Source of the DNA: Patescibacteria group bacterium
GTDB taxonomy: Bacteria > Patescibacteriota > Microgenomatia > UBA8517
Assembly: GCA_035260845.1 (NCBI GenBank)
Contig: DATFUL010000003.1
Span: 75,620-139,619 of the forward strand
Direction of reading: 5' to 3'
DNA length: 64,000 bases
Shown: piece by piece, positions 1 to 64,000 of the stretch
How positions within the stretch are numbered: position 1 is the stretch's first letter
How the letters are laid out: each line of letters opens with the position of its first letter
The notes under the pieces: model-generated
Databases searched by the model: none
What the model saw: only the letters and a program-made list of their open reading frames with translations
What the model was told of the DNA's origin: nothing
Translations under genes and position numbers: made by a program

Positions 1-631
1 TTTTAGTATTAAAGGTTAGAAAACGCTTATATTCATCGATTAGATTATGAATGTTCAAACTAATAAATTCTTTGTAATTTATATCGTTATTCCAAACATA
101 AATAAATTCAGGACTTCCCAACCATTTTACAATATGAAAATCACTTGTATATAAAATCGGGAAATTTTTTGGAATGACTTTTATAATTCCCTTTTCTTTT
201 ACGAAAAACCATTTATGGTGCGCTTGTCCTGGAACTCTTCTAAATCCTGTTAACCAATCTGTAAAATCAATATCAGAAAAGACCATATCAATTCCCATGG
301 ATGGAGTTACTATAATTCCCCTTTTGGCAACCCTGCTCATTTCATTCATTATCAAAAAGGGATTAGAAAGATCCTCCAAAGTATGTGTGCATAAACAAAC
401 ATCAAATTCTTTATCTTTAAAAGGAAGTTTGTCTCTTGTTATGTCAGCTTGCACAAACCTAGCAGCTTTAAGATTTGAAGATATATAAGGAGCTTCCTCC
501 GGTCTAATAATATCCACAAGAGTGTCTATTTGAATTAGCTCGTGTTGTTGCATACTACCTCCAACGTCAAGGACACGGTCTTTTGATTTTATTTTTAATC
601 TCTTTATTATTTCGCGGTCATTAATTAGCAC
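1..631 (-). CDS. Class I SAM-dependent methyltransferase. The 3' end lies beyond the window start, and the likely start is GTG at 631.
   Basis: Minus-strand translation of 1..631 gives ...DREIIKRLKIKSKDRVLDVGGSMQQHELIQ...FDVCLCTHTLEDLSNPFLIMNEMSRVAKRGIIV.... It has a Gly-rich motif I (VLDVGG) and a motif II-like acidic patch. It is not in the ORF track because the stop lies outside the window. Confidence 0.5.
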   Translation of the reverse strand, partial: MLINDREIIKRLKIKSKDRVLDVGGSMQQHELIQIDTLVDIIRPEEAPYISSNLKAARFVQADITRDKLPFKDKEFDVCLCTHTLEDLSNPFLIMNEMSRVAKRGIIVTPSMGIDMVFSDIDFTDWLTGFRRVPGQAHHKWFFVKEKGIIKVIPKNFPILYTSDFHIVKWLGSPEFIYVWNNDINYKEFISLNIHNLIDEYKRFLTFNTK

Positions 632-671
632 GGCTTGATTATACCAAAATATCAGATATGATACGCTTAAG

Positions 672-1373
672 ATGAAAATCAAAAAACTTTCAATTATTGT
701 CCCTGCATATAATGAAGCAGCTACAATCGCAAAAACCTTACGCCGCGTACTCAAGATAAAAATTAAAGGGATAAAAACCGAAATTGTTATAGTCGATGAC
801 GGTTCAAAAGACAAAACACTTGCGGCTATTAAGAATATTAAAAACAAACGCATTAGTTTAATAAGTAAACGTAAAAACGAAGGTAAAGGAGCTGCTATAA
901 AGAGTGCACTTAAAAAGGTTACGGGTGACGTAATAACTATCCAAGACGCAGATCTTGAATATAACCCTGATGAAATAAAGAAAATGATTGCACCAATAGT
1001 GAATGGTGATGCTGATGTTGTTTATGGCTCAAGATTTATAGGCAGCGAGCCACATAGGGTTTTACTTTTTTGGCATATGATTGGGAACAAGATCTTAACT
1101 CTTTTTTGCAACATGGTTACAAATTTAAATTTAACCGACATGGAAACATGCTACAAGATGTTTACTAAAGATGTAGCCAAAAAGTTAATTATCAAAGAAG
1201 ATCGTTTTGGTTTCGAACCGGAATTTACTATAAAAATTGCAAAACTTAAAGCGCGGGTATACGAAATTGGCATCGGCTATTCTGGACGTAGTTATGCTGA
1301 AGGCAAAAAAATAAATTGGAAAGATGGACTCCAAGCTGTTTGGTGTATTATTAAATACGGAATTTTAAAATAA
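672..1373 (+). CDS. GT2 polyprenol-phosphate sugar synthase-like glycosyltransferase (DPM1/ArnC/GtrB-like)
   Basis: N-terminal LSIIVPAYNEAATI, then VDDGSKD, then DADLEYNP. These are the classic GT-A DXD and DPM1-like signatures, and the protein is about 230 aa. Confidence 0.85.
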   Translation: MKIKKLSIIVPAYNEAATIAKTLRRVLKIKIKGIKTEIVIVDDGSKDKTLAAIKNIKNKRISLISKRKNEGKGAAIKSALKKVTGDVITIQDADLEYNPDEIKKMIAPIVNGDADVVYGSRFIGSEPHRVLLFWHMIGNKILTLFCNMVTNLNLTDMETCYKMFTKDVAKKLIIKEDRFGFEPEFTIKIAKLKARVYEIGIGYSGRSYAEGKKINWKDGLQAVWCIIKYGILK

Positions 1374-1955
1374 ATGAGGAAATCTTCACACGGGCAAGTA
1401 CGTGAACCTGCTTTAGAATATATTTTAAGCTTAATTCGTATTCAAGTTGCAAATAAATATATAAAAGAGGGTACAAAGGTCGCCGACCTTGGCTGTGGTT
1501 ACAATGGTATTTTTTTAAGAAGAATTGCTAAGAGAATTAAGTTGGGTGATGGCTATGATGTTTCGGTAAAAAATAAAAATCTACCCAAAAATATTATATT
1601 AAATAATACCGATCTTAATAAAAATAATTTTGGGAAAAGCAAATATTACGATCACGTTACTGCTCTGGCAGTTTTAGAGCATGTAGAAAATCCGAATCGT
1701 TTTTTAAAACTTGCAAAAAAGATATTAAAACCAGGGGGTACATTAATTATCACTACTCCACATAAGAGATCTAAGAAAATCCTTGAACTTTTTTCAAGAA
1801 TTGGTATTTTGAGCAAAGAAGAAATAGGTGATCATAAGAATTACTTTGACGAACATCGCATGAAAACAGATTTAAAGAATTTGGATTTTAAAATTATCAA
1901 ACTTGGAACTTTTGAATTTGGCTTAAATATATGTTGTGTTGCTAAGAAAGTCTAA
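1374..1955 (+). CDS. Class I SAM-dependent methyltransferase
   Basis: VADLGCGYNG (motif I), LEHVENP, LKPGGTLII (post-II). It starts directly after the GT2 stop. Confidence 0.75.
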   Translation: MRKSSHGQVREPALEYILSLIRIQVANKYIKEGTKVADLGCGYNGIFLRRIAKRIKLGDGYDVSVKNKNLPKNIILNNTDLNKNNFGKSKYYDHVTALAVLEHVENPNRFLKLAKKILKPGGTLIITTPHKRSKKILELFSRIGILSKEEIGDHKNYFDEHRMKTDLKNLDFKIIKLGTFEFGLNICCVAKKV

Positions 1956-1959
1956 TTAT

Positions 1960-3579
1960 TTATTTCTTAACAAGAAGAATTGATTTGAAATCAGATTTCT
2001 CATAATCATCATTCCACACGACTTTATAGGAATTCTTAAACTTAAACTCTTTTGCTATTTCTTGACAGCTTTCGCACTTCCATTTCTTAGGGTCCGATGG
2101 ATTATCAAAAATTTGATGCCAGTCATCTCCCATATCGTAATTTGGGTCATCAATTAAGTAATCAGTTAAATATATTACATCAAATGGAATAGTGCCTGTT
2201 GATGGATTGATTATTTGTTTTGGTTCGATCGGAAACCAAACGGAGCTGCGTTCACCATACCAACTTGCCCAGGTATCAAGGTTTGTTAAAACTTTTTGAT
2301 CACTTGCTGTATTGTCTTTTAATATCCATGCCAATTTTACATATGCGGGTGGCGATTTTAGATTAAATCTATTTGAGTTAAATCGTGAATCTAAGAATAT
2401 TATTCCGACAGTCTGTCCTACAACTAAACATAGTACCAAAATAGTTGCAATCAAAGGAATTGATCTATTTTTAGTTATCAATCCTACTATCCAGACAAGT
2501 GTTTCAATGGCCATCAGATAAATCAAAGGAGCTACTGGATGTATATATCGATAAAATGGAATACTAATAGCTGTAACTCCAACAGTGACTACAATCATAA
2601 ATAGAGCCGATATCTTAAAGGCTGTCTCTGTTTTATTCTTAGACCAACGAAAAACTCCAATTACAAAAAGTAAAAATAAATAAGGATTAAGTATTTGGGG
2701 TAAGAGTTTGTAAAAGTTGTATAGGTTGTAGAATACTTTTTTTGCTATTGCCAAAACTGATGCTGACATACTGCCACCCCTTAAGGCATTTGATACGGAA
2801 ACACTTGGCAAATATTGAGATAGTGAATTTTGACCTCTAGCGAAGATTGAAATAAGAAATATGTTCTGAGGAAGAATTGGTATAAGTAGCTTATCTACAA
2901 TAACTGCCAAGAAAGATAATATACCAAACCATATAAATGCTTTTTTGGTTTTATAATTTATTAGAAGCCAGAATAAAATTGCACCAGCAATATAAATAAA
3001 AGATTGAGGTCTGGTTAAATACATTGCAATTAAAATTAAAACGGCTACAACACTAGCCCATCTTTTTCTAAGACTTATAAAATACAGAGTCGATAATATT
3101 TCAAAAATGAATGGGGATTCAGATGCACCCGAGGCCGCGTAATTAATTAAATCATAATTCGTTCCAATAGCTAAAGTTGATAAAAGTGCTACTAAATTAT
3201 TTTTAAAAATACTTTTTGCAAGCAAAAATGAAAACAACATTGTGAGTACAAAGAAAATTAATGAAGTAATAATAACTGCCAGATCTGTAACACCAACCAA
3301 ACGATAAAACATACTAATTATAAAGGGTGTAAAAACAGGTATTCCTCTTGCGGAATAAAAACCGGTATTTATTGATGAAAATATACTGGGACCAAAAAAA
3401 CTAAAACTAGCAGTAAAACCCCTACCATTGACTAGGTTTCGTGCTATATCTGCAAATTTAGCTGCATCAGAAAAAGTTAAAAAACGAGGAAGGTTGTATT
3501 TTAAATTAAAAACAGTCAGAAAAATACAAAATACAAAAATAAAAATCAGCCAAAACCAAATCGATTTATCCTTTAACAT
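1960..3579 (-). CDS. Polytopic membrane protein, divergent GT-C (ArnT/PMT-like) glycosyltransferase. The ORF track extends it to a TTG at 3630; the ATG at 3579 is preferred.
   Basis: There are at least 10 predicted TM segments. The first-loop sequence SDAAKFADIARNLVNGRGF resembles the ArnT DE/acidic loop. There is a C-terminal soluble region of about 150 aa. Start MLKDKSIWFW sits 1 nt after the upstream stop. Confidence 0.5.
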   Translation of the reverse strand: MLKDKSIWFWLIFIFVFCIFLTVFNLKYNLPRFLTFSDAAKFADIARNLVNGRGFTASFSFFGPSIFSSINTGFYSARGIPVFTPFIISMFYRLVGVTDLAVIITSLIFFVLTMLFSFLLAKSIFKNNLVALLSTLAIGTNYDLINYAASGASESPFIFEILSTLYFISLRKRWASVVAVLILIAMYLTRPQSFIYIAGAILFWLLINYKTKKAFIWFGILSFLAVIVDKLLIPILPQNIFLISIFARGQNSLSQYLPSVSVSNALRGGSMSASVLAIAKKVFYNLYNFYKLLPQILNPYLFLLFVIGVFRWSKNKTETAFKISALFMIVVTVGVTAISIPFYRYIHPVAPLIYLMAIETLVWIVGLITKNRSIPLIATILVLCLVVGQTVGIIFLDSRFNSNRFNLKSPPAYVKLAWILKDNTASDQKVLTNLDTWASWYGERSSVWFPIEPKQIINPSTGTIPFDVIYLTDYLIDDPNYDMGDDWHQIFDNPSDPKKWKCESCQEIAKEFKFKNSYKVVWNDDYEKSDFKSILLVKK

Positions 3580-3580
3580 C

Positions 3581-4708
3581 TTATGACTTTTGAGAGAAAA
3601 ACTCAGCAACCTTTGCCGATACATAATCAACTTCCTTTAAACTCATAAACTGATGACATGGAATAGATAATATTTCATTTACAAATCTTTCTGAAACTGG
3701 AAGCTTGGGAACTTTTATATTTAATGTTCTTAAAACAGGCTGTTGAGGGATCGTTATAGGGAAATGAATTAAGGATGGTATACCATTATCCATAAGAAAC
3801 TTTTTAAGTTCATCTCTTTTTTTTGTTTTGATAACGAACAGATGAAAATTTGAATCACTTATTTTTTTAGGCAAGACTAAAGTTAAACCTTTAATTTTAG
3901 AAAGGTTGTCAACATATCTTTTAGCAAGCTCTCTTCTAAAATCGTTGTCTTTTTGTAAAAATTTCAACTTAACTCTTAATATTCCTGCGTGTAGTTCGTC
4001 CAGACGACTATTTAAACCATAAACAACATGCTTATATTTATATTCCTGGCCATAATCACGCAGTTGTTTAAATTTATTTGCCAAAATTTTATCATTCGTT
4101 ATTAAAGCTCCCCCATCACCAAAAGCTCCTAAATTTTTTGTAGGATAAAAACTAAAACAACCAACATCACCAAAAGTCCCCAACTTTTTATTTTTAAAAT
4201 AAGATCCATGTGCCTGACATGAATCTTCAATCAAATATAATTCATGCCTCTTACATATAGACTTTATTTGATCAAGATCACAGGGCTGACCATATAAATC
4301 AACCGGTAGAACTGCCCTAGTTTTTTTTGTAATTAATTTCTCAATTTTACCTGCATCAATCTGTCCATTTTCGTTAATATCAGCAAAAACGGGCCTTGCT
4401 CCGACCGCAACAATTGCTAACGTGGTCGCTACTGCAGAAAGAGGCGTGGTTATTACTTCATCCCCCTTTCCAATTCCATAAGCCATTAAAGCAATCTGAA
4501 TAGCTTCAAGGCCATTGGCAACACCAACACAATATTTTGTTCCTAAATATTTAGCAAATTCTGTCTCAAACTTTTCAACCTCACTCGATAGTACATAGGA
4601 TCCAGATTTAAGAACCGTTGATACAGCCTTCATATACAATCTGCCACGAACCTTAACTTCTTTGGGAAAATCCAAATAGTTAATTTTTTTAATTTTATTG
4701 TTCACCAT
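3581..4708 (-). CDS. DegT/DnrJ/EryC1/StrS-family PLP-dependent sugar aminotransferase (FdtB-like)
   Basis: DVGCFSFYPTKNLGAFGDGGALITND, plus the active-site-Lys region and GLEAIQIAL. This is the textbook DegT family pattern. Confidence 0.9.
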   Translation of the reverse strand: MVNNKIKKINYLDFPKEVKVRGRLYMKAVSTVLKSGSYVLSSEVEKFETEFAKYLGTKYCVGVANGLEAIQIALMAYGIGKGDEVITTPLSAVATTLAIVAVGARPVFADINENGQIDAGKIEKLITKKTRAVLPVDLYGQPCDLDQIKSICKRHELYLIEDSCQAHGSYFKNKKLGTFGDVGCFSFYPTKNLGAFGDGGALITNDKILANKFKQLRDYGQEYKYKHVVYGLNSRLDELHAGILRVKLKFLQKDNDFRRELAKRYVDNLSKIKGLTLVLPKKISDSNFHLFVIKTKKRDELKKFLMDNGIPSLIHFPITIPQQPVLRTLNIKVPKLPVSERFVNEILSIPCHQFMSLKEVDYVSAKVAEFFSQKS

Positions 4709-5261
4709 ATGATTTTAGAAAGTCATCATAACTTCTTACATAATCTTGAGGGTCATGCCGTTCTGAGGCAAGAACTAAGAGAATAGTATCTTTTTTAAAA
4801 CCCTGCATCTCATGCCAAACTCCTGGCTCTAATAATACACCAATATTTGATTTATTTAATAATACTTTTTCTTTCTTCTTACCATCGTCTAAAACAATAA
4901 TAATACTACCTTGAATACAAAATAAAACCTGGATAGTCTCTTTGTGTGTATGAGCCCCGCGCACAGCACCAACTGAAACTCCAAAAATGTAATAGACTCT
5001 TTTGATGTCAAATGGAACGTCAGGAGATTGGAGTTGACATAAAGAACCATCTGTTGACATTAAGGGGGCCGTAATCAATTTTACAAGCTTACCTTTGTCT
5101 ATTTCAGAAATAATCGGATCGCTCTTTAAATTTAAAATATTTTCAAAAAAGAAGACTGCAAGGAGATAAAAAGGTTTGCCTATTAAAACTAATATCTTAA
5201 CAACATTTCTTAAAAAATCTCTCATCCGCAGAATTATATCGCACCAGGATCGAAAGTCCAC
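4695..5261 (-). CDS. FdtA/WxcM-like NDP-4-keto-6-deoxyhexose 3,4-ketoisomerase (cupin). The N-terminal extent is uncertain.
   Basis: STDGSLCQLQSPDVPFDIKRVYYIFGVSVGAVRGAHTHKETIQVLFCIQGS...VWHEMQGF...LVLASERHDPQDYVRSYDDF matches the FdtA consensus (RG-L...PF-IKRvYyi...RG-HaH, WHe, YdE-DYiRdYd-F). The cupin domain occupies 4695..about 5081. The first 60 aa of the longest ORF (GTG start) are hydrophobic and atypical for FdtA. Confidence 0.75.
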   Translation of the reverse strand: MDFRSWCDIILRMRDFLRNVVKILVLIGKPFYLLAVFFFENILNLKSDPIISEIDKGKLVKLITAPLMSTDGSLCQLQSPDVPFDIKRVYYIFGVSVGAVRGAHTHKETIQVLFCIQGSIIIVLDDGKKKEKVLLNKSNIGVLLEPGVWHEMQGFKKDTILLVLASERHDPQDYVRSYDDFLKSYGEQ

Positions 5262-5273
5262 TATAACAATAAA

Positions 5274-5948
5274 TCATGGTCTTGTATCCAAAAACGGAGG
5301 CTTTGGTGAAGAGCCAAGTAAACTTATTATTGGTTGATGACCATTTACAGGCGGCAGATCCTTAATTTTATAAGAGACTAGTGATTCAATTATTGGTTTA
5401 TGTTGGTCTATAACTTTCAAAAACTTTTCTTCACTATCAACCAAAACAAAATCATCCTGCAAGACACTTCGAGTAACTGGAACGGTAAGGATTTGAGTAT
5501 ATGCAACAGTTTTTCTTTCAGGTTCCGGATATTTAACAAATCCAAGAAGATTTACTTCATTAATAATATTTTCAGCAAGGTCCGGAGTTTTAAATATTTC
5601 TGATATTAACAATTTTGGTATAACTTTTTCACCACGAACAATTGTTAAATCTGCGTTTCCTGGAATATGCAGCCCACCCTCCCAATCCAGTTCTCCTTTT
5701 GACGCAGTTGGGTCATGTCTTACTTTCAAATATGGAAGTGTTGTTTCATAATCAACAGGAATAATTTCTACACACGAATAATTTCCATGTAATTCTAAAT
5801 CCTTCAACCATATAAGTTTAGGCGCCCTATCATCATGTGTTTTCTTATATGCAATAATGGCATCAGCCAAATATGCAAAAGTTTTTGCAAATAGCGGCGA
5901 CTCAACTAATCTATTTTTGAAATTATGTTCAACTGACATTAGAGCCAA
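5274..5948 (-). CDS. Hypothetical protein of 224 aa with no recognisable motif, sitting between the FdtA-like and GT genes
   Basis: Clean ORF with a 12-nt gap to the downstream gene. It is soluble-looking. No family signature was recognised. Confidence 0.5.
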   Translation of the reverse strand: MALMSVEHNFKNRLVESPLFAKTFAYLADAIIAYKKTHDDRAPKLIWLKDLELHGNYSCVEIIPVDYETTLPYLKVRHDPTASKGELDWEGGLHIPGNADLTIVRGEKVIPKLLISEIFKTPDLAENIINEVNLLGFVKYPEPERKTVAYTQILTVPVTRSVLQDDFVLVDSEEKFLKVIDQHKPIIESLVSYKIKDLPPVNGHQPIISLLGSSPKPPFLDTRP

Positions 5949-5990
5949 GATTGTAACAAAATATACTGAAAAAGCAAAAGAAAGGTGGAA

Positions 5991-6986
5991 TTAATTACTA
6001 AGCCAGGCTTTGAAGTTGCTAGCCAATGATGTAAATCTCCAGTAAATTGGCCCAATATACTTTGCTATTGTTTGCTGAAAAACTTTAGCGGTACTGACTA
6101 GTGGTGGGCGGATCTCGAAGGTTTTATCAAAATTTCTTATTTTTCTATATTGTTTGGCAATTTCTGCTTCATACGATTTGTAAATAAATTCAACCACATT
6201 TTTTGGCAAAGTATAACCATATACCCGGTTAAAACTCTTCGGTCCTAAGATTTGGAATTGATGAAAATGATAACAAACTAATTTATCATTATTTATAAAG
6301 ACACTCCCATTCTTCTTACTTACTTTGTATTGAGAAATATTCCAGGGAGCTGCGTCAAGTCCAAGGTTTTTTGATATAACTAAGTTCTTGTATAGTTTTG
6401 GCCATTCATCCAAATAGCCCTGATCACCCATTTTTCCCTCTTCAGGTTTCCAATAGCACCAATCAAGACATTGCTTTCTCCACCTCTTAAGACATTTAAG
6501 TCCCTCAGAGTCGTTTTTGAAAACATTAAAAGCTAAATTAAATCTACCATTACGCTTTGCCAACCCCTCTAATCCTTTTGGAAACCTGTGTTCAATTGAC
6601 AAAAGTGAACCCTTACCAATCTCATCAACCCCAACCATTGCACTAGAGAAAAAGTACAAGTCAGCATCGAGATAAATAACATATTTTACGTCAGGATTTT
6701 TTTTGAATATATAAAGTGGCCAAGAAGGTGAACATGTCCAATAATACTCGACTACGCTTCTTGAACTTTTAACAGCAAGAAGTTCCTTGTCTTCAAAGTC
6801 GGCCATTGGTACAACTGTCATCCCAGGTAATCTCATTTTCTTTAATATTTTTTCAGTATATTTATCCAGAGCCAAAACCCACAATTCCACACCCGGTGTA
6901 GTTCTATGAAGCGAGTCATACAAAGCCAAACCTTTAAGTAAAAAGCCCTTGTCAAAATAAACACAAAAGATTGATTTTTCCTTCAT
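5991..6986 (-). CDS. Putative GT-A fold glycosyltransferase (DxD-containing nucleotide-sugar transferase)
   Basis: N-terminal beta-alpha Rossmann-like start (IFCVYFDKGF...LALD), then a DxD motif YLDADLYFF about 100 aa in. Length 331 aa. The family is not assignable. Confidence 0.45.
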   Translation of the reverse strand: MKEKSIFCVYFDKGFLLKGLALYDSLHRTTPGVELWVLALDKYTEKILKKMRLPGMTVVPMADFEDKELLAVKSSRSVVEYYWTCSPSWPLYIFKKNPDVKYVIYLDADLYFFSSAMVGVDEIGKGSLLSIEHRFPKGLEGLAKRNGRFNLAFNVFKNDSEGLKCLKRWRKQCLDWCYWKPEEGKMGDQGYLDEWPKLYKNLVISKNLGLDAAPWNISQYKVSKKNGSVFINNDKLVCYHFHQFQILGPKSFNRVYGYTLPKNVVEFIYKSYEAEIAKQYRKIRNFDKTFEIRPPLVSTAKVFQQTIAKYIGPIYWRFTSLASNFKAWLSN

Positions 6987-7017
6987 TGACGGCTAAATAA
7001 TACCACAACTTCCTGCC

Positions 7018-7047
7018 TTGTGTCGAACCTAAGATTATCGCTATAAT
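7018..7047 (+). promoter_or_regulatory. Putative sigma70-like promoter (TTGTGT, 18-bp spacer, TATAAT) for the 7059 methyltransferase gene. It implies a very short or leaderless 5' UTR.
   Basis: TTGTGT at 7018-7023 and a perfect TATAAT at 7042-7047 in the 72-bp divergent intergenic region. The ATG is at 7059. Confidence 0.3.
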
Positions 7048-7058
7048 AGCCCTTATAA

Positions 7059-7736
7059 ATGAAAAGGCCGCCACAGCCAATTGCTAAAAAACATTACCTT
7101 TCAAATAAGTATGAAGATTTTAATCTTTGGATTGATTATTGGTATCAAAAAAAGTTTTTAATAGAAACAAAACCAAATAAAATACTCGAAATTGGTAAAG
7201 GCACGGGAACCTTGGAAATGATATTGGAAAGAGATGGCTATAACTTTACCACGCTAGATATAGATAAAGACTTATCTCCAGATGTTGTTGGGGATGTTAC
7301 AAAACTTCCATTTAAAGATAACAGTTATGACACGTCGTGTGCATTTGAAGTCCTAGAACATATTCCATTTGAGGAATTTAGCATCGCGCTTAAAGAATTA
7401 AGGCGTGTGTCTAAAAAATATGTAGTGATTTCGTTACCTTATGCAACAATCTTTTTTAGTTTTGCATTTCAACTTTTTTATATGAAATCATTCAGTAAGA
7501 TTTTTAGGTTTCTAGGACTTAAACCTTTTGAACCGAGTTATATTAATTTTTCAATCCCATTATTTTTTCTTGACAAAAAAGGTATGATCAAGGCTCACGC
7601 CTGGGAGATAGGCAGAAAGAATTTATCAATATTTAAAATCAGAAAAGTGATTAGAGAACAAGGGTTTTTGATAGTAAAGGAGTCGGGGAGAATTTTTTAT
7701 CCATACCACAGATTTTTTGTCCTAAAGAAGTTATAA
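7059..7736 (+). CDS. Class I SAM-dependent methyltransferase
   Basis: ILEIGKGTGT (motif I), DVVGDVTKLPFKDNSYD, LEHIPFEE. Confidence 0.7.
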   Translation: MKRPPQPIAKKHYLSNKYEDFNLWIDYWYQKKFLIETKPNKILEIGKGTGTLEMILERDGYNFTTLDIDKDLSPDVVGDVTKLPFKDNSYDTSCAFEVLEHIPFEEFSIALKELRRVSKKYVVISLPYATIFFSFAFQLFYMKSFSKIFRFLGLKPFEPSYINFSIPLFFLDKKGMIKAHAWEIGRKNLSIFKIRKVIREQGFLIVKESGRIFYPYHRFFVLKKL

Positions 7737-7737
7737 A

Positions 7738-8856
7738 TTATTTTTGGCCAACCATTTGCACAGCCTTATTCATTATTTGTGCAGAATTTAAGGGTGTCCA
7801 CTCCTTTATAATTTGTAACGACATCTCTCCCATTCTTTTTAATACATTTCGATGTTTCAACAATAATTCAATTTTTAATTTGAGGTCAGAGACAGATCCT
7901 GACTTAAAAATGTAACCATTGACCTTATTTCGGATTAGGTCGGTGGAAGAACCAGAAGAATTTGAAACAATAACGGGAAGCCCACTTGCCATTGCTTGAT
8001 TAACTACAAGGCCCCAAACTTCTTCCCTTGACGGCAGGACAAAAATATCCGCCATTGAGAAATATCGATCCATTTTATTATCACCAGGATTTTCTATAAA
8101 TTTTACCTGTTCCGATATATTTAGTTTTTCTGTAAGCTTGGCCAAGGTATTTTTAAACTGACCAGACCCGACAATATATAATTCCAAATTTTTATATCTC
8201 TTAAGAAGAGATTCAAATGCTTTAAACAGAATGTCTATCCCTTTTCTTTCAATTAGTTGTCCATAATATAAAATGATTTTTTTATCCTTTACTTGATGTG
8301 TTTGATGGCTTTTATGATTCATATATTTTTGAATGTCCAATGTGTGCATGTAATTCAATATGTTTTTACTTTTTGCACCATTTTCAATTAAGTATTCTTT
8401 TGCTCGTGAGCCATAAGCAAGAAACATATCCGATCCCCAAATTATAAATTTAACTAAGGGTAAACTTAGAGCTCTCCTCCAGCTTTTCTCATATTTAGTA
8501 CTTCCAGTCCATAAAATAACTTTTATCCCTTTAATTTTGCAGTAAATGAATGCAACCTGATAAGCAAATATGTCCCAACCTGCAATTATCACAACTCGCG
8601 GATTAGCTTTTTTAATTTCTTGTAGGATTGTTGGATTGATAAAATATGTGAATAAGTCTCGCCCGCGAAACTTTATGGAGTAATTGGGTAGTATTTTATA
8701 TTTAAATCCATTTACATTTCCCTTCCATGTTCGATTTTCTTCGCCCATAGCGCAATAAAGAACTGTTAGATCTACAAGCTTAGAAAATTCCTGAAAAAGT
8801 TTAGTTACATGAGGTGAAACAATGTTATGAATAACAACTACTTTTGTTTTTTGCAT
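7738..8856 (-). CDS. GT4 (GT-B fold) glycosyltransferase
   Basis: C-terminal VLPSREEVWGLVVNQAMASGLPVIVSNSSG (EX7E motif). Length 372 aa. Confidence 0.85.
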   Translation of the reverse strand: MQKTKVVVIHNIVSPHVTKLFQEFSKLVDLTVLYCAMGEENRTWKGNVNGFKYKILPNYSIKFRGRDLFTYFINPTILQEIKKANPRVVIIAGWDIFAYQVAFIYCKIKGIKVILWTGSTKYEKSWRRALSLPLVKFIIWGSDMFLAYGSRAKEYLIENGAKSKNILNYMHTLDIQKYMNHKSHQTHQVKDKKIILYYGQLIERKGIDILFKAFESLLKRYKNLELYIVGSGQFKNTLAKLTEKLNISEQVKFIENPGDNKMDRYFSMADIFVLPSREEVWGLVVNQAMASGLPVIVSNSSGSSTDLIRNKVNGYIFKSGSVSDLKLKIELLLKHRNVLKRMGEMSLQIIKEWTPLNSAQIMNKAVQMVGQK

Positions 8857-9527
8857 AAATAAATGATATCTCCAGCTAAAAGGTCAGGATATATTTTTCT
8901 CAAAGATGGTAAAACTCCGGAATTGGTTTTCAGTTCAATTTTGAAACCGTTTTGTGCAAGCGTTTCTTTGAGAGAGGCATATGTAAAATAATGGAGTGCA
9001 CCCCCGTCCTCAGGCCCCAGGAAAGAAGATGTTTTTGGCATAAATCCAAAAAGAAGCGCTAGTCGCCTTGTAAAAAATGCATAATTGGGAACTTCAATTA
9101 CAAACCTTCCTGAAGGTTTCAGTATTCTTGCTACTTCTGAAAGTATAAAATTCAAATCATAAAAATAACTTAAAGAGGCTTCACAAAGAACAATGTCAGC
9201 AGTTTTGTCTCTTAGAGGCAATCCTTTATCAAAGTCAGAGTTCATAAATTTAACATTTTTAAATCCAAGTCTGACTGTTTTTTCTTTTGCAAATTTAATT
9301 CTATTCTTAGCTATATCAAGTCCTACAACATATTTGAATCGTTTGGCAATTGAAAAAATAGTATCACCGCTCCCGCATGCAATATCAATAAAGGTGTCCC
9401 CATTTTTAGGAAGAATCTCAGAAATCACATCTCTGCGCGACACTTCTAATCTTTTGATTAATTTTTCGAATAAATTTGGCCTAAAGTTATCAGAAAATTC
9501 TTTCTCCCATTTAGATACTTTTGCCAT
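8838..9527 (-). CDS. Class I SAM-dependent methyltransferase
   Basis: IDIACGSGDT motif I, then ILKPSGRFVIEVPN. Confidence 0.75.
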   Translation of the reverse strand: MAKVSKWEKEFSDNFRPNLFEKLIKRLEVSRRDVISEILPKNGDTFIDIACGSGDTIFSIAKRFKYVVGLDIAKNRIKFAKEKTVRLGFKNVKFMNSDFDKGLPLRDKTADIVLCEASLSYFYDLNFILSEVARILKPSGRFVIEVPNYAFFTRRLALLFGFMPKTSSFLGPEDGGALHYFTYASLKETLAQNGFKIELKTNSGVLPSLRKIYPDLLAGDIIYLCKKQK

Positions 9528-9529
9528 AT

Positions 9530-10351
9530 TTACTTCTTTTTGAGGACTAAAATGTAACCCCTAGGATAAAAGGTGAATATATTGTCCAATTCAGATACCA
9601 CTAATAGAATTGGGCTTAAAATTAAATTTAAGATAGTAAATTTATTTTTATACAAAAACTGCTGTGTTTTAACCATATATCGACTTACAAAAAAGAAGTA
9701 TTTCTTAATAGAAACAACTCTTAAGCCTGCATTCCGAGCTAGTTTTTTAAGATCTGATACCTCATAACCGCTCCTGACATGTTCATACTTAACTGGCTTA
9801 AAATTTGGATCATTTTCTTGTTCTTTAGTGAGTGCCGTCCCTTTCATTGGCACAGAAATTACAAAAATTCCTCCCTTAATTAAATTTTTTGAAAGTCTTT
9901 TAATAACTCCTGCGTCGTCGTAAATGTGCTCCAAAACCTCAAGACAGATAGCTTTATTGAATTTTCTTTTACCTAAATTAACTTTTTCTAAAGTAGAAGT
10001 TATAAAGACATCGTCTCTTCCAAGGTATTTATTAATTTTTTCAGCACTGTTGACTCTGTTTCTTCGTGCATCAATACCAACACCCTGTGTATTAAACTTA
10101 ACGCCGAATTCTTGAAGATATATGCCATTTCCACAACCGGCATCTAATACTCTATCCCCATTCTTAAGTTTCAATAACTTCTCAACAATTAAATAGCGCC
10201 TTTGGCTGGCAATATCTGGATAGCCAAATAAACTAAAATAAATTTTGGCAAAATAAGAAAAACCCGAATTTATTTTTGCGGAAAGCTTAAGGTTATTTAA
10301 TTGGTTTATTGAAAGTTTTGAATATACCTTTCCGTAGCTAAAAATATTCAT
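9530..10351 (-). CDS. Class I SAM-dependent methyltransferase
   Basis: VLDAGCGNGIYL motif I, ICLEVLEHIYDD, LIKGGIFVISVP. Confidence 0.75.
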   Translation of the reverse strand: MNIFSYGKVYSKLSINQLNNLKLSAKINSGFSYFAKIYFSLFGYPDIASQRRYLIVEKLLKLKNGDRVLDAGCGNGIYLQEFGVKFNTQGVGIDARRNRVNSAEKINKYLGRDDVFITSTLEKVNLGKRKFNKAICLEVLEHIYDDAGVIKRLSKNLIKGGIFVISVPMKGTALTKEQENDPNFKPVKYEHVRSGYEVSDLKKLARNAGLRVVSIKKYFFFVSRYMVKTQQFLYKNKFTILNLILSPILLVVSELDNIFTFYPRGYILVLKKK

Positions 10352-10402
10352 AGTTTTGTCATTAGCTTGTATGATACATCCTTTTGATCTTACAGGCTAG
10401 AT

Positions 10403-11806
10403 TTAGGATTTTTGTCTATTAGATTGAAGTTTATACAACAAAATAGCACTCGAGAAGAATACAAAAGGTAAGTAATGATTTGTAAACCTAGTAAAGTCTG
10501 CCGAAAGCCACCAACTTAATCCTCCATAACCGCCGGTTAAGGTTGGTGAAAATAAAATTATAATAAAAACTATTAAAAAATTGACTAATATAATTAGTGT
10601 GCTAAATATAGTTACGAAGTCTCGGATTTTTATAAAACTCAATATTGAGATCAAGGTAAAGATGGTAAGTACAAAGTAACCAGTTGCAATCTTTCCGATC
10701 TCTTGCCAAAAGAAAGCAAGTATTTGAACAGATTTCTGAAGCATATAGCTTAAATTATTCCAATTTTCATTAAATCCTGAAACTGCAACATTGAAGTTAT
10801 CATTAGAAATACTGTGAATATGAAGATAAATTTGCCATGGTAAATAATAAATTAATAGAATAAATATTAAAAGTGCAAAACTTTTTAATGCGTTTATTTT
10901 ATTTATAAAGAATGTGACTAGACAAAATACCAAAATAGCAGCAAGTGAATACAATACACCCTCTGTTCTTATCTGAGATACCATTCCTAAAAGGATTCCA
11001 ATAAATCCAACATTCTTCCATTGAATTTGCTGATCGACAATTAAAAGCATAAGAATTAAAGCCAAAGAATAAAATACTGAAAGAGGTAGGTCGGAATATG
11101 GTGCTCCCCAACCAATATTTATAAATGCACCAGCAACAACAAGCGATAAGGGAATATAGCTTATGAGATTTCTAATCTTTATGAACCTAAAGGATGCGGT
11201 AATCGCAAATACCCAGTAAACATAATATAGGATTATTGGAATAATTTGTGTTAATTTATCTTGAAGAATCATAAAGTCTGCAAGAAGTATTGACCAAAAC
11301 CTTGGATACTCTTCAAACGGTATCAAATCCAGGTCCTTAAATGATCCAGATTCGATTAAAACTTTCGCCTTTGGAATCCAATGTATAATTTCATCCCACC
11401 AAATGGGTGGATTATTAAATAACTGAACTGCAGCCGCCAAATACCAAATCGTGCCAAAAATAAATAGACGGAGTGTAATTTTTTTTGTATCACCATTTAA
11501 AAAAACAGTATTGGCAACAACTTCTTTGATATCTTTTTTATAAACAAGAAAAGTAATCCTATTTATTAAAACCATAAACACTACGCTTAATAAAAGAGCT
11601 ATTAAAATTAATGGCCAGCCAAAATCTAAAAATTGAAGGAGAAGGAATTCTGTGAACACAAAAATACTAAGTCCTACAAGCACTGAAAGAGAAATTAATT
11701 CGGGAATCAAGAATTGCTTAACCAACCTCTTTGCAAAAACCATTTTGGTTATAAAATAAAAAATAAAAAGTGGTGCAAGATATAAAAATATTCTTAGTAT
11801 TAACAT
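10403..11806 (-). CDS. Uncharacterised polytopic membrane protein (about 12 TM). Candidate GT-C-like transferase or polymerase.
   Basis: 467-aa ORF, hydrophobic throughout. It shares a TAATG stop/start overlap with the upstream gene. Confidence 0.5.
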   Translation of the reverse strand: MLILRIFLYLAPLFIFYFITKMVFAKRLVKQFLIPELISLSVLVGLSIFVFTEFLLLQFLDFGWPLILIALLLSVVFMVLINRITFLVYKKDIKEVVANTVFLNGDTKKITLRLFIFGTIWYLAAAVQLFNNPPIWWDEIIHWIPKAKVLIESGSFKDLDLIPFEEYPRFWSILLADFMILQDKLTQIIPIILYYVYWVFAITASFRFIKIRNLISYIPLSLVVAGAFINIGWGAPYSDLPLSVFYSLALILMLLIVDQQIQWKNVGFIGILLGMVSQIRTEGVLYSLAAILVFCLVTFFINKINALKSFALLIFILLIYYLPWQIYLHIHSISNDNFNVAVSGFNENWNNLSYMLQKSVQILAFFWQEIGKIATGYFVLTIFTLISILSFIKIRDFVTIFSTLIILVNFLIVFIIILFSPTLTGGYGGLSWWLSADFTRFTNHYLPFVFFSSAILLYKLQSNRQKS

Positions 11807-12240
11807 TATTTTTTTAGTATTATAAATGGATACAATGTTGAACTGTCTGTTGCTTCTAAAATCGATGGGGAATCTGTAATTGAGTATTCACAGTTACTAC
11901 AGTTCACTACCAGTTTTCTTCCGAGCAAAAAATACGGTGCATACCAGGCCTTGGATAAACTAACAAAATCGTCTGTTGCATTTATTTTTGCATTATACGG
12001 CGTCTTACCTTCTATGATGGAGAAATAAATTGCTGCTTCTCCAATTGATCTAGCAATTGCATCACGATATGGAGGCAGAGGGCTTCTTGTAAAATCAGAT
12101 AAATTCAACTGTAAAAGTGGCCCTATAAAATTACCTTTAACAAGAGCTAAGAAAATAAATACAACAACTATATAGTTCAAAGATTTTAAGTAGAAATTGC
12201 TTATCTTTTTATTCATGCCGATGCGTTTTCTTGAATACAC
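11806..12240 (-). CDS. Hypothetical signal-anchored protein of 144 aa
   Basis: One N-terminal TM segment then a soluble domain with a CSNC pair. No family was recognised. Confidence 0.4.
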   Translation of the reverse strand: MYSRKRIGMNKKISNFYLKSLNYIVVVFIFLALVKGNFIGPLLQLNLSDFTRSPLPPYRDAIARSIGEAAIYFSIIEGKTPYNAKINATDDFVSLSKAWYAPYFLLGRKLVVNCSNCEYSITDSPSILEATDSSTLYPFIILKK

Positions 12241-13856
12241 ATCTTTAATTTGTCGGCTTTAACTTTTGGCCAATACAACGTTTTATAGTCAGAGTCTTGA
12301 ATATAGCAATTTTTTAATATCTTAGGAAAATTAATTACTCTTCCTTCAAAGGATTTATAGTCAAGATCTCCGGCTGTTGGATTGTAAATTATTGCGGAAG
12401 GGGTATTTGTAATAATATTACTTTTGTATTCAAGTCTTTGCCAGTCTTCTACTACAAGGTTTGCGATAAAAAACCTTGTACAGGGCCTTCTTTCCGAATA
12501 AAGATATGTCGTCCCCACTCCCCAACCATATATATCTAAGATACATTCATCCTTAGTTGTTTTCGTGTCTATCTTATCCAAAATCGGAGTAACTTTGTTC
12601 TTGTCTGCCCAAATTGCTAACTTGGGAATAAATCTTATGTTCAAAATATTATTAAAATTATAATCTATAAAATACGCTTTCTTTGGAAACAGAAAGGACA
12701 AAAAAAATAAAAGCATTAATACTCTCAACCATTTTGTTTTCTTTATAGAAGCTAGTTTTTTATCTGTATAATAAAAACAAAGAGTTATAAAAATAATAAG
12801 TGGCATTACTAAAACAATGTAATAATGAGATCCTAAACTTCTTTGCATCACAAAACCTATAGATAATCCTAATACAAAAAATATCATTGGCCACACCTTT
12901 CCTTCAACTAAATTGGAATTGAAAGTACTCTTAATATATTTTTGCCCATTATTGCTAACAATCTTGAGGTTTAGTGATTTGTTGCGTAACTTAATGAATA
13001 CTGTAACAGCTAATAATATTAATATGGGTAAGAAAATTGAGTACCCTAAATAAAAAAATACATCCTTACCAAAGTCAATATGAACTAAAAAGTTTTCGGA
13101 AAGCCACGAAAGGTCAAATACATTAAAGGCAATACTTTTATAATTCAAGATTGAAATATAATCTTTTATTGATCCTAGTAAAAACAAATAAAGTATATTT
13201 ATACCGGCTGAAGATATAACACCCAAAACTGAAAAAAGAATCCCATCGTAGAAATCTTTTTTTGATTTGAGAAGTAAAAATAGAACATAAGGCAAAAGAG
13301 CTAATCCAGAAAGAAGAAACGGATCTTTTACTTGGCCAGAGAAAAAAAACAAGAAGGCACTTATAAATATAGCTTTTCTATAGTTCTTAAAATAATAAAG
13401 TGAGGCTAGACCCGCAATGGAAAACAATGAGGCTAATATTTCTGCTGGAAGAATAAAAGTCGTCAGCCTTGTTGAAAATAGGAAAAAATATATAAGGCCA
13501 GCAGAGATATTTAAATAAACTCCAGATACCACATTCCTAAGGGTATAAAACACTAAAAAGACAATCAAAATAGAGGCAACTAAATGAAGTGTCTTTATAG
13601 ACAAAGGTGAGAAACCAAAAAACTGGGACCACACGTCAAGAACAATGTAATGTCCTGGAGGAGTGATTTCCCAAAAATTTTTATACGGAACTCCAAGTCC
13701 AATCCTATGTGCCTCGGCTGGTAAAACTCTAGATACAATATCAGCACCTAATGTTGGTTCACCGGCGTAATGAAAAATATTAATTAATGCAAACAATATT
13801 CCTGCAAAAATCGTAACTAAATTAAACATTTTCAATATAAAAGATTCTTTCATCAA
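12213..13856 (-). CDS. Uncharacterised polytopic membrane protein with a C-terminal soluble domain of about 150 aa
   Basis: 547 aa, at least 10 TM, then a hydrophilic tail. This architecture resembles GT-C enzymes. Confidence 0.5.
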   Translation of the reverse strand: MMKESFILKMFNLVTIFAGILFALINIFHYAGEPTLGADIVSRVLPAEAHRIGLGVPYKNFWEITPPGHYIVLDVWSQFFGFSPLSIKTLHLVASILIVFLVFYTLRNVVSGVYLNISAGLIYFFLFSTRLTTFILPAEILASLFSIAGLASLYYFKNYRKAIFISAFLFFFSGQVKDPFLLSGLALLPYVLFLLLKSKKDFYDGILFSVLGVISSAGINILYLFLLGSIKDYISILNYKSIAFNVFDLSWLSENFLVHIDFGKDVFFYLGYSIFLPILILLAVTVFIKLRNKSLNLKIVSNNGQKYIKSTFNSNLVEGKVWPMIFFVLGLSIGFVMQRSLGSHYYIVLVMPLIIFITLCFYYTDKKLASIKKTKWLRVLMLLFFLSFLFPKKAYFIDYNFNNILNIRFIPKLAIWADKNKVTPILDKIDTKTTKDECILDIYGWGVGTTYLYSERRPCTRFFIANLVVEDWQRLEYKSNIITNTPSAIIYNPTAGDLDYKSFEGRVINFPKILKNCYIQDSDYKTLYWPKVKADKLKMCIQENASA

Positions 13857-13857
13857 A

Positions 13858-15276
13858 TTAATCTAGAATTTTAGTTATACCAAACTTAAACAACGCCTGA
13901 AAAGCCTTTTTGCCTTGAACAATGTAATCATCGGAGACAGTGGCAGTAAAAATTATAAGCAAGGGAACAATAAAACTTGATAGACGCTGCTGTGAATCTA
14001 TAATAGCTTTCCAGTTTTCTGGCCATATATAACTAAATATATAAGTCCCAAAAAATAGCAGTGCAATATTTGCTAATACAAAATATAAAAATATCCTGGC
14101 TTTTTTAATATCCTTCCTGGCAAACATACCAACAAAAAACGCAATTAAAAGATAAGGTTGCCATGTAGGGATAGTTCCTTGGATTGTAGTCGCAACTACA
14201 TCGATAAGTCTTGGTAAATTAAATACCTGGATTGAATGAATTGCATACCCTGCTTGATCGCTAATGTTTCTACCACCACCAATCATACTTGTCTCATACA
14301 ACCTCCATGGTTGCTGTATTGCAAAAAATATTCCAAATGAAATTGCAACAATAAGTAGCGTGGAAAAGAATCTCTTTTTCATTTCAGGAACTAATAAAGC
14401 AACTACGAATAACATATTTACAACCCAAAAAGGTTCAGTTTGTCTCACCCATGTACTTAAACCAACAAGAATTGAACCAATCAATAAAAATGCTTTATTC
14501 TTTTCTTTTGTATAGCGGCACAAATATAAAATTGAGGAGATTAGATAAATTAAATACGGAAAATTTGTATAATCAAAATATGATCCTGTATAAATTGACA
14601 TAAGCGAAATTAAAATTAGAGTCGTTAACATTAGTGTCAGTCTGCTTAAGAAAGGTCGAAGACAATAATAAACAATGGGTGTAAAACCGAAATACAAACC
14701 CCAATAGAAAAGGTGTGGATTACCTTTAAAAAAGTACATCCAAGTATGCGCAAGTGACGTCATGAGAGGGTAACCGAAAAAATATCCGCGGGAAATACCA
14801 TCAGCCATCCCTCCAGTTGCAACAAAAGTTATGGCACGAAAATCATATAAGACCAACGAGTCCCATCCATAAACGGGGAAAAACACTCCAACCAACAAGC
14901 TAGTTAAAAGAAGTCCAAATATAGCTGCTACAAACAATTTTGTTAATAAATCAGCTTTAATAAAGCTTGATGATAATTTTTTGAAGAAACTTATTGAATT
15001 GCCAATTTTTAAAAATTTTATGATTTGTTGAAAGGACTTTGTTAAAAAAATGGCAATACTTAAACCCAGAGCTAAACCTAAAACTTCCGCTAAAGAGTTT
15101 AAAAGAGTGAACTTAAGCCCGAAAAGATAAAAGATAAACATAAAGAAAGTCTGAAAGCCAAAACCGAGAAGAATTCCAAGTCCAATTCTTTCTATACGCC
15201 CCACATCCAATCTAAACAAAAAGGTAATCAGAATTCCAAATGTTGTTGTTATAAATAGTCCTATTAATCCATTCAT
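13858..15276 (-). CDS. Uncharacterised polytopic membrane protein
   Basis: 472 aa and hydrophobic throughout. The gap to neighbours is 1 nt. Confidence 0.5.
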   Translation of the reverse strand: MNGLIGLFITTTFGILITFLFRLDVGRIERIGLGILLGFGFQTFFMFIFYLFGLKFTLLNSLAEVLGLALGLSIAIFLTKSFQQIIKFLKIGNSISFFKKLSSSFIKADLLTKLFVAAIFGLLLTSLLVGVFFPVYGWDSLVLYDFRAITFVATGGMADGISRGYFFGYPLMTSLAHTWMYFFKGNPHLFYWGLYFGFTPIVYYCLRPFLSRLTLMLTTLILISLMSIYTGSYFDYTNFPYLIYLISSILYLCRYTKEKNKAFLLIGSILVGLSTWVRQTEPFWVVNMLFVVALLVPEMKKRFFSTLLIVAISFGIFFAIQQPWRLYETSMIGGGRNISDQAGYAIHSIQVFNLPRLIDVVATTIQGTIPTWQPYLLIAFFVGMFARKDIKKARIFLYFVLANIALLFFGTYIFSYIWPENWKAIIDSQQRLSSFIVPLLIIFTATVSDDYIVQGKKAFQALFKFGITKILD

Positions 15277-15277
15277 A

Positions 15278-16273
15278 TTATCGTTTTAAAACTATGATCC
15301 CCCAAAGATCATCATAAGTGTGATCATTTGGATCGTAGTCTTTATCTAAAATTATTGGTGGCTTAGTATAATCATTGTCGGTCATATATAATATTTTTTC
15401 AGCTTTTACAGGAAAGGTTGGCCACTTTTCTATATATTTATCCACTCTTGGCGGCCCATACGCGCGGTGAATAAAGACATATGATATTCGTGGATCATTA
15501 AGTGAATTTTCATCTCCTGCTTTAGTAAACCTGGGGTAAATAAAACTTCTAACATAACCATCATTACTTAAACCTGGCCACTTACTTTGTTGTGTCATCC
15601 TCATTATTACAGCATCTGATGGGGTGTTGTTATCAACAAACAACATATAATCATAAAAGTCGGCAAACAAATATCTACCCTTCCATACTTTGTCTGCAAA
15701 CGGATGCTTTATTACTGCTGACAATTTCGGTTTTATATCATAAAAGTCGCTACTTAAATTCATAAATATTAAATAGACAAAAAGCGAAGTAATGAGGAGT
15801 GATAAAAACACTCTCGGTAACTCATGTAATTTATACTTTCCAAAAAGTCCCTTTCTTGTTGCTGTATCAATCAAAAAAATCAATAACGAAATTGCAAATA
15901 AATAAAAAAAGTAGCTGGGATCAAAATGATATCCGTGTGTATAGACATATCCTTTGTAATGTTGTCTTTCTAAGGAGATAAATATTGCGCCTACTAGTAT
16001 TAGTGCCGGTAAAAATAATGTTGTTAACTTGGAAAGTAGCTCAAAATATTTTGTCTTTTCAATAGTGACCATATTAACAACCACCAAATATCCACTAATA
16101 ACTAATAGTGCAAAAAATATTTGAGGATCCAAAAAAAGGTGGCCATGAATAAATCCAGGATAAGTAACAGCCTCTAAAACCACAATAACTCCAGTAACAA
16201 TTGCAAAAAAAGGAAAAGCAACTGTGTTTAAATATAAAAATCGCTTGAAAAGTTTCTTTTGTGAATTATTCAT
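15278..16273 (-). CDS. Uncharacterised membrane protein with a C-terminal soluble domain of about 150 aa
   Basis: 331 aa, about 5 TM, then a hydrophilic domain. Confidence 0.5.
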   Translation of the reverse strand: MNNSQKKLFKRFLYLNTVAFPFFAIVTGVIVVLEAVTYPGFIHGHLFLDPQIFFALLVISGYLVVVNMVTIEKTKYFELLSKLTTLFLPALILVGAIFISLERQHYKGYVYTHGYHFDPSYFFYLFAISLLIFLIDTATRKGLFGKYKLHELPRVFLSLLITSLFVYLIFMNLSSDFYDIKPKLSAVIKHPFADKVWKGRYLFADFYDYMLFVDNNTPSDAVIMRMTQQSKWPGLSNDGYVRSFIYPRFTKAGDENSLNDPRISYVFIHRAYGPPRVDKYIEKWPTFPVKAEKILYMTDNDYTKPPIILDKDYDPNDHTYDDLWGIIVLKR

Positions 16274-16274
16274 T

Positions 16275-18059
16275 TTATTTATTTACTTTATAAATATCCC
16301 AATAGTAGTTGTCTTGTGATTCTGACAAGATTGGGTTAAAACTGTAGTCACGATTCTTAATTACCATCGATAACCAATGTGGAATATAGTTCTTAAGAAA
16401 TTGCATTGGGGGGTAATATAATTTGTTATCAATATGTATATCAATCCTTATTGGCCCGTCAAGTTTTCCCTTTTTAAAACCTTGATCATTTGAAACCTGC
16501 TTAAACTCACCAGCCCTTAAAAGAACGTCTCCAATTTTTAAGTTATTTACGTTATCGAAGTAAATAACTTTTATGTCGGGTCGATTAAAAAATAGCCTTA
16601 GGTGCAACCCTATTTCCTGTTTTAATTCAAGAGCGGTTCCTGGTGGCGTATCCAAAACAACAGTTCCGTTTTCCTTAACATTGTTTGCAAGATTTGATAT
16701 TAGAGGTTTGTTAAAATTGTTTGTAAGTCCATAGATTCTAGTTATATATTGACCCATCATTAGTAAGTTATAGCTAGTAACTATAAATACCAAAAACCAA
16801 ATTAACTTAACTAAAAAAGTACCATATCCATTAAGACCAAATTTGCGAAGAAATTTATCTTTACTTATTTGATTTAAACCATTAATTGTATTTGATAAGA
16901 GAATACCTAGACAAATACTAAAAAAGTATATGCCGGGAAACAAATATCTGGGTATTTCAAATTCCCACGGAAGTTGAACCATAAAAAAAGACAGAAATAC
17001 CATCCCGAAAATTAAAACAAAATAATCTAAATAAGTTATTTTCCTATTGTTGTAAAGGCCAATCAATTTGAAAATTAAATATATTCCAGTTGTTATTAGG
17101 AGTGGCTCAAACGTAATCCATATGGAAGTTGCATAACCTGTAAAGTTACTTTTTATATTTTGGAAAGTTAATATATAATCGGAAGCATAACTTCCAGATC
17201 TATAATTCATACTTGCACCATATCTAGCTAGCATCAAAAGGGCAAGGTTCCAAATCATATAAAAAAAGACTGGCCCCTTGAGTTTTTTGGAATGATCTAC
17301 AACGGCTGACCATATATAAATCATTACAGGGAATATCACAAAAGCGAGTGAGTTTTCTTTCATAAAATATGCTGGGAAAAGCATGGCGATAGACATGAAA
17401 AAGTAAGCCTTGGCTAATTTATTATTAAATCTAAATATATTTTTAAGATCATTTCTTGAAGGGATAAGTGAAAGTAAATAATAAATTGGTCTTTTAAATA
17501 AATCCTTTAAATTGATACTGTATTTTTGCAATGATTTTTCACTAACGATATAAAAAACCATAAATAAAACAGATAAGGCAAGGAAGAATATGAGAGGTGC
17601 TTCTTGAGGACCAAGTCGATACCAATTTTCCTGATTTAAAGTATTGGCAACAAACAAAATTCCAGCTAAAAATCCGGCCACTTTACTACCAGAAATTTTG
17701 AGTGCGGTTAGATAGCATGCAATAACAATTACCAAGATCAATAAAAATTGAATTAAGCCATGACCAAAATGACTGATTCCAAATTGTGTATAAACCAACC
17801 AGTGATAAAACCAATACGCAGGCCTAAATCTGCCAACTTGAGGATCTGTTAACCATTGGAGTATATGCCCCTTAAATAAAATACCTATCGTCGAAGACAT
17901 TCTTTGAGATACCTCAATCATTTCTCCATCGTCAACAAATGACCAATAAGTTGATGGAGCAAAGCCGCCAATACAAATCGTTGTAATGACGAGTAAGGTT
18001 AAACCAATATTATTTTGGACCTTATTCAATGTTTCTTTTAAAAGTTTCATTAGAGTCAA
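16275..18059 (-). CDS. Uncharacterised polytopic membrane protein of 594 aa with a C-terminal soluble domain. Possible GT-C.
   Basis: N-terminal TM, then an acidic loop (SFVDDGEMIEVSQRM), many further TM segments, and a C-terminal tail of about 170 aa. Confidence 0.5.
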   Translation of the reverse strand: MTLMKLLKETLNKVQNNIGLTLLVITTICIGGFAPSTYWSFVDDGEMIEVSQRMSSTIGILFKGHILQWLTDPQVGRFRPAYWFYHWLVYTQFGISHFGHGLIQFLLILVIVIACYLTALKISGSKVAGFLAGILFVANTLNQENWYRLGPQEAPLIFFLALSVLFMVFYIVSEKSLQKYSINLKDLFKRPIYYLLSLIPSRNDLKNIFRFNNKLAKAYFFMSIAMLFPAYFMKENSLAFVIFPVMIYIWSAVVDHSKKLKGPVFFYMIWNLALLMLARYGASMNYRSGSYASDYILTFQNIKSNFTGYATSIWITFEPLLITTGIYLIFKLIGLYNNRKITYLDYFVLIFGMVFLSFFMVQLPWEFEIPRYLFPGIYFFSICLGILLSNTINGLNQISKDKFLRKFGLNGYGTFLVKLIWFLVFIVTSYNLLMMGQYITRIYGLTNNFNKPLISNLANNVKENGTVVLDTPPGTALELKQEIGLHLRLFFNRPDIKVIYFDNVNNLKIGDVLLRAGEFKQVSNDQGFKKGKLDGPIRIDIHIDNKLYYPPMQFLKNYIPHWLSMVIKNRDYSFNPILSESQDNYYWDIYKVNK

Positions 18060-18105
18060 AGCAGATACAAGACATCAGATATTTTTCATATATAATATCG
18101 ATATC

Positions 18106-19224
18106 ATGAGAAAAAATATTTTCCAGCAATTCTATCACAAAAAGCTTCACAGCATTCATGAATCTTTTAAAAAAACGAAAGATGGGTATTATAAAAAAAT
18201 TATACCTGATGAGACAGTTGGGGGCGTAAAAGACCTACAAGCTTATCTTGAAAATCTGAGGAATTCAATCAAATCAAAATCGCTTATTTTACTAACATAT
18301 CATAACCATCTTTGGGAGCCAGTTCTAAGTATTGCTTCATATTTTGGACTCAGGAAAGAGGTCAAGATTCAAAATTGGCTTGAAGAGGAAGATATAAAAA
18401 ATATATTACAACTTTCTGGATTTGAGATTACAGAAAAACCGAAAAGTTATTTGCTTTCTTTAATTACTAGTGTTATCGCCAGGCCAAATCAAAAATTTAA
18501 GCCGCCTAGTCGTAAATACAGTGTCACTATTGTTGTGCCTGCCAGAAATGAGGCGGGCAATATTCCCAAAATTGTTCCGGCCATTCCTAAATTTGGAAAG
18601 TGGCAGGAAATAATTTTTGTGGAAGGAAATTCAACTGACAATACTTGGATAAAAATAAAAAACCAGATCAAGGGTCAGAAAAAAAATATTGCTTTAAAAC
18701 AAAGTGGAGTTGGAAAGTCCGATGCGGTGAAATTGGGATTTGACAATGCAAAAGGAGATATTCTAATGATTTATGACGCAGATATGACAGTTGCAGCATC
18801 TGATCTAAAGAAATTTTACACTGCTTTGGCACAGAACCCCAGAACCTTTGCAAACGGAAGTCGTATGGTTTATCCAATGGAAGAAGACGCAATGAGGACG
18901 CTAAACAAAATTGGAAATAAAATATTTAGTTTACTTTTTAGTTGGATCTTAAATACAAAATTCAAAGATACTTTATGTGGAACTAAGGCAATATTTAAAA
19001 AGGATTATCTTAAATACAAAGATGACTATATAAATTATTTAAAGGTTGATCCTTTTGGCGATTTTGCATTAATATTCACAGCTATAAAAAATAAACTTAG
19101 AGTTGTTGAAATACCAATACGGTATAAAGAAAGAGTTTATGGAACAACCAATATCAAACGATTCAAACACGGATTAATACTTCTAAAGATGTCGCTTACA
19201 GCATTCCTTGAGTTTAAGCTTTAG
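18106..19224 (+). CDS. GT2 polyprenol-phosphate sugar synthase-like glycosyltransferase with an N-terminal extension of about 150 aa. The ATG at 18106 is preferred over the overlapping longer ORF.
   Basis: YSVTIVVPARNEAGNI, FVEGNSTDNT, YDADMT. The longest ORF starts inside the convergent upstream gene; the ATG at 18106 removes that overlap. Confidence 0.7.
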   Translation: MRKNIFQQFYHKKLHSIHESFKKTKDGYYKKIIPDETVGGVKDLQAYLENLRNSIKSKSLILLTYHNHLWEPVLSIASYFGLRKEVKIQNWLEEEDIKNILQLSGFEITEKPKSYLLSLITSVIARPNQKFKPPSRKYSVTIVVPARNEAGNIPKIVPAIPKFGKWQEIIFVEGNSTDNTWIKIKNQIKGQKKNIALKQSGVGKSDAVKLGFDNAKGDILMIYDADMTVAASDLKKFYTALAQNPRTFANGSRMVYPMEEDAMRTLNKIGNKIFSLLFSWILNTKFKDTLCGTKAIFKKDYLKYKDDYINYLKVDPFGDFALIFTAIKNKLRVVEIPIRYKERVYGTTNIKRFKHGLILLKMSLTAFLEFKL

Positions 19225-19879
19225 TAGCAACAACATATTCAAATATAGAAAATCTTTTAAGTGGGGTTTCTAAATACTTGTTCAAGAAACTTGTAATAAT
19301 TGGTATTTTAATTGGAATCAATAACTTATAATCGTGCTTAATTACTTTCATTCCGGACAACTCCATCTTAATCTTTAATTCTTTATATTTCATTCTATTG
19401 TGAGGCCCTTCAGGCATTTTAAGTCCTAGTTTTTCATAGATTAATTCGACCGGTTCCCAAATCGGATTCATCATGGTACAAATAAAGATTGTTTTTTGTT
19501 TCATTAATTTTGTTGTTTTTTTAAAAATCGTCTCCGGGTTTTCTAAATGCTCAATAACATCTGACATAAATATATAATTAAAATTATCCGAATCATGGGG
19601 CCAGGTCGTTGAAAATTTTAAATTCTTCGATCTTTTATATTTTCTTTTTGCTATTAAGATCATTTCATTACTCAAATCAACGCCATAGCCCCTACGGGGC
19701 CTTAAATGAGCCAACAGATCGCCAGTTCCACAACCAATTTCAAAAACATTTTTGTTTGATGGAATTAAATCAAGTAAAAGTTTTTTCAAATTATCGTAGT
19801 AAAAAGAATTTCTTTTTTTATAAAAATCGTATTTTTTTGCGACTTTGTCAAAATGTATTTGAACTTTTGTTTTTTTCAT
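19214..19879 (-). CDS. Class I SAM-dependent methyltransferase
   Basis: VFEIGCGTGDL motif I, IFMSDVIEHLENP. Confidence 0.75.
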   Translation of the reverse strand: MKKTKVQIHFDKVAKKYDFYKKRNSFYYDNLKKLLLDLIPSNKNVFEIGCGTGDLLAHLRPRRGYGVDLSNEMILIAKRKYKRSKNLKFSTTWPHDSDNFNYIFMSDVIEHLENPETIFKKTTKLMKQKTIFICTMMNPIWEPVELIYEKLGLKMPEGPHNRMKYKELKIKMELSGMKVIKHDYKLLIPIKIPIITSFLNKYLETPLKRFSIFEYVVATKA

Positions 19880-19880
19880 A

Positions 19881-21311
19881 TTAATAATTTAAAAACTGAC
19901 GAGATTTTATCTTGATACCACTAGTCCCGCCATATTTGACGCGTTGTGCAAGTTTTGGAAAAAATACAAAGAAAAAATTATTATCAGACAATGTTGTTTT
20001 TAAAGTTGCTGTTGGTGACCATGGTAAATCAATGTCCGATTCTGTATCCACAAAATCGATTTCATTGCCCTCAAGTTTGACCTCATTAATCTTAAAATAA
20101 TCAAAAACTTTACGGGAAATTATAGCTTCCTGGGATATCCAGTTAGTTTGATAAGTAAATTTCAATGTTAGCCAAGAAGTGAGAGTCCAGATAAAAAGAA
20201 ATAATCCTATAAAAATTTTATTTATTTTGGTTGCAATAAGCAGGTAAGAGATTCTAAAAACAACTCCTATGAGGGGTAATGTTAAATAAAATGTAAATTT
20301 ATGAAACGGTAGAAAAGCTACAGGAAGTAATGCTGCAATAAACCAAACGATGCAAAATATTGAAACTTGATTACTGCTTTTGACTTTCTGTTTTAATGTT
20401 TTTATCAAAACAGATGCCAAAATAATTAGCTCGGCGACAAATAAAAACAAAATGGGTCTAACCTGACTCCCCCAATAAATGAACAAATTCTGGTTTATTT
20501 TTATTCCAGGGCCAATAAAATCGACAAATGACTCCGGAACATTGAAAGACCAAACTAAATACCATAAAACCGTATTAAAAAACCTTTTAACAGATAGGCT
20601 CCAAACATAACTGTCGCCCGTTGCAAAACCATACCAATTAAAACGAATAAATAGATAGACAAATAAAGAAATCATAAATGGAATTATTAAAATCAAAAAT
20701 CTTTGAATTATCTTTTGATTTATTTTGTTTTTTGTTTTATAAAAATAAATTAAACCCAAAAGGATAGGCGTAATCACAGCCGTCTCTTTAGACAAAAGCG
20801 CTAAAACAAAAAATATAAAACTGAGAAGATTTTTATTTTTTACAAACATTAATAAGCTTAGGAGAACAAATAGTGTCATTCCTAATTCTTGAAATGTCGC
20901 CAAATAATATAAATGTCCAAAATGCGTCGCAGAAGTGGCATAAAGAAAAGCTGAAATTAAAGCTATTGTGCTGTTAGCGAATAGAAATTTTCCGAGAATA
21001 TAAACCAAATAAATAATTATAAATAGAAACAAAAATGAAACTACATGTAGATATATTGGATTTGTTCCAAATATTACTCTTCCAAAAAAATAAAAAACTT
21101 GAGTTGTTAGTGGCCTATACATCCCAAAACTGTCAGGAGCATTGAAAATGTTAAAGAAATTAAAAAATTCACCAATGCTTTTTATTGTAGATATCTTTAA
21201 AAAAAAGAAATCATCATTTGTAAAAAAGGTAAATAAGGAGGGATAAAAAATACCAAATGAAATTAGAAATGTGAAGATTAGGTATTTATACTTTTTAAAT
21301 ATATTTATCAT
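19881..21311 (-). CDS. Uncharacterised polytopic membrane protein (GT-C-like)
   Basis: 476 aa with many TM segments. There is an early acidic/aromatic loop FTNDDFFFL. Confidence 0.5.
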   Translation of the reverse strand: MINIFKKYKYLIFTFLISFGIFYPSLFTFFTNDDFFFLKISTIKSIGEFFNFFNIFNAPDSFGMYRPLTTQVFYFFGRVIFGTNPIYLHVVSFLFLFIIIYLVYILGKFLFANSTIALISAFLYATSATHFGHLYYLATFQELGMTLFVLLSLLMFVKNKNLLSFIFFVLALLSKETAVITPILLGLIYFYKTKNKINQKIIQRFLILIIPFMISLFVYLFIRFNWYGFATGDSYVWSLSVKRFFNTVLWYLVWSFNVPESFVDFIGPGIKINQNLFIYWGSQVRPILFLFVAELIILASVLIKTLKQKVKSSNQVSIFCIVWFIAALLPVAFLPFHKFTFYLTLPLIGVVFRISYLLIATKINKIFIGLFLFIWTLTSWLTLKFTYQTNWISQEAIISRKVFDYFKINEVKLEGNEIDFVDTESDIDLPWSPTATLKTTLSDNNFFFVFFPKLAQRVKYGGTSGIKIKSRQFLNY

Positions 21312-22096
21312 ACAAATATACCAACCAACTCCCTTCCAAAATTATTTAATAGATGTAACGCAAGCACTAGCGGATTGTGCGTATACTTTTTAACAACTTT
21401 CCAATCCTCTTTAAGTAGTTGCATGTACATTGTCTTTGTTTTTGTATTATCATCAATTCTAAACTTGGAGATGTTTTTATTAATAACAGTCGGCACAGAG
21501 ATTCTACATAGTTTTAGCCACAGGTCATATTCCATAATAAAATCTTTTGTGCCTGTAAAGGGTCCATATTTTTTCAATGCGGCTTTACTAACAAACACCG
21601 ACGGCTGAATTAAAAAATTATTAGCTAGTAATGAATAATAATTGATCCGAGATAACAAAAAGTTTTTATACCAAGTAACAGGTTTTGCGATTTCGATATT
21701 CTTTTTATTCACCACCGCCCCCCGCCCAGAAAACCACAACGAATCTGGGTGGGTTTGATATGCTTTTGAAATTAAAAAAAGAGCGTTTCTTTCATAACAA
21801 TCATCAGCGTTGATAAAAGTTACAATATCGCCGGTCGCTTTTTCAAGTCCCTTATTTACAGCGTCAAGTTGACCGTTATCTTTCTTTGACTTAAAAATAA
21901 TATTATATCTTTTAACATATTCTTTAATTATCGAAACGGTTCCATCCGTTGACCCACCATCGTTTATAATTACTTCTAAATTTTTATACTTCTGCTCAAA
22001 GATTGATTTTAAAGTTTGATCAATATATTTAACCTTATTATATGAAGGGATAATTATGGAAATTTTTGGGAGAGCGTCATTTTTTTCTCTTCGCAT
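21308..22096 (-). CDS. GT2 glycosyltransferase (SpsA-like)
   Basis: ISIIIPSYNKVKYIDQTLKSIFEQ, DGGSTDGT, NADD. Confidence 0.85.
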   Translation of the reverse strand: MRREKNDALPKISIIIPSYNKVKYIDQTLKSIFEQKYKNLEVIINDGGSTDGTVSIIKEYVKRYNIIFKSKKDNGQLDAVNKGLEKATGDIVTFINADDCYERNALFLISKAYQTHPDSLWFSGRGAVVNKKNIEIAKPVTWYKNFLLSRINYYSLLANNFLIQPSVFVSKAALKKYGPFTGTKDFIMEYDLWLKLCRISVPTVINKNISKFRIDDNTKTKTMYMQLLKEDWKVVKKYTHNPLVLALHLLNNFGRELVGIFV

Positions 22097-22411
22097 TTTT
22101 AAAAGCCTCTTTCCTAACCAAATCCTCTAATTTTTTTTCATTTCGCTTTGTTCTTAAATATGTACTTCCAACCATTGAAATAACCAGGGCAAAACCACCA
22201 ATAACCATTAAGTCGAAGACGCGAGTTACCAGAAAAGTCATAGAAAAAGATCTAAGAAGTTCAGGGAAAACAACAACAATTATTGCAAAGCACCAAAGTA
22301 CTAACCAGGAAATTATTTCGAGCTTTGTCAATTCTCCACGCTTAAAACCAAGAATAGCAAAATAAGTCATACTAAAAGCAAATAAAAGTGCCATAATTTG
22401 CAAACCAATAA

Positions 22412-22430
<19 letters not shown>
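22077..22430 (-). CDS. Small membrane protein, DUF2304-like, companion of the upstream GT2
   Basis: 117 aa with 3 TM and a basic C-terminal tail. It directly overlaps the GT2 gene at 22412..23080. GT2 followed by DUF2304 is a recurrent pair. Confidence 0.55.
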
Positions 22431-24081
<1,651 letters not shown>

Positions 24082-24133
24082 TTAGATTTTTAAGCCAGAC
24101 AATAGTTTTTAATAAAAACCCCCTAAAGGCCAT

Positions 24134-25096
24134 TTAAAAACTTTGGTATACCTTGATCGTTTCTTTTGCTGTCATTTCCCAAGAGTATTCTCTTGTAAGT
24201 TTTTTATTTATATTGGGCTTAATTATTCCACGAGCAATATCTTCGGAATTATAAGCATTTACATATTTGAAATCGTCCCCTAAAATTTCTACCAAACACT
24301 GGTTTTTAGTTACAACTACAGGAGTTGTACAAGCAATTGCCTCTAAAACTGGTAAACCAAAGCCTTCATAGAGCGATGGCTGAACATAAACCGATGCGAG
24401 ATTATAGATATTGACCAAATCATCATCCGGGACAAATCCTAGTCTAACTACATTTGACCAATTTATATTTTTCAAATGGTTAAGCTCAGAATGATTCAAA
24501 TCCATACTTTGAATCTCTTTTGCTTGTTTGCCAGCTATAACAAGGGGTATTCTAGCAATCTCACAAGCCTTAACTAAATTTGGAATATTTTTATTGTAAT
24601 TAACGTCCCCTACATATAGGGCAAAATGTTTTGGCAAACTATATCTTTTTATAACCTCCTGTTTCTTAAATATGGCTCGGGGTGCAAGATAAATAACGTG
24701 CACAATTTCTGGCTTAACCCCTAAAAATCTACAAATATCTTTTTTAGAAGTTTCTGAGATTGTAATTATTGCATCAATGTTTTTATTAATTAAATATTTA
24801 TTTATTAGCCAATTTATTTTTCCTTTAACTCCGGGCGGATAATGGGATGGGTAAATAAGTGGAATTAAATCATATATTGTTAATACAAATTTGGCATTTT
24901 CTGGTTTAACAAAAGGGATTGCAATAAAAAAGGGATTGAACCGTGTAAAATGAACTACATCATACTTACTTAAATCTTCTCTTGAAACATCGACCCCATC
25001 CATCTTTAAAGCCTTAAGAAGTTCTCTGGTATAAACTCCAATGCCACGAACGGAGTCACCACTTGATAACGGCCCTGAATCGATCGCAATCTTCAT
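24134..25096 (-). CDS. GT4 (GT-B fold) glycosyltransferase
   Basis: MKIAIDSGPL...GIGVYTREL N-terminus and C-terminal SLYEGFGLPVLEAIACTTPVVVT. Confidence 0.8.
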   Translation of the reverse strand: MKIAIDSGPLSSGDSVRGIGVYTRELLKALKMDGVDVSREDLSKYDVVHFTRFNPFFIAIPFVKPENAKFVLTIYDLIPLIYPSHYPPGVKGKINWLINKYLINKNIDAIITISETSKKDICRFLGVKPEIVHVIYLAPRAIFKKQEVIKRYSLPKHFALYVGDVNYNKNIPNLVKACEIARIPLVIAGKQAKEIQSMDLNHSELNHLKNINWSNVVRLGFVPDDDLVNIYNLASVYVQPSLYEGFGLPVLEAIACTTPVVVTKNQCLVEILGDDFKYVNAYNSEDIARGIIKPNINKKLTREYSWEMTAKETIKVYQSF

Positions 25097-25122
25097 ATTA
25101 ATCTATTTTACCCTTAAAAGTA

Positions 25123-25959
25123 TTAAGAAGAAACATATTTGAAATAGGAAATTGGAAAGTGGGAAGCTGAGAAGAAACTCCAGAGGAATCCACCTACTCC
25201 GTCGAGAAATCCTAAATGCCGAAAATAAAGGTTGCAGAAGATGTATATTGGCTTGAATATTGTGTATGAGATAAAACTCCAAAAACTTTTAGGAACTTTC
25301 TTGATTCTCAACTCTTCTGCATGTAGGTCTGTATAGCGATTCAAACGAGATAGGTAGCGCTTAAGAGTTGGTGAATCATAATGCAATAAGTCTCCAGTTA
25401 GCCATGATACTTGGCCATCAAGTTGTATTTGCTCATGAACAGATTTTTGAGGAAATTCTGCATTGCCATTTCGAACCAAGCGTATAACTCCGTCTGGGTA
25501 AACACCCGCATGTACTAAAGGCTTCCCGAGAAAAATATTCTTTCTCGGAATAAAGTAGCCAACAACTGTGGAATTTTCATTACCAATTTTCCCATCCCTA
25601 GCTTCGACTAATTGTTGATGCTTCTCAAAGAGTCTATTTTTTGTATAAACATAGTTCCCTACTAATACTTGTATTATATCTTTTGATAATTTTTCAGTAA
25701 CAACTTCATCCGCGTCGAGTTGAAGTATCCAGTCTCCTTTTGCTTTATCAAGCGCCTTTTGTTTAGTTATATGGAATATACCATGATGGGGTTCAAGATA
25801 AACTCTAGCGCCTAACTTTTCAGCGATATCACGAGTTTTATCAGTAGAATATTCATCAACAATTATAATCTCATCAGCAATATCCTTTACAGATTCCAAG
25901 CACCTTGCAATATTTTCCTCCTCATTCCTTGTCGCGAGAACCACAGAAAGTTTTAACAT
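25123..25959 (-). CDS. GT2 glycosyltransferase, WaaE/KdtX-like
   Basis: LSVVLATRNEEENI, DADEVVT and the C-terminal-half motif YPDGVIRLVRNG, which is shared with 46311 and 47054. Confidence 0.75.
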   Translation of the reverse strand: MLKLSVVLATRNEEENIARCLESVKDIADEIIIVDEYSTDKTRDIAEKLGARVYLEPHHGIFHITKQKALDKAKGDWILQLDADEVVTEKLSKDIIQVLVGNYVYTKNRLFEKHQQLVEARDGKIGNENSTVVGYFIPRKNIFLGKPLVHAGVYPDGVIRLVRNGNAEFPQKSVHEQIQLDGQVSWLTGDLLHYDSPTLKRYLSRLNRYTDLHAEELRIKKVPKSFWSFISYTIFKPIYIFCNLYFRHLGFLDGVGGFLWSFFSASHFPISYFKYVSS

Positions 25960-25968
25960 GATAATTAT

Positions 25969-27609
25969 TTAATTAGAAACTACGTCAAAATACTCAAATC
26001 CATTCGTACCATAAATCCTTTTAATTATATTTGCGGATTGAGGAATTTCCTCATGAGTGCCAATTATAAGACTGTTTGGATAATTATTTTGAATGGAGGT
26101 AAAATCGATAGGTCCAAAATGGTATTTGTCAAAATCCGATACAGTTGAAAACCCAAAATCATCTCTGCTTGTTAATGTGTGGTGAAATTGAAATTTTTGC
26201 GGAGGGTATTTTTGGTAGAAAAGAAAAAGAATATATGGCTGATCGTATCTATTAGTCACATAAATATCAGAGTATTTTGATTGATCTTGCAAAACATACT
26301 CAACAAGTTCTTTAACCCCATACTGAGAGGAGTAGGGGTAGGTTTTGCTCATATGCATGTAGTACATATTTAGATACCTTGCAAAGTTCCAAATAATTAA
26401 CAGTGCTAAGAATGTTATACCAATAAACTTCCAAATTTTTCTACCATTCAAATAATTTAGGATTGTAGTAAGACCAAAAGCACTAATGACGGTGAGAGGA
26501 ATTACCATATTCTGAGATCTTAAAGCATTTGGTGATTGGAAAGTTAAAGCTGAGGCAATTGGGCCAATTAAGAGCCAAGAAATAATAAATTTCCAACTAT
26601 TATTGAATTTCTTAGCTATAAAGATAAAACCGACTGCTAGAAATAATAAATCAATCAAATACATCTCCCCTGTTTCTGGAACCTTATTCCTCTCGATAGA
26701 ATCTCCGGACATAAATAAGAACTCACCATTAAAATGAGATGTCCAATTGTTTACAAAAAAGAGACCATAATTTACGAATTTATTGTGAAGTATTTCTGCA
26801 AAATAACCATTTACACTAGAATGTTCTCCTCTTTGTTCGTTAATCCTATTTATCGGTCCCTTGTCTGCAAATAGTCCAACTCCGGCTACCCTTGAAAGTG
26901 CACCGCCTGAAAGAAGATCGTGAGTTAATGGCAGTAAAATAACAACCGAGAAGATAGCAAAAATTAAATAGGGCTTAATGTTTTTGAATATCACATTTCT
27001 ATAAATCAGAATTATCGAGAGTCCTAAAAGTGGAATAATCACTCGGACTGCATGGTATGTGTAAAGGGCAGCAACTAAACAAAGTGAACTCAAAACAAGT
27101 TTAGTAACTTTATGTTTAAATTTAATTTCCCTAAATGAATTAAAAAATAAAAGTAAACCAGCTAAAAGAAAAAAAGTGGCGGTATTGACCTCCCAACCAC
27201 CCCTACTAAACTGTAAATGCCAAGGTGAAATCGCAAGAAAAAGTGCTGATATGAGTGCAAATTTGTCATCTTCAAAAAGCTCTTTTACGAGTAGGTAAAT
27301 TAAAAGAACCGAGAGTACACCAAACATTGCACCTGGAATTCTAACTGACCACGAGTTTAATCCAAGTAATTTAACAAATGGAATGTCTAAATAAACATAA
27401 AGTCCTGGCTTATAATCGTTGAACGATTGGAAAGAAATTGGCCAAGAGTTACCATGCTGATCCATTCCAGTCTGAATCAATGAATAAGCATCGTAACCAT
27501 TTGATGCTTCATCAGCATTTAATGCAGGGTATGTATCAAGTTTCCAAAACCTCAAAACAAAAGCCAAAAACACAATTAAAAATAATAGATATTTGTTAAG
27601 TTTATTCAT
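25969..27609 (-). CDS. GT-C ArnT/PMT-like (GT39/GT83-type) membrane glycosyltransferase, family A paralog 1
   Basis: TM1 then LNADEASNGYDAYSLIQTGMDQHGNSWP...FNDYKPGLYVYL. About 11 TM, then a C-terminal soluble domain of about 170 aa. Confidence 0.75.
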   Translation of the reverse strand: MNKLNKYLLFLIVFLAFVLRFWKLDTYPALNADEASNGYDAYSLIQTGMDQHGNSWPISFQSFNDYKPGLYVYLDIPFVKLLGLNSWSVRIPGAMFGVLSVLLIYLLVKELFEDDKFALISALFLAISPWHLQFSRGGWEVNTATFFLLAGLLLFFNSFREIKFKHKVTKLVLSSLCLVAALYTYHAVRVIIPLLGLSIILIYRNVIFKNIKPYLIFAIFSVVILLPLTHDLLSGGALSRVAGVGLFADKGPINRINEQRGEHSSVNGYFAEILHNKFVNYGLFFVNNWTSHFNGEFLFMSGDSIERNKVPETGEMYLIDLLFLAVGFIFIAKKFNNSWKFIISWLLIGPIASALTFQSPNALRSQNMVIPLTVISAFGLTTILNYLNGRKIWKFIGITFLALLIIWNFARYLNMYYMHMSKTYPYSSQYGVKELVEYVLQDQSKYSDIYVTNRYDQPYILFLFYQKYPPQKFQFHHTLTSRDDFGFSTVSDFDKYHFGPIDFTSIQNNYPNSLIIGTHEEIPQSANIIKRIYGTNGFEYFDVVSN

Positions 27610-27618
27610 GGTTAGTCA

Positions 27619-29250
27619 TTATTTAACTTCAACAACCTCAAAAGCAACATCAATGTTATTCAAATATTTAAGTTCATATAGAAATTTATATTTCTCTGGT
27701 CTACTTATGACTTCAGGTGGAATGGTTGGACCGGTTACAACAAGTGTGCCATTTGTAAACTGAAGTGCACTCCAATCAACTCTTTCAAAACGAACATTAT
27801 CAAGTTTTGTTTCAAAACCAACATCCCCTTTATACTTACTGCTGACTAAATTCGCCTGCTTTTGATATTTAGCAGGGTCGTATTTTTGATAGAAAAGGAA
27901 ATAAATATATGGTTGATTAAATGATTGCTCAAATACGATGTCTTTATATTTAGACTCAAGAGGGGTTACATAATCAACCATCTGTTTATAGCCATATCGC
28001 CAATAATTTGAATTATGAGCTGGAAGATGGACAAAATATGAATCTAAAAAATATATAAAACCAAAAATCCAGACGGCTATGAAGGCCAAAATGACGATTT
28101 TATGGTAATTTATCACCTCATATATTCCAAAAGAAATAACAATAACTAAGGGGATGGCGGTAAGCAAGGATCTAACTGCATTTGTCTGGTCTCTTGAAAT
28201 AGCCGCAGAAAAAGGTGATAGGATTAATAATAAAATTACAAACAATGTTCCTTTATTAAGTTTGTTCTTGAAAATTGTAAAAAGCCCAATTGGAAGCAAA
28301 AGCAAGTCCCCTAGTAATAATATTCCTTGATATGGCGAAGTATGAACTGGATTTGCGGTATCTCCATCGAAAAACAAAAAATGACCTGAATAGAAATTAA
28401 ACCACCTACTCATGACCATTCTAAAATAATTTAATTGATCAGAGTGAAATAAATAAAAGTATCCATCGGAGTATGTTTGTATTTCTTCTGGCAATCTTGG
28501 ATATGAAAAAACACTAAAAATAGTTAAGCGCTGTGCTTGTCCGTTAAATAAAGTTAATATTATTGGGATCGAAATAATTACTCCGAGAACAAATGATGTA
28601 ATAAGATAGTTGAGTTTTATTTTCCAAAAGACTTTCCAATTAATTAAGATAAGCAGTAATAAAACAATTGCTGTAGATAGTTTTGCACCTTGATATGCAA
28701 TTAGAGTCAAAGCAAAAAATATTGAACTTAATATAATATATTTATTTTCATCCAATGATTTCAAAAAGAAATAAATCCCAGCTAAGGTTAAAGTAATTGA
28801 AATGTTTGCCTCCCAAGCACCTCTGGAAAAATAAATTAAGTAAGGATTTGTCGCAGCGACAAAAGCACTGATAATAGCTAGCGACTTATAGTTGGCAAAT
28901 AGTTTACGAACAATTAAATAAATTAAATAAATAGACAGTATCCCAAAGATTGCGGAAGGGAGACGGGTAGAAAACTCAGACAAACCAAAAACAGCTACAG
29001 ATGGTACGGCCAAGTAAACATAAAGGCCTGGTTTGTAATCACCAAACGATTTAAAAACTATTGGTAGAGATTTTCCAAACTCATCACGACCCGTTTTTAG
29101 TATCGAATAGGCATTGTATCCCAAAGAAGCCTCATCTGGAGTTAAGCTTGGAGCAATACTACCAAGATGCCAAAGTCTTAAAATGCCGGCTAAAACAAGT
29201 GCAATTAGTAAAAGGCCTTGAGAACTAAATATCTTGTTAATAATTTTCAT
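27619..29250 (-). CDS. GT-C ArnT/PMT-like membrane glycosyltransferase, family A paralog 2
   Basis: LTPDEASLGYNAYSILKTGRDEFGKSLP...FGDYKPGLYVYL. Confidence 0.75.
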   Translation of the reverse strand: MKIINKIFSSQGLLLIALVLAGILRLWHLGSIAPSLTPDEASLGYNAYSILKTGRDEFGKSLPIVFKSFGDYKPGLYVYLAVPSVAVFGLSEFSTRLPSAIFGILSIYLIYLIVRKLFANYKSLAIISAFVAATNPYLIYFSRGAWEANISITLTLAGIYFFLKSLDENKYIILSSIFFALTLIAYQGAKLSTAIVLLLLILINWKVFWKIKLNYLITSFVLGVIISIPIILTLFNGQAQRLTIFSVFSYPRLPEEIQTYSDGYFYLFHSDQLNYFRMVMSRWFNFYSGHFLFFDGDTANPVHTSPYQGILLLGDLLLLPIGLFTIFKNKLNKGTLFVILLLILSPFSAAISRDQTNAVRSLLTAIPLVIVISFGIYEVINYHKIVILAFIAVWIFGFIYFLDSYFVHLPAHNSNYWRYGYKQMVDYVTPLESKYKDIVFEQSFNQPYIYFLFYQKYDPAKYQKQANLVSSKYKGDVGFETKLDNVRFERVDWSALQFTNGTLVVTGPTIPPEVISRPEKYKFLYELKYLNNIDVAFEVVEVK

Positions 29251-29274
29251 AATATTTACAACTACACCCCAACT

Positions 29275-30918
29275 TTATTCTTGAAAATTGCTATAAATCT
29301 CAAATGCTGATTTTCCATCTAAAAAGTTGACTGCATTAATCTTATTCCATCCTTTTGGATAATTACCAGGGGATGTAATTAATAGGCATCTCATATTTTT
29401 ACAATCTATTTTTACTTTACTTTCCGTGACAAGATCTTTTATTTGCCAGTCATTTACGAAATAAAACTTGTCAAATCTGTCTACCCAATACCAATTTGAT
29501 TGAAAAAAAGTAATCTTACTTGCATCATTTAGATATTTTGATGGATTGTAATATAAATAAAATAGAAAATATTCATGCGGTTCACCATATTTTTTTGTAA
29601 CAATTATCTTGTCATACTCGCTATCGTGCTGTTTTACATAGTCAACAGCTTGTTTGTATCCATATTGCCAACTCCAACTGTAGTTAGTTCTATAAGCAGT
29701 AACATAATTAACGATATAACTTTCGGCAAATATAAATGTAAGAATTGCATATATAGAAACTGTCAAAAACTTGTAATTTTCTTTTACTTTTGATAACAAT
29801 TCAAAAAAACAAATCGAAATTAAGATTTCAGGAATAGGAAGCATGGTTGTAGCCCGAATGACAGCAAAACTTTCGTTTGTTAATGAGGCAGGAATGGGTG
29901 AAAGAATAAGCCATAAAAGCAAAAATCTATAATTTTTGTCTTTTAGTGCCATTGCGATAATAAATATTATTCCTATATAAAAAAATGGCAGGTTTACTGG
30001 GTAAATTAGTCCAAAATTTGGAACACTGAATTGGTACTGAGTGCCACCTTTTATAAACAAAAATTTAGGAGAAAAATAACTAATGTAATTTTTAGAAAAA
30101 TTTTCTATAAAATAAACAGGGCGGTTGTAAATAATCCTCTTAATATTATTAGGAAGTTTTGATGAGTTTCTGGCTTCAATAATTTTATTTACAGCACCCT
30201 GATCAACAAGAAACAGAACATTGCCCCGGGCAGTTGCCCCGGGGTTTATTAAGATATAAGCAGAAAATAATATGAAAATTCCTGCAAAAACATAGATTAC
30301 TTTGCTGCTTATTTCTTTTCCGTAAATAAGAAGTGTTCCAATCAAAAGTAGTGGAGAAAATATTCGTGTTGTATGGTAAGAAAAAAGAGTCAGAAAGAGT
30401 GAAATAAAAGAAAAAGAAAGAAAGTGTTTATTCTTTTCTCTGTTCACAAAGAGTGCAGCAGCTGTAATTAAAAAGAAAACCGATAAATTTGATTGGAGTA
30501 CAAACCTTGATGTAAATACATACCATGGGCTAATTGCAGTCAAGAAGCTGGAAAATAAGCTGATGTCTCGTCTCTTTGTAATTCCAAACGCTAAAAAGTA
30601 AACAGAAATTATTGTTAAAACCCCAAGGATTGCGTGTGGAAAACGAATAGAAAATTCTGTTAAACCAAATAGCGCGATAAAAGGTATTGTTAAATAAAGA
30701 TTTAGTGTGGTTGGATAATCCCCATAAGCTCTAAAATTAAAAAAAGGCAACCTTTGACCCCATTGATCCATCCCCGTCTTAAGAATTGAATAAGCATTGT
30801 AACCATGACTAACTTCATCCCAATTAAGTGCAGGCGGATTCCAAGATAAAAAGGTGAACCTTAAGACGGCTCCCAAAACAATAATTAAAATTAAGTATGT
30901 TAAGTTCTTTCTGCCCAT
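29275..30918 (-). CDS. GT-C ArnT/PMT-like membrane glycosyltransferase, family A paralog 3
   Basis: LNWDEVSHGYNAYSILKTGMDQWGQRLP with the same architecture. Confidence 0.75.
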   Translation of the reverse strand: MGRKNLTYLILIIVLGAVLRFTFLSWNPPALNWDEVSHGYNAYSILKTGMDQWGQRLPFFNFRAYGDYPTTLNLYLTIPFIALFGLTEFSIRFPHAILGVLTIISVYFLAFGITKRRDISLFSSFLTAISPWYVFTSRFVLQSNLSVFFLITAAALFVNREKNKHFLSFSFISLFLTLFSYHTTRIFSPLLLIGTLLIYGKEISSKVIYVFAGIFILFSAYILINPGATARGNVLFLVDQGAVNKIIEARNSSKLPNNIKRIIYNRPVYFIENFSKNYISYFSPKFLFIKGGTQYQFSVPNFGLIYPVNLPFFYIGIIFIIAMALKDKNYRFLLLWLILSPIPASLTNESFAVIRATTMLPIPEILISICFFELLSKVKENYKFLTVSIYAILTFIFAESYIVNYVTAYRTNYSWSWQYGYKQAVDYVKQHDSEYDKIIVTKKYGEPHEYFLFYLYYNPSKYLNDASKITFFQSNWYWVDRFDKFYFVNDWQIKDLVTESKVKIDCKNMRCLLITSPGNYPKGWNKINAVNFLDGKSAFEIYSNFQE

Positions 30919-32369
30919 ATTTTCTTTTTTAAAACATAAATTGCAGCAACAATTATTGTACTCAAACTAATTATGTTACCGATTTTCCTAATAGGAGTAT
31001 CTTTAAAACTGGCGCCACTGGAGGGTATCAATCCATTTTCATCAGGAGTATTGTTCCAACCTGGGAAATAATTAATGTACTTTCCGTTCCCTGGTAAATT
31101 TGGTATTTTGTGTCCGAATTGCGGCCAATAATCTCCAATCGAAGCGGTTCTTTGGCGAGTCCATTCTGCACCAGTTGTAAAATATGAGTCACTTACTTTG
31201 TACCAAATATCTCCACGGAAAAATGATAAGTTAAAAACAATTGCCAATATCGCAACAATTAAACTAACTAAAACTTTTTGTTTTTCAAAAAATTGAAGGA
31301 TTGCACCACTTGATAACGCAAAACAAAATGTAGCTACTCCTAAAAACCTCCAAGGAAACTGAATATATGCCATGCCAGAGATATGAGTCCAAAGGAATGT
31401 TGATTTATTGTGAGTTAAGAAAATATAAAATATGCCAACTATAAACAAAGTCAGAAAAGTCATGTTTTTTGATATTTTATTCCTAATAACAATTGCTATG
31501 AGAATAACGAGTGGCAACAACCACTGAATAGTTCCAATCGAAAGGCTTAGTCCATCCCCAATACCCCATGTGGAACCGCCATAACCCCAAAATCTTGAAA
31601 TAAATATTTGATAAAGTGTTACAAAATGAGCCCTGAAATCAAAATATCCAGTAATTGTACTACCCAAATCAACATATTTAGACTCAAAAATAACCGGTAA
31701 AATATAAAAAGCAGAAATTAAAAATGAAACTACACCTGCCGGAATACTTTTCCAAAATCTTCTATAAATAATCCATATAATAAGTATCGGCAAAAACATA
31801 ACGAGAGATAAATTGTGAGTTAAGATTAAACCAGAAAGTAATATTGAAAACCAAATATATGATTTTTTCTCGATCGATAAAAGTATTAGTGGGAAAAAAA
31901 TAAACGAGAAGGCTTCGGGAAGGGCTCCACGTACCCAAACATCAACTGCACGGTATGGTGCATACAAATAGATTATTGAAGAGATAAAAGCAGAATAATT
32001 ATTTTTCCATATCTCTTTTGCTAAGAAAAACATGGAAACAGAAGAACCAAAAAGTGAAAGTATAAAAAGAAACTTAAGTGAGTTAATTATACTTCCACCA
32101 ACTAAATGATAAATTTCACCGATTGCGTATGGAAGTTGACCATAGAAATTAAAAAGAGGCTCTCCATAACCCAAACCTGCGTCTGGTGACCAACGGCAAG
32201 GAATTTGTAAATTTTGTATACATTTATCAAACTCATAAAGTCTAAAAAAATGAAAGTCCTGCATTGAATAAATTCCGGGTTGAAGCATCTTATAAAAAGT
32301 TGGGATAGACAATAGAAGAATTAAGACAACGAAAATATTTTTACTCAGAAAATTAGTTAGCTTTTGCAT
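30900..32369 (-). CDS. Polytopic membrane protein, family C (possibly YfhO/PTPS-related-like GT-C candidate), paralog 1
   Basis: TM1 then MQDFHFFRLYEFDKCIQNLQIPCRWSPDAGLGYGEPLFNFYGQLPY. Nearly the same motif occurs in 52406..54139. Confidence 0.55.
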   Translation of the reverse strand: MQKLTNFLSKNIFVVLILLLSIPTFYKMLQPGIYSMQDFHFFRLYEFDKCIQNLQIPCRWSPDAGLGYGEPLFNFYGQLPYAIGEIYHLVGGSIINSLKFLFILSLFGSSVSMFFLAKEIWKNNYSAFISSIIYLYAPYRAVDVWVRGALPEAFSFIFFPLILLSIEKKSYIWFSILLSGLILTHNLSLVMFLPILIIWIIYRRFWKSIPAGVVSFLISAFYILPVIFESKYVDLGSTITGYFDFRAHFVTLYQIFISRFWGYGGSTWGIGDGLSLSIGTIQWLLPLVILIAIVIRNKISKNMTFLTLFIVGIFYIFLTHNKSTFLWTHISGMAYIQFPWRFLGVATFCFALSSGAILQFFEKQKVLVSLIVAILAIVFNLSFFRGDIWYKVSDSYFTTGAEWTRQRTASIGDYWPQFGHKIPNLPGNGKYINYFPGWNNTPDENGLIPSSGASFKDTPIRKIGNIISLSTIIVAAIYVLKKKIWAERT

Positions 32370-34044
32370 AGGCTTTATTTAGGGGGTTAACTACATATAT
32401 AGATGGTGTTCCGTCCGGAAAATAAAATGTTTTAATGGCAACGATATTTTTAGGAAAATCGTCTGGGTGCCCAACCAATAGTGTATTTGGAAGATTCACA
32501 TCCGTCTTCCAATCAAAAGATCTAATTGTGTAGTTCGCAAGTGAATAACTTGGTAACTGGTCTAACCAAGAAAGACCAGATTTATCAAAATTCCAATTCT
32601 TTGTATTCTTTTGATAGTCGCTCGGTGGTAATTTGCTTGAAAATGCAATAAATATCTGGGGTTCAGACAAACTACGGCTCAAAATTACATTTCTTCCATT
32701 TGAGTTTTCATGAAGATAATTAGCCATATCTAAATTTCCATACAACATTTGACCATTTACGTTGTTTGGTTGAGGCTTAAAATAGTCACTTTTAAAGATA
32801 AATATTTGATAAATCGAGAATATACAAAAAACTAGTGTCGGCAAAACACTAAATTTTTTGCCTCGAAGAAATAAAGTCCATCCAATAAATCCAAATCCTT
32901 CAAGAATCTGAAGAACGGGAAGCATACCCTCTGCTCTATTGCCAGAATATCCAGTACCAGAAGCTAGCGCAGCAGGGAGTGGAGCAATTAGAAGCCAAAC
33001 AATTATTGGCAATAGAACCAGTCTTGATTTTTTGTTTAATAAAACTGGAATTAAACCAAATAAAAGTATTCCCTCAAATATATAAATTGTACCTACGTTT
33101 GCAACCATACCGTAATAAAATTCTGCTGCACCTTTTGTAAATAGAAATCTTGGAGAAAAATATTGAATATAATTAGTTGTAAAACGGTTTGCCACAACTT
33201 GATATTTATTATGCAATATTTTTGAAACGATTGGGTTTTTACCCATTTGGATAAGTTTTATTTTTGCTTCAGCACCTTCCTCAAGTGCACCTTGGGTAAT
33301 ACTTCTCTCAGATATCCTTGCCCCACCCCCTAGTGTAAAAGAGTAAGCAATTGCGATACAAAATATTATAAAAATAACTAGCGATAAAAATAATTTTCTA
33401 AACCCGATTCGTTTGAGATCTTTATAGAAAATCACAAAAAGTCCAATTATAACCAAAGGTGTAATCAGTTTCGCAGAATGATATGTAAACAGACTTATTC
33501 CAAAAAAAATCGCTGACCAAATAAAGAATTTTGAGTGTTTAAGTCCTTTTAGAAAGAAATAAATTCCTGCCGGAAGAAAGAGGGTTATTAAATTAGCTTC
33601 AAATGCACCCCTACTCATCATAACAGCCCATGGGTTAACAGCAAGGAGAAAAGCTGTAACTATTGCAGGACTAAAAGTATCATTAATTCCAAGATTATTT
33701 TTATATTTTTCAAATAATTCTTTTGTAAGAAGATATACAAATAATACAGCCAAAGTGCCTACAAGCACATTTGGAAAACGGGTAGCAAATACATTTAGAC
33801 CAAAGATTGCTATGAATGGAACATCTAAATACCCATACACTGGAGACTTATAGTCTCCGAATGACTTTAATACTATTGGCAATAAATTACCCCATTGATC
33901 GCGACCAGTATGGAGAATCGAATAAGCATCGTAGCCAAACGATGCCTCGTCAGCATTAAAACCAACGGGAAAGTTTGTAACTGAGGCCACACGAATCAAA
34001 AAAGATATTGCCAATACAATGCAAATTAATAACCTTTTCATCAC
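32353..34044 (-). CDS. GT-C ArnT/PMT-like membrane glycosyltransferase, family A paralog 4
   Basis: FNADEASFGYDAYSILHTGRDQWGNLLP...FGDYKSPVYGYL. Confidence 0.75.
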   Translation of the reverse strand: MMKRLLICIVLAISFLIRVASVTNFPVGFNADEASFGYDAYSILHTGRDQWGNLLPIVLKSFGDYKSPVYGYLDVPFIAIFGLNVFATRFPNVLVGTLAVLFVYLLTKELFEKYKNNLGINDTFSPAIVTAFLLAVNPWAVMMSRGAFEANLITLFLPAGIYFFLKGLKHSKFFIWSAIFFGISLFTYHSAKLITPLVIIGLFVIFYKDLKRIGFRKLFLSLVIFIIFCIAIAYSFTLGGGARISERSITQGALEEGAEAKIKLIQMGKNPIVSKILHNKYQVVANRFTTNYIQYFSPRFLFTKGAAEFYYGMVANVGTIYIFEGILLFGLIPVLLNKKSRLVLLPIIVWLLIAPLPAALASGTGYSGNRAEGMLPVLQILEGFGFIGWTLFLRGKKFSVLPTLVFCIFSIYQIFIFKSDYFKPQPNNVNGQMLYGNLDMANYLHENSNGRNVILSRSLSEPQIFIAFSSKLPPSDYQKNTKNWNFDKSGLSWLDQLPSYSLANYTIRSFDWKTDVNLPNTLLVGHPDDFPKNIVAIKTFYFPDGTPSIYVVNPLNKAYAKAN

Positions 34045-34089
34045 TATCTGATTGTATCATCTGCTGATCCTAATTGTTAAAATATAGAT

Positions 34090-34674
34090 ATGAATTATTT
34101 TAAAAAAATAGTAATTGTATTTTGTATTATTCTTTGGCCTCTAAATTTATTATTAAACTTCAAAGGCAACACCTCATTTGAGACGATTTTTACCAATGAT
34201 TACCAAGGAGAACAGTTAATTCTTAGAAACATACACCTCTATCCGACTATTGCTCTCGCAAGGGTTTTTCAAAACAAACCGAGAATTTATATTTATAAGT
34301 TTTTTAATAATTTGTTTATATTAACTGATCCTAATAATTATTTTTTCGGACTTCATCCGGAACCAATTCCGGGACAAAACAATATTTTCAAATATCAATT
34401 CGTCGCAATTGTATTTTTTGCGTATGGCATATTTAGTATTTCAAAGTACAAATATAAAAATATAATTCTATTCACTTTTATTCCTTTTGTATTATTTCTA
34501 TCAATTTTAAAAAACTTCTACGGATTAGACCTAATTTTGTGGATCCCAATTTCTTTGACAATAGGCAACGGTGTAACACAGATGATGATTGATAATAAAA
34601 AATTGTTCACAGTTACATCAATACTGCTTATCGTATTTGCAGTTCCTGAATTAATAAGGAGTTTTATAAGGTAA
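34090..34674 (+). CDS. Hypothetical small membrane protein of 194 aa
   Basis: ORF with 4-5 hydrophobic segments, divergent from 32353..34044. No family was recognised. Confidence 0.4.
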   Translation: MNYFKKIVIVFCIILWPLNLLLNFKGNTSFETIFTNDYQGEQLILRNIHLYPTIALARVFQNKPRIYIYKFFNNLFILTDPNNYFFGLHPEPIPGQNNIFKYQFVAIVFFAYGIFSISKYKYKNIILFTFIPFVLFLSILKNFYGLDLILWIPISLTIGNGVTQMMIDNKKLFTVTSILLIVFAVPELIRSFIR

Positions 34675-34692
34675 ACAGATCTTGGCAAAATT

Positions 34693-36444
34693 ATGAATTT
34701 TATGAAAAAATATCTTTCCTACATTTTACTTGGGTTGATAGTCTTAATTGCTGTAGTTTTGCGACTTTACAAGCTTGGCGAAGCTCCTGCTGGCTTATAT
34801 GTTGACGAGGCCGGACAGGGGTATAGTGCTTATTCGATCCTAAAAACGGGAAGGGATGAATTTGGAAAATCGTTCCCGATTGTTTTCCGGTCATTAACAG
34901 ATTTTAAAACTCCTGTTTATATTTATCTTATTGTTCCTTTAATTCCCTTATTCGGACTTACTCCATTTACTGTTAGGCTGCCGTCTTTTATTTTTAGTAT
35001 CCTTACAATTCCGGTTTTATTTTTCTTGATAAAACGATTATTTAAAGATAAACAAAGTTTGGCCAAATCAAAATTTGGTGAAAAACTTGCATTATTGTCC
35101 TGTTTTCTACTTGCCATAAGCCCTTGGCACATTTTATTTGGCCGTACAAATTTTGAATGCAATGTAGCCTTATTCTTCTTCCTTTCTGGAGTCTTGTTTT
35201 TTTACAAAGGCTTAGAAAAACCAAAAACATTAATTTTGTCTGCCTTAATGTTTGGGATTGCGATTCCTGCATATCATTCGCAAAGAATAATAACACCGCT
35301 TATAATGACCATCCTTTTTATAAAATTTAGGAAAATATTGTTAGACAAAATCCACAAGAAGTATTTAATCTATTCAATCATTCTTGGTTTTGTTATCACT
35401 TTGCCAACATTGTCTGTAATATCTACACCAGGTTTCTTGGCACGTGCAACAGGACTTAATATATTTTCACATCTTCATCAAATGCCTGATGGGTTTATTG
35501 CAAGTTATAAAGGGATTTTAAGTCCAATTGTTAATGGTTCTTGGTTTTTAACAACTCGGGAATTTTTTTCACTTTACTTTTCTTATTTGTCACCGCGTTA
35601 TATGTTTCTTCTTGGAGATTCTGGACCAAGAAGTTCTTTCCCTGAACTTTCAACATTTTTCCTATGGCAATTCCCTTTTTATATTTATGGAATTTGGATT
35701 TTATTGACTAAAAAAAATATTAGCGATCTTAAATTTCTTACGATAGCATTATTAATTGCATCTCCAATTCCTGCTGCGGTTACTCGTGACCCATATACAA
35801 CAATCAGATCTCTACCTTTAGTAATTCCTCAGTTAATTGTAATCTCACTTGGAATCTTGGAAATATACTCAAAGTTAAAAATCGGTTTTGTTAAAAAAAC
35901 CTCTCTTCTGCTGTTTTATGCGGTAGTCATTTATTCTATTTGTAAACTTTACAGTTCTGTTATTGTTCTGAATGAATATTACCGGGCCAAGGCGTGGGAC
36001 TATGGATGGCAACAGGTTACCAGTATTATCCAAGGGCTTAATACTGATTTACCAATAGTCACAGATAACGCAAGAAGCGATGCTTATCCGCAAATTGCCT
36101 TTTACTTAAAATACGACCCTCTTAAATTCCAAAAAGAAAATTTCGAAGTGCCGACAAATGAATATTATACGAATCTTTACCATAATTCAGAAAAGCATAT
36201 TGGAAAGATTGTTACCCGACCAATAAACTGGGAAAAGGATTTGTTGGTTGATCAATATTTAATTGCTGACGAACTTGGAATATCGCTGCAACAGATAAAG
36301 ACTCACAAACTGATTCTCATTTCGGAAGTTAAATATCCAGATGGAGCAACAGCATATAGAATAGTGCGAACTAATCCAGAATTTACAAAAGAGGAACAAA
36401 GATTATTTAATTCCAGAAAACAAGTAGAACGCGGGTTCCCCTGA
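34693..36444 (+). CDS. GT-C ArnT/PMT-like membrane glycosyltransferase, family A paralog 5
   Basis: LYVDEAGQGYSAYSILKTGRDEFGKSFP...LTDFKTPVYIYL. Confidence 0.75.
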   Translation: MNFMKKYLSYILLGLIVLIAVVLRLYKLGEAPAGLYVDEAGQGYSAYSILKTGRDEFGKSFPIVFRSLTDFKTPVYIYLIVPLIPLFGLTPFTVRLPSFIFSILTIPVLFFLIKRLFKDKQSLAKSKFGEKLALLSCFLLAISPWHILFGRTNFECNVALFFFLSGVLFFYKGLEKPKTLILSALMFGIAIPAYHSQRIITPLIMTILFIKFRKILLDKIHKKYLIYSIILGFVITLPTLSVISTPGFLARATGLNIFSHLHQMPDGFIASYKGILSPIVNGSWFLTTREFFSLYFSYLSPRYMFLLGDSGPRSSFPELSTFFLWQFPFYIYGIWILLTKKNISDLKFLTIALLIASPIPAAVTRDPYTTIRSLPLVIPQLIVISLGILEIYSKLKIGFVKKTSLLLFYAVVIYSICKLYSSVIVLNEYYRAKAWDYGWQQVTSIIQGLNTDLPIVTDNARSDAYPQIAFYLKYDPLKFQKENFEVPTNEYYTNLYHNSEKHIGKIVTRPINWEKDLLVDQYLIADELGISLQQIKTHKLILISEVKYPDGATAYRIVRTNPEFTKEEQRLFNSRKQVERGFP

Positions 36445-38079
36445 AGGAAACGGAATTGATTTAATTAGTTTTAGACCCTCTGGTGTTTTATCCGGGTGCA
36501 ATATCAAATTTTCCCCATCTTCACTAGCGTTGGCTAAGTATAAAGTTTTTGAGTCAATATATTTTCCGAGTCCGTATATTTTAACATTTGGGTCAGGTGA
36601 CCCAAAATAAAACTTACCTGTGTGGGATATCTTTCCAAAACCTGAAACTTCTATGTCGTTTCCGATTGGAAATTCTTTCTGCCAAATAGTTGGATTGTAT
36701 TCATAGTGTCCAGCGAAGAATATCCAAGCAGGTTCACCACTCATAGAGATAATTACACGGTCGTAACTTGAATCAATAGATTTAACTTCACTAATTGCCT
36801 GCCCCCAACCATAATGCCACCAATGTTCACTATTTATTGGATAAACAAGATAATATTCATGAAAGTAAAAAACCATGGACAGAATGTAAAGCGATGATGC
36901 GACAACTATAAAAAATGTTTTATATTTTTGAGAAATAATTTTGTAAATTGAAAGCCACCCAAAGGATATAAAAAATATTAAAACAGGCAAAATTAATATT
37001 AAACGTGTGGCGTGTGTGCCACCGCCAATTGTTAGTGCCGAGGGAAACGCTCCAACCAAAAGCCAAAAAGACATTAACAATTTAGTTTTAGTATTAATAT
37101 TCTTTTCAAAAAAGAAAAATGCCAAACCGAGAAGCAATGGAACTATCTCTATTAAATACAATTCACCAGTTCCGATAGATTGACGTAAATTTGCATCTCC
37201 TTTCAAAAACAAGAAGTCTGTAGAAAATGATCCAAAATAATTATTCAAAATTTCGCTACCCCAATATGTGTATTTATTATAAATAAATTTATTGTTATCT
37301 ATCTTTCTACCTTCTCCAACTGTTTGTTCCATTTTTGAATCATTAAAAACACTAATGTCGTTTATTCTTTGCGTTCCACCTCCAAAAACAGTACTGGTTG
37401 CAATTGGAACTCCAATAATTAACCCAGCAATTAAGACAAAAACAAGTTCGCGCTTAGCCATTCTTAATATTTTTTTCCTGTAAAGAACAAATAAGAATAT
37501 TAAAAGAAGGGGTGTAAATAATTTTGCGGTTGAATACACCCAAGGCATAAGGACTAGTAATGCAACAGAAAGCCAAAGCCTTTTTGAAGTATCTAAAGAT
37601 TTAATAAATAAATAAAGCCCCAGGATCAGCAAAAATAGCATTTCGGTTACTTCAAAACCAGCTCTTGAGTATTGAATTAACCATGGTGAAACCGCTAATA
37701 AAAATGCAGAGACCAAACTAAGATTTTTGTTTTTTGTTAATTGATTTACGAGTAAATACATTGCATATACAATCAAGGTTCCAAAAATCGCAGCAGGTAA
37801 TCTAACACCTAATGGCGTAATACCAAAGATGGCCACAGTTGGAACAGCAGAGTATAAATAAAGCGGAGTTCGCCATTCAGCAAGTGAATGAAAATGAACT
37901 GGCATAAAATTTCCCATATAGTCTCTACCTGTATGAAGAATTGAATATGCCTGGTAGCCCAGATCGAGTTCGTCGCCAAAAAGTGATGGTGGATTAACAG
38001 ACAACCTATATAAACGGAGAATTGAAGCAAGAAGAATTATGGCAATAAGTAAAAATTTAGCGGTTAAAATCTTTCTCAT
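36403..38079 (-). CDS. GT-C ArnT/PMT-like membrane glycosyltransferase, family A paralog 6
   Basis: LFGDELDLGYQAYSILHTGRDYMGNFMP...LAEWRTPLYLYS. Its 3' end overlaps 34693..36444 convergently by 42 nt. Confidence 0.7.
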   Translation of the reverse strand: MRKILTAKFLLIAIILLASILRLYRLSVNPPSLFGDELDLGYQAYSILHTGRDYMGNFMPVHFHSLAEWRTPLYLYSAVPTVAIFGITPLGVRLPAAIFGTLIVYAMYLLVNQLTKNKNLSLVSAFLLAVSPWLIQYSRAGFEVTEMLFLLILGLYLFIKSLDTSKRLWLSVALLVLMPWVYSTAKLFTPLLLIFLFVLYRKKILRMAKRELVFVLIAGLIIGVPIATSTVFGGGTQRINDISVFNDSKMEQTVGEGRKIDNNKFIYNKYTYWGSEILNNYFGSFSTDFLFLKGDANLRQSIGTGELYLIEIVPLLLGLAFFFFEKNINTKTKLLMSFWLLVGAFPSALTIGGGTHATRLILILPVLIFFISFGWLSIYKIISQKYKTFFIVVASSLYILSMVFYFHEYYLVYPINSEHWWHYGWGQAISEVKSIDSSYDRVIISMSGEPAWIFFAGHYEYNPTIWQKEFPIGNDIEVSGFGKISHTGKFYFGSPDPNVKIYGLGKYIDSKTLYLANASEDGENLILHPDKTPEGLKLIKSIPFPSGEPAFYLFSGIK

Positions 38080-38113
38080 TACGTTTAGTTTAACATTTTT
38101 AAAATAAATTTGG

Positions 38114-39448
38114 TTGTATACTACAAATGTGATTTTATTTGTACCTATATTTCTATTTTTAGCCGAGTTGTTTTGGCAAATATATGTTAACTACCCTCCC
38201 ACCTCTGAGCAACTTAATTTTGGTGTTACAAACTATATATTACTTTGGTCATTAAGAATTATTAGTTTTATATTTATTATTGGCACATCATTCTTCCTGT
38301 CAAAAAAGCTAAGAACAAGAATAAAATCTTATTATTTTATTCTGATTCTAATATGCCCATGCATATCCTTGATTTGGATGTCGTACCCCTTAGATGCCTT
38401 AAAATTATTTATAATTTCAGGGATATTTTATTTTTTAACTAGAAAAAACCATAACTATTATTTCGCAGTTATAATAACCACCATCGCCATATTAAGTCTA
38501 AATCTCGGATTTTTTAATCAGAATCCAAATATTTTAAAAATCGTCTCGTTGAAACAACCCCAAAGTGAAGTTAATTTTCGTTTTCTTATTGAGGATAATT
38601 TAAATCCTAATATATCAGTTCCTAAGACTTTAAAAAGATTGGTTTACAATAAAATATTTTTTGCCTTAAGAGATTCTGTAAACGAATCATTAACCTTTTT
38701 TGATTTTGAGACGCTTTTTTTTCAAGAAATACACCCATTGGGACAAAAGGCCTTTGTAATATTCTTTTGGCCTGAAATTGTAATTTTTTGTCTCAGCCTT
38801 TGGCTGGTTATGACTAAAAAGATCTCCTCAAAAAAGGAATTTTTATCAATTTTATTGATATCTTTTATTTATTTTATAACTACCAACGTGTCGACTGAGA
38901 GAAGGTTGATCTTTAGCCTATTCCCGCTTTCTATTATTATGGCGGAATGCATAAACCAGTTTTTGAAAAGCCGTTCCAAAAAAACAAAGTATGGGATTAT
39001 ATTTCTAATTTTATTAACTTCTTATGGATGGCTAACTAATTATTATGATAGATTTGTAAGGCCTAATTTTTGGCTTGATAATCGTCCTATTGCATATAAT
39101 TTTTTTCTATCTTATTTAAAAACACAAACTTTAAACTATAGTCAAATTATTGTATCTGAAAACCTCAGTGAATCTAAAAAATACTGTCTCTTTTACCTCA
39201 AAGATTGTAGTTTATTAAAAACTGACAATTTTGATTTAAGTAAAAATAGACCAAATAGGGGGGTTTTATATATTGGTTTCACAGGTAACTTCCTTGGCCA
39301 AAACTCGGAAAATTCATTCCCACAGGATGCAAATGAAGAAATAAAGAAAAGAGAATTAGAAATACTCAAAAAAACCCATATTCTTGATAATATTGCAAAC
39401 AAGTACGGACAGGAACTTTTTATAGTACAAACTAAAGATAAACAATGA
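38114..39448 (+). CDS. Uncharacterised polytopic membrane protein of 444 aa
   Basis: Hydrophobic N-terminal two-thirds and a soluble C-terminal third. It overlaps the next gene by 4 nt (ATGA). Confidence 0.45.
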   Translation: MYTTNVILFVPIFLFLAELFWQIYVNYPPTSEQLNFGVTNYILLWSLRIISFIFIIGTSFFLSKKLRTRIKSYYFILILICPCISLIWMSYPLDALKLFIISGIFYFLTRKNHNYYFAVIITTIAILSLNLGFFNQNPNILKIVSLKQPQSEVNFRFLIEDNLNPNISVPKTLKRLVYNKIFFALRDSVNESLTFFDFETLFFQEIHPLGQKAFVIFFWPEIVIFCLSLWLVMTKKISSKKEFLSILLISFIYFITTNVSTERRLIFSLFPLSIIMAECINQFLKSRSKKTKYGIIFLILLTSYGWLTNYYDRFVRPNFWLDNRPIAYNFFLSYLKTQTLNYSQIIVSENLSESKKYCLFYLKDCSLLKTDNFDLSKNRPNRGVLYIGFTGNFLGQNSENSFPQDANEEIKKRELEILKKTHILDNIANKYGQELFIVQTKDKQ

Positions 39449-41121
39449 AAAGGCTGATATTTATAATATTAATAATTATTTGGATAGTTGGACTGCTACT
39501 TACACGACTTGTTGGCCTTGAAAAATCACCCATCTCAGTTGGTTTTGATGAGGCCTCTCTGGGATACAATGCATATAGCCTATTATTAACAGGGAAAGAT
39601 GAATACGGAACGAGTTACCCATTAAGCCTTAGATCTTTTAATGACTTTAAACCGGCACTCTACTCATACCTGGATATTCCATTTATTCATTTTTTTGGCT
39701 TAAACCAGACAACAGTTAGAACCCCTTCAGCAATTTTTGGAACATTGTCCTTGGTGTTTCTACTTTTAATTTTTATGAAGCTATCAAAAAGGTCTACCCT
39801 TGTTTGTGTCATTATTTTAACCATAATCTCATTCTTTCCATGGCGTCTTCACTTCTCGCGCGTAGCATTTGAGGCAAACATATCAATGGCTTTCTTTACC
39901 GGAGTAATATGGTGTTTATTAAATTTTAAGAAGAACTTATTTTACAAAGTGAGTACAATCCTTTTTTCAGTACTTGCGATATATAGTTATCATTCGGCTA
40001 GACTTTCTATTCCGATTCTACTTCTTCTGTTTTTCATTGATCCCTTCTCTTTTAATTTTAAGGTGTTTTTGAAACATCCTTTTGAAATAATTAAAAAATT
40101 ATGGCCTCTTTTTGTTGTAATAATACTTTACCTGCCGCTTTTTCTGGAATTTCATACCTCACTCCTACTCACAAGGTTTAGCCAGACGAATGTCTTTAGT
40201 CACTATTATCCGTTTACTCCTCATGAGCTAATTTATACGTCAAATGTTTGGTTAAATTCGCTCGGAAATCCCCTATACTATCTCGGTGGTATTTTAGTGG
40301 GACATATTACAGCCTATTTTTCACCAAAAAACCTTTCACTATTAATTTATCCAGGTGTAATAAAATCAGCTCAAGCAATAAGTGAAAGTGGAATGTTGGG
40401 TTTTTTTGGAGGACTCATGTTTGCGATAGGGCTTGTTTCTACATTTAGAGAATTTATACAGAACAAAGAAAAAAGAATTATAATTTATTGGATTTTGTCA
40501 GGTATCATTCCGGCCGCTGTTACATGGGAATGGTTTTACCCCCTAAGATCATTGAATATATACCCCTCTGTTGATCTAATTGCAGGTTTTGGTTTGTTAA
40601 CTGTTGCTAATTACTTTTCAAGAAATAGGAATATGGTGCTCAAAAATGTGTATTTTTGTATATTTTTATTAATTGCTTTTGGAACATCGTTTTATAACAT
40701 AATAAACGAGTTTAATTACGGAGCTTGGAATACCAGTGGTGAGTTTCAGCCTGGAGGTTTTAAAGAAGGTGTGCCTATATTGATATCTCTTAAGAGTGGT
40801 TATAAAACAATATATTTAGATACTAATCAGGCACAGAGTTACGAGATTTTTTGGTTTTATATGAAATATCCGCCCAAGAATATACAGAAAATTGCTTATA
40901 GAAGAAATGTGCCAGGAATTGAAGGTCCTCCTAGTATAAACTTTGATAATTTTGTGTATAAAAAATTTGATTGGCCAAATGATAAATATAAAAGTGATTT
41001 TATATACTGGACTACATCAGAAGTGAAAGAAGATGAAATCAAATCAATCAAGGGTGCAAAACTTTACAAAATATTAAACCCTGAAGGAAATTGGATTGCT
41101 TCAATAATCACCAAAAAATAA
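39445..41121 (+). CDS. GT-C ArnT/PMT-like membrane glycosyltransferase, family A paralog 7
   Basis: VGFDEASLGYNAYSLLLTGKDEYGTSYP...FNDFKPALYSYL. Confidence 0.75.
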   Translation: MKRLIFIILIIIWIVGLLLTRLVGLEKSPISVGFDEASLGYNAYSLLLTGKDEYGTSYPLSLRSFNDFKPALYSYLDIPFIHFFGLNQTTVRTPSAIFGTLSLVFLLLIFMKLSKRSTLVCVIILTIISFFPWRLHFSRVAFEANISMAFFTGVIWCLLNFKKNLFYKVSTILFSVLAIYSYHSARLSIPILLLLFFIDPFSFNFKVFLKHPFEIIKKLWPLFVVIILYLPLFLEFHTSLLLTRFSQTNVFSHYYPFTPHELIYTSNVWLNSLGNPLYYLGGILVGHITAYFSPKNLSLLIYPGVIKSAQAISESGMLGFFGGLMFAIGLVSTFREFIQNKEKRIIIYWILSGIIPAAVTWEWFYPLRSLNIYPSVDLIAGFGLLTVANYFSRNRNMVLKNVYFCIFLLIAFGTSFYNIINEFNYGAWNTSGEFQPGGFKEGVPILISLKSGYKTIYLDTNQAQSYEIFWFYMKYPPKNIQKIAYRRNVPGIEGPPSINFDNFVYKKFDWPNDKYKSDFIYWTTSEVKEDEIKSIKGAKLYKILNPEGNWIASIITKK

Positions 41122-41157
41122 TTGTATAAAAAGCCTAAATCTGCTATTGTTTCGTTA

Positions 41158-42882
41158 ATGAAAATTGCATTAAAAATTATAAAAAGACCTCTTTTTTGGA
41201 TATTTTTACTAACTTTATTTTTAAGGTTATATCGACTTGGGGAATTTCCATATGGATTCCACATAGACGAAGCCAAAATAGCCTGGAATTCTTTGTCGAT
41301 TCTAAAAACAGGTCATGACGATCATGGAAATCTATTTTCACTTTATTACAATTCTTTTGGTGACTACAGGCCTACAGGACTTTTTTATCTTACCATTCCT
41401 TCGATAGCTATTTTCGGGAGATCAATTTTTGCTACAAGACTCCCAGTTGCTCTTTTTGGAGCTTTAATGATATTTCCAATATATTTTCTAATTAATTTGC
41501 TAGATACAAACAAAGGAAAATCGACAACAAACGCTAAGGCCGGGCTTTTAGGGGCGCTCCTCATGGCGATATCTCCTTGGCAAATTGACTTGAGCAGGGC
41601 TACAAACGAAGTAGTTGTTTCTACTTTCTTCGCTCTGTTTTCTTTATTTTTCCTTATAAAATTGATTAAATCAAAAAAAGAAGTATTCGGAGTGTTGTCG
41701 GTAATAACTATTATTTTTAGCTATTTCTTTTATCATGCAATAAGATTTTTAGCTCCTCCAATTCTACTTATTACGTTTTTGTATTATATCAAGGAGATTA
41801 AAAGAAAAGAGGTAAAAAAATGGATCTACATTTGCCTTATCGTTGCGTTTGTTTTATCTATTTTCTTTAGTACAACAAAGGAAGGTTTGGCAAGGTTTAA
41901 TCAGGTTTCTATATTTAGCGGCGTTGACACAACTTATCAGATTGAAAGGATTAGGGGTGAAAATTCAAAGAGAAATTTATTGACCATATTTTTCGATAAC
42001 AAATATGTAATTTATCTTAAAACTTTTATGGATCAATATAGTAGTTATTTTGCCGGTGATTTTTTAATTGGCCCGTCAGGTAGGCCATACCGATTTGCAA
42101 CACCAGGTTCCGGACTTATTACTTACGTTGAAGCTATTCTCTTAATATCTGGTGGAATTATAATCGTAAAAGGCAAAAAGAACTTGCTACCGCTTTTTTT
42201 ACTATTAGTTACCCCTTTACCTGCAGCTATAACCACCGAGGATGTCCCAAACTTGAGTCGCGCATTTTTAATGCTCCCATTTTTAATTATTATTGAGGCT
42301 TATGGTTTTGAAGCAATTCTCCTGATCTCCAAAAAATACAAAAAACTCATTACAACTACTATTTTTTCGTTATTGACCCTGAATTTTATCTATTTCTCAT
42401 ATATGTATATGGTTCATTCGATAAATCACCGTCCATATCTGAAAAATTACTTTGTCGATAGCCCAACTTATCGAAACATGGGTGCCAAAGAGCTTTCACT
42501 TAAACTTGATACACTCAAACAAAAATATGATAAAGTAATTATCACAAATTTTCCCGACAACCTATATCCATGGTACGCTTTTTTCACCAACAAAAATCCG
42601 TCTGACTTTAATAAAACTTATAGCACCCAGACGATGGAACGAGATTACGAAAATATAATATTCTCACAAGAAAAGTGTCCATCTGATAACAATTTAATTA
42701 AGTATAACAAGCAAAATATTCTCATGGTAGATTCATGGGAATGTGAGTATCAAAGTCAGATTGATCAGGGTTTACCCCTTAAGGTTGTAGGAAGAATCAC
42801 TAGACCCGATGGTACTGAAGCTTATATCTTACTCGAAAGAGACAGGTCAAAGCCTTTATTTCTTAATGGAGTTTATTATTAA
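41158..42882 (+). CDS. GT-C ArnT/PMT-like membrane glycosyltransferase, family A paralog 8. The ATG at 41158 is preferred over the TTG at 41122.
   Basis: FHIDEAKIAWNSLSILKTGHDDHGNLFS...FGDYRPTGLFYL. MKIALKIIKRPLFWIF is a typical N-terminus for this family. Confidence 0.7.
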   Translation: MKIALKIIKRPLFWIFLLTLFLRLYRLGEFPYGFHIDEAKIAWNSLSILKTGHDDHGNLFSLYYNSFGDYRPTGLFYLTIPSIAIFGRSIFATRLPVALFGALMIFPIYFLINLLDTNKGKSTTNAKAGLLGALLMAISPWQIDLSRATNEVVVSTFFALFSLFFLIKLIKSKKEVFGVLSVITIIFSYFFYHAIRFLAPPILLITFLYYIKEIKRKEVKKWIYICLIVAFVLSIFFSTTKEGLARFNQVSIFSGVDTTYQIERIRGENSKRNLLTIFFDNKYVIYLKTFMDQYSSYFAGDFLIGPSGRPYRFATPGSGLITYVEAILLISGGIIIVKGKKNLLPLFLLLVTPLPAAITTEDVPNLSRAFLMLPFLIIIEAYGFEAILLISKKYKKLITTTIFSLLTLNFIYFSYMYMVHSINHRPYLKNYFVDSPTYRNMGAKELSLKLDTLKQKYDKVIITNFPDNLYPWYAFFTNKNPSDFNKTYSTQTMERDYENIIFSQEKCPSDNNLIKYNKQNILMVDSWECEYQSQIDQGLPLKVVGRITRPDGTEAYILLERDRSKPLFLNGVYY

Positions 42883-42890
42883 TCCATTCC

Positions 42891-43793
42891 TTAACCATAT
42901 CTAGAAAATACTACTTCATCTGAGACTCTTGATTCCTTTATCTCCTTCTTTCGTTTTTGCATAACAATTCCAAACCTACTAAGCGCCATTATTACTACCT
43001 TAATATACCCGGGATTTTTTAATAACCTGGAAAATAGTCCTACTATATGTTTTCTTATTAAATTTGGACTTGTGACATTTTTCCAAAGCATTAAAAGTTG
43101 GTTTCTTTCTCTAACTCTTGCAATATATTGTTTGGTAAATTTATTTATTGTCAACTCATGGTGGTGTTCGACAATACCACCCGGTTCCCAAAGTAATTTA
43201 TAACCTCTTTTTGCTGCTCTATAACATAAATCAATATCCTCCCAATAAAATGGTGATAGAAGTTTCTCGTCCATTCCCCCAAGCTCAATCCAAACACTTT
43301 TTCTGAACACCCCACTTCCTCCATTGACATAAAAACTTGGATGATTTTTGTTTCCCTCTTCACCTGTTGCCAACTCTATAAATCCGTGAGCAAAGGTACC
43401 TTTTGCAGATCCAAAGCCTTTTTCATGGAGAGATACAGCAAAGACAGAGCTATCTTCAAAGTGTGGCAATACTTTTACCAAAAAATTTCTATCTGGGAAG
43501 ACGTCTGTATTTATAAGCAGTATGAGCTCGCCCTTGGCAGCTCTCACCCCAGTATTAACCGCCGCAGAAAAACCACGATTTGCAGTATGTTTGAAAAGTC
43601 TAACTTCGGGAAATTTAGTCTTAAGTAATGCAACACTTCCATCCCATGAACCATCATCAACTATAATTATTTCTAAAATATTGTTTGGGGAATAATTTTT
43701 TGCGTCGATAAGTTTGGGTAGATTATTCTCAAGCAATTTCTCTCCATTGAGGTTAGATATAACAACTGAGACTTTTAATTCTTTATTTTTCAT
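42891..43793 (-). CDS. GT2 glycosyltransferase
   Basis: LKVSVVISNLNGEKLL, IIVDDGSWDGS, NTDVFPD. Length 300 aa. Confidence 0.8.
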   Translation of the reverse strand: MKNKELKVSVVISNLNGEKLLENNLPKLIDAKNYSPNNILEIIIVDDGSWDGSVALLKTKFPEVRLFKHTANRGFSAAVNTGVRAAKGELILLINTDVFPDRNFLVKVLPHFEDSSVFAVSLHEKGFGSAKGTFAHGFIELATGEEGNKNHPSFYVNGGSGVFRKSVWIELGGMDEKLLSPFYWEDIDLCYRAAKRGYKLLWEPGGIVEHHHELTINKFTKQYIARVRERNQLLMLWKNVTSPNLIRKHIVGLFSRLLKNPGYIKVVIMALSRFGIVMQKRKKEIKESRVSDEVVFSRYG

Positions 43794-45342
43794 TTTTGAT
43801 TATTCTTTCTTGAACTACCAACTCACCAAAAGTCCTTTGATCATAAAACTTTGATATTGAATCCTGATCTCCCTTTGCATAATCGATGTAAAGACTAGGT
43901 ATCCCATTGGTGGGCTCAATTATAAAGAAGTGATGTGTTAGATTACTAGGTGCAAACTTTAAATTATTGCCAAGCTGACCAATTTGATCACGGCCAATCC
44001 AACTGGGTAAATATCCATATTTAGATTGACCATACCAGTTATATAAATAAGACCAAAGTGTGTTTACAAAAAGTGGGCTTGTTAGAGAACTTATACTAAA
44101 TGGTTCGTTCCCAGATCTCTGATAAGTATAGTCGACTAGGCTGGTTTCATTTCTTAAAATAAGATCAGGTTGTAGTGGAAAGATTGTCTGACCATTTTTA
44201 TTTTCTTTTAATATTGTAGACAAGTTTGCAAAAAGTACAATAATTAGCGCTATAGATAGTATAAATTTGTAATTGCTAAAATATTTCCAAATAAAAATTC
44301 CTGCAAAAATACAAATTGCCGGCGCCACCCCCACCAAGATATGCTTCATATTCCAACCTCCAAACGGAAGTGCTACTGAATAGGCAAAAATCCAAACTGT
44401 TAAAAAAGTTTCCCAAGTCAATATTTTGTTTTTAATTTCATTCAAATTCAAAAAGATTGAAGATATTATCATTGTAAAACCCAAAAGTCCTCCAAATACA
44501 ATGTTTTTTGGATAAAGTGAATATGCAAAAACTTTACCAGATTGATTAATTAAAGTAACAATATAGTCACTTAATGTTTTTGTTTGAACAATTCCGTCTT
44601 GTCCTGTAAGGAGATACAAAATTCCAGAAGTACCGGTTAAACCAAATTTAATCTCTGCTAAGATCATGCTCGAAATACCAATCATAAAACTTAATATGAA
44701 AATTATTAAATCTTTTTTAACTATTTTATCTTTAAAAACCAGAAGCCAAATAATGAGTGGAAAAATATGGTAAGAAAGCGCAACTTCACTTTGAATAGAA
44801 AGCCCTAGACCCAAACCCGCGATGATAGGCGCCCACTTGTTTGATTTTGTAATCCAAAGATATAGTCCAACATAAAAAACTGGAACAAACCAGACAGCCA
44901 TAGATGCATTTATTAAAAAGTTTGCATACTGGGTTGCTTCAAATGAAAATGCAAATATTAAAGAAGCGATGAGTGCAGGTATTTTATTTTTGGTAAGAAG
45001 TTTGGTTAGAAAAAAAACCACAAACACTCCCAAAGAACTAACAAAACTTAAAAAATAAGCAACCACAACAGGATTTCCGTGTCCAAATAAATAGGCAGGG
45101 GCTATAACATAATAATAAAGTACTCCATGGAAAAGTCCCGGAACTCCGCTCACAGGGGGGCCTAAGATTTTAAGGTTGCCACGCAGTAGGTCCTGAACCA
45201 CAAAAGCGTCGCGTGCTTGATCATATGCAAAAGAAATGGCCTTTTGAGGCAAATACCACCATCTTAAAATTAAAGCTGCAACAAAAAAAGCGATTAAAAA
45301 CCAATTAGAGTATTTTGTTAATATTCGATTCAAAGTTTTCAT
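43783..45342 (-). CDS. GT-C-like (PMT_2/ArnT-related) membrane glycosyltransferase, family B paralog 1
   Basis: TM1 then FAYDQARDAFVVQDLLRGNLKILGPPVSGVPGLFHGVLYYYVIAP. The motif is shared with 56930 and 59423. Confidence 0.65.
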   Translation of the reverse strand: MKTLNRILTKYSNWFLIAFFVAALILRWWYLPQKAISFAYDQARDAFVVQDLLRGNLKILGPPVSGVPGLFHGVLYYYVIAPAYLFGHGNPVVVAYFLSFVSSLGVFVVFFLTKLLTKNKIPALIASLIFAFSFEATQYANFLINASMAVWFVPVFYVGLYLWITKSNKWAPIIAGLGLGLSIQSEVALSYHIFPLIIWLLVFKDKIVKKDLIIFILSFMIGISSMILAEIKFGLTGTSGILYLLTGQDGIVQTKTLSDYIVTLINQSGKVFAYSLYPKNIVFGGLLGFTMIISSIFLNLNEIKNKILTWETFLTVWIFAYSVALPFGGWNMKHILVGVAPAICIFAGIFIWKYFSNYKFILSIALIIVLFANLSTILKENKNGQTIFPLQPDLILRNETSLVDYTYQRSGNEPFSISSLTSPLFVNTLWSYLYNWYGQSKYGYLPSWIGRDQIGQLGNNLKFAPSNLTHHFFIIEPTNGIPSLYIDYAKGDQDSISKFYDQRTFGELVVQERIIKNEK

Positions 45343-46330
45343 ATGAGAATTTTTTACTATCGTTAATTGCGGAAAATGATAACTTCCTTAAAAGACTTTT
45401 ATCTTTGATTAACTTATTAGTTATTTCGATAAGTTTTTGTTCAACATCCCATAAATATCCATTTTTATTGTTTTGAATTATCTCTGTATGTCCACCAGCA
45501 TTATAAATAATAGGCACAGCGCCGGCCGCCATTGCTTCGACAACATTTATACCAAAATGCTCGACCTTGGTCGGATTTTTTACTGGATCTTCTCCAAAAC
45601 CAGATGCAGACCAAAATATTCTCGATTTTCCATACAAATCTTTCAAATCTTTAAAACTTGGGCTTGTAATTAATTCAACCGGATATCCTTCCGCCATGTC
45701 CTTAAGTTCATTGAAATATTCATCCACGCCTACCTCCGTGCCGCCTGCTAGAATCAGCTTCCAATCCTTAAGTCCAGAGTCTGTCAATTTTTTAAAATTA
45801 TCTACTAATACATCCTGCCGTTTACTCTGTGTTAAATGTGAGAATCTACCAACATATAAAATAATATTTTCTTTTCGTTTTGGTTTGATTGCCAAAGTAT
45901 CCACTGGGGGATAGACAACAATGCTGTCAACTCCATATTCTGAGTCAATAAATTTTTTAGTAAATTCAGAGTTTACAATTATATTCTCGATACGATAAAG
46001 CTTCATCTTATTTAGAAGAGATCTACCATTAACATTTTGGAATGGAAATTGGAAATGAAGAATATTTTTTCGAGACTTAAGAGTAGGAATACTACCATCG
46101 CTTACCCAAAAACAAAGATCGTAACCATCTCCCCTATTAACATCATTGCGAACACGAACACCAGCTAAATCAAGGCCAAATCTATCCTCTAATTTTTTTA
46201 TTATTTCTGGCGATTTCCACTCCAAATCAACCTCGTAACCAAGGCTTACCAAAACTTTAGCAAAAGAAAGAGTGTATCTTTCTCCTCCACCCAACGTGTC
46301 TAGATATGGATTATGAATTGCTGCCCTCAT
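45305..46330 (-). CDS. GT4 (GT-B fold) glycosyltransferase
   Basis: EHFGINVVEAMAAGAVPIIYNAGGHTEII C-terminal motif. Confidence 0.8.
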   Translation of the reverse strand: MRAAIHNPYLDTLGGGERYTLSFAKVLVSLGYEVDLEWKSPEIIKKLEDRFGLDLAGVRVRNDVNRGDGYDLCFWVSDGSIPTLKSRKNILHFQFPFQNVNGRSLLNKMKLYRIENIIVNSEFTKKFIDSEYGVDSIVVYPPVDTLAIKPKRKENIILYVGRFSHLTQSKRQDVLVDNFKKLTDSGLKDWKLILAGGTEVGVDEYFNELKDMAEGYPVELITSPSFKDLKDLYGKSRIFWSASGFGEDPVKNPTKVEHFGINVVEAMAAGAVPIIYNAGGHTEIIQNNKNGYLWDVEQKLIEITNKLIKDKSLLRKLSFSAINDSKKFSYENFESNINKIL

Positions 46331-47051
46331 TTTTAATTTGCATCTCCCAGAGTTTTGAATATGAAATAAGCCTACTAAAAACTTGGTAGAGTCCGTAAAT
46401 AGTACCTTTTACTCCATCTAGGAATGCCGCCTGAACAACCATCCGTAGCCAAAACTCACGAAATCCGGCAGAAGCAAATCTAAAAAAATTCATGGGTGGA
46501 TGGTGAGCTTTGAACATTAGTTCCGCTTCAATCTCAGACCATTTGTTAGTTTTGTCTACCATATCAGCTATATTATCATGCTTTTGATGTATTAAAGCTT
46601 CCTTCAGGTACCCAATTTTACCAGTAATTTTGGGCTGTTCATGAAGTTTGCCTTCCCAGCCAGAAAATTTTTGTTTATTAATAAGCCTAAGAACATAATC
46701 AGGCCACAACCCACAATGGCGCATTTCTTGACCAAGTACAATATTTTTTCTGGGAATTGCATAAGCTGAATAATTATCTGTCGCAATCACTCTAGAAATT
46801 GATTCTTGAAGTTCTGGTGTTACAATTTCGTCAGTATCCACATAAAGAATCCACTTATTTTTGGCTTTCTTAGCACCTAAATTTCTGAAATCTGAAAAAC
46901 TGCCTTTTAATTTATCTGCTTCTAGTTTAATTATTTCGTCTGCAAAAGAAACTGACTGGAGAGACTTCCTGAACACTTCTTTATCGTACTTTCCACCCTG
47001 TAAGATAATTACTGAAATACTTGGAGTGTTTTTAGTCATATCAAATACCAA
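46311..47051 (-). CDS. GT2 glycosyltransferase, WaaE/KdtX-like
   Basis: ISVIILQGG, DTDEIVT, WPDYVLRLINK. Confidence 0.7.
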   Translation of the reverse strand: MVFDMTKNTPSISVIILQGGKYDKEVFRKSLQSVSFADEIIKLEADKLKGSFSDFRNLGAKKAKNKWILYVDTDEIVTPELQESISRVIATDNYSAYAIPRKNIVLGQEMRHCGLWPDYVLRLINKQKFSGWEGKLHEQPKITGKIGYLKEALIHQKHDNIADMVDKTNKWSEIEAELMFKAHHPPMNFFRFASAGFREFWLRMVVQAAFLDGVKGTIYGLYQVFSRLISYSKLWEMQIKNEGSNS

Positions 47052-47053
47052 TT

Positions 47054-47953
47054 CTAAATCCGAAGCTTCCTTTTTAGCCTTGCAGTTAAACTGCCTGTTT
47101 GTTTATATAAAGCATTATTCTGCCAAAAATGTAGATCCTTTTCTTTTAATCTCATTTCAGAAATTATGTCTGATAAATTTATTTCTTCGTCTCTGAATTT
47201 TTCTGCCTGCCAAATCTTTAAATAAAGTACAAGTTCTGAAAAGCCTTGAAGAATAGAAACTGACAATCCGTGAACACCATCTTTATATCCTTCACCAAAA
47301 AAATATCTACTAAAAAACTCTTCGGCCGGTTTGCTTATTAAATCCTTCCATGAAAATTTATAGTTTTCAGATAACTTCATTTTTGATTGCTGTGAAGTAT
47401 ATCTATTCATTCGATCAATGTACTGATCGATAGAATCATAATGATGATGAATTATTGCAAATTCTTCCTTAACATCCATATCGTAGCCATCTCCTTGAGT
47501 AACTGGAACAGAGTGGATAACTTCATTCCATGAAACGGTACCTTTTTTAAAGAGGCGAATATTATAATCAGGCCACCACCTTGAATGTTTTAGCCACTTT
47601 CCAAAAATGATATTTTTCCGAGGAATTCTATAATATCCAAGTTTATTTTCATGGACTATTTTTCTTATTTTTTTCTTAAGAATCGGCGGAATTTCTTCAT
47701 CTGGGTCTAAAACCAAAATCCACTCTCCAGTTGCTTTCGAAATCCCAAAATTTCTAAGAGGTTCAACATAAGCAGAATAACTATGAGGGAAAACTTTTGC
47801 TCCAAACTTTTTAGCAATCTCACGTGAATTGTCGGTAGACTCTGTGTCTATAACTACAATCTCATCAACTAAATCTTTAATAGAGTTTAATAATCTGGGA
47901 AGAACTTTGGCCTCATTATAGGTATTAATTACAACTGAAAGCTTCGCTGCCAT
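47054..47953 (-). CDS. GT2 glycosyltransferase, WaaE/KdtX-like
   Basis: LSVVINTYNEAKVL, VVIDTESTDNS, DPDEEIP, WPDYNIRLFKK. Confidence 0.75.
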   Translation of the reverse strand: MAAKLSVVINTYNEAKVLPRLLNSIKDLVDEIVVIDTESTDNSREIAKKFGAKVFPHSYSAYVEPLRNFGISKATGEWILVLDPDEEIPPILKKKIRKIVHENKLGYYRIPRKNIIFGKWLKHSRWWPDYNIRLFKKGTVSWNEVIHSVPVTQGDGYDMDVKEEFAIIHHHYDSIDQYIDRMNRYTSQQSKMKLSENYKFSWKDLISKPAEEFFSRYFFGEGYKDGVHGLSVSILQGFSELVLYLKIWQAEKFRDEEINLSDIISEMRLKEKDLHFWQNNALYKQTGSLTARLKRKLRI

Positions 47954-47980
47954 GCCTAAATTGTACCACCAATCTTCCTA

Positions 47981-49678
47981 TTATTCGACTCTATAAATTA
48001 TGACCAAGTCATTCTCAAATATATTTGCTAAAGATAGTTTGCCCAAATCCAAAGGTGATTTACTCGCTTTAATCCAATAAATATATTTAATATCGTTTTT
48101 GACCAAAAATTGCCTAGATTTACCAGTATCAAGTTCTTGATACCAAGACGCTATTTGAGATCTTCTATCTTGCCAGTCGTAACCTGTTATATCTAAATTT
48201 ATTTCATCCTCTAAGAATGTTGGTTGCTTGGAGAAGGCCGAAACATATGCTGTTGATGTATATAGATAAAGTGGTCTTGGCGGATTGTTTTCAGCCATTT
48301 TTGCCAAAAATGAATCAAAAGGCTTTGTCAAAACTATCCCCTGCGGCTGCTTTGATAGAAAGTTTAAAGCCGAAAGCTCGGACTCTGAAACCATTGCCGG
48401 TGGACGGTTAGGTATATATACATCTTTTAAAGTAATTAATGTTGTAGGAATTGTAGCTAAAACAATTAAAGAAATGAGAAGTTTACTTTTTATTTGCGAG
48501 ACAACAGTTCCTGCTAAAATTGATGAGAAAAATAAAGAGTAATAAAAAAATTGGATTGTATTCCAGGGTGAACCTTTTTGTAAAAATAGCATTGGAATTA
48601 CCCCACCTGCAACAATGAATGATCCAATAAAAACTTGCGTCCAAGACAATCTTTTTATGTTTTTAAGCCAGGTAAGAAGCGTAAATTCTTTTAAAATTCT
48701 AGTTCCCATGTTTCCTAACCAAAATATTGCAAAGGCGACTAAATATGCCAGAGTACCTTTAAAGTAATTGTGTGCTAATTTGTAATTGATCATTGCAGAA
48801 TAGAACCTGGGCCAATCCAGACGGTCGGAAAGCCCCATCAATGTCTCTAAAAACCAAAATGGTTGGAAAACAAAAAGACTAACTGAATGGCTATTAAATG
48901 GTAAATAAACAATCAAAGAAAGAATTAAAGATCCCATAAAAATTTTTAGAAGTAGACTCTTTTTATAAAGGATGAATGAATATAATCCCGAAACAAGCAG
49001 TCCACCAAGGGCCAACACTCCCGCATAGGCTTTGATTTCTATTAGGCTACCGAAAAATAAAATCGATAATACGAAGTTCCAAATTTTAAATTTTTCCTCA
49101 AGGCTAAAGATAAGAATAAGTCCAAATAGGAGAAATATTAGAGATAGTGCAAAGGGTGGATTAATGAGAGATGAAACTGCTTGTTGTGCCCAAAACGCAG
49201 ACTCTCCTTTCCCTAAAATCCAACCAAAACTCCCTCCGAAATATACAAAGAATGTTGCCCAAAAAGCTGATTTTTTTGAATTGATAAATAAATCCGTAAA
49301 TTTGTAAGTTAATAGTCCAATCAATATTGAAAAAATTACGGGAAGAATTTGAAAATATAAATTTATAATCGGAATGAAAGTAATTTTGTGTAGTATTGCT
49401 AGAATTAAATCAAAACCAATGTGGTAGTTTTGAATTATGGATCCGGCAAAGATTGGTATCGAGAAAGACCCTTGAGACAAACTTTCGGCAAGAGCAATAT
49501 GCCAAATTCCATCATGACCATTAGCACCCCAAAACCCAAGTCCGGATCCATTGATTCCTAATGAAGAATAAAACCACCCACTTTTGACCATCGTTAAACT
49601 CCAACTTATTGTCCCAAATAAAGTAAGTATAAAGAGTTTATTTTTTTGAAAAAATTGTTTTAAAACTTGTTTTAGCAT
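47981..49678 (-). CDS. Uncharacterised polytopic membrane protein of 565 aa (candidate polymerase/GT-C-like)
   Basis: At least 12 TM and a C-terminal soluble domain. It overlaps the wzx-like gene by 41 nt. Confidence 0.5.
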   Translation of the reverse strand: MLKQVLKQFFQKNKLFILTLFGTISWSLTMVKSGWFYSSLGINGSGLGFWGANGHDGIWHIALAESLSQGSFSIPIFAGSIIQNYHIGFDLILAILHKITFIPIINLYFQILPVIFSILIGLLTYKFTDLFINSKKSAFWATFFVYFGGSFGWILGKGESAFWAQQAVSSLINPPFALSLIFLLFGLILIFSLEEKFKIWNFVLSILFFGSLIEIKAYAGVLALGGLLVSGLYSFILYKKSLLLKIFMGSLILSLIVYLPFNSHSVSLFVFQPFWFLETLMGLSDRLDWPRFYSAMINYKLAHNYFKGTLAYLVAFAIFWLGNMGTRILKEFTLLTWLKNIKRLSWTQVFIGSFIVAGGVIPMLFLQKGSPWNTIQFFYYSLFFSSILAGTVVSQIKSKLLISLIVLATIPTTLITLKDVYIPNRPPAMVSESELSALNFLSKQPQGIVLTKPFDSFLAKMAENNPPRPLYLYTSTAYVSAFSKQPTFLEDEINLDITGYDWQDRRSQIASWYQELDTGKSRQFLVKNDIKYIYWIKASKSPLDLGKLSLANIFENDLVIIYRVE

Positions 49679-51131
49679 CTTCTACTAAACTTAGTCCAAC
49701 CATCGTGACCATTGATACAAGATAAACTATAAAGCCAAGAGATACCAAAACCTCCATTGCAAATAGGTTAGTTGGCAAAAATCTACGAGCTACAATAAGA
49801 ACTGTTCCCATAACAAAGGATCCAATTAGCGGCTTTAGCATCGAATCAGTTATAGAAAAATTAACATATTTTTTGGCAATTATAATAGCTGCTACCGATG
49901 ACGCCCCGACCAAAGAATATCCGATTGAAGCACCAACAACTCCATATTTTATTGCCAATGTTGGAACAAATGCCCAAGTTAAAACCGTCCACATTATCAT
50001 CAAATAAAAAGTAATTTTTATTTTACCAATCGCGTTTAATAGATTTGTTAATTGAGTTGTAGCTGCTGCAAAGATAAAGTTTATAGACACAAAGATAATA
50101 GGGACAAGAGCGGGAATCCATTGGTTATATTTAGGAACGATACGAACCAAAATTGGAGCCAAAATAGAAATACCTACCAAACTAGGAAATACTAATAAAC
50201 ATATAAAAAATATTGACCTTGTAACACTCCGTTCCAAATCCTCTTTTGCATCCTGCATTCTTGAAAAAGCCGGGAAAGTAACACGGGTAACGGTATCCAT
50301 GAAAAACGTTAATGGTAACCGGGAAATTTTTTGGGCAAAAGATAATACCCCGACTCCAATCGGACCAAGGATACTACCCAAAATCAAAGTCATTCCATCA
50401 TCTTTAAAAGTAGCTAGAAATGTATTTATTTGATAAGGCACGCCAAATTTGAAAAGCCCAATTAGAGTGTTTTTAGAAAAAGCGAAGCCGGGTTTCCAAG
50501 GTTCCAAAATATAGATTGTAACAAGACCGACAATTCCCCGGGCAAGTATTGCATAGGTAAAACTGCCAAGACCAAGTCCTTTCATTGCCAAAAAGACCAA
50601 GATTACGTTATAAACAACTTGTTCTAAAATTTGGGGAAAAACCAGTTTAATAAAATCGAGTTTCCTTTCTAAAAGAACTGATGGAATACTTTTTAGGGAT
50701 GAAAACAAAAGCGATGAGGCAAGTGCGTATAAAAGTATTTGTCCATCATGGGTCAGCGAATATTTTTGCGTAAAGAAGGGAGTTAAAGCTATAACAATCC
50801 CAATAATTACTAATACTAAAAACTGTTGAACGAAGAAAGTCGTTTTAAGATCGGAGTCGGTTGGTTTTTCTTTTTTCTGAATTAAAGCAGCGGCTAGACC
50901 AATGTCGGAAAAATAAACTAAAAAGTTAACTAAAGCGCTAACTATTGCAAAAACACCAAATTCATATTTGCCTAAATAAGCAAATAAAAAGAGCTGTGCA
51001 ACTAAGCCAATTATTTGAAGAAGAAATGTTCTTCCTGTTAAAACAACGACGCCGCGAACAGAACGTTCTTTTACAGTTTCTAACGATATTTCTGTAGTTG
51101 GGTCTAAGTGTTCTTGGCTTACTTCATTCAC
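49638..51131 (-). CDS. wzx: Wzx-type oligosaccharide flippase (MOP superfamily polysaccharide biosynthesis protein)
   Basis: About 14 TM. N-terminal GRTFLLQIIGLVAQLFLFAYLGKYEFGVFAIVSALVNFLVYFSDIGLAAALIQKKE is the typical Wzx/PST-family start. Confidence 0.75.
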   Translation of the reverse strand: MNEVSQEHLDPTTEISLETVKERSVRGVVVLTGRTFLLQIIGLVAQLFLFAYLGKYEFGVFAIVSALVNFLVYFSDIGLAAALIQKKEKPTDSDLKTTFFVQQFLVLVIIGIVIALTPFFTQKYSLTHDGQILLYALASSLLFSSLKSIPSVLLERKLDFIKLVFPQILEQVVYNVILVFLAMKGLGLGSFTYAILARGIVGLVTIYILEPWKPGFAFSKNTLIGLFKFGVPYQINTFLATFKDDGMTLILGSILGPIGVGVLSFAQKISRLPLTFFMDTVTRVTFPAFSRMQDAKEDLERSVTRSIFFICLLVFPSLVGISILAPILVRIVPKYNQWIPALVPIIFVSINFIFAAATTQLTNLLNAIGKIKITFYLMIMWTVLTWAFVPTLAIKYGVVGASIGYSLVGASSVAAIIIAKKYVNFSITDSMLKPLIGSFVMGTVLIVARRFLPTNLFAMEVLVSLGFIVYLVSMVTMVGLSLVEDAKTSFKTIFSKK

Positions 51132-52422
51132 GCTTAAATTGTATCATGAGGCGCCTTGTAAACGTAACAAAAAGTAAAACCTGTATAACTGAAACTGCAC
51201 GCATCAATAAATAATTATTGTCTATAAAGAAATGATAAAGTTCGTCCGATCCTCTTCTATAGAAGGAATAAGTAATGTTGGCTATTAATATCAAGTTTAT
51301 AATGACCAAAGAGATTAAAAGCCTGGGTTTAGAAAAAGCCAAGATTACCATCGGGGCAAATGCAGGGAAAAAATACCTTTCAAGCATGGTAGGCATAAAA
51401 AGAAAGCTTCCCATGGCAATCATAAAAATTCCAGAAAGCATACTTAAAAGTTTATTTTTTGCCTTACTAAAACTAAGCATTGCAACAAAATTCAAGATTA
51501 TAAAGAAAAACATTCCCCAATGCCCAGAAGTCACACCCAAAAGTTTCTGACTAGAAAAATCGATGTCCATTCTCCAAAAAATAGTTTGAAAATTAAAAGC
51601 AGAGATAGAAGCCTTGCCATCGAAACCAATTGGAATTGGATATCTATCTTTATAGAGTTTGAGACCATAAGTAAACACGTTTCCGCTCGCAAATGGAGCT
51701 GTTGTAACAATAAACAATAAAAGTGTAATTAACGAACCAAATAAAATCTGGCGAAACTTTGGTTTTATTTTATACATAGTAAATAAATAAAATGGTCCTA
51801 GAATTGCCCAACTTGGCTTAAAGTAGATACTCAAAAAAAGGATGGGCATAGAAAGAATGAGATTGCCATCAAGAAGTGTCAAAAAGGAAAGTAGTCCCAA
51901 AATTCCAACAATGCTATCAGTTTGTCCCCAAGCTCCTGAAATAAAAATAGTTATCGGGTTAAAAAGAAAAAAACATAGTCCCGCAAGTGATTTCTTTACA
52001 TTTTTAGTCAACTTGAAAATAAGTTTATAAACAATTAAAGAAAGCCCAAGGTCGCATAAAATTGATGGCAGTTTGATAAGTAATATATTTCCCCACTTAT
52101 AAAAATAAATTATGAAACTACTAGGTGGAAGCCTTATTAAATTATGTACTTGGGCCAAAACATAACGATGTTGATTAAGAATATTAAGTCCGGCAAACAT
52201 CCACATTGATACAGGTGGATAAACAGGTACTGAATAGTACCAACCTTCACTAAAATAAAAGTTTTTGGGGCCGGTTGTAGCTAGTCGTTCTCCCCATTCA
52301 CTATAGTTCATCAAATCTCCAACAACTACTTTATCTATAAAATATGTACGTATAAAAAAACCAGCCAAAAGAAGAATAAAAATTAAGATATTAAGCCGGT
52401 TTTTTTTAATCCAACTTCCCAT
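51124..52422 (-). CDS. Uncharacterised polytopic membrane protein of 432 aa, possibly a GT87/DUF2029-like GT-C
   Basis: Hydrophobic throughout, with a conserved-looking loop FNPITIFISGAWGQTDSIVG. Confidence 0.45.
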   Translation of the reverse strand: MGSWIKKNRLNILIFILLLAGFFIRTYFIDKVVVGDLMNYSEWGERLATTGPKNFYFSEGWYYSVPVYPPVSMWMFAGLNILNQHRYVLAQVHNLIRLPPSSFIIYFYKWGNILLIKLPSILCDLGLSLIVYKLIFKLTKNVKKSLAGLCFFLFNPITIFISGAWGQTDSIVGILGLLSFLTLLDGNLILSMPILFLSIYFKPSWAILGPFYLFTMYKIKPKFRQILFGSLITLLLFIVTTAPFASGNVFTYGLKLYKDRYPIPIGFDGKASISAFNFQTIFWRMDIDFSSQKLLGVTSGHWGMFFFIILNFVAMLSFSKAKNKLLSMLSGIFMIAMGSFLFMPTMLERYFFPAFAPMVILAFSKPRLLISLVIINLILIANITYSFYRRGSDELYHFFIDNNYLLMRAVSVIQVLLFVTFTRRLMIQFKRE

Positions 52423-54139
52423 TTGAAAATCTCTTTTTCCAAAATGGGTAGGATAAAAGTCCAGCCCAAGCCAATATGGATAAATAATTACTGATTGCCC
52501 GTATCGGAGTATTTGCTAATTTTAAAGAGACAGAATGGTTCCCTTTTGGAATATTTGTATACATTCTGCCATAAAGTTCAGTTTCTGGAATGTAGGGTTC
52601 TATAGAATTACCGTCTAAAGTTATTTTCCAATTTGGAAATTGGAACAAGTCTATTCTGACAACTGAATCTGTAGTTAAATTGACATCAAACCTGGCCCAA
52701 TTAGTTCCTTCTAATGTATTCGTAACGTTTCCGTTCCCCGTAAAGATTTCGGCTAGTACAACAGATGGATCTTTTGGATTCTGTTTTGCAGTTACCGGTA
52801 GATAATCAAAAATACCTGCAGTTCGCTGTAAATCCCAAGCTGCACCTGAAAACTTTTGTGCTTCACTTAGTGGACCCATCTTACCTCCAAGTGGTAAAAA
52901 GTAATTCCAATTCAAAATAACTAAAAGGGTAATTAAAACCAACCCAATAACTACTGCAACTTTCCTTGGAAAAATAATCATAACTGATCCGGCAGCAAGA
53001 GAAAATCCTAATATCGCAAGTGTTAAGAAGCGCCAGGGGAACTGAACAAATGCCAAAAAGTGAATTTTTTGCCAAATAAAAGTCGAGTCCTGGTGAGCCA
53101 TAAAGGTAGCAAACCAACCAAAAGCAATCGAAAAGTATATTGTATATAGTATATTGGGGTCGATTTTATATTTCCTTCTGTTTACAAAAACAAGAGTTGC
53201 AAAAATAAGAATCACTAAAGATAAAATCCAGTGAACATGCCCAACCTGAAAAGGCATACCATCATTCGGACCCCAAATTGATGGGCCAAAACCCCAAAAT
53301 CGGGAAAATAAAAGCTGTCCGATCGTTGCAAAGTGGGCAATATATTCATAATAACCTTGAGTTAATGTATCAACGTGAACAAATTTTTGCTCGAATATAG
53401 CAGGAAGTGTAAAAAATGCTGCAAGAGATGCGGCGAGAATACCAGAACAAATTAGTTGGAAAAACTTCTTCCAATCATGCTTTTTAACCCAAAACATAAG
53501 ACACCAAAGTGCAAAAACAGGAGTAAAGATCATAACCATTAAGTTGTGTGACAAAAGTAATCCTGTCCAAGAAAGGCCAAGGCCAATAAGCCATTTAGTT
53601 GTCTCTTTTTTATCACTTTGTATTAATTTATAGGCAACCCAAAGAATAAGCGGAAACCAAACTAACGCCCAAGCTTCATTCATAGCCCCACGGACATAGA
53701 TGTCTACCGAGTGGTATGGTGCCCAAATGTAAAATATTGAGGAGATTACCCCACCCCACTTACCAAAAAATTCTTTAGCAAGAAAATACATAGTGAGCCC
53801 TGAAATAACAAAAGATAATGCAAAAGTTAATTTGACTGTATCTGTAAAGTTAAAGTGTAAAACTCTAAAAACTGTCCCGACAAAGTATGGTAATGGTGGA
53901 TAAAAATTAAATAATGGAAAACCGTATCCATAACCCATATCAGGAACCCAACGGCATGGAACTTGCCCATCAGCAAAACACTTCTCCATCTCAAGCTGCC
54001 TCATCATCTGCAAATCATCATGCATATTAAAGTAGCCTTTTTCGAAAATTAAAGTACGTCCAGCAAGAATTGCAAAAAACAAAACTGCCAGAATTGGCCA
54101 GAAGTTTGTAGATTTAGTTATTTTTTGAAGAAGTTTCAT
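52406..54139 (-). CDS. Polytopic membrane protein, family C paralog 2
   Basis: MHDDLQMMRQLEMEKCFADGQVPCRWVPDMGYGYGFPLFNFYPPLPY. Collinear paralog of 30900..32369. Confidence 0.55.
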   Translation of the reverse strand: MKLLQKITKSTNFWPILAVLFFAILAGRTLIFEKGYFNMHDDLQMMRQLEMEKCFADGQVPCRWVPDMGYGYGFPLFNFYPPLPYFVGTVFRVLHFNFTDTVKLTFALSFVISGLTMYFLAKEFFGKWGGVISSIFYIWAPYHSVDIYVRGAMNEAWALVWFPLILWVAYKLIQSDKKETTKWLIGLGLSWTGLLLSHNLMVMIFTPVFALWCLMFWVKKHDWKKFFQLICSGILAASLAAFFTLPAIFEQKFVHVDTLTQGYYEYIAHFATIGQLLFSRFWGFGPSIWGPNDGMPFQVGHVHWILSLVILIFATLVFVNRRKYKIDPNILYTIYFSIAFGWFATFMAHQDSTFIWQKIHFLAFVQFPWRFLTLAILGFSLAAGSVMIIFPRKVAVVIGLVLITLLVILNWNYFLPLGGKMGPLSEAQKFSGAAWDLQRTAGIFDYLPVTAKQNPKDPSVVLAEIFTGNGNVTNTLEGTNWARFDVNLTTDSVVRIDLFQFPNWKITLDGNSIEPYIPETELYGRMYTNIPKGNHSVSLKLANTPIRAISNYLSILAWAGLLSYPFWKKRFSNGKLD

Positions 54140-54162
54140 TATCTTGATAATATCACAACTAA

Positions 54163-55671
54163 TTACTTTAGAGGGAGTTCAAAAAAAAGAAGTGACTGAT
54201 GAGTGCCATCTGGTCGAATTGCTTTTGGATACTCAGCAATCAGTTTTAAGTTCTCTTTGCTTGCATCTCCTTTAAACCTATCGTTGTTTATTACCAAAAA
54301 TGTAGCATTTCCTGATTTTTGCGAATCAAGAAGAGGGGTTGGAACTTCGCTAAAATTTAACCCGACTCCGATAATTGTAATTTGTTTGTCGTTATTTAGG
54401 TATGCCTCAAGACCATCAGGCAGCGTTCCAAAATAACCTTCTGTACCAATTACTATCTTTTTACTAGGATTTTGAAGTTGATAGTTTTGAATATATTTTG
54501 CAGCCTCAGAAATACCCTGTCCCGCGGTCCATTCTTCCAAATAACCTGATCTTTCACTTCTTGGTAAATTGGCTTTAGCTGGATTTGTAAGAAGATTGTA
54601 ATCAAAGGTCAAAGATTGAACTGCAAAAAGAGCCAAGATTACGGCCAATACCTTCATAGTATTTTTCCTTTCTTCTAAAAATGCGGATGAAGCTATTGTT
54701 ATTAAAAACGGAATCGTAAAAAGAATATAACGAGCTGTTAAGACTTTTGCAAATTCAGATTCAACAAAAATTGGCCCCAAAAACCAAATGGACAAAACTA
54801 ATATTTCCTTCCAATGTTTTCTCCAATTAACCAATAAACCAATCAACAAAATCACCAAAAGTGACCATGGACCCATCATAACAAGCCACTGCCACGATTG
54901 AAGAAGCCACGGCTTGAGTGGATCGAAAGGAGTTGTTAAAAAATGATTAATCGGATAGACATAGTCTAAATTGCGTCTGGCAATTAGTTCGAAGTTTGGA
55001 CCAAGATGAAGAATTGAAAATATTCCGTAACCAATAATTATTGTAACTAAGGTTAGTGGAATAATTTTAATAAGTCTTTTGGGAGACTTGATAAAAAGCC
55101 AAAGAGTCGGCAGCATTAAAGCAAAAAATAGTGCGGGAGATTTGGTAAGCCATGCCCCGCCAAGTGCAAAACCTGAAAGAAGCGCAAAGTCTAAACGCTC
55201 TTTTGTAAATGCAAGGTAGGCAAAAATGAAAGTCCAAATACCAAACATGGTAAGCATTGAGTCGACCAGTGCCATTCTGTCAAAGAAAAACGAAAAAGGG
55301 ATGATCGAATAAATTAGGCCTGCAATTAGTGCAACCTTTTTGTTTTTAAATAGAAGAAAGGATAAAGTTGAAACTCCAACTAACGTTCCCAAGCCAGAAA
55401 CAACGGAGACAAAACGGCCTGCAAATAGTGGATCATGAATAAATTTAATTATTCCCATAAGAACCCACATATAAAGCGGTTCTTTGCCGTCAGATAGCGG
55501 CAGAAAACGCAAAGTTTCTTCAGCTTTCATTACCTGCGCCCAACGTATATAAATTGCCTCATCCGCAAAAACCGGAAGAATGGTTAGATTAAAAAATCTT
55601 AGGGAGAATAAGACTATAACTCCAATACCACTCAAAATATAAACCCAATTATCGCGGAAGAACTTTTTCAC
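54163..55671 (-). CDS. GT-C ArnT/PMT-like membrane glycosyltransferase (divergent), with a GTG start
   Basis: TM1 then PVFADEAIYIRWAQVMKAEE (ArnT-type DE-x-x-Y loop). About 12 TM and a C-terminal soluble domain. Confidence 0.65.
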   Translation of the reverse strand: MKKFFRDNWVYILSGIGVIVLFSLRFFNLTILPVFADEAIYIRWAQVMKAEETLRFLPLSDGKEPLYMWVLMGIIKFIHDPLFAGRFVSVVSGLGTLVGVSTLSFLLFKNKKVALIAGLIYSIIPFSFFFDRMALVDSMLTMFGIWTFIFAYLAFTKERLDFALLSGFALGGAWLTKSPALFFALMLPTLWLFIKSPKRLIKIIPLTLVTIIIGYGIFSILHLGPNFELIARRNLDYVYPINHFLTTPFDPLKPWLLQSWQWLVMMGPWSLLVILLIGLLVNWRKHWKEILVLSIWFLGPIFVESEFAKVLTARYILFTIPFLITIASSAFLEERKNTMKVLAVILALFAVQSLTFDYNLLTNPAKANLPRSERSGYLEEWTAGQGISEAAKYIQNYQLQNPSKKIVIGTEGYFGTLPDGLEAYLNNDKQITIIGVGLNFSEVPTPLLDSQKSGNATFLVINNDRFKGDASKENLKLIAEYPKAIRPDGTHQSLLFFELPLK

Positions 55672-55683
55672 AGTTAAATTTTA

Positions 55684-55702
55684 CCATTTACATTGTAAAT
55701 GG
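55684..55702. promoter_or_regulatory. Perfect 9-1-9 inverted repeat CCATTTACA-T-TGTAAATGG, 13-31 nt upstream of the GTG start of 54163..55671
   Basis: Read directly. The arms are at 55684-55692 and 55694-55702 in a 71-bp intergenic spacer. It is either a terminator-like hairpin for the upstream DUF1761 gene or an operator. Confidence 0.35.
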
Positions 55703-55742
55703 CCAAGCTTTGCTTATCGTTTACACTGAACGAAGCGAAGGG

Positions 55743-56165
55743 TTAAACCCAAAGGGCGAGGAGAACTCCCATCATGCAAAGAAGGGTTAAATAATAACCA
55801 TTGTTAAGAAGCCAAAGTTTCCAAGATTTACCTTCCCAAAGAACACTACCAAGAGTGATTGGGGCTATAAAACCTAGCCAGTTCCAAAAACCAGTTTGAA
55901 GTCCAGCTGAAATTCCACTTTCGTGTAAATAACTACTTGCAAAAACTAATGCGTGAGCAAGAATAAAAGCCATAAACAAAGACCCTATAAATTGAATTCC
56001 ATAAAGTTTAGCCATATCACCGCTTTTCATTCCTTTCATAGATTCTTTACTCATTCCCATCATCTTCATCCAAGGTTTTCCAAAAATTGGGCCATACCAC
56101 AAGGAGCCAAGAACCATAGAAAGAAGTGCTGCAACCAAAATTGCTAAATAATTTACAGGTACCAT
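55743..56165 (-). CDS. Small 4-TM membrane protein, DUF1761-like
   Basis: 140 aa. N-terminus NYLAILVAALLSMVLGSLWYGPIFGKPWM resembles the DUF1761 consensus. Confidence 0.45.
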   Translation of the reverse strand: MVPVNYLAILVAALLSMVLGSLWYGPIFGKPWMKMMGMSKESMKGMKSGDMAKLYGIQFIGSLFMAFILAHALVFASSYLHESGISAGLQTGFWNWLGFIAPITLGSVLWEGKSWKLWLLNNGYYLTLLCMMGVLLALWV

Positions 56166-56177
56166 ATATTCATATTA

Positions 56178-56924
56178 CTAGACTTTATATTTTCCTGCAA
56201 GCGCATTAAAACGTACTAACAATAAACCACGTAGGCCTTCGATTGAGTCTTTGATTGGGTCCACTTTTGTTCCTTCTTTGTGGTGCCAATCAACAGGAAC
56301 TTCGGCAATTTTAAAACCTAATTTACGGGCTACATATAAAACTTCCAAATCAAAGCCTGCGTTGACTGATGCACCAACCGCTTTATTGTTTGAATCAAAA
56401 ATTTCCAACCTTTTGAAAATTTCTTCTGCGGCATGCGCGGAGAATGCCTTAAATCCACACTGAGTATCGCGAAATGGAAGTCTTAAAACTAAAAGCCGAA
56501 GGAAAGAAAATCCAGACGCCATAACTTTACGAATTATGGGCGCCCCTTCCCTGCCCGTTCGAGAACCAATCACAACACTGTAACCCGACTTAAATTTTGG
56601 GAGTATTTTTTCTATTTGATCAATCGGTGTTGCTTGGTCAGTATCTGTAAATAAAATTATTTCCCCAGCAGCTTTTAATATACCAGCAGTTACAGTACCT
56701 GCTTTACCCCTATGTGGTTCTTTTAGAACTGAGAAATTTTTATGTTTGTTTGCAAATTCTTCTGCTAATCTTTTTGTATTATCTGTTGATCCATCATCAA
56801 CAAATAAAATCTCCCAAGAGTATTTTTGTTTGGATAAATAGTTATAAACAGAATCCAAAACTCCAGTTCTTAAATTATGCTCCTCATTATATGCAGGGAT
56901 TACTACGCTTAAAAATGGTTTCAT
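56178..56924 (-). CDS. GT2 polyprenol-phosphate sugar synthase-like glycosyltransferase
   Basis: LSVVIPAYNEEHNL, VDDGSTDNT, DTDQATP. Confidence 0.85.
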   Translation of the reverse strand: MKPFLSVVIPAYNEEHNLRTGVLDSVYNYLSKQKYSWEILFVDDGSTDNTKRLAEEFANKHKNFSVLKEPHRGKAGTVTAGILKAAGEIILFTDTDQATPIDQIEKILPKFKSGYSVVIGSRTGREGAPIIRKVMASGFSFLRLLVLRLPFRDTQCGFKAFSAHAAEEIFKRLEIFDSNNKAVGASVNAGFDLEVLYVARKLGFKIAEVPVDWHHKEGTKVDPIKDSIEGLRGLLLVRFNALAGKYKV

Positions 56925-56929
56925 AATAA

Positions 56930-58468
56930 TTATTTACTATATAAAATTCTTTCTCGCGCTTCCACTGTTATTCCACCAAAAGTTTGTTGTTTTACAATTT
57001 TACCAATTCCTTTCTGTCTATCAAGCCAGGCTTTAAGTCGATTGGGATTTGGTGGATCAACCTCATATAGTGTATATAAAAGCGGAACCTGTTTTTCTAC
57101 TGCAAGTTTGTGATATTTATTTGTCCCCAACCACTTAAATAAATAATCGTATGCAAAAGGAATTACAGGCGGAACATAAACATCTACATTAAAGTCACGT
57201 CTCCCCGCATTTTCGTATACCCAATCAATTGCAGCTTTCTGGTTACTTAAAAGTATTATGTCGTGCCCAGAGTCAGTAGTTACTAAATAAGATTTGGTCC
57301 AAGACCAGTTTTGAGAGAGAAAGAAAAAGAGGAAATAGATAACCAGAACTTTTCCGATAGTTGAAGTTTCAAAAAAGTGGGAAAGTGTATAAGAAACTGC
57401 AATCAAAAATATTAAATAATAACCAGTCAAATAATACTGATAAAAATTGCCGTAGTTACCCTGAAAGAATATAAGTCCAATAATGGGGGATGCTAAAAGA
57501 ATAAAAATTACTTTAAATCTATTGTTTTGAATAAGTTTTGGTAGAAAATAAATAAAAACAGTTCCTAAAACAATTAGGTGGAACCATTCTTTTTCGTACG
57601 GGCTGTGAATTAAGGTTGAAGTTAGATAAACAAAAATAAGTGCAAGTCTGTCATTTAAAAATCTCCATGTTGGAATTCCAAAACTGCTACCAGTTGTGAG
57701 AATTCCACTAACATTATTTTGCAAAATTCCACCATGTTTTAAATTAAAGATGAAAAGAGGTAAGAAAGTAACTAGAAAGGCGATAATTGAATAAAAAATT
57801 ATTTTCCAATTCAATGTCTTTCGTTTCCAAATTGCAAAAACAGCAACTGCTGGAAAATAAAATAGTTCTCCGGAAGACCCAAAGTGGAAGAAGGATGACC
57901 CCAGAATAAAAGACAGAAGAACCCAATAGTATTTTTTACCGTCTTGTATTTGGAACATGCACCACACCAAAATCATCGAGAGTAGTAGCATCGGGGTTGG
58001 ATTGCTGAGCCAACGGCTGGCATAAATTATTTCAAAAGAAAAAGCTCCAAGGATAATAGCAATCATCCCGGTTTTTACCCCACCAATTTTCTTGGCCAAA
58101 TGATACATAATCGCTAAAGCAGCGACTGAAAGAATTGCCAAGAATACCGCAGGGTAAACTGGATTACCCTTCCCTAACCAATAAAAAGGGGCTATTAAAT
58201 AATAATAAAACGGTCCCCTAAAAACTCCAGCCAAACCAGTTGTCGGACCTATTAAGAAAAATTTATGGGAGTGAATTAAATCCCAGATTACCTGAGCGTC
58301 CCTGCCCTGATCATAATAAAAGCCAAGAATTTGGTCGACCCTAAAAACCCGGAGTACAAAAGATATTACCAAAATTATAGAAACCGTAATATATTCTAAA
58401 GTGAAGAATTTTTTACTACGTATCGTGGCCAAACTTTGCTTAATTTTTTCTTGCATACTTTCTGGCAA
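56930..58468 (-). CDS. GT-C-like membrane glycosyltransferase, family B paralog 2
   Basis: FYYDQGRDAQVIWDLIHSHKFFLIGPTTGLAGVFRGPFYYYLIAP. Confidence 0.65.
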   Translation of the reverse strand: MPESMQEKIKQSLATIRSKKFFTLEYITVSIILVISFVLRVFRVDQILGFYYDQGRDAQVIWDLIHSHKFFLIGPTTGLAGVFRGPFYYYLIAPFYWLGKGNPVYPAVFLAILSVAALAIMYHLAKKIGGVKTGMIAIILGAFSFEIIYASRWLSNPTPMLLLSMILVWCMFQIQDGKKYYWVLLSFILGSSFFHFGSSGELFYFPAVAVFAIWKRKTLNWKIIFYSIIAFLVTFLPLFIFNLKHGGILQNNVSGILTTGSSFGIPTWRFLNDRLALIFVYLTSTLIHSPYEKEWFHLIVLGTVFIYFLPKLIQNNRFKVIFILLASPIIGLIFFQGNYGNFYQYYLTGYYLIFLIAVSYTLSHFFETSTIGKVLVIYFLFFFLSQNWSWTKSYLVTTDSGHDIILLSNQKAAIDWVYENAGRRDFNVDVYVPPVIPFAYDYLFKWLGTNKYHKLAVEKQVPLLYTLYEVDPPNPNRLKAWLDRQKGIGKIVKQQTFGGITVEARERILYSK

Positions 58469-59426
58469 CTGCTAAGGCTTTTTCTACAGCCTCGTCAAAT
58501 GGAACATCTTTAACCATTGCCCCCCCTGCCTGTTTATGTCCACCACCACCCAATTCTTCTGCAATTTTGGAAATATCCGATCCTACTTTTGCCCTCATAC
58601 TAACATTCAAGGAGTCTTTTTTTTCTTCAACCATTATCATTCCGAAATCTGTATTTTCAATCGAGGATGCATAAAAGTTTGCAGCCATTCTTGTTACGCC
58701 GCTTGAATCTGGATAAAGAATATATGTTTCGTGAGGAATAGCAGACCAAACAAATCTATTTTCTTTATCTATTTGTAAATTCTTTAAGATTTCACCAATC
58801 AATTTAACTTTATCAAAACTTATATTTCTATAAAAATTAAATATTATTTTATCTTTATCTGCCCCAAGCTCCATAAGATGCGCCATTGTTTTTGCAGTTG
58901 TTATATCTGCGCTTGAGTGCTGCAGAGACGAAGTATCGTAAATTAATCCTGCTAACAAATCCTGGGCTATTTCTGTGGAAATTTTTATATTCCAATCTTT
59001 AAAAATCTTATATACAACTTCTGCTGTTGAACTTCTTTTTGAGTCAACTATATTTATTTCTCCAAAACCTTTATTTGTATAATGATGATCTATAACAATC
59101 TTTTTTATTTCTGGGATCTTGTTGGAAAGACCTGCAACTTGAGACCATTCTGATGAATCTAGTAGTAAAAAGGTATCGTAACCGGAGAAATCAAAAGTGT
59201 CATAGTCAATTCTCTGAACTTTATCTGACGATTCTAAGAATTTAGAGTCAACAGAAATGTTATCCGGACAAACAACCTCTACAGTTTTACCCATATCTAA
59301 CAAAACTTTTCTCATGGCAAGAGCACTACCAACGCTATCTGGATCTGGACTCCTGTGACAATTTATCAAAATCTTGTTGGCTTTTTTTATTTCTTCTAAA
59401 ATTTTTTGCGATTCTTTATAGTTCAT
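58440..59426 (-). CDS. nrnA: DHH-family phosphoesterase, NrnA-like (bifunctional oligoribonuclease / pAp phosphatase type)
   Basis: DHH motifs INCHRSPDPDSVGSALAM, LLDSSE and IVIDHH, plus the DHHA1 GGGGHKQAGGA. Confidence 0.8.
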   Translation of the reverse strand: MNYKESQKILEEIKKANKILINCHRSPDPDSVGSALAMRKVLLDMGKTVEVVCPDNISVDSKFLESSDKVQRIDYDTFDFSGYDTFLLLDSSEWSQVAGLSNKIPEIKKIVIDHHYTNKGFGEINIVDSKRSSTAEVVYKIFKDWNIKISTEIAQDLLAGLIYDTSSLQHSSADITTAKTMAHLMELGADKDKIIFNFYRNISFDKVKLIGEILKNLQIDKENRFVWSAIPHETYILYPDSSGVTRMAANFYASSIENTDFGMIMVEEKKDSLNVSMRAKVGSDISKIAEELGGGGHKQAGGAMVKDVPFDEAVEKALAVARKYARKN

Positions 59427-60961
59427 GGTTTTGAATGGACAAGCCTGTATAGTATCACTCCATCAACTTCCCAACTACTGTCTATTTTACTCCAACCAAA
59501 ATTAGCAACAGCAGCTGAAGGATTATGTGTTGGATCACACTTTGTTTTTTCAAGTTCGCAAACAACAAATAGCTGATCTGTAATGGAATCTTTAGATTGT
59601 GAATCAATATTTACAACTGGTTGATTGTCTTTAAGTAAAAAGTATTTATAACCATCCTCATAATTACGTTCGGCAATTACCCCTAAATTAAATCTCATGT
59701 TCCCTGACTCCTGCTCAATCTTAGCGGCAACGTGGGATGCTCTGCCCAATTGATTATTTGGTGAATATCGAAGTGGATTTTGAATTAAGTTTACAATTAT
59801 TAAATAAAGAACTAGCCCTCCTCCCACGATCTTTCCTAATTTTCCGATTTTTAAAAAATAGGAAATAAATATTCCGATTAAAAAGTAAGGCACTGCAAAT
59901 AAAAATCCAAAATAGTGATCATAAATATTCTGTTTATAAAGCCCAAAACCCAGTAAACCAAATAGCAGCCAGGTGAATAGTAAATAAGACGCAGGTGGAA
60001 TAGTAGAATTCTTTTTCTTAAATAATAGCCAAGCAAAATAGCCCAGTAGCGAAATAATTACAAATGAGGAAATTTCCCCGGCAAGTTCATTCTTACCGCC
60101 AACCAAAGAAGTATTTATTTGATTAAGCATTTCGGGAACTTTTGGAATTGCGGTCCAAGGCTTGATAGAAACAGTTGTTTGTCTTACTGTAAAAAATGTA
60201 TAAATAGCACGAGAGTTTATCCAGTTATGCCGAAGGTCAAAAAAGAACAGAGGTGACATAAGGACCAAAAAAATGATGAATGAATACAGGGAATAGAGCC
60301 AAAACTTCTTTTTGCTTTTACTTTCTTTGGTCTGCCATAAAGTTAAAAGCCAAAATATACCAATAGTTGGCAAAAGAAGAAGAGCTAAGTAATGGGATTG
60401 AATCGCAGCAGCAAATGACATACCAAAAACTAGTAGCCAATTAAAATTCTTCTCTTTCCAGACTTTCCATATCGAATAAATGCAAAGGAGGGCAAAAAAC
60501 GGCATTATGTTTGGGTTCCAGGAAGACCTGGAATAAATTATTATTGTTGGGCTAATTGCATAAAGACCTGCAGCAATAACACTTGCGGTTTTTCCAAACC
60601 ACTTTCTCCCTGCGTACCAAACAAACCAAATAGTAATAATTCCTAAGATTGCAATTTGAACTGCTGGGCCAACTGGTGAAAAGAAAGCTAAAAGAAGTGC
60701 TGGCGCCATTATATAATAATAGAGGGGACCTAAATACATATTTCCAATTGAAGTTCCTGGACCAATAAGTGGCGGGTGGCCTTCTGTTAAAAGTCTTCTA
60801 ACAATAATTACGTCACGGCCTTCGTCCCCTAAAAAGGTCATATACTGATCAATCTTATATAATCTGAGAAAAGCACCAATTATTAAAATCGAGAAGACAA
60901 CCCAAAATTCTAAAGGGTTTTCCATTGCCCAATTTTTGATTTTTAATGCAATTTTTTCCAC
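59423..60961 (-). CDS. GT-C-like membrane glycosyltransferase, family B paralog 3
   Basis: FLGDEGRDVIIVRRLLTEGHPPLIGPGTSIGNMYLGPLYYYIMAP. Confidence 0.65.
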   Translation of the reverse strand: MEKIALKIKNWAMENPLEFWVVFSILIIGAFLRLYKIDQYMTFLGDEGRDVIIVRRLLTEGHPPLIGPGTSIGNMYLGPLYYYIMAPALLLAFFSPVGPAVQIAILGIITIWFVWYAGRKWFGKTASVIAAGLYAISPTIIIYSRSSWNPNIMPFFALLCIYSIWKVWKEKNFNWLLVFGMSFAAAIQSHYLALLLLPTIGIFWLLTLWQTKESKSKKKFWLYSLYSFIIFLVLMSPLFFFDLRHNWINSRAIYTFFTVRQTTVSIKPWTAIPKVPEMLNQINTSLVGGKNELAGEISSFVIISLLGYFAWLLFKKKNSTIPPASYLLFTWLLFGLLGFGLYKQNIYDHYFGFLFAVPYFLIGIFISYFLKIGKLGKIVGGGLVLYLIIVNLIQNPLRYSPNNQLGRASHVAAKIEQESGNMRFNLGVIAERNYEDGYKYFLLKDNQPVVNIDSQSKDSITDQLFVVCELEKTKCDPTHNPSAAVANFGWSKIDSSWEVDGVILYRLVHSKP

Positions 60962-61650
60962 AGTTTTAGTAAGTCAACAAAACTCTTTATTATTACGTTC
61001 AAGTCTCTTCCTGTTCCAACACCTTTCAGTCTTGGATAATGTGTGACAGGAATCTCTGCGATTTGAAAACCACTTTTTTTGGCTTTTATCAAAAGCTCGC
61101 TTGATATAAAAGCTCCCCTTTCGCTTTCAAGCTTTGGTATTGTATTCACAACACTTCTTGAAATTAATTTAAAACCACAGTCAATATCGTGAACTTTTAA
61201 ACCAAAAAGTAAAAATACAGAAAGTTCCCAAATTTTACTTGTTATTATTTTGTATTTTGAAACCTGACGTTTTTTATAATAACCAATTACTAAATCAGCA
61301 TTTGTTTCTTTTTGTTTTTGCAGAAATTTTGTAATTTCTGCAAAATCAAACTGTCCGTCTGAATCGATAAAAGCAATCCAGTTATATTTTGACCCGTAGA
61401 GTCCTGATTTAAACGAAGCGCCATATCCTCTGTTTTTGACATGATTAATAAGTTTAATGTTTGAGTCACTTTGTTGTATATCCTCGACAATTTCTTGAGT
61501 TTTGTCACTTGAACCATCATTAACGACTACTATTTCCCATTTACTTGCAACTTTCTTAAGAACAGATTTTGTTTTGAGAACTACTTCTTTTATATTTTCC
61601 TCTTCGTTGTATGTTGGAAGGAAAACAGAAAGACCTGAGATTTGATCCAT
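60943..61650 (-). CDS. GT2 polyprenol-phosphate sugar synthase-like glycosyltransferase
   Basis: LSVFLPTYNEEENI, VVNDGSSDKT, DSDGQFD. Confidence 0.85.
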   Translation of the reverse strand: MDQISGLSVFLPTYNEEENIKEVVLKTKSVLKKVASKWEIVVVNDGSSDKTQEIVEDIQQSDSNIKLINHVKNRGYGASFKSGLYGSKYNWIAFIDSDGQFDFAEITKFLQKQKETNADLVIGYYKKRQVSKYKIITSKIWELSVFLLFGLKVHDIDCGFKLISRSVVNTIPKLESERGAFISSELLIKAKKSGFQIAEIPVTHYPRLKGVGTGRDLNVIIKSFVDLLKLWKKLH

Positions 61651-61693
61651 TATGCCTAAAGTCTAGCATAGATTGGGGCTAGCGTGTTAATAT

Positions 61694-62854
61694 ATGGGTA
61701 TGAAAGAGACAACCAGAAAGTTTTTTTTTGTTGCACTTTTTTCGCTTCTTCCGACGATTTTAATATGGCTGCCATTTTTTCTTAGAATTCCAGTTTTTTG
61801 GAACATTCCGCTCCCCACAAATGGCCTGGCAACTATTGTTGCTAACTATGACGGTCCTCTTTATTTGGTTGCCGCTAAAACCCTCTACAATAAGGCAGTA
61901 ATTGGGAGCAATTTTCAATTTCCTTTATCCTCTGAATACTACACAGCCCACTTTCCTCTTTTTCCACTTTTAATTAGATTTTTTGGGTTTGTTATGAATT
62001 ACCCGTACGCAATGCTTGTTGTTACGCTTTTAACAAGTATTTTGGCAATTTATTTCTTCGAAAAACTTATAAGTGAATATGTAGATAAAAAAGATGTCAT
62101 GTTTTTAACTTTTCTTTTTGCAATATTTCCAGCTCGTTGGCTTATTGTTAGATCAGTAGGATCTGCCGATCCTCTTTTTGTTGGGGCAATTATCGCGTCA
62201 GTTTATTACTTTAAGAACAAAAAATATTTATTAGCCGGAATTTGGGGTCTTATTGCTCAAATTACCAAGTCTCCCGGGATTTTACTTTTTATTTCTTACT
62301 CTTTGTACCTTCTTATGCCAATTGTTACCGAAAAACTTGGAGTAACAAAGTGGCTACGAAGTTTAAACTTAAAAAAGACTTATCCAATATTTTTAATCCC
62401 AGTTGGTCTTTTATTAGTATTCAGTCTTTATCGTCTTACTCAAGGCGACTTCTGGGCATATTTTAAGTCGGGGGATAATATTCATTTATTCTTCCCTCCT
62501 TTTCAGATCTTTAATTACTCAGCACCGTGGGTGGGGACTTTTTGGCTTGAAGAAGTAATCTTTATTTACATGCTTGGCGCAATTGGTGTTTATAGACTAT
62601 TCGCTAAAAAGGAATATGAAATTGCTACTTTTTCTGGGGTATTTTTCTTTTTAACCCTATTCATCGCACACAGAGATTTACTTAGATACTCCCTTCCTCT
62701 TTTACCATTTTTATATGTAGCATTTTCGGATGTCTTAGTTAAAAAGGAAGTTAAAGTAGCAACTGCTGTAATTATTATTCCAATTTATTTATTTTCACTT
62801 GCCTTCATTTCCCAAAATGTGATGCCAATTAGTAATTGGGCCCCATTTCTCTAA
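61694..62854 (+). CDS. Polytopic membrane protein, possibly a PIG-V/GT76-like mannosyltransferase-type GT-C
   Basis: NYDGPLYLVAAKTLY...AHFPLFPLLIR resembles the PIG-V-family WDa-hY-IA-GY...FFPlyPll motif. There are 9-10 TM. Confidence 0.4.
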   Translation: MGMKETTRKFFFVALFSLLPTILIWLPFFLRIPVFWNIPLPTNGLATIVANYDGPLYLVAAKTLYNKAVIGSNFQFPLSSEYYTAHFPLFPLLIRFFGFVMNYPYAMLVVTLLTSILAIYFFEKLISEYVDKKDVMFLTFLFAIFPARWLIVRSVGSADPLFVGAIIASVYYFKNKKYLLAGIWGLIAQITKSPGILLFISYSLYLLMPIVTEKLGVTKWLRSLNLKKTYPIFLIPVGLLLVFSLYRLTQGDFWAYFKSGDNIHLFFPPFQIFNYSAPWVGTFWLEEVIFIYMLGAIGVYRLFAKKEYEIATFSGVFFFLTLFIAHRDLLRYSLPLLPFLYVAFSDVLVKKEVKVATAVIIIPIYLFSLAFISQNVMPISNWAPFL

Positions 62855-62909
62855 ATAACAGCCTTCAAAACGTGGGGCAGAGACAAAAAGAAAGACTAAT
62901 TATGTACAC

Positions 62910-63125
62910 ATGGAAATTGCCAGGCATTGGAGGTTGAAGAAAGAAAGATATCAGTTAATGGGTAGCATATGCCTCAAATGTGACCATAAAATATTTCCAC
63001 GCAGACCCATTTGCCAAAATTGCGGTGAAAAGACTTCAAGAGATTTTAATATCTCGCCAACTGGCAATATTTATCAAGCGGGGGTTATTTCTTTGCCCAA
63101 GGAAGTTTCCATGTTTTCCAAATAA
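62910..63125 (+). CDS. Small Zn-ribbon protein or fragment, DUF35 N-terminal-like. Possibly a truncated remnant.
   Basis: ARHWRLKKERYQLMGSICLKCDHKIFPRRPICQNCG matches the rubredoxin-like Zn ribbon of DUF35 proteins. The ORF stops after about 30 aa of the expected OB-fold. Its last 41 nt overlap the convergent GT2-GtrA gene. Confidence 0.3.
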   Translation: MEIARHWRLKKERYQLMGSICLKCDHKIFPRRPICQNCGEKTSRDFNISPTGNIYQAGVISLPKEVSMFSK

Positions 63126-64000
63126 AAATGTTGTAGACAATATAGTTGTACGGAAGGACAACTGCAAAAAGTGCAAAAAGGAGTGCTATCAAATGCACTA
63201 AAGATGTATCTCCAAATAATTTAACAGCACCAGAAACAATAAATGGCTGAACTATTACTGCAAAGAGTGATGAAAAGTTAAATTTAAGAAATTGAGTTAC
63301 AATATCGCTGAATTTAGTTATAACTTTATCTTTAAAGGTCCAAATATTGTTAAATATAAAATTAGAGATTATTGCAGCTTCAGTTGCAAAGAAAGTAGCG
63401 GTAAAAGTGGAAAGTCCGAAACGCTTTAAAAGTTCCAGGCCTAAATAGTTAACCAAAAATCCCGTAAAACCAACTGTCCCAAATTTAATAAATCTAATTT
63501 TGTCGCGAATTCCCAAAATTATTGCAACTTTAAAACTAGCCAAAGTCTCCTTGGTGTTAAACTTTGAAACGTCTTTGGTTCTGGCAGCAAAAGCGAGGGG
63601 AACTTCTACGATTTTTTTAGCGTGTTTGGTAGTTAAATAAAATAAATGAACTTTGTGAGCAAATCGTTTCAATTCCATTAAATGCTCCAAATCAATTTGG
63701 TCCATTACACCTTTTACACGGGTAAGTCTAAAACCGGTAGTCATATCATGAAATTGAGGTTTAATTAAAACAACCCTAATAAACATGTTGCCAAAATAAC
63801 TCACTAATTTTCTGAAAAGAGCCCAGCTCTTAGGAACCGAACCACCTTTTATATATCTACTCCCAATTACATAGTCTGCACCGTTTAAATAGGCTTCGAC
63901 CATTGGTATTACAAAACGAGGGGGGTGTTGGAAATCAGCATCCATTTCCATTACAGCATCGGCATGCAACTTTTCCATTGCGTACTCAAACCCTTTAACG
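63085..64000 (-). CDS. GT2 polyprenol-phosphate glycosyltransferase fused to a C-terminal GtrA-like membrane domain. It is partial, with the 5' end beyond the window.
   Basis: The reading frame continues to the window edge (...VKGFEYAMEKLHADAVMEMDADFQHPP). DADFQHP is the DPM1-type second acidic motif. The C-terminal part has 4 TM, with GTVGFTGFLVNYLGLELL typical of GtrA. Confidence 0.75.
   Translation of the reverse strand, partial: VKGFEYAMEKLHADAVMEMDADFQHPPRFVIPMVEAYLNGADYVIGSRYIKGGSVPKSWALFRKLVSYFGNMFIRVVLIKPQFHDMTTGFRLTRVKGVMDQIDLEHLMELKRFAHKVHLFYLTTKHAKKIVEVPLAFAARTKDVSKFNTKETLASFKVAIILGIRDKIRFIKFGTVGFTGFLVNYLGLELLKRFGLSTFTATFFATEAAIISNFIFNNIWTFKDKVITKFSDIVTQFLKFNFSSLFAVIVQPFIVSGAVKLFGDTSLVHLIALLFALFAVVLPYNYIVYNIFIWKTWKLPWAKK

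What the first reader, a model, noticed from the sequence alone, without database searches (positions are those of the whole stretch)
3581..5948. FdtA-like isomerase plus DegT aminotransferase (3-amino-3,6-dideoxyhexose route) followed by an unassignable 224-aa protein where an N-acyl or formyl transferase is expected
FdtA (3,4-ketoisomerase) plus FdtB-type aminotransferase is the established pathway to dTDP-3-amino-3,6-dideoxy-galactose or -glucose. It is normally completed by an N-acetyltransferase (FdtC, a left-handed beta-helix protein) or an N-formyltransferase.

No LbH hexapeptide repeats or formyltransferase motif are visible in the window. Instead the adjacent, tightly linked gene 5274..5948 has no recognisable family signature. 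It is a candidate novel amino-sugar-modifying enzyme. The RmlA and RmlB genes needed upstream are not in the window.
Basis: partly seen in the sequence, partly recalled or inferred. Interest (0 to 1): 0.6.

Follow-up and report, generated by a model that had tools for sequence, protein, structure and literature searches.

The report
Orphan Nudix-fold partner of sugar aminotransferases
The "unassignable" 224-aa gene next to the FdtA isomerase and the 3-aminotransferase is not an acyl- or formyl-transferase: it belongs to a small, unannotated family of Nudix-fold proteins whose closest solved structure is GDP-mannose mannosyl hydrolase, it sits beside sugar aminotransferase genes in most related loci recovered, and what it does is untested.

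Summary
On the minus strand, 3581-4708 is a DegT aminotransferase whose best solved relatives are 3-aminotransferases (QdtB, DesV, WlaRG). 4695-5261 is an FdtA/QdtA cupin. 5274-5948 (more likely starting at ATG 5939, 221 aa) matches no Pfam, NCBIfam or PDB sequence. No ORF of 104 aa or more in the window is an LbH, GNAT, formyl- or membrane acyltransferase, an RmlA or a clear RmlB.

Homologues lie within one or two genes of a DegT gene in 9 of 10 distinct loci where neighbours can be read. The enzyme that would make the keto-sugar beside them varies: FdtA, an atypical SDR, or a MocA-type dehydrogenase. A PMT_2 (GT-C) gene usually follows.

Best guess (about 0.35): a non-canonical hydrolase of NDP-sugars that acts on the keto or amino NDP-sugar pool. 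A non-catalytic binder and a non-hydrolytic enzyme are not excluded. N-acyl transfer is very unlikely. I rate it a new variant of a known kind, of moderate interest.

The parts
5274..5948 (-). The orphan protein, called X in this report: a Nudix-fold protein with a degenerate Nudix box. The probable true start is ATG 5939 (221 aa; HKB88294.1, 'hypothetical protein').
4695..5261 (-). FdtA/QdtA-type NDP-4-keto-6-deoxyhexose 3,4-ketoisomerase (cupin). The N-terminal 43-55 residues are of doubtful reality.
   Evidence: PF05523 at 4.4e-40 over residues 69-184. Best PDB match FdtA 2pa7 at 8.8e-30, QdtA at 5e-26, with the His pair conserved. Homologues in L005 and L008 are 134-135 aa, 76% identical, and begin at window residue ~56. 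The public gene call is 176 aa from ATG 5225.
3581..4708 (-). PLP-dependent NDP-sugar aminotransferase of the 3-aminotransferase (QdtB/FdtB/DesV) type.
   Evidence: PF01041 at 1.7e-107. Ranking of PDB relatives. NCBIfam has no model that passes its cut-off; the best is PseC at 234 bits against 423.5. Public name HKB88292.1.
5991..6986 (-). GT8-like (GT-A, DxD) glycosyltransferase candidate, called W331 in this report.
   Evidence: No Pfam hit for the window copy. Homologues sit directly upstream of X in L005 (61% identity) and L008 (63%), and two copies occur in L002 (38% and 34%). Two of five family members match PF01501 Glyco_transf_8, best E 1.8e-5. Invariant Y105-x-D107-x-D109 and H240.
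1960..3630 (-). GT39/PMT_2-type GT-C membrane glycosyltransferase directly downstream of the aminotransferase. The public call is 539 aa starting at 3579.
   Evidence: PF13231 PMT_2 at 1.7e-7. Nine TM-like segments. 52% identical homologue in L005. Name HKB88291.1, 'glycosyltransferase family 39'. A PMT_2 gene follows the DegT within three genes in L001, L005, L014 and L015/L016.
672..1373 (+). Small GT2 resembling polyprenyl-phosphate sugar synthases. It is a possible supplier of the lipid-linked donor for the GT-C enzyme; this link is inferred.
   Evidence: PF00535 at 3.1e-37. The best NCBIfam matches are AglJ, PgfS (a GT2 whose role I did not check), PpgS, ArnC and dolichyl-phosphate hexose transferase, all below their cut-offs.

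Best explanation
**What is there.** Genes 6986-1960 on the minus strand form an operon-like module in a Patescibacteria surface-glycosylation island. In order they are: a GT8-like transferase, the orphan protein (called X here), an FdtA-type 3,4-ketoisomerase, a 3-aminotransferase and a GT39/GT-C transferase.

**What X is.** X is a soluble protein of about 220 aa. It has three N-terminal helices, a Nudix-fold core (about residues 56-195) and a conserved C-terminal tail, P-x-F-F-D-T-R.

**Shown.**
- The fold is Nudix.
- The family exists and is conserved.
- X genes sit beside sugar-aminotransferase genes in most loci recovered.
- The Nudix box is degenerate.

**Inferred, with less certainty.**
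- X binds a nucleoside-diphosphate sugar in the usual Nudix pocket. The residues proposed for this are R77 on strand 2, R145 in the YPEPER hairpin, H183 at the start of the C-terminal helix, and E117 as a single metal ligand.
- X works as a non-canonical, one-metal hydrolase of the GDP-mannose mannosyl hydrolase kind. It would cleave the NDP-3-keto or NDP-3-amino-6-deoxyhexose made by its neighbours.
- That cleavage would either dispose of unstable or surplus intermediates and recover the nucleotide, or control how much donor reaches the glycosyltransferases.

For: **Fold.**
- AF2 model: pLDDT 85.1, pTM 0.79.
- Foldseek gives 234 PDB hits at E<=1e-3, and the 50 listed are all Nudix-domain proteins.

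**Sequence-level homology.**
- hhalign of the family profile against MutT: E 1.8e-4, probability 49%, 74 columns.
- The alignment to Gmm uses the same ungapped register, but at probability 7-11%.
- 3 of 27 family members weakly match PF00293.

**Residue correspondences in that register.**
- G97 aligns with the first Gly of the GG pair that opens the Nudix box.
- E117 aligns with MutT E57 and with the retained Glu of Gmm.
- R77 aligns with the Gmm Arg in LGKR.
- E61 aligns with the Gmm Asp on strand 1.
- R145 aligns with MutT R78, and H183 with MutT N119 (low confidence).
- The GDP-sugar glycosyl hydrolases are documented to have lost key Nudix-box residues and to use a different mechanism (PMC5389931).

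**Genomic linkage.**
- X-FdtA-DegT in the window (the same locus was also recovered from a metagenome as L010), in L005 and in L008. L002 holds the same genes rearranged.
- SDR-X-DegT in L001, L006 and L015/L016.
- X-DegT in L004.
- DegT | X-MocA dehydrogenase in L014.

**Precedent.** E. coli gmm lies inside the gmd-fcl-gmm-wcaI-cpsB nucleotide-sugar operon.

**Polar conservation.** The invariant or near-invariant polar residues (Y57, C59, E61, R77, W89, H94, E117, E142, E144, R145, H183) look like a ligand or active site.
Against: - No activity was tested.
- Only one of the three REUxEE glutamates survives. The conserved Glu of GX5E and the Arg of the box are also gone, so X is more degenerate than Gmm.
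- The Gmm catalytic His (in its Q-H loop; role recalled from the literature) has no conserved counterpart at the position expected from secondary structure. X has L-Q-x-[D/G] there.
- The sequence alignment to Gmm itself is not significant.
- Nudix-clan proteins with degenerate boxes are often non-hydrolytic, for example IDI, the MutY C-terminal domain, and the regulators NrtR and AraR, which appear among the fold hits.
- One family member, in L017, has no aminotransferase within 6 kb.
- In L014 the adjacent DegT is a WecE-like 4-aminotransferase, so the substrate class is not uniform.
- I had no model coordinates. The active-site mapping therefore rests on alignments and secondary structure, not on a superposition.
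Confidence: 0.35

Rival explanations
1. X is a non-catalytic Nudix-fold protein. It would bind the NDP-sugar, or dock onto the aminotransferase or a glycosyltransferase, and act as a carrier for the unstable 3-keto intermediate or as a regulatory subunit.
For: - The Nudix box is almost completely degenerate.
- Non-enzymatic Nudix-clan members are well documented (PMC5389931). The regulators AraR and NrtR are among the fold hits.
- The constant neighbour is DegT, while the enzyme that would make the keto-sugar varies.
- A conserved C-terminal peptide, P-x-F-F-D-T-R, follows a low-confidence linker and looks like a docking motif.
- X has its own N-terminal three-helix extension.
Against: - Five invariant and about ten near-invariant polar residues are more typical of catalysis.
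- I know of no precedent for a dedicated NDP-keto-sugar chaperone.
- X has no DNA-binding domain, so it is not an NrtR/AraR-type regulator.
Confidence: 0.25
2. X is a non-hydrolytic enzyme acting on an NDP-keto or NDP-amino sugar. It would use acid/base chemistry as IPP isomerase (also a Nudix fold) does, for example an epimerase or isomerase. Alternatively it would perform a Gmm-like substitution at C1 with an acceptor other than water.
For: - Conserved C59, E61, H94, E142, E144 and H183 could form an acid/base or metal site.
- In L001, L006 and L015 X lies between an SDR lacking YxxxK and a DegT, with no FdtA in the stretch fetched. The L001 DegT was checked and is 3-aminotransferase-like, so a step may be missing there.
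Against: - hhalign of the family against E. coli Idi finds nothing: probability 1%.
- In the window, L005, L008 and L002, X coexists with a complete FdtA, so it is not simply a replacement ketoisomerase.
- No Nudix-fold sugar epimerase or transferase is known, as far as I recall.
Confidence: 0.15
3. One reading: X is a novel N-acyl, N-formyl or other N-modifying transferase that completes the dTDP-3-amino-3,6-dideoxyhexose pathway.
For: - No recognisable N-acyl or N-formyl transferase is in the window.
- X is tightly linked to the aminotransferase in most loci recovered.
Against: - The fold is Nudix, not LbH, GNAT or formyltransferase.
- No acyl-CoA or folate-binding features were found.
- The gene lies upstream of FdtA and DegT.
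- The amino sugar may simply stay unacylated, be modified by an enzyme encoded elsewhere in the 609-kb contig, or be methylated. Six class-I methyltransferases are nearby. The two I compared with PDB sequences are not TylM1/DesVI-like.
Confidence: 0.03

Closest known systems
GDP-mannose mannosyl hydrolase (Gmm/NudD/WcaH; PDB 2I8T, 1RYA)
   Same: - It is a Nudix fold with a depleted Nudix box that keeps its last Glu. That Glu aligns with E117.
- It has a conserved Arg on strand 2, which aligns with R77.
- It is encoded inside a nucleotide-sugar biosynthesis operon.
   Different: - There is no significant sequence similarity: hhalign probability 7-11%.
- X also lacks the box Arg and the GX5E Glu that Gmm retains.
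- X has no conserved His where Gmm has its Q-H catalytic loop.
- X adds about 55 N-terminal helical residues, an extra helix at 122-131 and a conserved C-terminal FFDTR tail.
- X's neighbours are FdtA and DegT amino-sugar enzymes, not the GDP-mannose/fucose pathway.
Canonical Nudix pyrophosphohydrolases (PF00293; e.g. MutT, RppH, NUDT15)
   Same: - The fold is shared.
- MutT gives the best profile alignment: E 1.8e-4 over 74 columns.
- 3 of 27 family members weakly match PF00293.
- R145 and H183 align with MutT R78 and N119 (low confidence). From memory, these two are MutT's base-binding residues.
   Different: - The signature GX5EX7REUXEEXGU is reduced to G...x-L-L-x-K-E, so two of the three metal-binding glutamates are missing.
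- The window protein itself has no PF00293 hit, even at E<=1.
FdtC/QdtC (LbH N-acetyltransferases) and sugar N-formyltransferases, which normally complete the pathway
   Same: Only the genomic setting is shared: a gene next to an FdtA/FdtB-type pair.
   Different: X has no hexapeptide repeats and no Formyl_trans_N domain. Its predicted fold is an alpha/beta Nudix domain.
Arn-type route (ArnB/ArnC/ArnT) and related amino-sugar decoration through GT-C enzymes
   Same: The module combines a sugar aminotransferase, a small GT2 resembling polyprenyl-phosphate sugar synthases, and a GT-C membrane transferase.
   Different: - The aminotransferase is of the 3-amino type, not the ArnB 4-amino type.
- There is no formyltransferase or deformylase.
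- The acceptor is unknown, and the Arn system has no Nudix protein.
- The resemblance is an inference from gene content only.

Membership tests
Nudix homology clan (fold level) | A beta-grasp Nudix fold of about 130 aa with a loop-helix-loop at the box position | tested here: met
   [not shown]
Nudix hydrolases (PF00293) | Nudix box GX5EX7REUXEEXGU with its metal-binding glutamates | tested here: not met
   In the MutT and Gmm register, positions 97-119 read G-x6-x-x7-x-L-L-x-K/S-E-[VI]-x. Only G97 and E117 are conserved.
Nudix hydrolases (PF00293) | A match to the Pfam model above its gathering score | tested here: not met
   No hit for the window protein. 3 of 27 relatives hit weakly, best E 0.0036.
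GDP-sugar glycosyl hydrolases (Gmm) | Retained single Glu of the box (literature Glu70) and the strand-2 Arg (literature Arg37) | tested here: met
   E117 is invariant and R77 is present in 26 of 27 members; both align with these residues. The alignment itself has low probability.
GDP-sugar glycosyl hydrolases (Gmm) | Catalytic His in the Q-H loop before strand 6, and the box Arg (literature His124 and Arg65) | tested here: not met
   The corresponding stretch in the family is L-Q-x-[D/G]-[FWL], with no conserved His. The box Arg position (112) is variable. The mapping uses secondary structure and alignment, not a superposition.
GDP-sugar glycosyl hydrolases (Gmm) | Significant sequence relatedness | tested here: not met
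   hhalign probability 6.9% against one sequence and 11% against a 14-sequence Gmm alignment.
GDP-sugar glycosyl hydrolases (Gmm) | Hydrolysis at sugar C1, giving NDP plus free sugar | not testable with these tools
   This needs an enzyme assay with 18O labelling.
LbH N-acetyltransferases (FdtC/QdtC) and sugar N-formyltransferases | Hexapeptide-repeat beta-helix, or a Formyl_trans_N domain | tested here: not met
   No Pfam match, and the predicted fold is Nudix.
FdtA/QdtA 3,4-ketoisomerases (gene 4695-5261) | PF05523 above its cut-off, and the catalytic His pair | tested here: met
   136.9 bits against a cut-off of 23. HTH aligns with the HAH of 2pa7. Whether the product has galacto or gluco configuration cannot be told from sequence.
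NDP-sugar 3-aminotransferases (QdtB/FdtB/DesV; gene 3581-4708) | DegT fold with a PLP lysine, and closer to 3- than to 4-aminotransferases | tested here: met
   PF01041 at 360 bits. QdtB scores 338 bits and DesV 288, against perosamine synthetase 162 and ArnB 132. YPTKNLG motif read from the sequence. Regiochemistry itself was not assayed.

The most novel reading that the evidence does not exclude
X founds a Nudix-fold family with a new activity dedicated to NDP-keto or NDP-amino sugars. Three forms are possible:
- a C1-attacking (Gmm-like) enzyme that passes the 3-amino-6-deoxyhexose to an acceptor other than water;
- an IDI-like acid/base isomerase or epimerase of the keto-sugar;
- a dedicated carrier that hands the unstable 3-keto intermediate to the aminotransferase.

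Any of these would add a new component to amino-sugar biosynthesis. So far the only member with a known taxon is from Patescibacteria.
Probability: 0.2. Interest if true: 0.65.

Novelty: new variant of a known kind. Interest (0 to 1): 0.42.

Why it matters
FdtA/FdtB-type pathways are textbook routes to 3-amino-3,6-dideoxyhexoses. As far as I know they have no Nudix component, and a full-text search for 'Nudix' together with 'FdtA' found no paper.

Here a protein family invisible to Pfam, NCBIfam and PDB sequence searches turns out to be a strongly diverged Nudix domain. It sits beside sugar aminotransferases and GT-C glycosyltransferases in loci from unrelated metagenomes. The one member with a known source is from a Patescibacteria MAG, a group whose cell-surface chemistry is essentially unknown.

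If X is a hydrolase, it would be a second example of a pathway-embedded NDP-sugar 'valve' like Gmm, but for amino or keto sugars and with an even more reduced catalytic motif. If it is not a hydrolase, it would extend the list of non-hydrolytic uses of the Nudix fold.

There is also a practical point. The missing N-acyltransferase should not be filled in by annotation transfer onto this gene.

Tried and rejected
- **Word-indexed homologue search with X: nothing.** This was later explained. X's 90% cluster is represented by the upstream GT8-like protein, because of a 464-aa chimeric member. The exhaustive HMMER search was what found the family.
- **Single-sequence AF2: useless**, at pLDDT 31.
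- **Profile of the family against PDB sequences: no meaningful hit.**
- **Degenerate DNA pattern (W-E-x-x-L-H-x-P-G ... E-P-E-R).** It found 0 hits in 185,579 species-representative genomes. In metagenome contigs it found 2 hits, one real (L008) and one false positive at 64% GC (L009).
- **afdb50 fold library:** unavailable.
- **Gmm homologue search:** the 120 hits listed were all at least 75% identical to the query. The Gmm profile therefore stayed shallow, and hhalign probability rose only from 7% to 11%.
- **NCBIfam for the aminotransferases:** it has no 3-aminotransferase model. PseC ranks first but far below its cut-off, so I did not use it for classification.
- **Methyltransferases 7059-7736 and 1374-1955 as TylM1/DesVI-type N,N-dimethyltransferases:** no such similarity, so the idea is left open rather than supported.
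- **Promoter and terminator scan of 1800-7200:** no enrichment over shuffles. One promoter-like site at 7026-6997 lies upstream of the GT8-like gene.
- **Literature searches.** 'Nudix' with 'FdtA', and 'Nudix' with 'sugar aminotransferase' and 'O-antigen', found no papers. 'Nudix' with 'DegT' found nothing relevant. The PDB codes 7B0D, 7N63 and 7N67 also found nothing relevant.
- **Taxon names for the other loci:** not obtainable.
- **X as a replacement ketoisomerase:** rejected as the general explanation, because X coexists with an intact FdtA in four loci.
Full report

Yes. The minus strand carries three consecutive ORFs at 3581-4708 (375 aa), 4695-5261 (188 aa) and 5274-5948 (224 aa).

The first is a DegT/DnrJ/EryC1 aminotransferase: PF01041 at 1.7e-107, with the PLP-lysine motif FSFYPTKNLG.

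The second is an FdtA/QdtA cupin: PF05523 at 4.4e-40 over residues 69-184. Its best solved relative is FdtA 2pa7 (8.8e-30), and the His pair is conserved.

The third has no match in Pfam, NCBIfam or PDB sequences.

The window comes from a Patescibacteria MAG. The four genes are HKB88292-HKB88295 on a 608,867-bp contig. The third ORF is annotated 'hypothetical protein' and is called from ATG 5939 as 221 aa.

I scanned every ORF of 104 aa or more in the window against Pfam (the ORF list and a crude TM count are). None is any of the following:
- an LbH/Hexapep, GNAT, formyl- or membrane acyltransferase;
- a sugar-1-phosphate nucleotidylyltransferase;
- a clear 4,6-dehydratase.

The only soluble sugar-nucleotide SDR is an Fcl-like protein at 23077-24054. 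The rest of the genome could not be read.

**2. Is the aminotransferase a 3-aminotransferase?**

The ranking of solved relatives says yes.

| Relative | Bits |
|---|---|
| 7b0d | 343 |
| QdtB | 338 |
| 7n63 | 300 |
| WlaRG | 294 |
| DesV | 288 |
| WbpE | 249 |
| Perosamine synthetase | 162 |
| ArnB | 132-135 |
| 2fn6 (labelled only 'aminotransferase'; I take it to be PseC) | 135 |
| 4piw (WecE-type dTDP-4-amino-4,6-dideoxygalactose transaminase) | 126 |

NCBIfam puts PseC first. That match is far below its cut-off, and the library has no 3-aminotransferase model, so I disregard it.

**3. What is the 224-aa protein (X)?**

The word-indexed search found nothing. An exhaustive HMMER scan of 1.84 billion cluster representatives found 30 proteins at E<=1e-3 and 19 at E<=1e-10. 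Apart from two very long multi-stretch hits that I take to be spurious, they are 126-259 aa long.

Their alignment (A1, 27 sequences) has invariant W89, G97, E117, R145 and H183. It shows these motifs:
- G-x-Y-x-C-x-E
- L-K-x-R
- E-x2-W-E-G-x-L-H-I-P-G
- L-L-x-K-E
- Y-P-E-P-E-R-x-T-x-A-x-T
- V-I-x-Q-H-x-P
- a C-terminal P-x-F-F-D-T-R

A single-sequence AF2 run failed, at pLDDT 31. With A1 as the alignment the model reached pLDDT 85.1 and pTM 0.79. It has three N-terminal helices, then a beta-grasp core, and a low-confidence C-terminal tail.

There is independent support at the sequence level:
- hhalign of A1 against E. coli MutT gives E 1.8e-4 over 74 columns.
- 3 of 27 members weakly hit PF00293.

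X is therefore a Nudix-fold protein, not an acyl- or formyl-transferase.

**4. The active-site region**

The MutT alignment and the much weaker Gmm alignment use the same ungapped register from the HIPG loop through helix 106-118. In that register the box GX5EX7REUXEEXGU becomes G97-N-x5-V-x7-K-L-L-I-S-E117-I-F. The family consensus is ...x-L-L-x-K-E-[VI].

Only the glycine and the last glutamate are conserved. E. coli Gmm reads GG-x5-E-x7-R-L-T-M-A-E-L-G, so it too keeps only that last Glu of REUxEE. Gmm also keeps the upstream Glu and the Arg, which X lacks. The review PMC5389931 notes that GDP-sugar glycosyl hydrolases lost key box residues and use a different mechanism.

Other correspondences:
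- R77 aligns with the Arg of Gmm LGKR.
- E61 aligns with the Asp on Gmm strand 1.
- R145 aligns with MutT R78.
- In a low-confidence global alignment, H183 aligns with MutT N119. From memory, R78 and N119 are MutT's base-recognition residues.

The stretch where Gmm has its Q-H catalytic loop is L-Q-x-[D/G] in the X family, with no conserved His. I could not superpose coordinates, so this mapping is inference.

**5. Genomic context elsewhere**

| Locus | Arrangement around X |
|---|---|
| Window (also recovered from a metagenome as L010), L005, L008 | GT8-like - X - FdtA - DegT; a PMT_2 gene follows in the window and L005, and L008 ends inside DegT |
| L002 | The same four families, rearranged, with a second DegT, a carbamoyltransferase and a B12-radical SAM enzyme |
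| L001, L006, L015/L016 | Atypical SDR - X - DegT; in L001 and L015/L016 a GT4 or DUF5667-like gene and then PMT_2 follow (L006 ends just after DegT) |
| L004 | X - DegT |
| L014 | X between a divergently transcribed DegT and a GFO/IDH/MocA oxidoreductase, then GT4 and PMT_2 |
| L017 | No aminotransferase within 6 kb |

Further detail on these loci:
- The L001 DegT again groups with 3-aminotransferases.
- The L001 and L006 SDRs lack the YxxxK motif.
- The L014 DegT is WecE-like, that is a 4-aminotransferase type, at 319 bits.
- Two other contigs were too short to read neighbours.

Counting L015 and L016 once, 9 of 10 informative loci have a DegT within one or two genes of X. The enzyme that would generate the keto-sugar differs between loci.

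The upstream 331-aa protein is a recurring partner. It is 61-63% identical in L005 and L008, and 34-38% identical to two copies in L002. It is probably a GT8-like DxD glycosyltransferase.

**6. Mechanism**

I commit to this reading. X binds an NDP-sugar in the canonical Nudix pocket. It acts as a one-metal, non-canonical hydrolase in the manner of Gmm. Its substrate is the NDP-3-keto or NDP-3-amino-6-deoxyhexose produced by its neighbours. The effect would be to clear unstable or surplus intermediates, or to gate donor supply to the GT8-like, GT2 and GT-C transferases. Confidence is about 0.35.

- **Shown:** the fold, the family, the degenerate box and the gene linkage.
- **Inferred:** the ligand, the catalysis and the physiological role.

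The rivals are:
- a non-catalytic binder or docking subunit (0.25), favoured by the degenerate box and the conserved C-terminal peptide;
- a non-hydrolytic enzyme, IDI-like or a C1-transferase (0.15);

The remaining probability covers roles I have not thought of.

**7. Comparison with known systems, and novelty**

X works most like Gmm but is not a member of that family. It fails the sequence-relatedness test and lacks the His loop and the box Arg. It is a member of the Nudix clan by fold, but it fails the Nudix-box and PF00293 tests. It is a small, previously unannotated, strongly diverged Nudix family with a specific genomic association. I rate it a new variant of a known kind.

The wider module combines a 3-aminotransferase, a small GT2 resembling polyprenyl-phosphate sugar synthases and a GT39/GT-C enzyme. 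In gene content it recalls Arn-type amino-sugar decoration, but that is only an analogy.

**8. Verdict**

The pathway assignment is right. The 'novel amino-sugar-modifying enzyme standing in for an N-acyltransferase' is not supported as stated.
- The gene is a real pathway-linked orphan, now placed by fold.
- Interest is 0.42.

Noticed in passing
window 1-64000: The whole window is one giant glycosylation island. It holds at least 13 PMT/PMT_2 (GT39, GT-C-like) polytopic proteins, about 12 GT2, 4 GT4, at least 6 class-I methyltransferases, a Wzx-like flippase (49638-51131), and several 330-590-aa polytopic proteins with no Pfam match.
   Followed up: partly
window 5090-5261: The FdtA ORF has an N-terminal extension of 43-55 aa containing a hydrophobic stretch (VVKILVLIGKPFYLLAVFFF). 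The extension is absent from the 134-135-aa homologues in L005 and L008, which start at window residue ~56. It is either a membrane anchor or a mis-set start, and no ATG, GTG or TTG lies at the homologous position except a TTG that would truncate strand 1.
   Followed up: partly
L001:4867-5865, L006:1562-2575 (and, L015:4979-5995): The SDR directly upstream of X in the loci without FdtA lacks the canonical YxxxK catalytic motif in L001 and L006; the L015 copy was not inspected. It matches dTDP-glucose 4,6-dehydratase only weakly (131-145 bits against a cut-off of 365), so its reaction is unclear.
   Followed up: partly
proteins P0166 and P0167 (cluster of HKB88294/HKB88295): A 464-aa database entry joins residues 1-262 of the GT8-like protein to residues 23-224 of X. 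It comes from the collection's 'SRC' source, a protein-level assembly as I understand it, and is probably chimeric. It places both genes in one 90% cluster, which hid X from the word-indexed search. If it were a real fusion, it would link the two functions.
   Followed up: partly
L002:4760-9143: In this NCBI MAG the X/FdtA/DegT set sits with a carbamoyltransferase, a B12-binding radical SAM enzyme, a second DegT, a Methyltransf_21 protein and a HAD hydrolase. This suggests a more elaborate amino-sugar than in the window.
   Followed up: no
L001:10945-11466, L014:7373-7936, L015:7754-8362: A small DUF5667-like ORF recurs next to the PMT_2 gene in the SDR-type and MocA-type loci.
   Followed up: no
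window 5274-5360 (X residues 197-224): The window copy of X has a 19-aa insertion (residues 197-215) found in no other family member. It sits just before the conserved C-terminal P-x-F-F-D-T-R tail, and the model has low confidence there.
   Followed up: no
window 23077-24054: A GDP-L-fucose synthase-like SDR (NF047922 at 284 bits, cut-off 500) is present, with no GDP-mannose 4,6-dehydratase in the window.
   Followed up: no
window 58440-59426: An NrnA-type DHH/DHHA1 phosphoesterase (HKB88339.1) is embedded between GT-C genes in the island.
   Followed up: no
L010:15309-18001 (beyond the window's left end): The same contig continues with a MetW-like methyltransferase, a Polysacc_synt flippase and an Asn_synthase-family gene.
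   Followed up: no

What the first reader, a model, noticed from the sequence alone, without database searches (positions are those of the whole stretch)
10403..18059. Block of six consecutive uncharacterised polytopic membrane proteins
10403, 11806, 12213, 13858, 15278 and 16275 form a co-directional array with 1-nt gaps and TAATG-type overlaps. It encodes five large multi-TM proteins and one small anchored protein, and none carries a motif I can assign.

Several have the GT-C architecture of many TM segments plus a periplasmic C-terminal domain. They could be additional glycosyltransferases, Wzy-like polymerases or ligases for the glycan built by the surrounding enzymes. Nearly 8 kb of contiguous unknown membrane machinery inside a glycosylation locus is worth structural annotation.
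Basis: seen in the sequence. Interest (0 to 1): 0.55.

Follow-up and report, generated by a model that had tools for sequence, protein, structure and literature searches.

The report
Divergent GT-C glycosyltransferase operon with partners
The six unannotated membrane genes are four very divergent lipid-sugar-dependent (GT-C) glycosyltransferases plus two membrane-anchored partner proteins of an undescribed family that always sits directly in front of one GT-C subtype, which suggests a two-subunit surface-glycosylation enzyme in uncultured Patescibacteria.

Summary
Six co-directional minus-strand genes at 10403-18059 are packed with TAA-N-ATG, ATGA and TAATG junctions. No curated family matches any of them above threshold, and GenBank calls the three gene products I looked up 'hypothetical protein'; the contig is a Patescibacteria MAG.

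Four of the six are divergent GT-C glycosyltransferases:
- P6 (594 aa) matches this window's own PMT_2/ArnT-type paralogs by profile comparison at 99%.
- P3 (547 aa) matches them at 97%.
- P1 (467 aa) is a full-length paralog of P4.

No Wzy, O-antigen ligase or transporter match was found.

P5 (331 aa) is not a GT-C. It has a duplicated two-helix hairpin, a fifth helix and a ~150-aa outside domain. Its confident model (pLDDT 91) has no solved structural analogue, and its family has 437 cluster representatives.

A P5-family gene lies directly upstream of a P4-family gene in all 24 loci examined. Natural P4::P5 fusions exist, as does a fusion of the P5 N-terminal module to a P6-like GT-C. P2 (136 aa) looks like a short P5-type protein paired with P1.

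Most likely, P5/P4 and P2/P1 are two-subunit GT-C enzymes fed by the neighbouring polyprenyl-phosphate sugar synthases. This is a new variant of a known kind.

The parts
16275..18059 (-). P6: divergent GT-C glycosyltransferase with its own C-terminal outside domain of about 165 aa. The likely start is 18050 (591 aa, HKB88305.1).
   Evidence: Profile comparison with 14 PMT_2-type paralogs of this window gives probability 99.0, E 3.9e-18, over 408 columns. The invariant W39/D43-D44-G45 that follows TM1 aligns on their D-E motif. Other invariant motifs are GRFRP, ENWYRLGPQE, KE and RYL. Pfam, NCBIfam and PDB sequence searches give no hit.
15278..16273 (-). P5: partner protein of an undescribed family. 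It consists of two repeated TM hairpins (TM1-2 and TM3-4, each ending in an E-x3-Y-x-G-[FY] motif at the outer face), then TM5, then an alpha/beta outside domain of about 150 aa (HKB88304.1).
13858..15276 (-). P4: GT-C-fold glycosyltransferase core with three extra N-terminal TM helices and no C-terminal outside domain.
12213..13856 (-). P3: divergent GT-C glycosyltransferase with a C-terminal outside domain that carries four invariant cysteines. The likely start is 13853 (546 aa, HKB88302.1).
   Evidence: Profile comparison with the window's PMT_2 paralogs gives probability 97.4, E 1.3e-11, over 124 columns; against the P6 family it gives 82.7%. An Asp in G-A-D-I-V-S after TM1 is conserved in all six full-length family sequences. 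C438, C459, C517 and C540 are invariant.
11806..12240 (-). P2: small single-TM protein with an outside domain of about 100 aa. It is probably a short P5-type partner for P1. The likely start is 12216 (136 aa).
   Evidence: hhalign against the P5 family gives 66%, E 5.5e-5; P2 residues 23-113 align on TM5 plus the first half of the P5 outside domain. The P5-family HMM hits P2 at E 5.1e-5 among the window's 56 proteins. blastp against a 154-aa short P5-family protein that precedes a P4/P1-type gene in L021 gives 3e-4. P2 has a conserved CxxC.
10403..11806 (-). P1: paralog of P4, with the same layout of a GT-C core and no outside domain.
   Evidence: P1 aligns with the P4 family over its full length and shares the invariant W-D, Y-P, R and P positions. 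blastp links both P1 and P4 to L004 2233-3609. A weak NCBIfam hit points to a putative glycosyltransferase family, E 3e-5.
21308..23080 (-). Context: a GT2 - DUF2304 - GT2 cassette (22412-23080, 22077-22430, 21308-22096), the likely source of polyprenyl-phosphate-sugar donors.
   Evidence: Pfam assigns Glycos_transf_2 and DUF2304. The best NCBIfam match of 22412-23080 is the polyprenyl-phospho-GalNAc synthase PpgS (2.6e-31), followed by AglJ. The same cassette accompanies the module in L002, L023 and L024. GacI/GacJ and PpgS/Rv3632 are the studied examples.
17986..19224 (+). Context: a divergently transcribed GT2 of the AglJ / dolichyl-phosphate hexose transferase type. Its real start is probably downstream of the overlap with P6.
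   Evidence: Pfam Glycos_transf_2 4.4e-19; NCBIfam AglJ 1.1e-27. A homologous position is occupied in L002 by a 362-aa GT2 on the opposite strand, just upstream of the P6 homolog.

Best explanation
The block is one translationally coupled operon for glycosylation on the outer face of the membrane, in a Patescibacteria (CPR) bacterium.

P6, P4, P3 and P1 are highly divergent GT-C-fold transferases of the ArnT/PMT_2 kind. Such enzymes take a single sugar from a polyprenyl-phosphate carrier on the outer face of the membrane, using a conserved Asp in the first outside loop, and add it to a surface acceptor.

The donors are probably made by the neighbouring GT2 polyprenyl-phosphate sugar synthases. 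One of these sits next to a DUF2304 gene, the arrangement of the GacI/GacJ synthase-activator pair.

P6 and P3 carry their own C-terminal outside domain, as ArnT does. P4 and P1 lack it. Each is instead preceded by a gene for a membrane-anchored outside domain: P5 before P4 and P2 before P1. I infer that P5 and P4 (and, more weakly, P2 and P1) assemble into a two-subunit enzyme. The partner would supply the outside domain, probably for acceptor binding or for stabilising the active-site loops. P6 may join the same assembly.

Shown here: gene structure, the GT-C fold of P4, GT-C profile homology of the other three, the P5 family and its internal repeat, the invariant P5-P4 adjacency, and the fusions.

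Inferred: physical association, the role of the outside domain, and the identity of donors and acceptor.
For: GT-C identity:
- Profile comparison with the window's PMT_2 paralogs gives P6 99%, P3 97.4% and the P4/P1 family 85%. Those paralogs hit ArnT 5EZM at 2.3e-6.
- An Asp follows the first core TM in every family.

Partner hypothesis:
- A P5-family ORF lies directly upstream of a P4-family ORF, on the same strand, in all 18 loci retrieved with a P4 query that have upstream DNA. Two of these are duplicates of each other.
- The reverse test also holds. Six of 6 loci retrieved from P5-family proteins chosen independently have a P4-family gene directly downstream; one is on a contig already seen.
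- Gaps between the two genes are mostly -4 to +8 nt.
- P0063 and P0092 are single polypeptides made of a P4-like part followed by a P5-like part (blastp 2e-11 and 1e-19).
- L010 1730-3718 fuses the P5 four-TM module to a P6-like GT-C.
- P6-family genes directly precede P5 in 6 further loci.
- Short P5 forms with only TM5 and the outside domain still precede P4/P1-type genes: L003, L015, L021.
- In this window, the two GT-Cs of the block that lack an outside domain are exactly the two preceded by such a protein.

Donor supply:
- A PpgS/AglJ-like GT2 with DUF2304 and a second GT2 lie nearby.
- Rush et al. show the GacI/GacJ/GacL logic, and Kelly et al. describe three-component systems.
Against: - There is no direct evidence for a P4-P5 complex. 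Adjacency and a few fusions also fit tight pathway coupling.
- In the fusions P4 comes first, whereas in the operons P5 comes first.
- The P5 outside domain shows no detectable similarity to the C-terminal domains of P6, P3 or the PMT_2 paralogs, nor to any solved structure. 'Supplies the missing domain' is therefore an argument from architecture, not from homology.
- The link between P2 and P5 is weak (66% hhalign; E about 1e-4 to 1e-5 in small searches).
- L001 has the P6-P5-P4-P3 core without P2 and P1, so that pair is dispensable.
- No GtrA-type flippase was identified next to the block.
- Donor and acceptor are unknown.
- Structures for P6, P3 and P1 were not predicted.
Confidence: 0.6

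Rival explanations
1. P5 is not a subunit but a separate step of the same pathway. Its four-TM double-hairpin module, with a conserved Glu in each repeat, might flip or deliver the polyprenyl-phosphate sugar to the GT-Cs, or recycle the carrier. It would be co-located only because the steps are coupled.
For: The 4-TM module is a separable unit. It is duplicated in tandem in P0024 and P0029, and fused without the outside domain to a P6-like GT-C in L010. Each repeat has an invariant Glu (E34, E102). No GtrA-like flippase is found beside the block. The size and topology recall small four-helix flippase candidates; this last point rests on general knowledge and was not tested.
Against: Short family members that lack the 4-TM module keep the position directly upstream of P4/P1-type genes. 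The constant feature of the pairing is therefore TM5 plus the outside domain, not the hairpins. Fusion into one chain with P4 is more typical of subunits. No similarity to any transporter family or fold was found.
Confidence: 0.2
2. The large proteins are Wzy-type polymerases or O-antigen/WaaL-type ligases rather than GT-C transferases.
For: They are polytopic membrane proteins inside a glycan locus that also has a Wzx-like flippase at 49638-51131. P3 and P6 were not modelled, so their folds were not checked directly.
Confidence: 0.04
3. Some of the four are decayed, catalytically dead GT-C paralogs that serve only as scaffolds, and P5 and P2 are unrelated small membrane proteins that happen to lie between them.
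For: The divergence is extreme: there are no blastp or phmmer hits to the 14 other GT-C paralogs of the same window. Pfam scores are below threshold.
Against: Each family keeps invariant acidic and basic residues across homologs of 25-60% identity. Synteny of P5 with P4 is invariant across distant loci. The gene junctions indicate co-translation.
Confidence: 0.06

Closest known systems
ArnT (GT83) and the PMT_2 / GT39-type bacterial GT-C transferases (solved: C. metallidurans ArnT, 5EZM/5F15)
   Different: The sequences are too far apart for Pfam, NCBIfam or PDB sequence searches to reach. P4 and P1 have three extra N-terminal helices and lack the C-terminal domain. A separate partner gene has not, to my knowledge, been described for ArnT-type enzymes.
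Three-component extracytoplasmic glycosylation systems (GtrA/GtrB/Gtr*; GacI-GacJ-GacK-GacL; CsbB/GtcA/YfhO; PpgS-Rv3632-Rv3779)
   Same: The logic is the same: a cytoplasmic GT2 loads a sugar on polyprenyl phosphate, sometimes helped by a DUF2304 protein, and a GT-C transfers it outside the cell. The window has the PpgS/AglJ-like GT2, the DUF2304 gene and the GT-Cs.
   Different: Here four GT-Cs lie in one operon, and at least 19 in 64 kb. No GtrA-type flippase was recognised beside them. There are also extra partner proteins (P5, P2) that act on the GT-C side. GacJ, by contrast, partners the GT2 side.
Multi-subunit or heteromeric GT-C enzymes (eukaryotic OST with STT3 plus accessory subunits; Pmt1-Pmt2; EmbA-EmbB-AcpM)
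   Same: The idea is the same: a GT-C catalytic core works with other membrane subunits. STT3B, Pmt1, Pmt2 and EmbA are among the fold matches of P4.
   Different: No sequence or fold relation exists between P5 and any of those subunits. The association is inferred from gene order and fusions only.

Membership tests
GT-C fold glycosyltransferase superfamily | Polytopic membrane core of about 8-13 or more TM helices. | tested here: met
   The hydropathy scan gives 8-11 TM segments for P1, P3, P4 and P6. The P4 model is all-helical, with about 14 membrane-length helices.
GT-C fold glycosyltransferase superfamily | Three-dimensional similarity to solved GT-C enzymes. | tested here: met
GT-C fold glycosyltransferase superfamily | Sequence-profile relation to recognised GT-C families. 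| tested here: met
   hhalign against the window's PMT_2-positive paralogs gives P6 99.0%, P3 97.4% and P4/P1 85%. That reference profile hits ArnT 5EZM at 2.3e-6.
GT-C fold glycosyltransferase superfamily | Conserved acidic residue in the first extracytoplasmic loop, after the first core TM. | tested here: met
   P6 D43-D44 is invariant. P4/P1 W138-D139 is invariant. P3 D40 is conserved in all full-length homologs. The positive-inside pattern of the flanking loops places these residues outside; this was read from the sequence.
GT-C fold glycosyltransferase superfamily | Use of a polyprenyl-phosphate-linked sugar donor. | not testable with these tools
   Context only: PpgS/AglJ-like GT2 genes and DUF2304 lie next to the block.
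Pfam PMT_2 (PF13231) | Score above the curated gathering threshold (26.1 bits). | tested here: not met
   P4 scores 17.7 bits (E 0.004). P1, P3 and P6 have no hit. Four of 10 P4/P1-family homologs do hit, best E 1.8e-7. These are therefore relatives of PMT_2 but not recognised members.
Wzy polymerase / O-antigen (WaaL) ligase | Wzy_C / O-antigen ligase domain, or fold similarity to WaaL or Wzy. | tested here: not met
Three-component periplasmic glycosylation system (Gtr/Gac type) | A polyprenyl-phosphate sugar synthase (GT2), a flippase and a GT-C encoded together. | tested here: inconclusive
   The GT2 synthase candidates and the GT-Cs are present. No GtrA-type flippase was recognised near the block. 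A Wzx-like protein lies 30 kb away.
P5 as a GT-C or any known accessory family (DUF2304/GacJ, GtrA) | Profile or fold similarity to those families. | tested here: not met

The most novel reading that the evidence does not exclude
P6, P5 and P4 form a hetero-oligomeric GT-C machine in which P5 is an obligatory non-catalytic subunit. P5 is a protein family with a fold not seen in any solved structure. In this reading its duplicated hairpin module docks onto one GT-C and its outside domain onto the other. That would make this the first bacterial GT-C enzyme built from separately encoded subunits, a prokaryotic counterpart in principle to the eukaryotic oligosaccharyltransferase complex, and apparently specific to Patescibacteria.
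Probability: 0.3. Interest if true: 0.72.

Novelty: new variant of a known kind. Interest (0 to 1): 0.55.

Why it matters
Patescibacteria (CPR) are uncultured, tiny, often episymbiotic bacteria whose cell surfaces are almost unstudied. This contig devotes at least 19 GT-C genes in 64 kb to surface glycosylation.

Showing that the 'hypothetical' block is GT-C machinery gives function to genes that the curated family libraries leave unassigned. The P5 family has 437 cluster representatives, no Pfam model, no solved analogue, strict pairing with one GT-C subtype, and occasional fusion to it.

That makes P5 a concrete, testable candidate for a new kind of GT-C accessory subunit. It could inform how GT-C enzymes recognise acceptors, and it offers a marker for a lineage-specific envelope pathway.

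Tried and rejected
- blastp and phmmer of the six proteins against all other window proteins gave no hits. Paralogy only appears at profile level.
- PDB sequence searches with the P6-family and P4-family profiles gave nothing meaningful.
- The afdb50 fold library was not available.
- I tried to build one alignment for the natural P4::P5 fusion P0063 from both families. MAFFT placed the P4 family on the wrong half, and padding with duplicate fusion rows did not fix it reliably, so the fusion was not modelled.
It was solved by obtaining protein ids through cluster look-up.
- A metagenome scan with P2 found no relatives.
- hhalign of the P5 family against the P6, P3 and PMT_2 families showed no significant relation between their outside domains. 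P5 is therefore not simply a detached copy of a standard GT-C C-terminal domain.
- The exact-sequence contig look-up for P4 and for P0168 failed. The source was identified through cluster members instead.
- Promoter and terminator scans inside the block were not above shuffled expectation. That fits a single transcription unit but is not informative on its own.
- Literature searches for Patescibacteria with GT-C, and for DUF6798, returned nothing.
Full report
**1. What is there**

- P6, 16275-18059
- P5, 15278-16273
- P4, 13858-15276
- P3, 12213-13856
- P2, 11806-12240
- P1, 10403-11806

Read on the coding strand, P6/P5, P5/P4 and P4/P3 are each separated by TAA, one base, then a start codon. 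P3/P2 share ATGA once P2 is started at the ATG at 12216. P2/P1 share TAATG.

A simple hydropathy scan gives 8-11 TM segments for P1, P3, P4 and P6, five for P5 and one for P2.

Pfam finds nothing except a sub-threshold PMT_2 match on P4 (E 0.004). NCBIfam finds only a weak hit on P1.

Cluster look-up shows that the window comes from a 'MAG TPA: Patescibacteria group bacterium' contig of 608,867 bp. There P3, P5 and P6 are HKB88302.1, HKB88304.1 and HKB88305.1, all labelled 'hypothetical protein'.

**2. Surroundings**

The 64-kb window is an extraordinary glycosylation region.
- Fourteen further proteins of about 480-590 aa belong to one PMT_2/PMT-type GT-C family.
- One protein matches YfhO/PTPS_related, and one is a Wzx-like flippase.
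- There are also several GT2 and GT4 enzymes, sugar epimerases, a DegT aminotransferase, FdtA, and many SAM methyltransferases.

Just upstream of the block in transcription order lie a methyltransferase, a PMT_2-type GT-C (19881-21311) and a GT2 - DUF2304 - GT2 cassette (21308-23080). The best NCBIfam match of GT2 22412-23080 is PpgS, the polyprenyl-phospho-GalNAc synthase, followed by AglJ. A second AglJ-like GT2 (17986-19224) is transcribed divergently from P6.

**3. Four of the six are divergent GT-C transferases**

blastp and phmmer see no paralogy between the six and the rest of the window. Profiles do.
- **P6.** The P6 family has 12 sequences. It aligns with the window's PMT_2-type paralogs at probability 99.0, E 3.9e-18, over 408 columns. 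The invariant D43-D44-G45 after TM1 falls on their D-E motif.
- **P3.** The P3 family aligns at 97.4%, E 1.3e-11.
- **P4 and P1.** P1 aligns with the P4 family over its full length and shares the invariant W138-D139, Y169-P170, R278, W324, R431 and P438. The joint family aligns with the PMT_2 paralogs at 85%, E 6.3e-6. Four of its 10 members hit Pfam PMT_2, best E 1.8e-7. One homolog is named 'glycosyltransferase family 39 protein' by NCBI.
- **Reference profile.** The PMT_2-paralog profile itself hits ArnT 5EZM at 2.3e-6.

No Wzy, WaaL or transporter fold appears. Its alternatives are not supported.

**4. Architecture differences**

P6 and P3 end in outside domains of about 150-165 aa after the last TM, like ArnT and like the other GT-Cs in the window. 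The P3 domain has four invariant cysteines, which fits an extracytoplasmic location.

P4 and P1 have three extra N-terminal helices and no such domain.

**5. P5 is something else**

P5 had only six relatives in the word-indexed search. An exhaustive profile search then found 437 cluster representatives at E <= 1e-3, most of them 310-360 aa long.

Its AlphaFold model, built from 80 sequences, is confident at pLDDT 91.3. It shows five TM helices, a small beta-hairpin between TM3 and TM4, and a C-terminal alpha/beta domain.

TM1-2 and TM3-4 are an internal duplication: hhalign gives 96%, E 3.6e-9. Each copy ends in a conserved motif, L-E-A-V-T-Y-P-G-F and L-E-R-Q-H-Y-K-G-Y. By the positive-inside rule these motifs lie at the outer face, as read from the sequence.

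P5 has no recognisable relatives outside its own family:
- Profile comparison with the GT-C families gives nothing.
- Pfam gives only weak DUF6798 hits, in 6 of 80 relatives.
- The fusions and short forms also carry no Pfam domain.

**6. P5 is tied to P4**

Loci were retrieved with the P4 family as query from genome and metagenome collections, and two more from the first look-ups. Their ORFs were classified with HMMs of each family.
- In all 18 loci that include upstream DNA, a P5-family ORF lies directly upstream of the P4-family ORF on the same strand. L008 and L009 are duplicates.
- The reverse test also holds. Six P5-family proteins were taken from the exhaustive search without reference to P4. 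All six have a P4/P1-family gene directly downstream. One of them is on a contig already seen.
- Spacing between the two genes is almost always -4 to +8 nt.
- A P6-family gene directly precedes P5 in L001, L002, L007, L014, L015 and L018.

Fusions link the three families:
- P0063 (759 aa) and P0092 (781 aa) are single chains. Each has a P4-like N-terminal part, including the W-D-A-V-A-L-Y-D motif, and a full P5-like C-terminal part (blastp 2e-11 and 1e-19).
- L010 1730-3718 (662 aa) joins the P5 four-helix module (E 1.7e-15) to a P6-like GT-C (hhalign 96.8%, E 2.5e-10).
- Other variants duplicate the four-helix module (P0024, P0029).
- Others drop the four-helix module altogether. L003 (204 aa), L015 (197 aa) and L021 (154 aa) keep only TM5 and the outside domain, and they still sit directly upstream of a P4/P1-type gene.

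**7. P2**

P2 has one TM helix and an outside domain of about 100 aa with a CxxC. It is followed with a TAATG overlap by P1, the paralog of P4. Three lines of evidence link it to P5:
- It aligns with TM5 plus the first half of the P5 outside domain (hhalign 66%, E 5.5e-5).
- The P5-family HMM hits it at 5.1e-5 among the window's proteins.
- It matches the 154-aa short P5-type protein of L021 at 3e-4.

The evidence is suggestive, not strong. L002 keeps the P2-P1 pair and L001 lacks it.

**8. Mechanism proposed**

Established knowledge of three-component systems supplies the framework. A GT2 loads a sugar on undecaprenyl phosphate, in some systems helped by a DUF2304 protein such as GacJ or Rv3632. 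The lipid-linked sugar then reaches the outer face, and a GT-C transfers it to the acceptor (Rush et al., bioRxiv 10.1101/180810; Kelly et al., PMC11127046). The window supplies each of these parts except a recognised GtrA-type flippase.

I propose that the operon encodes four such GT-Cs, which act on a surface glycan or on surface proteins. I further propose that P5/P4, and probably P2/P1, are two-subunit enzymes in which the partner provides the outside domain that single-chain relatives carry themselves. P6 may join the P5-P4 assembly.

The fold and homology assignments, the synteny and the fusions are shown. Physical association, the role of the outside domain, and the identity of donor and acceptor are inferred.

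**9. Rivals**

- **P5 as a separate pathway step**, for example a lipid-sugar flippase. This fits the separable four-helix module with conserved Glu residues. However, the short forms keep the pairing without that module, and no transporter similarity exists.
- **Wzy or ligase identity.** This is contradicted by the fold and profile results.
- **Decayed pseudo-enzymes.** This is contradicted by the conserved catalytic-loop residues and by the synteny.

**10. Verdict**

The block is a set of very divergent members of a known kind (GT-C).

The added value is a previously undescribed partner family with no solved structural analogue, strictly coupled to one GT-C subtype in Patescibacteria. I rate it a new variant of a known kind, with interest 0.55.

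Noticed in passing
window 1960-60961 (whole window): At least 19 GT-C-type genes lie in 64 kb: 14 PMT_2/PMT-type paralogs (1960, 19881, 25969, 27619, 29275, 32353, 34693, 36403, 39445, 41122, 43783, 54163, 56930, 59423), one YfhO/PTPS_related-type (52406-54139), and P6, P4, P3 and P1. This is an unusually dense paralog expansion for a small-genome CPR bacterium.
   Followed up: partly
window 30900-32369, 38114-39448, 47981-49678, 51124-52422, 61694-62854, 34090-34674: Six further polytopic membrane ORFs (4-10 predicted TM) have no Pfam hit and no match to any of the family HMMs built here. They could be more unrecognised glycan-assembly proteins; a Wzy- or ligase-type role was not examined.
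   Followed up: partly
window 21308-23080; L002 1147-2958; L023 2208-3980; L024 542-2463: A GT2 - DUF2304 - GT2 cassette recurs next to the P5-P4 module in several unrelated contigs. This suggests a conserved donor-synthesis unit of the GacI/GacJ or PpgS/Rv3632 type.
   Followed up: partly
window 17986-19224 (+): The longest ORF of this AglJ-like GT2 overlaps the start of P6 by about 70 nt, and it carries a partial methyltransferase-like region (Methyltransf_23, E 1e-4) ahead of the GT2 domain. The true start is probably an internal ATG near 18106, which leaves a short divergent promoter region.
   Followed up: no
P0024, P0029 (also P0050, P0057, P0066, P0067, P0093 by length and two matched stretches): P5-family variants of about 470 aa contain a tandem duplication of the four-helix module, giving four hairpin repeats, before TM5 and the outside domain.
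   Followed up: partly
L021 7967-8485 and 8482-9018: A 172-aa weak P5-family member (E 6e-6) sits directly upstream of a P3-family gene. Short P5-type partners may therefore pair with GT-C types other than P4/P1.
   Followed up: no
L004 (JAWAEI010000062.1) and L006 (CAYQZC010000097.1): P5-P4 pairs occur on 4-kb contigs binned as 'Pacearchaeota archaeon' and 'uncultured Pseudomonadales'. Given that all long contigs are Patescibacteria or Microgenomates, these are probably binning errors rather than true distribution.
   Followed up: no
window 3581-5261: A DegT-type aminotransferase and an FdtA-like 3,4-ketoisomerase lie together, and at least five SAM methyltransferases are scattered through the locus. 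This points to 3-amino-3,6-dideoxyhexose and methylated sugars in the glycan.
   Followed up: no
window 55743-56165: A small three-TM DUF1761 protein is embedded among the GT-C genes. Its function is unknown, and it could be a candidate small flippase or accessory protein.
   Followed up: no

What the first reader, a model, noticed from the sequence alone, without database searches (positions are those of the whole stretch)
25969..42882. Eight tandem paralogs of one ArnT/PMT-like GT-C family with variable C-terminal domains
Eight genes at 25969, 27619, 29275, 32353, 34693, 36403, 39445 and 41158 share a strongly conserved N-terminal loop (DEAS-GY-AYS-L-TG-D--G ... F-DYKP-LY-YL) and the same TM architecture. 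Their soluble C-terminal domains of about 150-200 aa differ.

This looks like a tandem-duplication expansion with substrate or acceptor-specificity diversification. It is comparable to PMT expansions but far larger than is typical for bacteria. Orientation flips within the array (minus, plus, minus, plus) suggest local inversions after duplication.
Basis: seen in the sequence. Interest (0 to 1): 0.75.

Follow-up and report, generated by a model that had tools for sequence, protein, structure and literature searches.

The report
Ancient eight-gene membrane glycosyltransferase array
Eight neighbouring genes in a tiny-genome (Patescibacteria/CPR) bacterium encode old, individually conserved copies of one membrane sugar-transferase family, probably each adding a different sugar or linkage to the cell surface: a real and tidy example of a known enzyme kind, not a new mechanism.

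Summary
Eight intact genes (25969-42882) form one discrete GT-C family: 25-35% pairwise identity over nearly full length, with 23 invariant columns including a positional Asp-Glu in loop 1. An AlphaFold model (pLDDT 89) matches the AglB/PglB/STT3/ArnT/PMT fold, and Pfam PMT_2 passes in 7 of 8.

The C-terminal domains are not different modules. They are homologous (invariant Gly and Pro, same element order) and share the usual GT-C periplasmic alpha/beta fold. They are the most diverged region between paralogs (20% identity against 47% in loop 1) but are conserved within orthologs (58%).

The expansion is ancient, not recent:
- Every paralog has positional orthologs at 41-75% identity in related Woesebacteria-type genomes.
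- All eight orthogroups are monophyletic (100/100).
- Gene order and strand flips are shared.
- There are no DNA-level repeats.

Two N-terminally truncated relatives lacking the catalytic loop (34090, 38114) each sit upstream of a full-length member, and both pairs are conserved.

The surrounding 64 kb is a glycan island with at least eight further GT-C genes and candidate polyprenyl-phosphate-sugar synthases.

Most likely function: non-redundant extracytoplasmic glycosyltransferases acting on a surface glycan. This is a new member of a known kind, of moderate interest.

The parts
25969..27609 (-). Paralog 1, 546 aa full-length GT-C (PMT_2 + PMT Pfam). Modelled structure.
   Evidence: AF2 pLDDT 89.3, pTM 0.90. 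GT-C fold matches. Orthologs at 58-75% identity.
27340..27537 (-). Coding stretch for extracytoplasmic loop 1 of paralog 1 (residues 25-90), holding the invariant D33-E34 and the DEAS-GY-AYS-TG-D-G...DYKP motif.
   Evidence: Invariant columns. The only DNA-level similarity between paralogs (70-75% over 71 nt) falls here (D1).
25972..26352 (-). C-terminal extracytoplasmic alpha/beta domain of paralog 1 (residues 420-546).
   Evidence: Same element order as the 34693 domain model.
27619..29250 (-). Paralog 2, 543 aa.
   Evidence: Orthogroup monophyletic 100/100.
29275..30918 (-). Paralog 3, 547 aa.
30900..32369 (-). Interposed gene of a different GT-C type: 489 aa, 9 TM, no C-terminal domain. 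It is 33% identical to 52406-54139, which passes Pfam PTPS_related and YfhO. Its position inside the array is conserved in other genomes.
32353..34044 (-). Paralog 4, 563 aa (GTG start).
34090..34674 (+). Truncated relative, 194 aa, 4 TM. Its ortholog profile matches the family's long-loop motif plus the last four TM helices. It has no loop-1 catalytic motif and no C-terminal domain. It always lies just upstream of the 34693 ortholog.
   Evidence: hhalign Prob 93.5%, E 2.2e-7. Single sequence not significant. Synteny.
34693..36444 (+). Paralog 5, 583 aa. C-terminal domain modelled separately (residues 431-583 = 35983-36441).
36403..38079 (-). Paralog 6, 558 aa. Its 3' end overlaps that of paralog 5 by 42 nt (convergent).
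38114..39448 (+). Truncated relative, 444 aa. It aligns to family columns 153-477 and lacks TM1 and the loop-1 DE motif. It overlaps the start of paralog 7 by 4 nt, and the pair is conserved in two other genomes.
   Evidence: hhalign Prob 97.7%, E 1.9e-12 with a 3-sequence profile..
39445..41121 (+). Paralog 7, 558 aa. It fails Pfam thresholds but scores 443 bits against the family HMM and keeps the DE motif.
   Evidence: Orthologs at 62-73% identity, and 44-46% in Shapirobacteria.
41158..42882 (+). Paralog 8, 574 aa from ATG 41158 (the ORF opens at TTG 41122).
   Evidence: Orthologs in L003, L005 and L013.
22077..23080 (-). Candidate donor-making pair: a GT2 whose best NCBIfam match is the polyprenyl-phospho-GalNAc synthase PpgS (22412-23080), plus a small DUF2304 membrane protein (22077-22430).
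   Evidence: 108.8 bits, full profile length, but below the equivalog cut-off of 370. DUF2304 58.8 bits against cut-off 25.5. Same pair in L001 and L003.
63085..63978 (-). GT2 fused to a GtrA/DPMS transmembrane domain (the GT2 part is cut near the window end). Candidate polyprenyl-phosphate-sugar synthase or flippase-type component.
   Evidence: GtrA_DPMS_TM 60.2 bits. (weak PgfS and ArnC matches).
49638..51131 (-). Wzx-type polysaccharide flippase (Polysacc_synt_3), marking the surrounding island as a surface-glycan locus.
   Evidence: 170.8 bits.

Best explanation
The eight genes encode non-redundant, catalytically competent GT-C (GT-C_A fold, PMT_2-type) glycosyltransferases of a Patescibacteria (Woesebacteria-like) bacterium.

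Shown here:
- They are one family.
- All keep the Asp-Glu at the start of the first extracytoplasmic loop.
- The model has about 11 TM helices, a long outward loop and a C-terminal alpha/beta domain like other GT-C enzymes.
- Each paralog is an old, separately conserved orthogroup kept in a shared gene order.

Inferred:
- Each enzyme works on the outer face of the membrane.
- Each takes a sugar from a polyprenyl-phosphate-sugar made by the GT2 enzymes encoded in the same island.
- Each adds that sugar at its own position or linkage on a cell-surface glycan, either a polysaccharide or a glycan on a surface protein. Together they act like a set of branching and elongating enzymes, as the mycobacterial Emb/Aft/Mpt GT-Cs do.
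- Specificity differences lie in loop 1, the long loop and the C-terminal domain together.
- The two truncated relatives (34090, 38114) are most likely non-catalytic partners of the full-length enzyme encoded just downstream.
For: - Family and motif.
- Pfam PMT_2 above threshold in 7 of 8, and PMT in 3 of 8.
- AF2 model pLDDT 89.3. Foldseek PDB hits are AglB, PglB, STT3, ArnT (TM 0.58/0.59), Pmt4, ALG9/12, Emb and AftD.
- The C-domain is a standard GT-C periplasmic domain and always lies at the C-terminus of such proteins.
- One-to-one positional orthologs at 41-75% identity, against 25-35% between paralogs. Orthogroups are monophyletic 100/100.
- Versus the nearest ortholog, dN is 0.17-0.33 with synonymous sites saturated, and the C-domain dN is similar to the rest. 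This indicates purifying selection on each copy.
- Group-specific conserved positions occur in all outward-facing regions.
- Context: six GT2s (672, 17986 C-terminal half, 22412, 56178, 60943, 63085) best match polyprenyl-phosphate-sugar synthases such as AglJ, PgfS, PpgS and ArnC. There is a DUF2304 partner and a GtrA/DPMS TM domain. The island also holds a Wzx-type flippase, GT4s, sugar aminotransferase/isomerase/epimerase genes and methyltransferases.
- The three-component logic (lipid-phosphate-sugar synthase, flippase, GT-C) is established for bacterial glycans (PMC11127046).
Against: - No donor, acceptor or activity is shown.
- All matches of the GT2s to named synthases are below the curated cut-offs.
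- No initiating phosphoglycosyl transferase and no acceptor protein was recognised in the window.
- Sequence profiles find no solved structure, and fold matches have only 11-15% identity. Active-site residues beyond the DE pair are therefore inferred.
- Not every related genome keeps all eight. The 34090/34693 pair is absent from this position in L001/L013 and in L003, and 41122 is absent in L014. The enzymes are therefore not an obligatory complete set.
- The partner role of the truncated genes rests on adjacency and profile similarity only.
Confidence: 0.6

Rival explanations
1. They are protein O-glycosyl (mannosyl) transferases in the strict PMT sense. Each glycosylates Ser/Thr of a different set of secreted or surface proteins, such as pilins, S-layer proteins or adhesins, rather than building a polysaccharide.
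For: - Pfam PMT (PF02366) passes its threshold in 3 of 8, and PMT_2 in 7 of 8.
- The invariant DE pair in loop 1 is the hallmark of PMTs (PMT knowledge is from the literature, not tested here).
- Pmt4 and Pmt1-Pmt2 are among the fold hits.
- NCBI names relatives 'glycosyltransferase family 39'.
- GT2s give weak matches to PgfS of the streptococcal protein-glycosylation system.
Against: - There are no PMT_4TMC or MIR domain hits.
- PMT fold matches cover only about 225-290 columns, with TM about 0.3. ArnT, OST and ALG matches cover the whole protein.
- The island looks like a polysaccharide locus, with a Wzx-type flippase, GT4s and many sugar-modifying genes.
- No Ser/Thr-rich target gene lies in the window.
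Confidence: 0.2
2. They modify a membrane lipid or lipid-anchored polymer (ArnT-like or YfhO-like decoration of a glycolipid or teichoic-acid-like polymer), with the paralogs adding different decorations.
For: - JGI names relatives 'ArnT-like'.
- A YfhO/PTPS_related-type GT-C sits inside the array.
Against: - The NCBIfam ArnT equivalog scores 25 bits against a cut-off of 567.
- Identity to ArnT is 11%.
- Patescibacteria are generally held to lack lipid A (general knowledge, not tested here).
- Eight conserved enzymes is many for simple decorations.
Confidence: 0.12
3. The copies are a recent, redundant or phase-variable tandem amplification serving antigenic variation, with one or a few used at a time.
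For: - The genes are arranged as neighbours with strand flips.
- Array content differs somewhat between genomes.
Against: - Paralogs are only 25-35% identical.
- No long DNA repeats or conversion tracts were found.
- Every copy has orthologs at 41-75% identity in the same position in other genomes, and forms its own clade at 100/100.
- Strand pattern is shared.
- All copies are intact and keep the DE motif.
Confidence: 0.03

Closest known systems
ArnT (undecaprenyl-phosphate-L-Ara4N:lipid A transferase, GT83; PDB 5EZM/5F15)
   Same: - GT-C_A fold of similar size, with a multi-TM core plus a C-terminal periplasmic alpha/beta domain.
- Presumably also uses a lipid-phosphate-sugar donor.
   Different: - 11% identity.
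- The ArnT equivalog model is not met (25 against 567 bits).
- The model shows about 11 TM helices, whereas ArnT is reported to have 13 (my recollection).
- A lipid A acceptor is implausible in this lineage.
- Eight paralogs rather than one gene.
Protein O-mannosyltransferases (PMT, GT39; Pmt1-Pmt2 6P25, Pmt4 9I5K) and bacterial PMT homologs
   Same: - Pfam PMT_2 and PMT hits above threshold.
- Invariant Asp-Glu at the start of loop 1.
- PMTs also occur as paralog sets that pair up (literature).
   Different: - No MIR domain and no PMT_4TMC domain.
- Only the N-terminal half superposes well.
- Has a C-terminal alpha/beta domain that PMTs lack.
- A protein acceptor is not shown.
Three-component extracytoplasmic glycosylation systems (GtrA/GtrB/GtrC of Shigella and Salmonella; Citrobacter ORF15/14/12, GT136)
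   Same: - Same logic: a GT2-type polyprenyl-phosphate-sugar synthase, a flippase-type membrane protein and a GT-C that decorates a glycan outside the membrane (PMC11127046).
- Candidate synthases and a GtrA/DPMS TM domain are in the window.
   Different: - Those systems have one GT-C per system and are often mobile or serotype-specific. Here eight or more conserved GT-Cs sit in a core chromosomal island.
- No CBM-type extra domain as in GT136 ORF12.
- No stand-alone GtrA gene was found next to the array.
Mycobacterial arabinosyl/mannosyl GT-Cs (embC-embA-embB tandem paralogs, AftA-D, Mpt)
   Same: - Several GT-C enzymes, including tandem paralogs, build and branch one wall polymer from lipid-phosphate-sugar donors.
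- The PpgS-like GT2 + DUF2304 pair resembles the pairing I recall for M. tuberculosis PpgS (Rv3631) and the adjacent small membrane protein Rv3632. That recollection was not checked here.
   Different: - Emb and AftD are about 1,000-1,400 aa (target lengths) and carry carbohydrate-binding modules, as reported in PMC11127046. The proteins here are about 550 aa with a small alpha/beta domain.
- Only remote similarity, 10-14% identity.

Membership tests
GT-C superfamily, GT-C_A fold class | Multi-pass membrane core with the GT-C_A helix arrangement | tested here: met
   AF2 model pLDDT 89.3, pTM 0.90. Foldseek prob 1.00 to AglB, PglB, STT3, ArnT, Pmt4, ALG9/12, DPY19, Emb and AftD.
GT-C superfamily, GT-C_A fold class | Conserved acidic residue(s) in the first extracytoplasmic loop after TM1 | tested here: met
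   D33 and E34 are invariant in all 8 paralogs and in 51 family members. The model places them at the start of the helix following TM1.
GT-C superfamily, GT-C_A fold class | Uses a polyprenyl-phosphate-linked sugar donor on the outer face of the membrane | not testable with these tools
   Only context is available: GT2s resembling polyprenyl-phosphate-sugar synthases, all below cut-offs, and a GtrA/DPMS TM domain.
Pfam PMT_2 (PF13231) | Score at or above the gathering threshold (26.1 bits) | tested here: met
   31.4-51.2 bits in 7 of 8. Protein 39445 gives no Pfam hit but scores 443 bits against the HMM of the eight plus orthologs.
Protein O-mannosyltransferase (PMT, GT39) in the strict sense | Pfam PMT (PF02366) N-terminal domain above threshold (22.7 bits) | tested here: inconclusive
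   Met in 3 of 8 (43.1, 40.3 and 26.3 bits). No hit in the other five.
Protein O-mannosyltransferase (PMT, GT39) in the strict sense | MIR domain in the luminal loop and PMT_4TMC C-terminal module | tested here: not met
   Neither family appears in any of the eight Pfam scans at E <= 0.01. The C-terminus is an alpha/beta domain instead. Bacterial PMTs also lack MIR, so this excludes only the eukaryotic architecture.
Protein O-mannosyltransferase (PMT, GT39) in the strict sense | Transfers mannose to Ser/Thr of proteins | not testable with these tools
   No assay is possible, and no candidate acceptor gene lies in the window.
ArnT (GT83) | Match to the NCBIfam equivalog PRK13279 at its cut-off (567 bits) | tested here: not met
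   25.1 bits for paralog 1. No hit for the other paralogs scanned.
ArnT (GT83) | Overall architecture: TM core plus C-terminal periplasmic alpha/beta domain | tested here: met
Gtr-type three-component glycan modification system | Adjacent polyprenyl-phosphate-sugar synthase (GtrB-like GT2) and GtrA-like flippase serving the GT-C | tested here: inconclusive
   Candidate GT2s lie at 672, 17986 (C-terminal half), 22412, 56178, 60943 and 63085, and a GtrA_DPMS_TM domain lies at 63085-63978. None is next to the array, and all named-family scores are below cut-offs. The genes flanking the array are other GT2 types (25123, 42891).
Emb/Aft-type arabinosyltransferases | Large C-terminal carbohydrate-binding module(s) | tested here: not met

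The most novel reading that the evidence does not exclude
Woesebacteria-type Patescibacteria, with genomes of roughly 0.6-1 Mb, keep a dedicated extracytoplasmic glycan assembly line. It would comprise eight specialised GT-C enzymes plus two conserved catalytic-loop-less GT-C relatives that pair with the neighbouring full-length enzyme, as pseudo-enzyme subunits of heteromeric transferases. It would build an unusually complex surface glycan needed for their attached lifestyle. A conserved 'truncated GT-C + full GT-C' gene pair has not, to my knowledge, been described.
Probability: 0.25. Interest if true: 0.6.

Novelty: new member of a known kind. Interest (0 to 1): 0.4.

Why it matters
Patescibacteria have minimal genomes, yet nearly all of this 64-kb window is glycan machinery. 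The window is roughly a twelfth of a genome the size of the 810,692-bp relative. It includes 16 full-length GT-C genes, eight of them from one family that has been kept copy by copy across related genomes.

That degree of retention in a streamlined genome argues that a complex surface glycan is central to how these uncultivated, probably host-attached cells live. It also gives concrete candidates for biochemical work: eight enzymes, candidate donor synthases and two odd truncated partners.

It does not reveal a new mechanism. The enzymes fit the established GT-C, lipid-linked-donor paradigm.

Tried and rejected
1. Synonymous sites are saturated even against the closest ortholog: dS was not computable for 3 of 4 paralog pairs, and about 2.2 for the fourth. 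Only dN could be compared. Between paralogs it is hopeless.
2. A sequence-profile search of the PDB with the eight-sequence alignment found no hit at E <= 1. Only fold comparison worked.
3. An exact look-up of paralog 1 found it not on record. The source was found through paralog 5 instead.
4. Literature searches for Patescibacteria/CPR/Woesebacteria together with GT39, PMT_2, ArnT or GT-C found nothing specific. One Microgenomates genome paper merely counts 29 glycosyltransferase genes. A Patescibacteria review does not mention glycans.
5. Looking up names or taxonomy for ten distant carriers of the C-domain gave no names.
6. The sigma-70 promoter and terminator scan of the array was no better than shuffles.
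7. A sister relationship of the two 'truncated + full' pairs, which would imply duplication of a two-gene unit, is not supported. The 34693+39445 clade appears in 37/100 bootstraps. The 34090 and 38114 families match each other only at Prob 76%, or 8.7% with a single sequence.
8. Recent gene conversion or amplification is rejected: only 56-71-nt stretches at 66-77% identity, over motif-coding DNA.
9. Pfam at E <= 1 gave nothing useful for ten no-Pfam sequences scanned (34090 and its L005 ortholog, 38114, 30900, 10403, 12213, 13858, 16275, 47981, 51124). The only hits were a sub-threshold PMT_2 match for 13858 and a chance-level OCIA match for 47981.
Full report
**What is in the sequence**

The region 25969-42882 holds eleven tightly packed ORFs. 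Eight of them encode 543-586-aa proteins that hit each other in all-vs-all BLASTP at 25-35% identity. E-values run from 1e-17 to 1e-85, usually over more than 450 residues. The eight are:

| Paralog | Coordinates | Strand |
|---|---|---|
| 1 | 25969-27609 | - |
| 2 | 27619-29250 | - |
| 3 | 29275-30918 | - |
| 4 | 32353-34044 | - |
| 5 | 34693-36444 | + |
| 6 | 36403-38079 | - |
| 7 | 39445-41121 | + |
| 8 | 41122/41158-42882 | + |

An HMM built from the eight plus their orthologs scores them at 443-664 bits over its whole length. The next best protein in the window (59423-60961) scores 52 bits. The eight are therefore a discrete family, not merely 'some GT-C proteins'.

It also matches the N-termini of the other paralogs.

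**The motif**

The eight-way alignment has 23 invariant columns. Twelve of them lie in the first loop: D33, E34, S43, T47, G48, D50, G53, Y73, P77, G83, R90 and P92 (numbering of the 25969 protein).

D33 and E34 remain invariant in a 51-sequence alignment that includes orthologs from other genomes. The motif is positional, not compositional.

**The fold**

Pfam PMT_2 passes its gathering score in 7 of 8, and PMT passes in 3 of 8. Paralog 7 (39445) has no Pfam hit.

An AlphaFold2 model of the 25969 protein is confident (pLDDT 89.3, pTM 0.90). Its features are:
- about 11 transmembrane helices;
- a helix-containing loop after TM1;
- a long loop at residues 236-305;
- a C-terminal alpha/beta domain.

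Foldseek against the PDB returns only GT-C enzymes at E <= 1e-3: AglB, PglB, STT3, ArnT, Pmt4, ALG9/ALG12 and Pmt1-Pmt2. DPY19, EmbA/B/C and AftD follow at E 1.6e-3 to 1.6e-2. Identity is 10-19%. ArnT gives the best reciprocal TM-score, 0.58/0.59.

A sequence profile alone finds nothing in the PDB. NCBIfam gives only sub-threshold matches: Agl23, ArnT at 25 against 567 bits, and LA_3751/2. No characterised close relative exists.

**The C-terminal domain**

It is 127-154 aa, not 150-200. It aligns across all eight with an invariant Gly and Pro.

A separate model of the domain from paralog 5 is very confident (pLDDT 95.1). Its order of helices and strands matches the domain in the paralog 1 model, apart from one short inserted helix and a C-terminal helix.

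A profile of the eight domains was searched against 1.84 billion representative proteins. It finds 2,226 proteins at E <= 1e-3 and 715 at E <= 1e-10. In all 150 listed, the domain ends at or within about 25 residues of the C-terminus. Where the protein is full length (513-634 aa), the domain starts around residue 400-505.

So it is an integral part of this GT-C family, never a shuffled module.

**How diverged is each region?**

| Region (25969 numbering) | Paralog identity | Window vs ortholog identity |
|---|---|---|
| Loop 1 | 0.47 | 0.78 |
| TM core | 0.30 | 0.55 |
| Long loop | 0.23 | 0.59 |
| C-terminal TM half | 0.23 | 0.50 |
| C-terminal domain | 0.20 | 0.58 |

The C-domain has the largest ortholog/paralog ratio (2.9). 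That is what specialisation after duplication predicts.

However, positions conserved within orthogroups but different between them make up 4-9% of every region. These include loop 1 (31, 40, 61, 64, 67) and the long loop and its edge (305-320). The C-domain is thus not the sole seat of divergence.

Versus the closest ortholog, dN of the C-domain is similar to that of the rest of the protein, and dS is saturated. Each copy is under purifying selection, and a real dN/dS is not obtainable.

**Origin and age**

Database relatives are named 'glycosyltransferase family 39 protein [Patescibacteria group bacterium]', 'Candidatus Woesebacteria' and 'Candidatus Shapirobacteria'. Paralog 5 is 100% identical to a protein on a 608,867-bp contig and on a JGI metagenome contig.

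Fourteen related loci were fetched. In them each window paralog has a positional ortholog at 41-75% identity. The second-best window hit of those orthologs is always another paralog at about 30%.

NJ trees with 100 bootstraps give 100/100 for each of the eight orthogroups. No node joining orthogroups exceeds 41/100.

Gene order is shared in L005 and, in part, in L003, L008, L011, L013 and L014. What is shared includes:
- the interposed non-family gene 30900;
- the small gene 34090;
- the strand pattern.

There are no DNA repeats beyond 56-71-nt stretches of 66-77% identity over the motif-coding DNA.

The duplications and any inversions therefore predate the divergence of these genomes. For the 39445 orthogroup, relatives named Shapirobacteria at 44-46% identity group with it in the NJ tree. 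This suggests that at least this copy is older than the Woesebacteria-Shapirobacteria split.

Content is not frozen:
- L001/L013 carry a YfhO-type gene and an unknown 508-aa gene in place of the 34090/34693 pair.
- L003 lacks the 34090/34693 pair at this position: its 36403 and 32353 orthologs are adjacent.
- L014 lacks the 41122 ortholog.
- L006, L009 and L011 carry further family members that are not orthologs of any window copy.

**Two truncated relatives**

*38114-39448 (444 aa).* It has orthologs at 49-60% identity. Each of them overlaps the start of the 39445 ortholog by 1-4 nt. A three-sequence profile matches family columns 153-477 at Prob 97.7%, E 1.9e-12. It lacks TM1 and the DE loop.

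*34090-34674 (194 aa).* It always lies just upstream of the 34693 ortholog. Its eight-sequence profile matches the family's long-loop motif and last four TM helices at Prob 93.5%, E 2.2e-7. A single-sequence comparison was not significant.

Both are conserved genes, not debris. I infer that they are non-catalytic partners. This is not shown.

**Context**

The whole window is a glycan island.

*Further GT-C-type genes:*
- 1960 (PMT_2)
- 19881 (hhalign 96.8%)
- 30900 and 52406 (YfhO/PTPS_related type)
- 43783 (hhalign 96.2%)
- 54163, 56930 and 59423 (PMT_2)

That makes 16 full-length GT-C genes in 64 kb. Several more unassigned multi-TM proteins share the 'TM core + about 150-aa tail' layout.

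*Candidate donor synthases.* Six GT2s best match polyprenyl-phosphate-sugar synthases, all below the curated cut-offs:
- 22412 has an adjacent DUF2304 gene.
- 63085 carries a GtrA/DPMS TM domain.

*Other glycan genes*:
- a Wzx-type flippase;
- GT4s;
- DegT and FdtA sugar-amination genes;
- an epimerase;
- many methyltransferases.

**Mechanism proposed**

By analogy with established three-component and mycobacterial systems (PMC11127046), the steps would be:
1. Cytoplasmic GT2s load sugars onto a polyprenyl phosphate.
2. The lipid-linked sugar is flipped across the membrane.
3. Each GT-C transfers it, through the loop-1 Asp-Glu site, to its own position on a surface glycan.

Separate retention of each paralog argues that they are not interchangeable.

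Whether the acceptor is a polysaccharide, a protein-linked glycan, protein Ser/Thr directly, or a lipid-anchored polymer cannot be decided here. I favour a glycan polymer because of the Wzx/GT4/sugar-modification context.

**Novelty**

The enzyme kind and its logic are known, and the genes are already annotated generically in public records. I found no description of this family, of its conserved array, or of the truncated partner genes in the searchable literature.

I rate it a new member of a known kind, of moderate interest. The main value is as evidence of heavy, conserved investment in surface glycans by a minimal-genome lineage, and as a defined target set for biochemistry.

Noticed in passing
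window 34090-34674 (+) and 38114-39448 (+): Two conserved genes are N-terminally truncated relatives of the GT-C family and lack the catalytic loop. Each lies directly upstream of, and on the same strand as, a full-length member (34693 and 39445). Both pairs recur in other genomes. The window copy of 34090 lacks about 80 aa (two TM helices) present in most orthologs.
   Followed up: yes
window 1-64000: Almost the entire window is glycan machinery. It holds 16 full-length GT-C-type genes (the eight plus 1960, 19881, 30900, 43783, 52406, 54163, 56930, 59423). It also holds at least 10 GT2s, 3 GT4s, at least 6 methyltransferases and a Wzx-type flippase. Several unassigned multi-TM proteins (10403, 12213, 13858, 16275, 47981, 51124) have no Pfam match.
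   Followed up: partly
window 22077-23080 (-): A GT2 whose best match is polyprenyl-phospho-GalNAc synthase PpgS (108.8 bits, below cut-off) is followed by a DUF2304 small membrane protein. As I recall, M. tuberculosis PpgS (Rv3631) has a similar small membrane partner (Rv3632). The next genes are another GT2 (21308) and a GT-C-like protein (19881).
   Followed up: partly
window 54163-58468 (-): A compact module of GT-C (56930), GT2 with PgfS/ArnC-like best matches (56178), a 140-aa DUF1761 membrane protein (55743) and a GT-C (54163). The DUF1761 protein sits where a lipid-sugar flippase would be expected in a three-component system.
   Followed up: no
window 63085-63978 (-): A GT2 fused to a GtrA/DPMS transmembrane domain. 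The listed ORF begins with only the C-terminal part of the GT2 domain (profile positions 79-162 of 168), so the start codon chosen may be internal and the true start upstream.
   Followed up: no
window 3581-5261 (-): A DegT-type aminotransferase and an FdtA-type isomerase lie side by side, suggesting synthesis of a 3-amino-3,6-dideoxyhexose. Several methyltransferases are nearby (1374, 7059, 8838, 9530).
   Followed up: no
window 17986-19224 (+): A single ORF appears to fuse a methyltransferase-like N-terminal part (weak, 22 bits) to a GT2 domain whose best match is AglJ-type dolichyl-phosphate glycosyltransferases. In L003 the ortholog is 363 aa.
   Followed up: no
window 36403-36444: The 3' ends of the convergent genes 34693-36444 (+) and 36403-38079 (-) overlap by 42 nt. 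The divergent gaps 34045-34089 and 38080-38113 are only 45 and 34 nt, so promoters for both directions must lie largely within coding DNA.
   Followed up: no
loci L005-L010: Public record titles call these MAGs 'uncultured Gammaproteobacteria' or 'Pseudomonadales'. Yet they are syntenic with the window and with a Candidatus Woesebacteria contig (L011), and one is an 810,692-bp 'chromosome'. The taxonomic labels look like placeholders or errors.
   Followed up: no
window 58440-59426 (-): A DHH/DHHA1 phosphoesterase (NrnA/RecJ-like) sits between two GT-C genes, overlapping both. It is the only gene in the window with no obvious glycan role.
   Followed up: no
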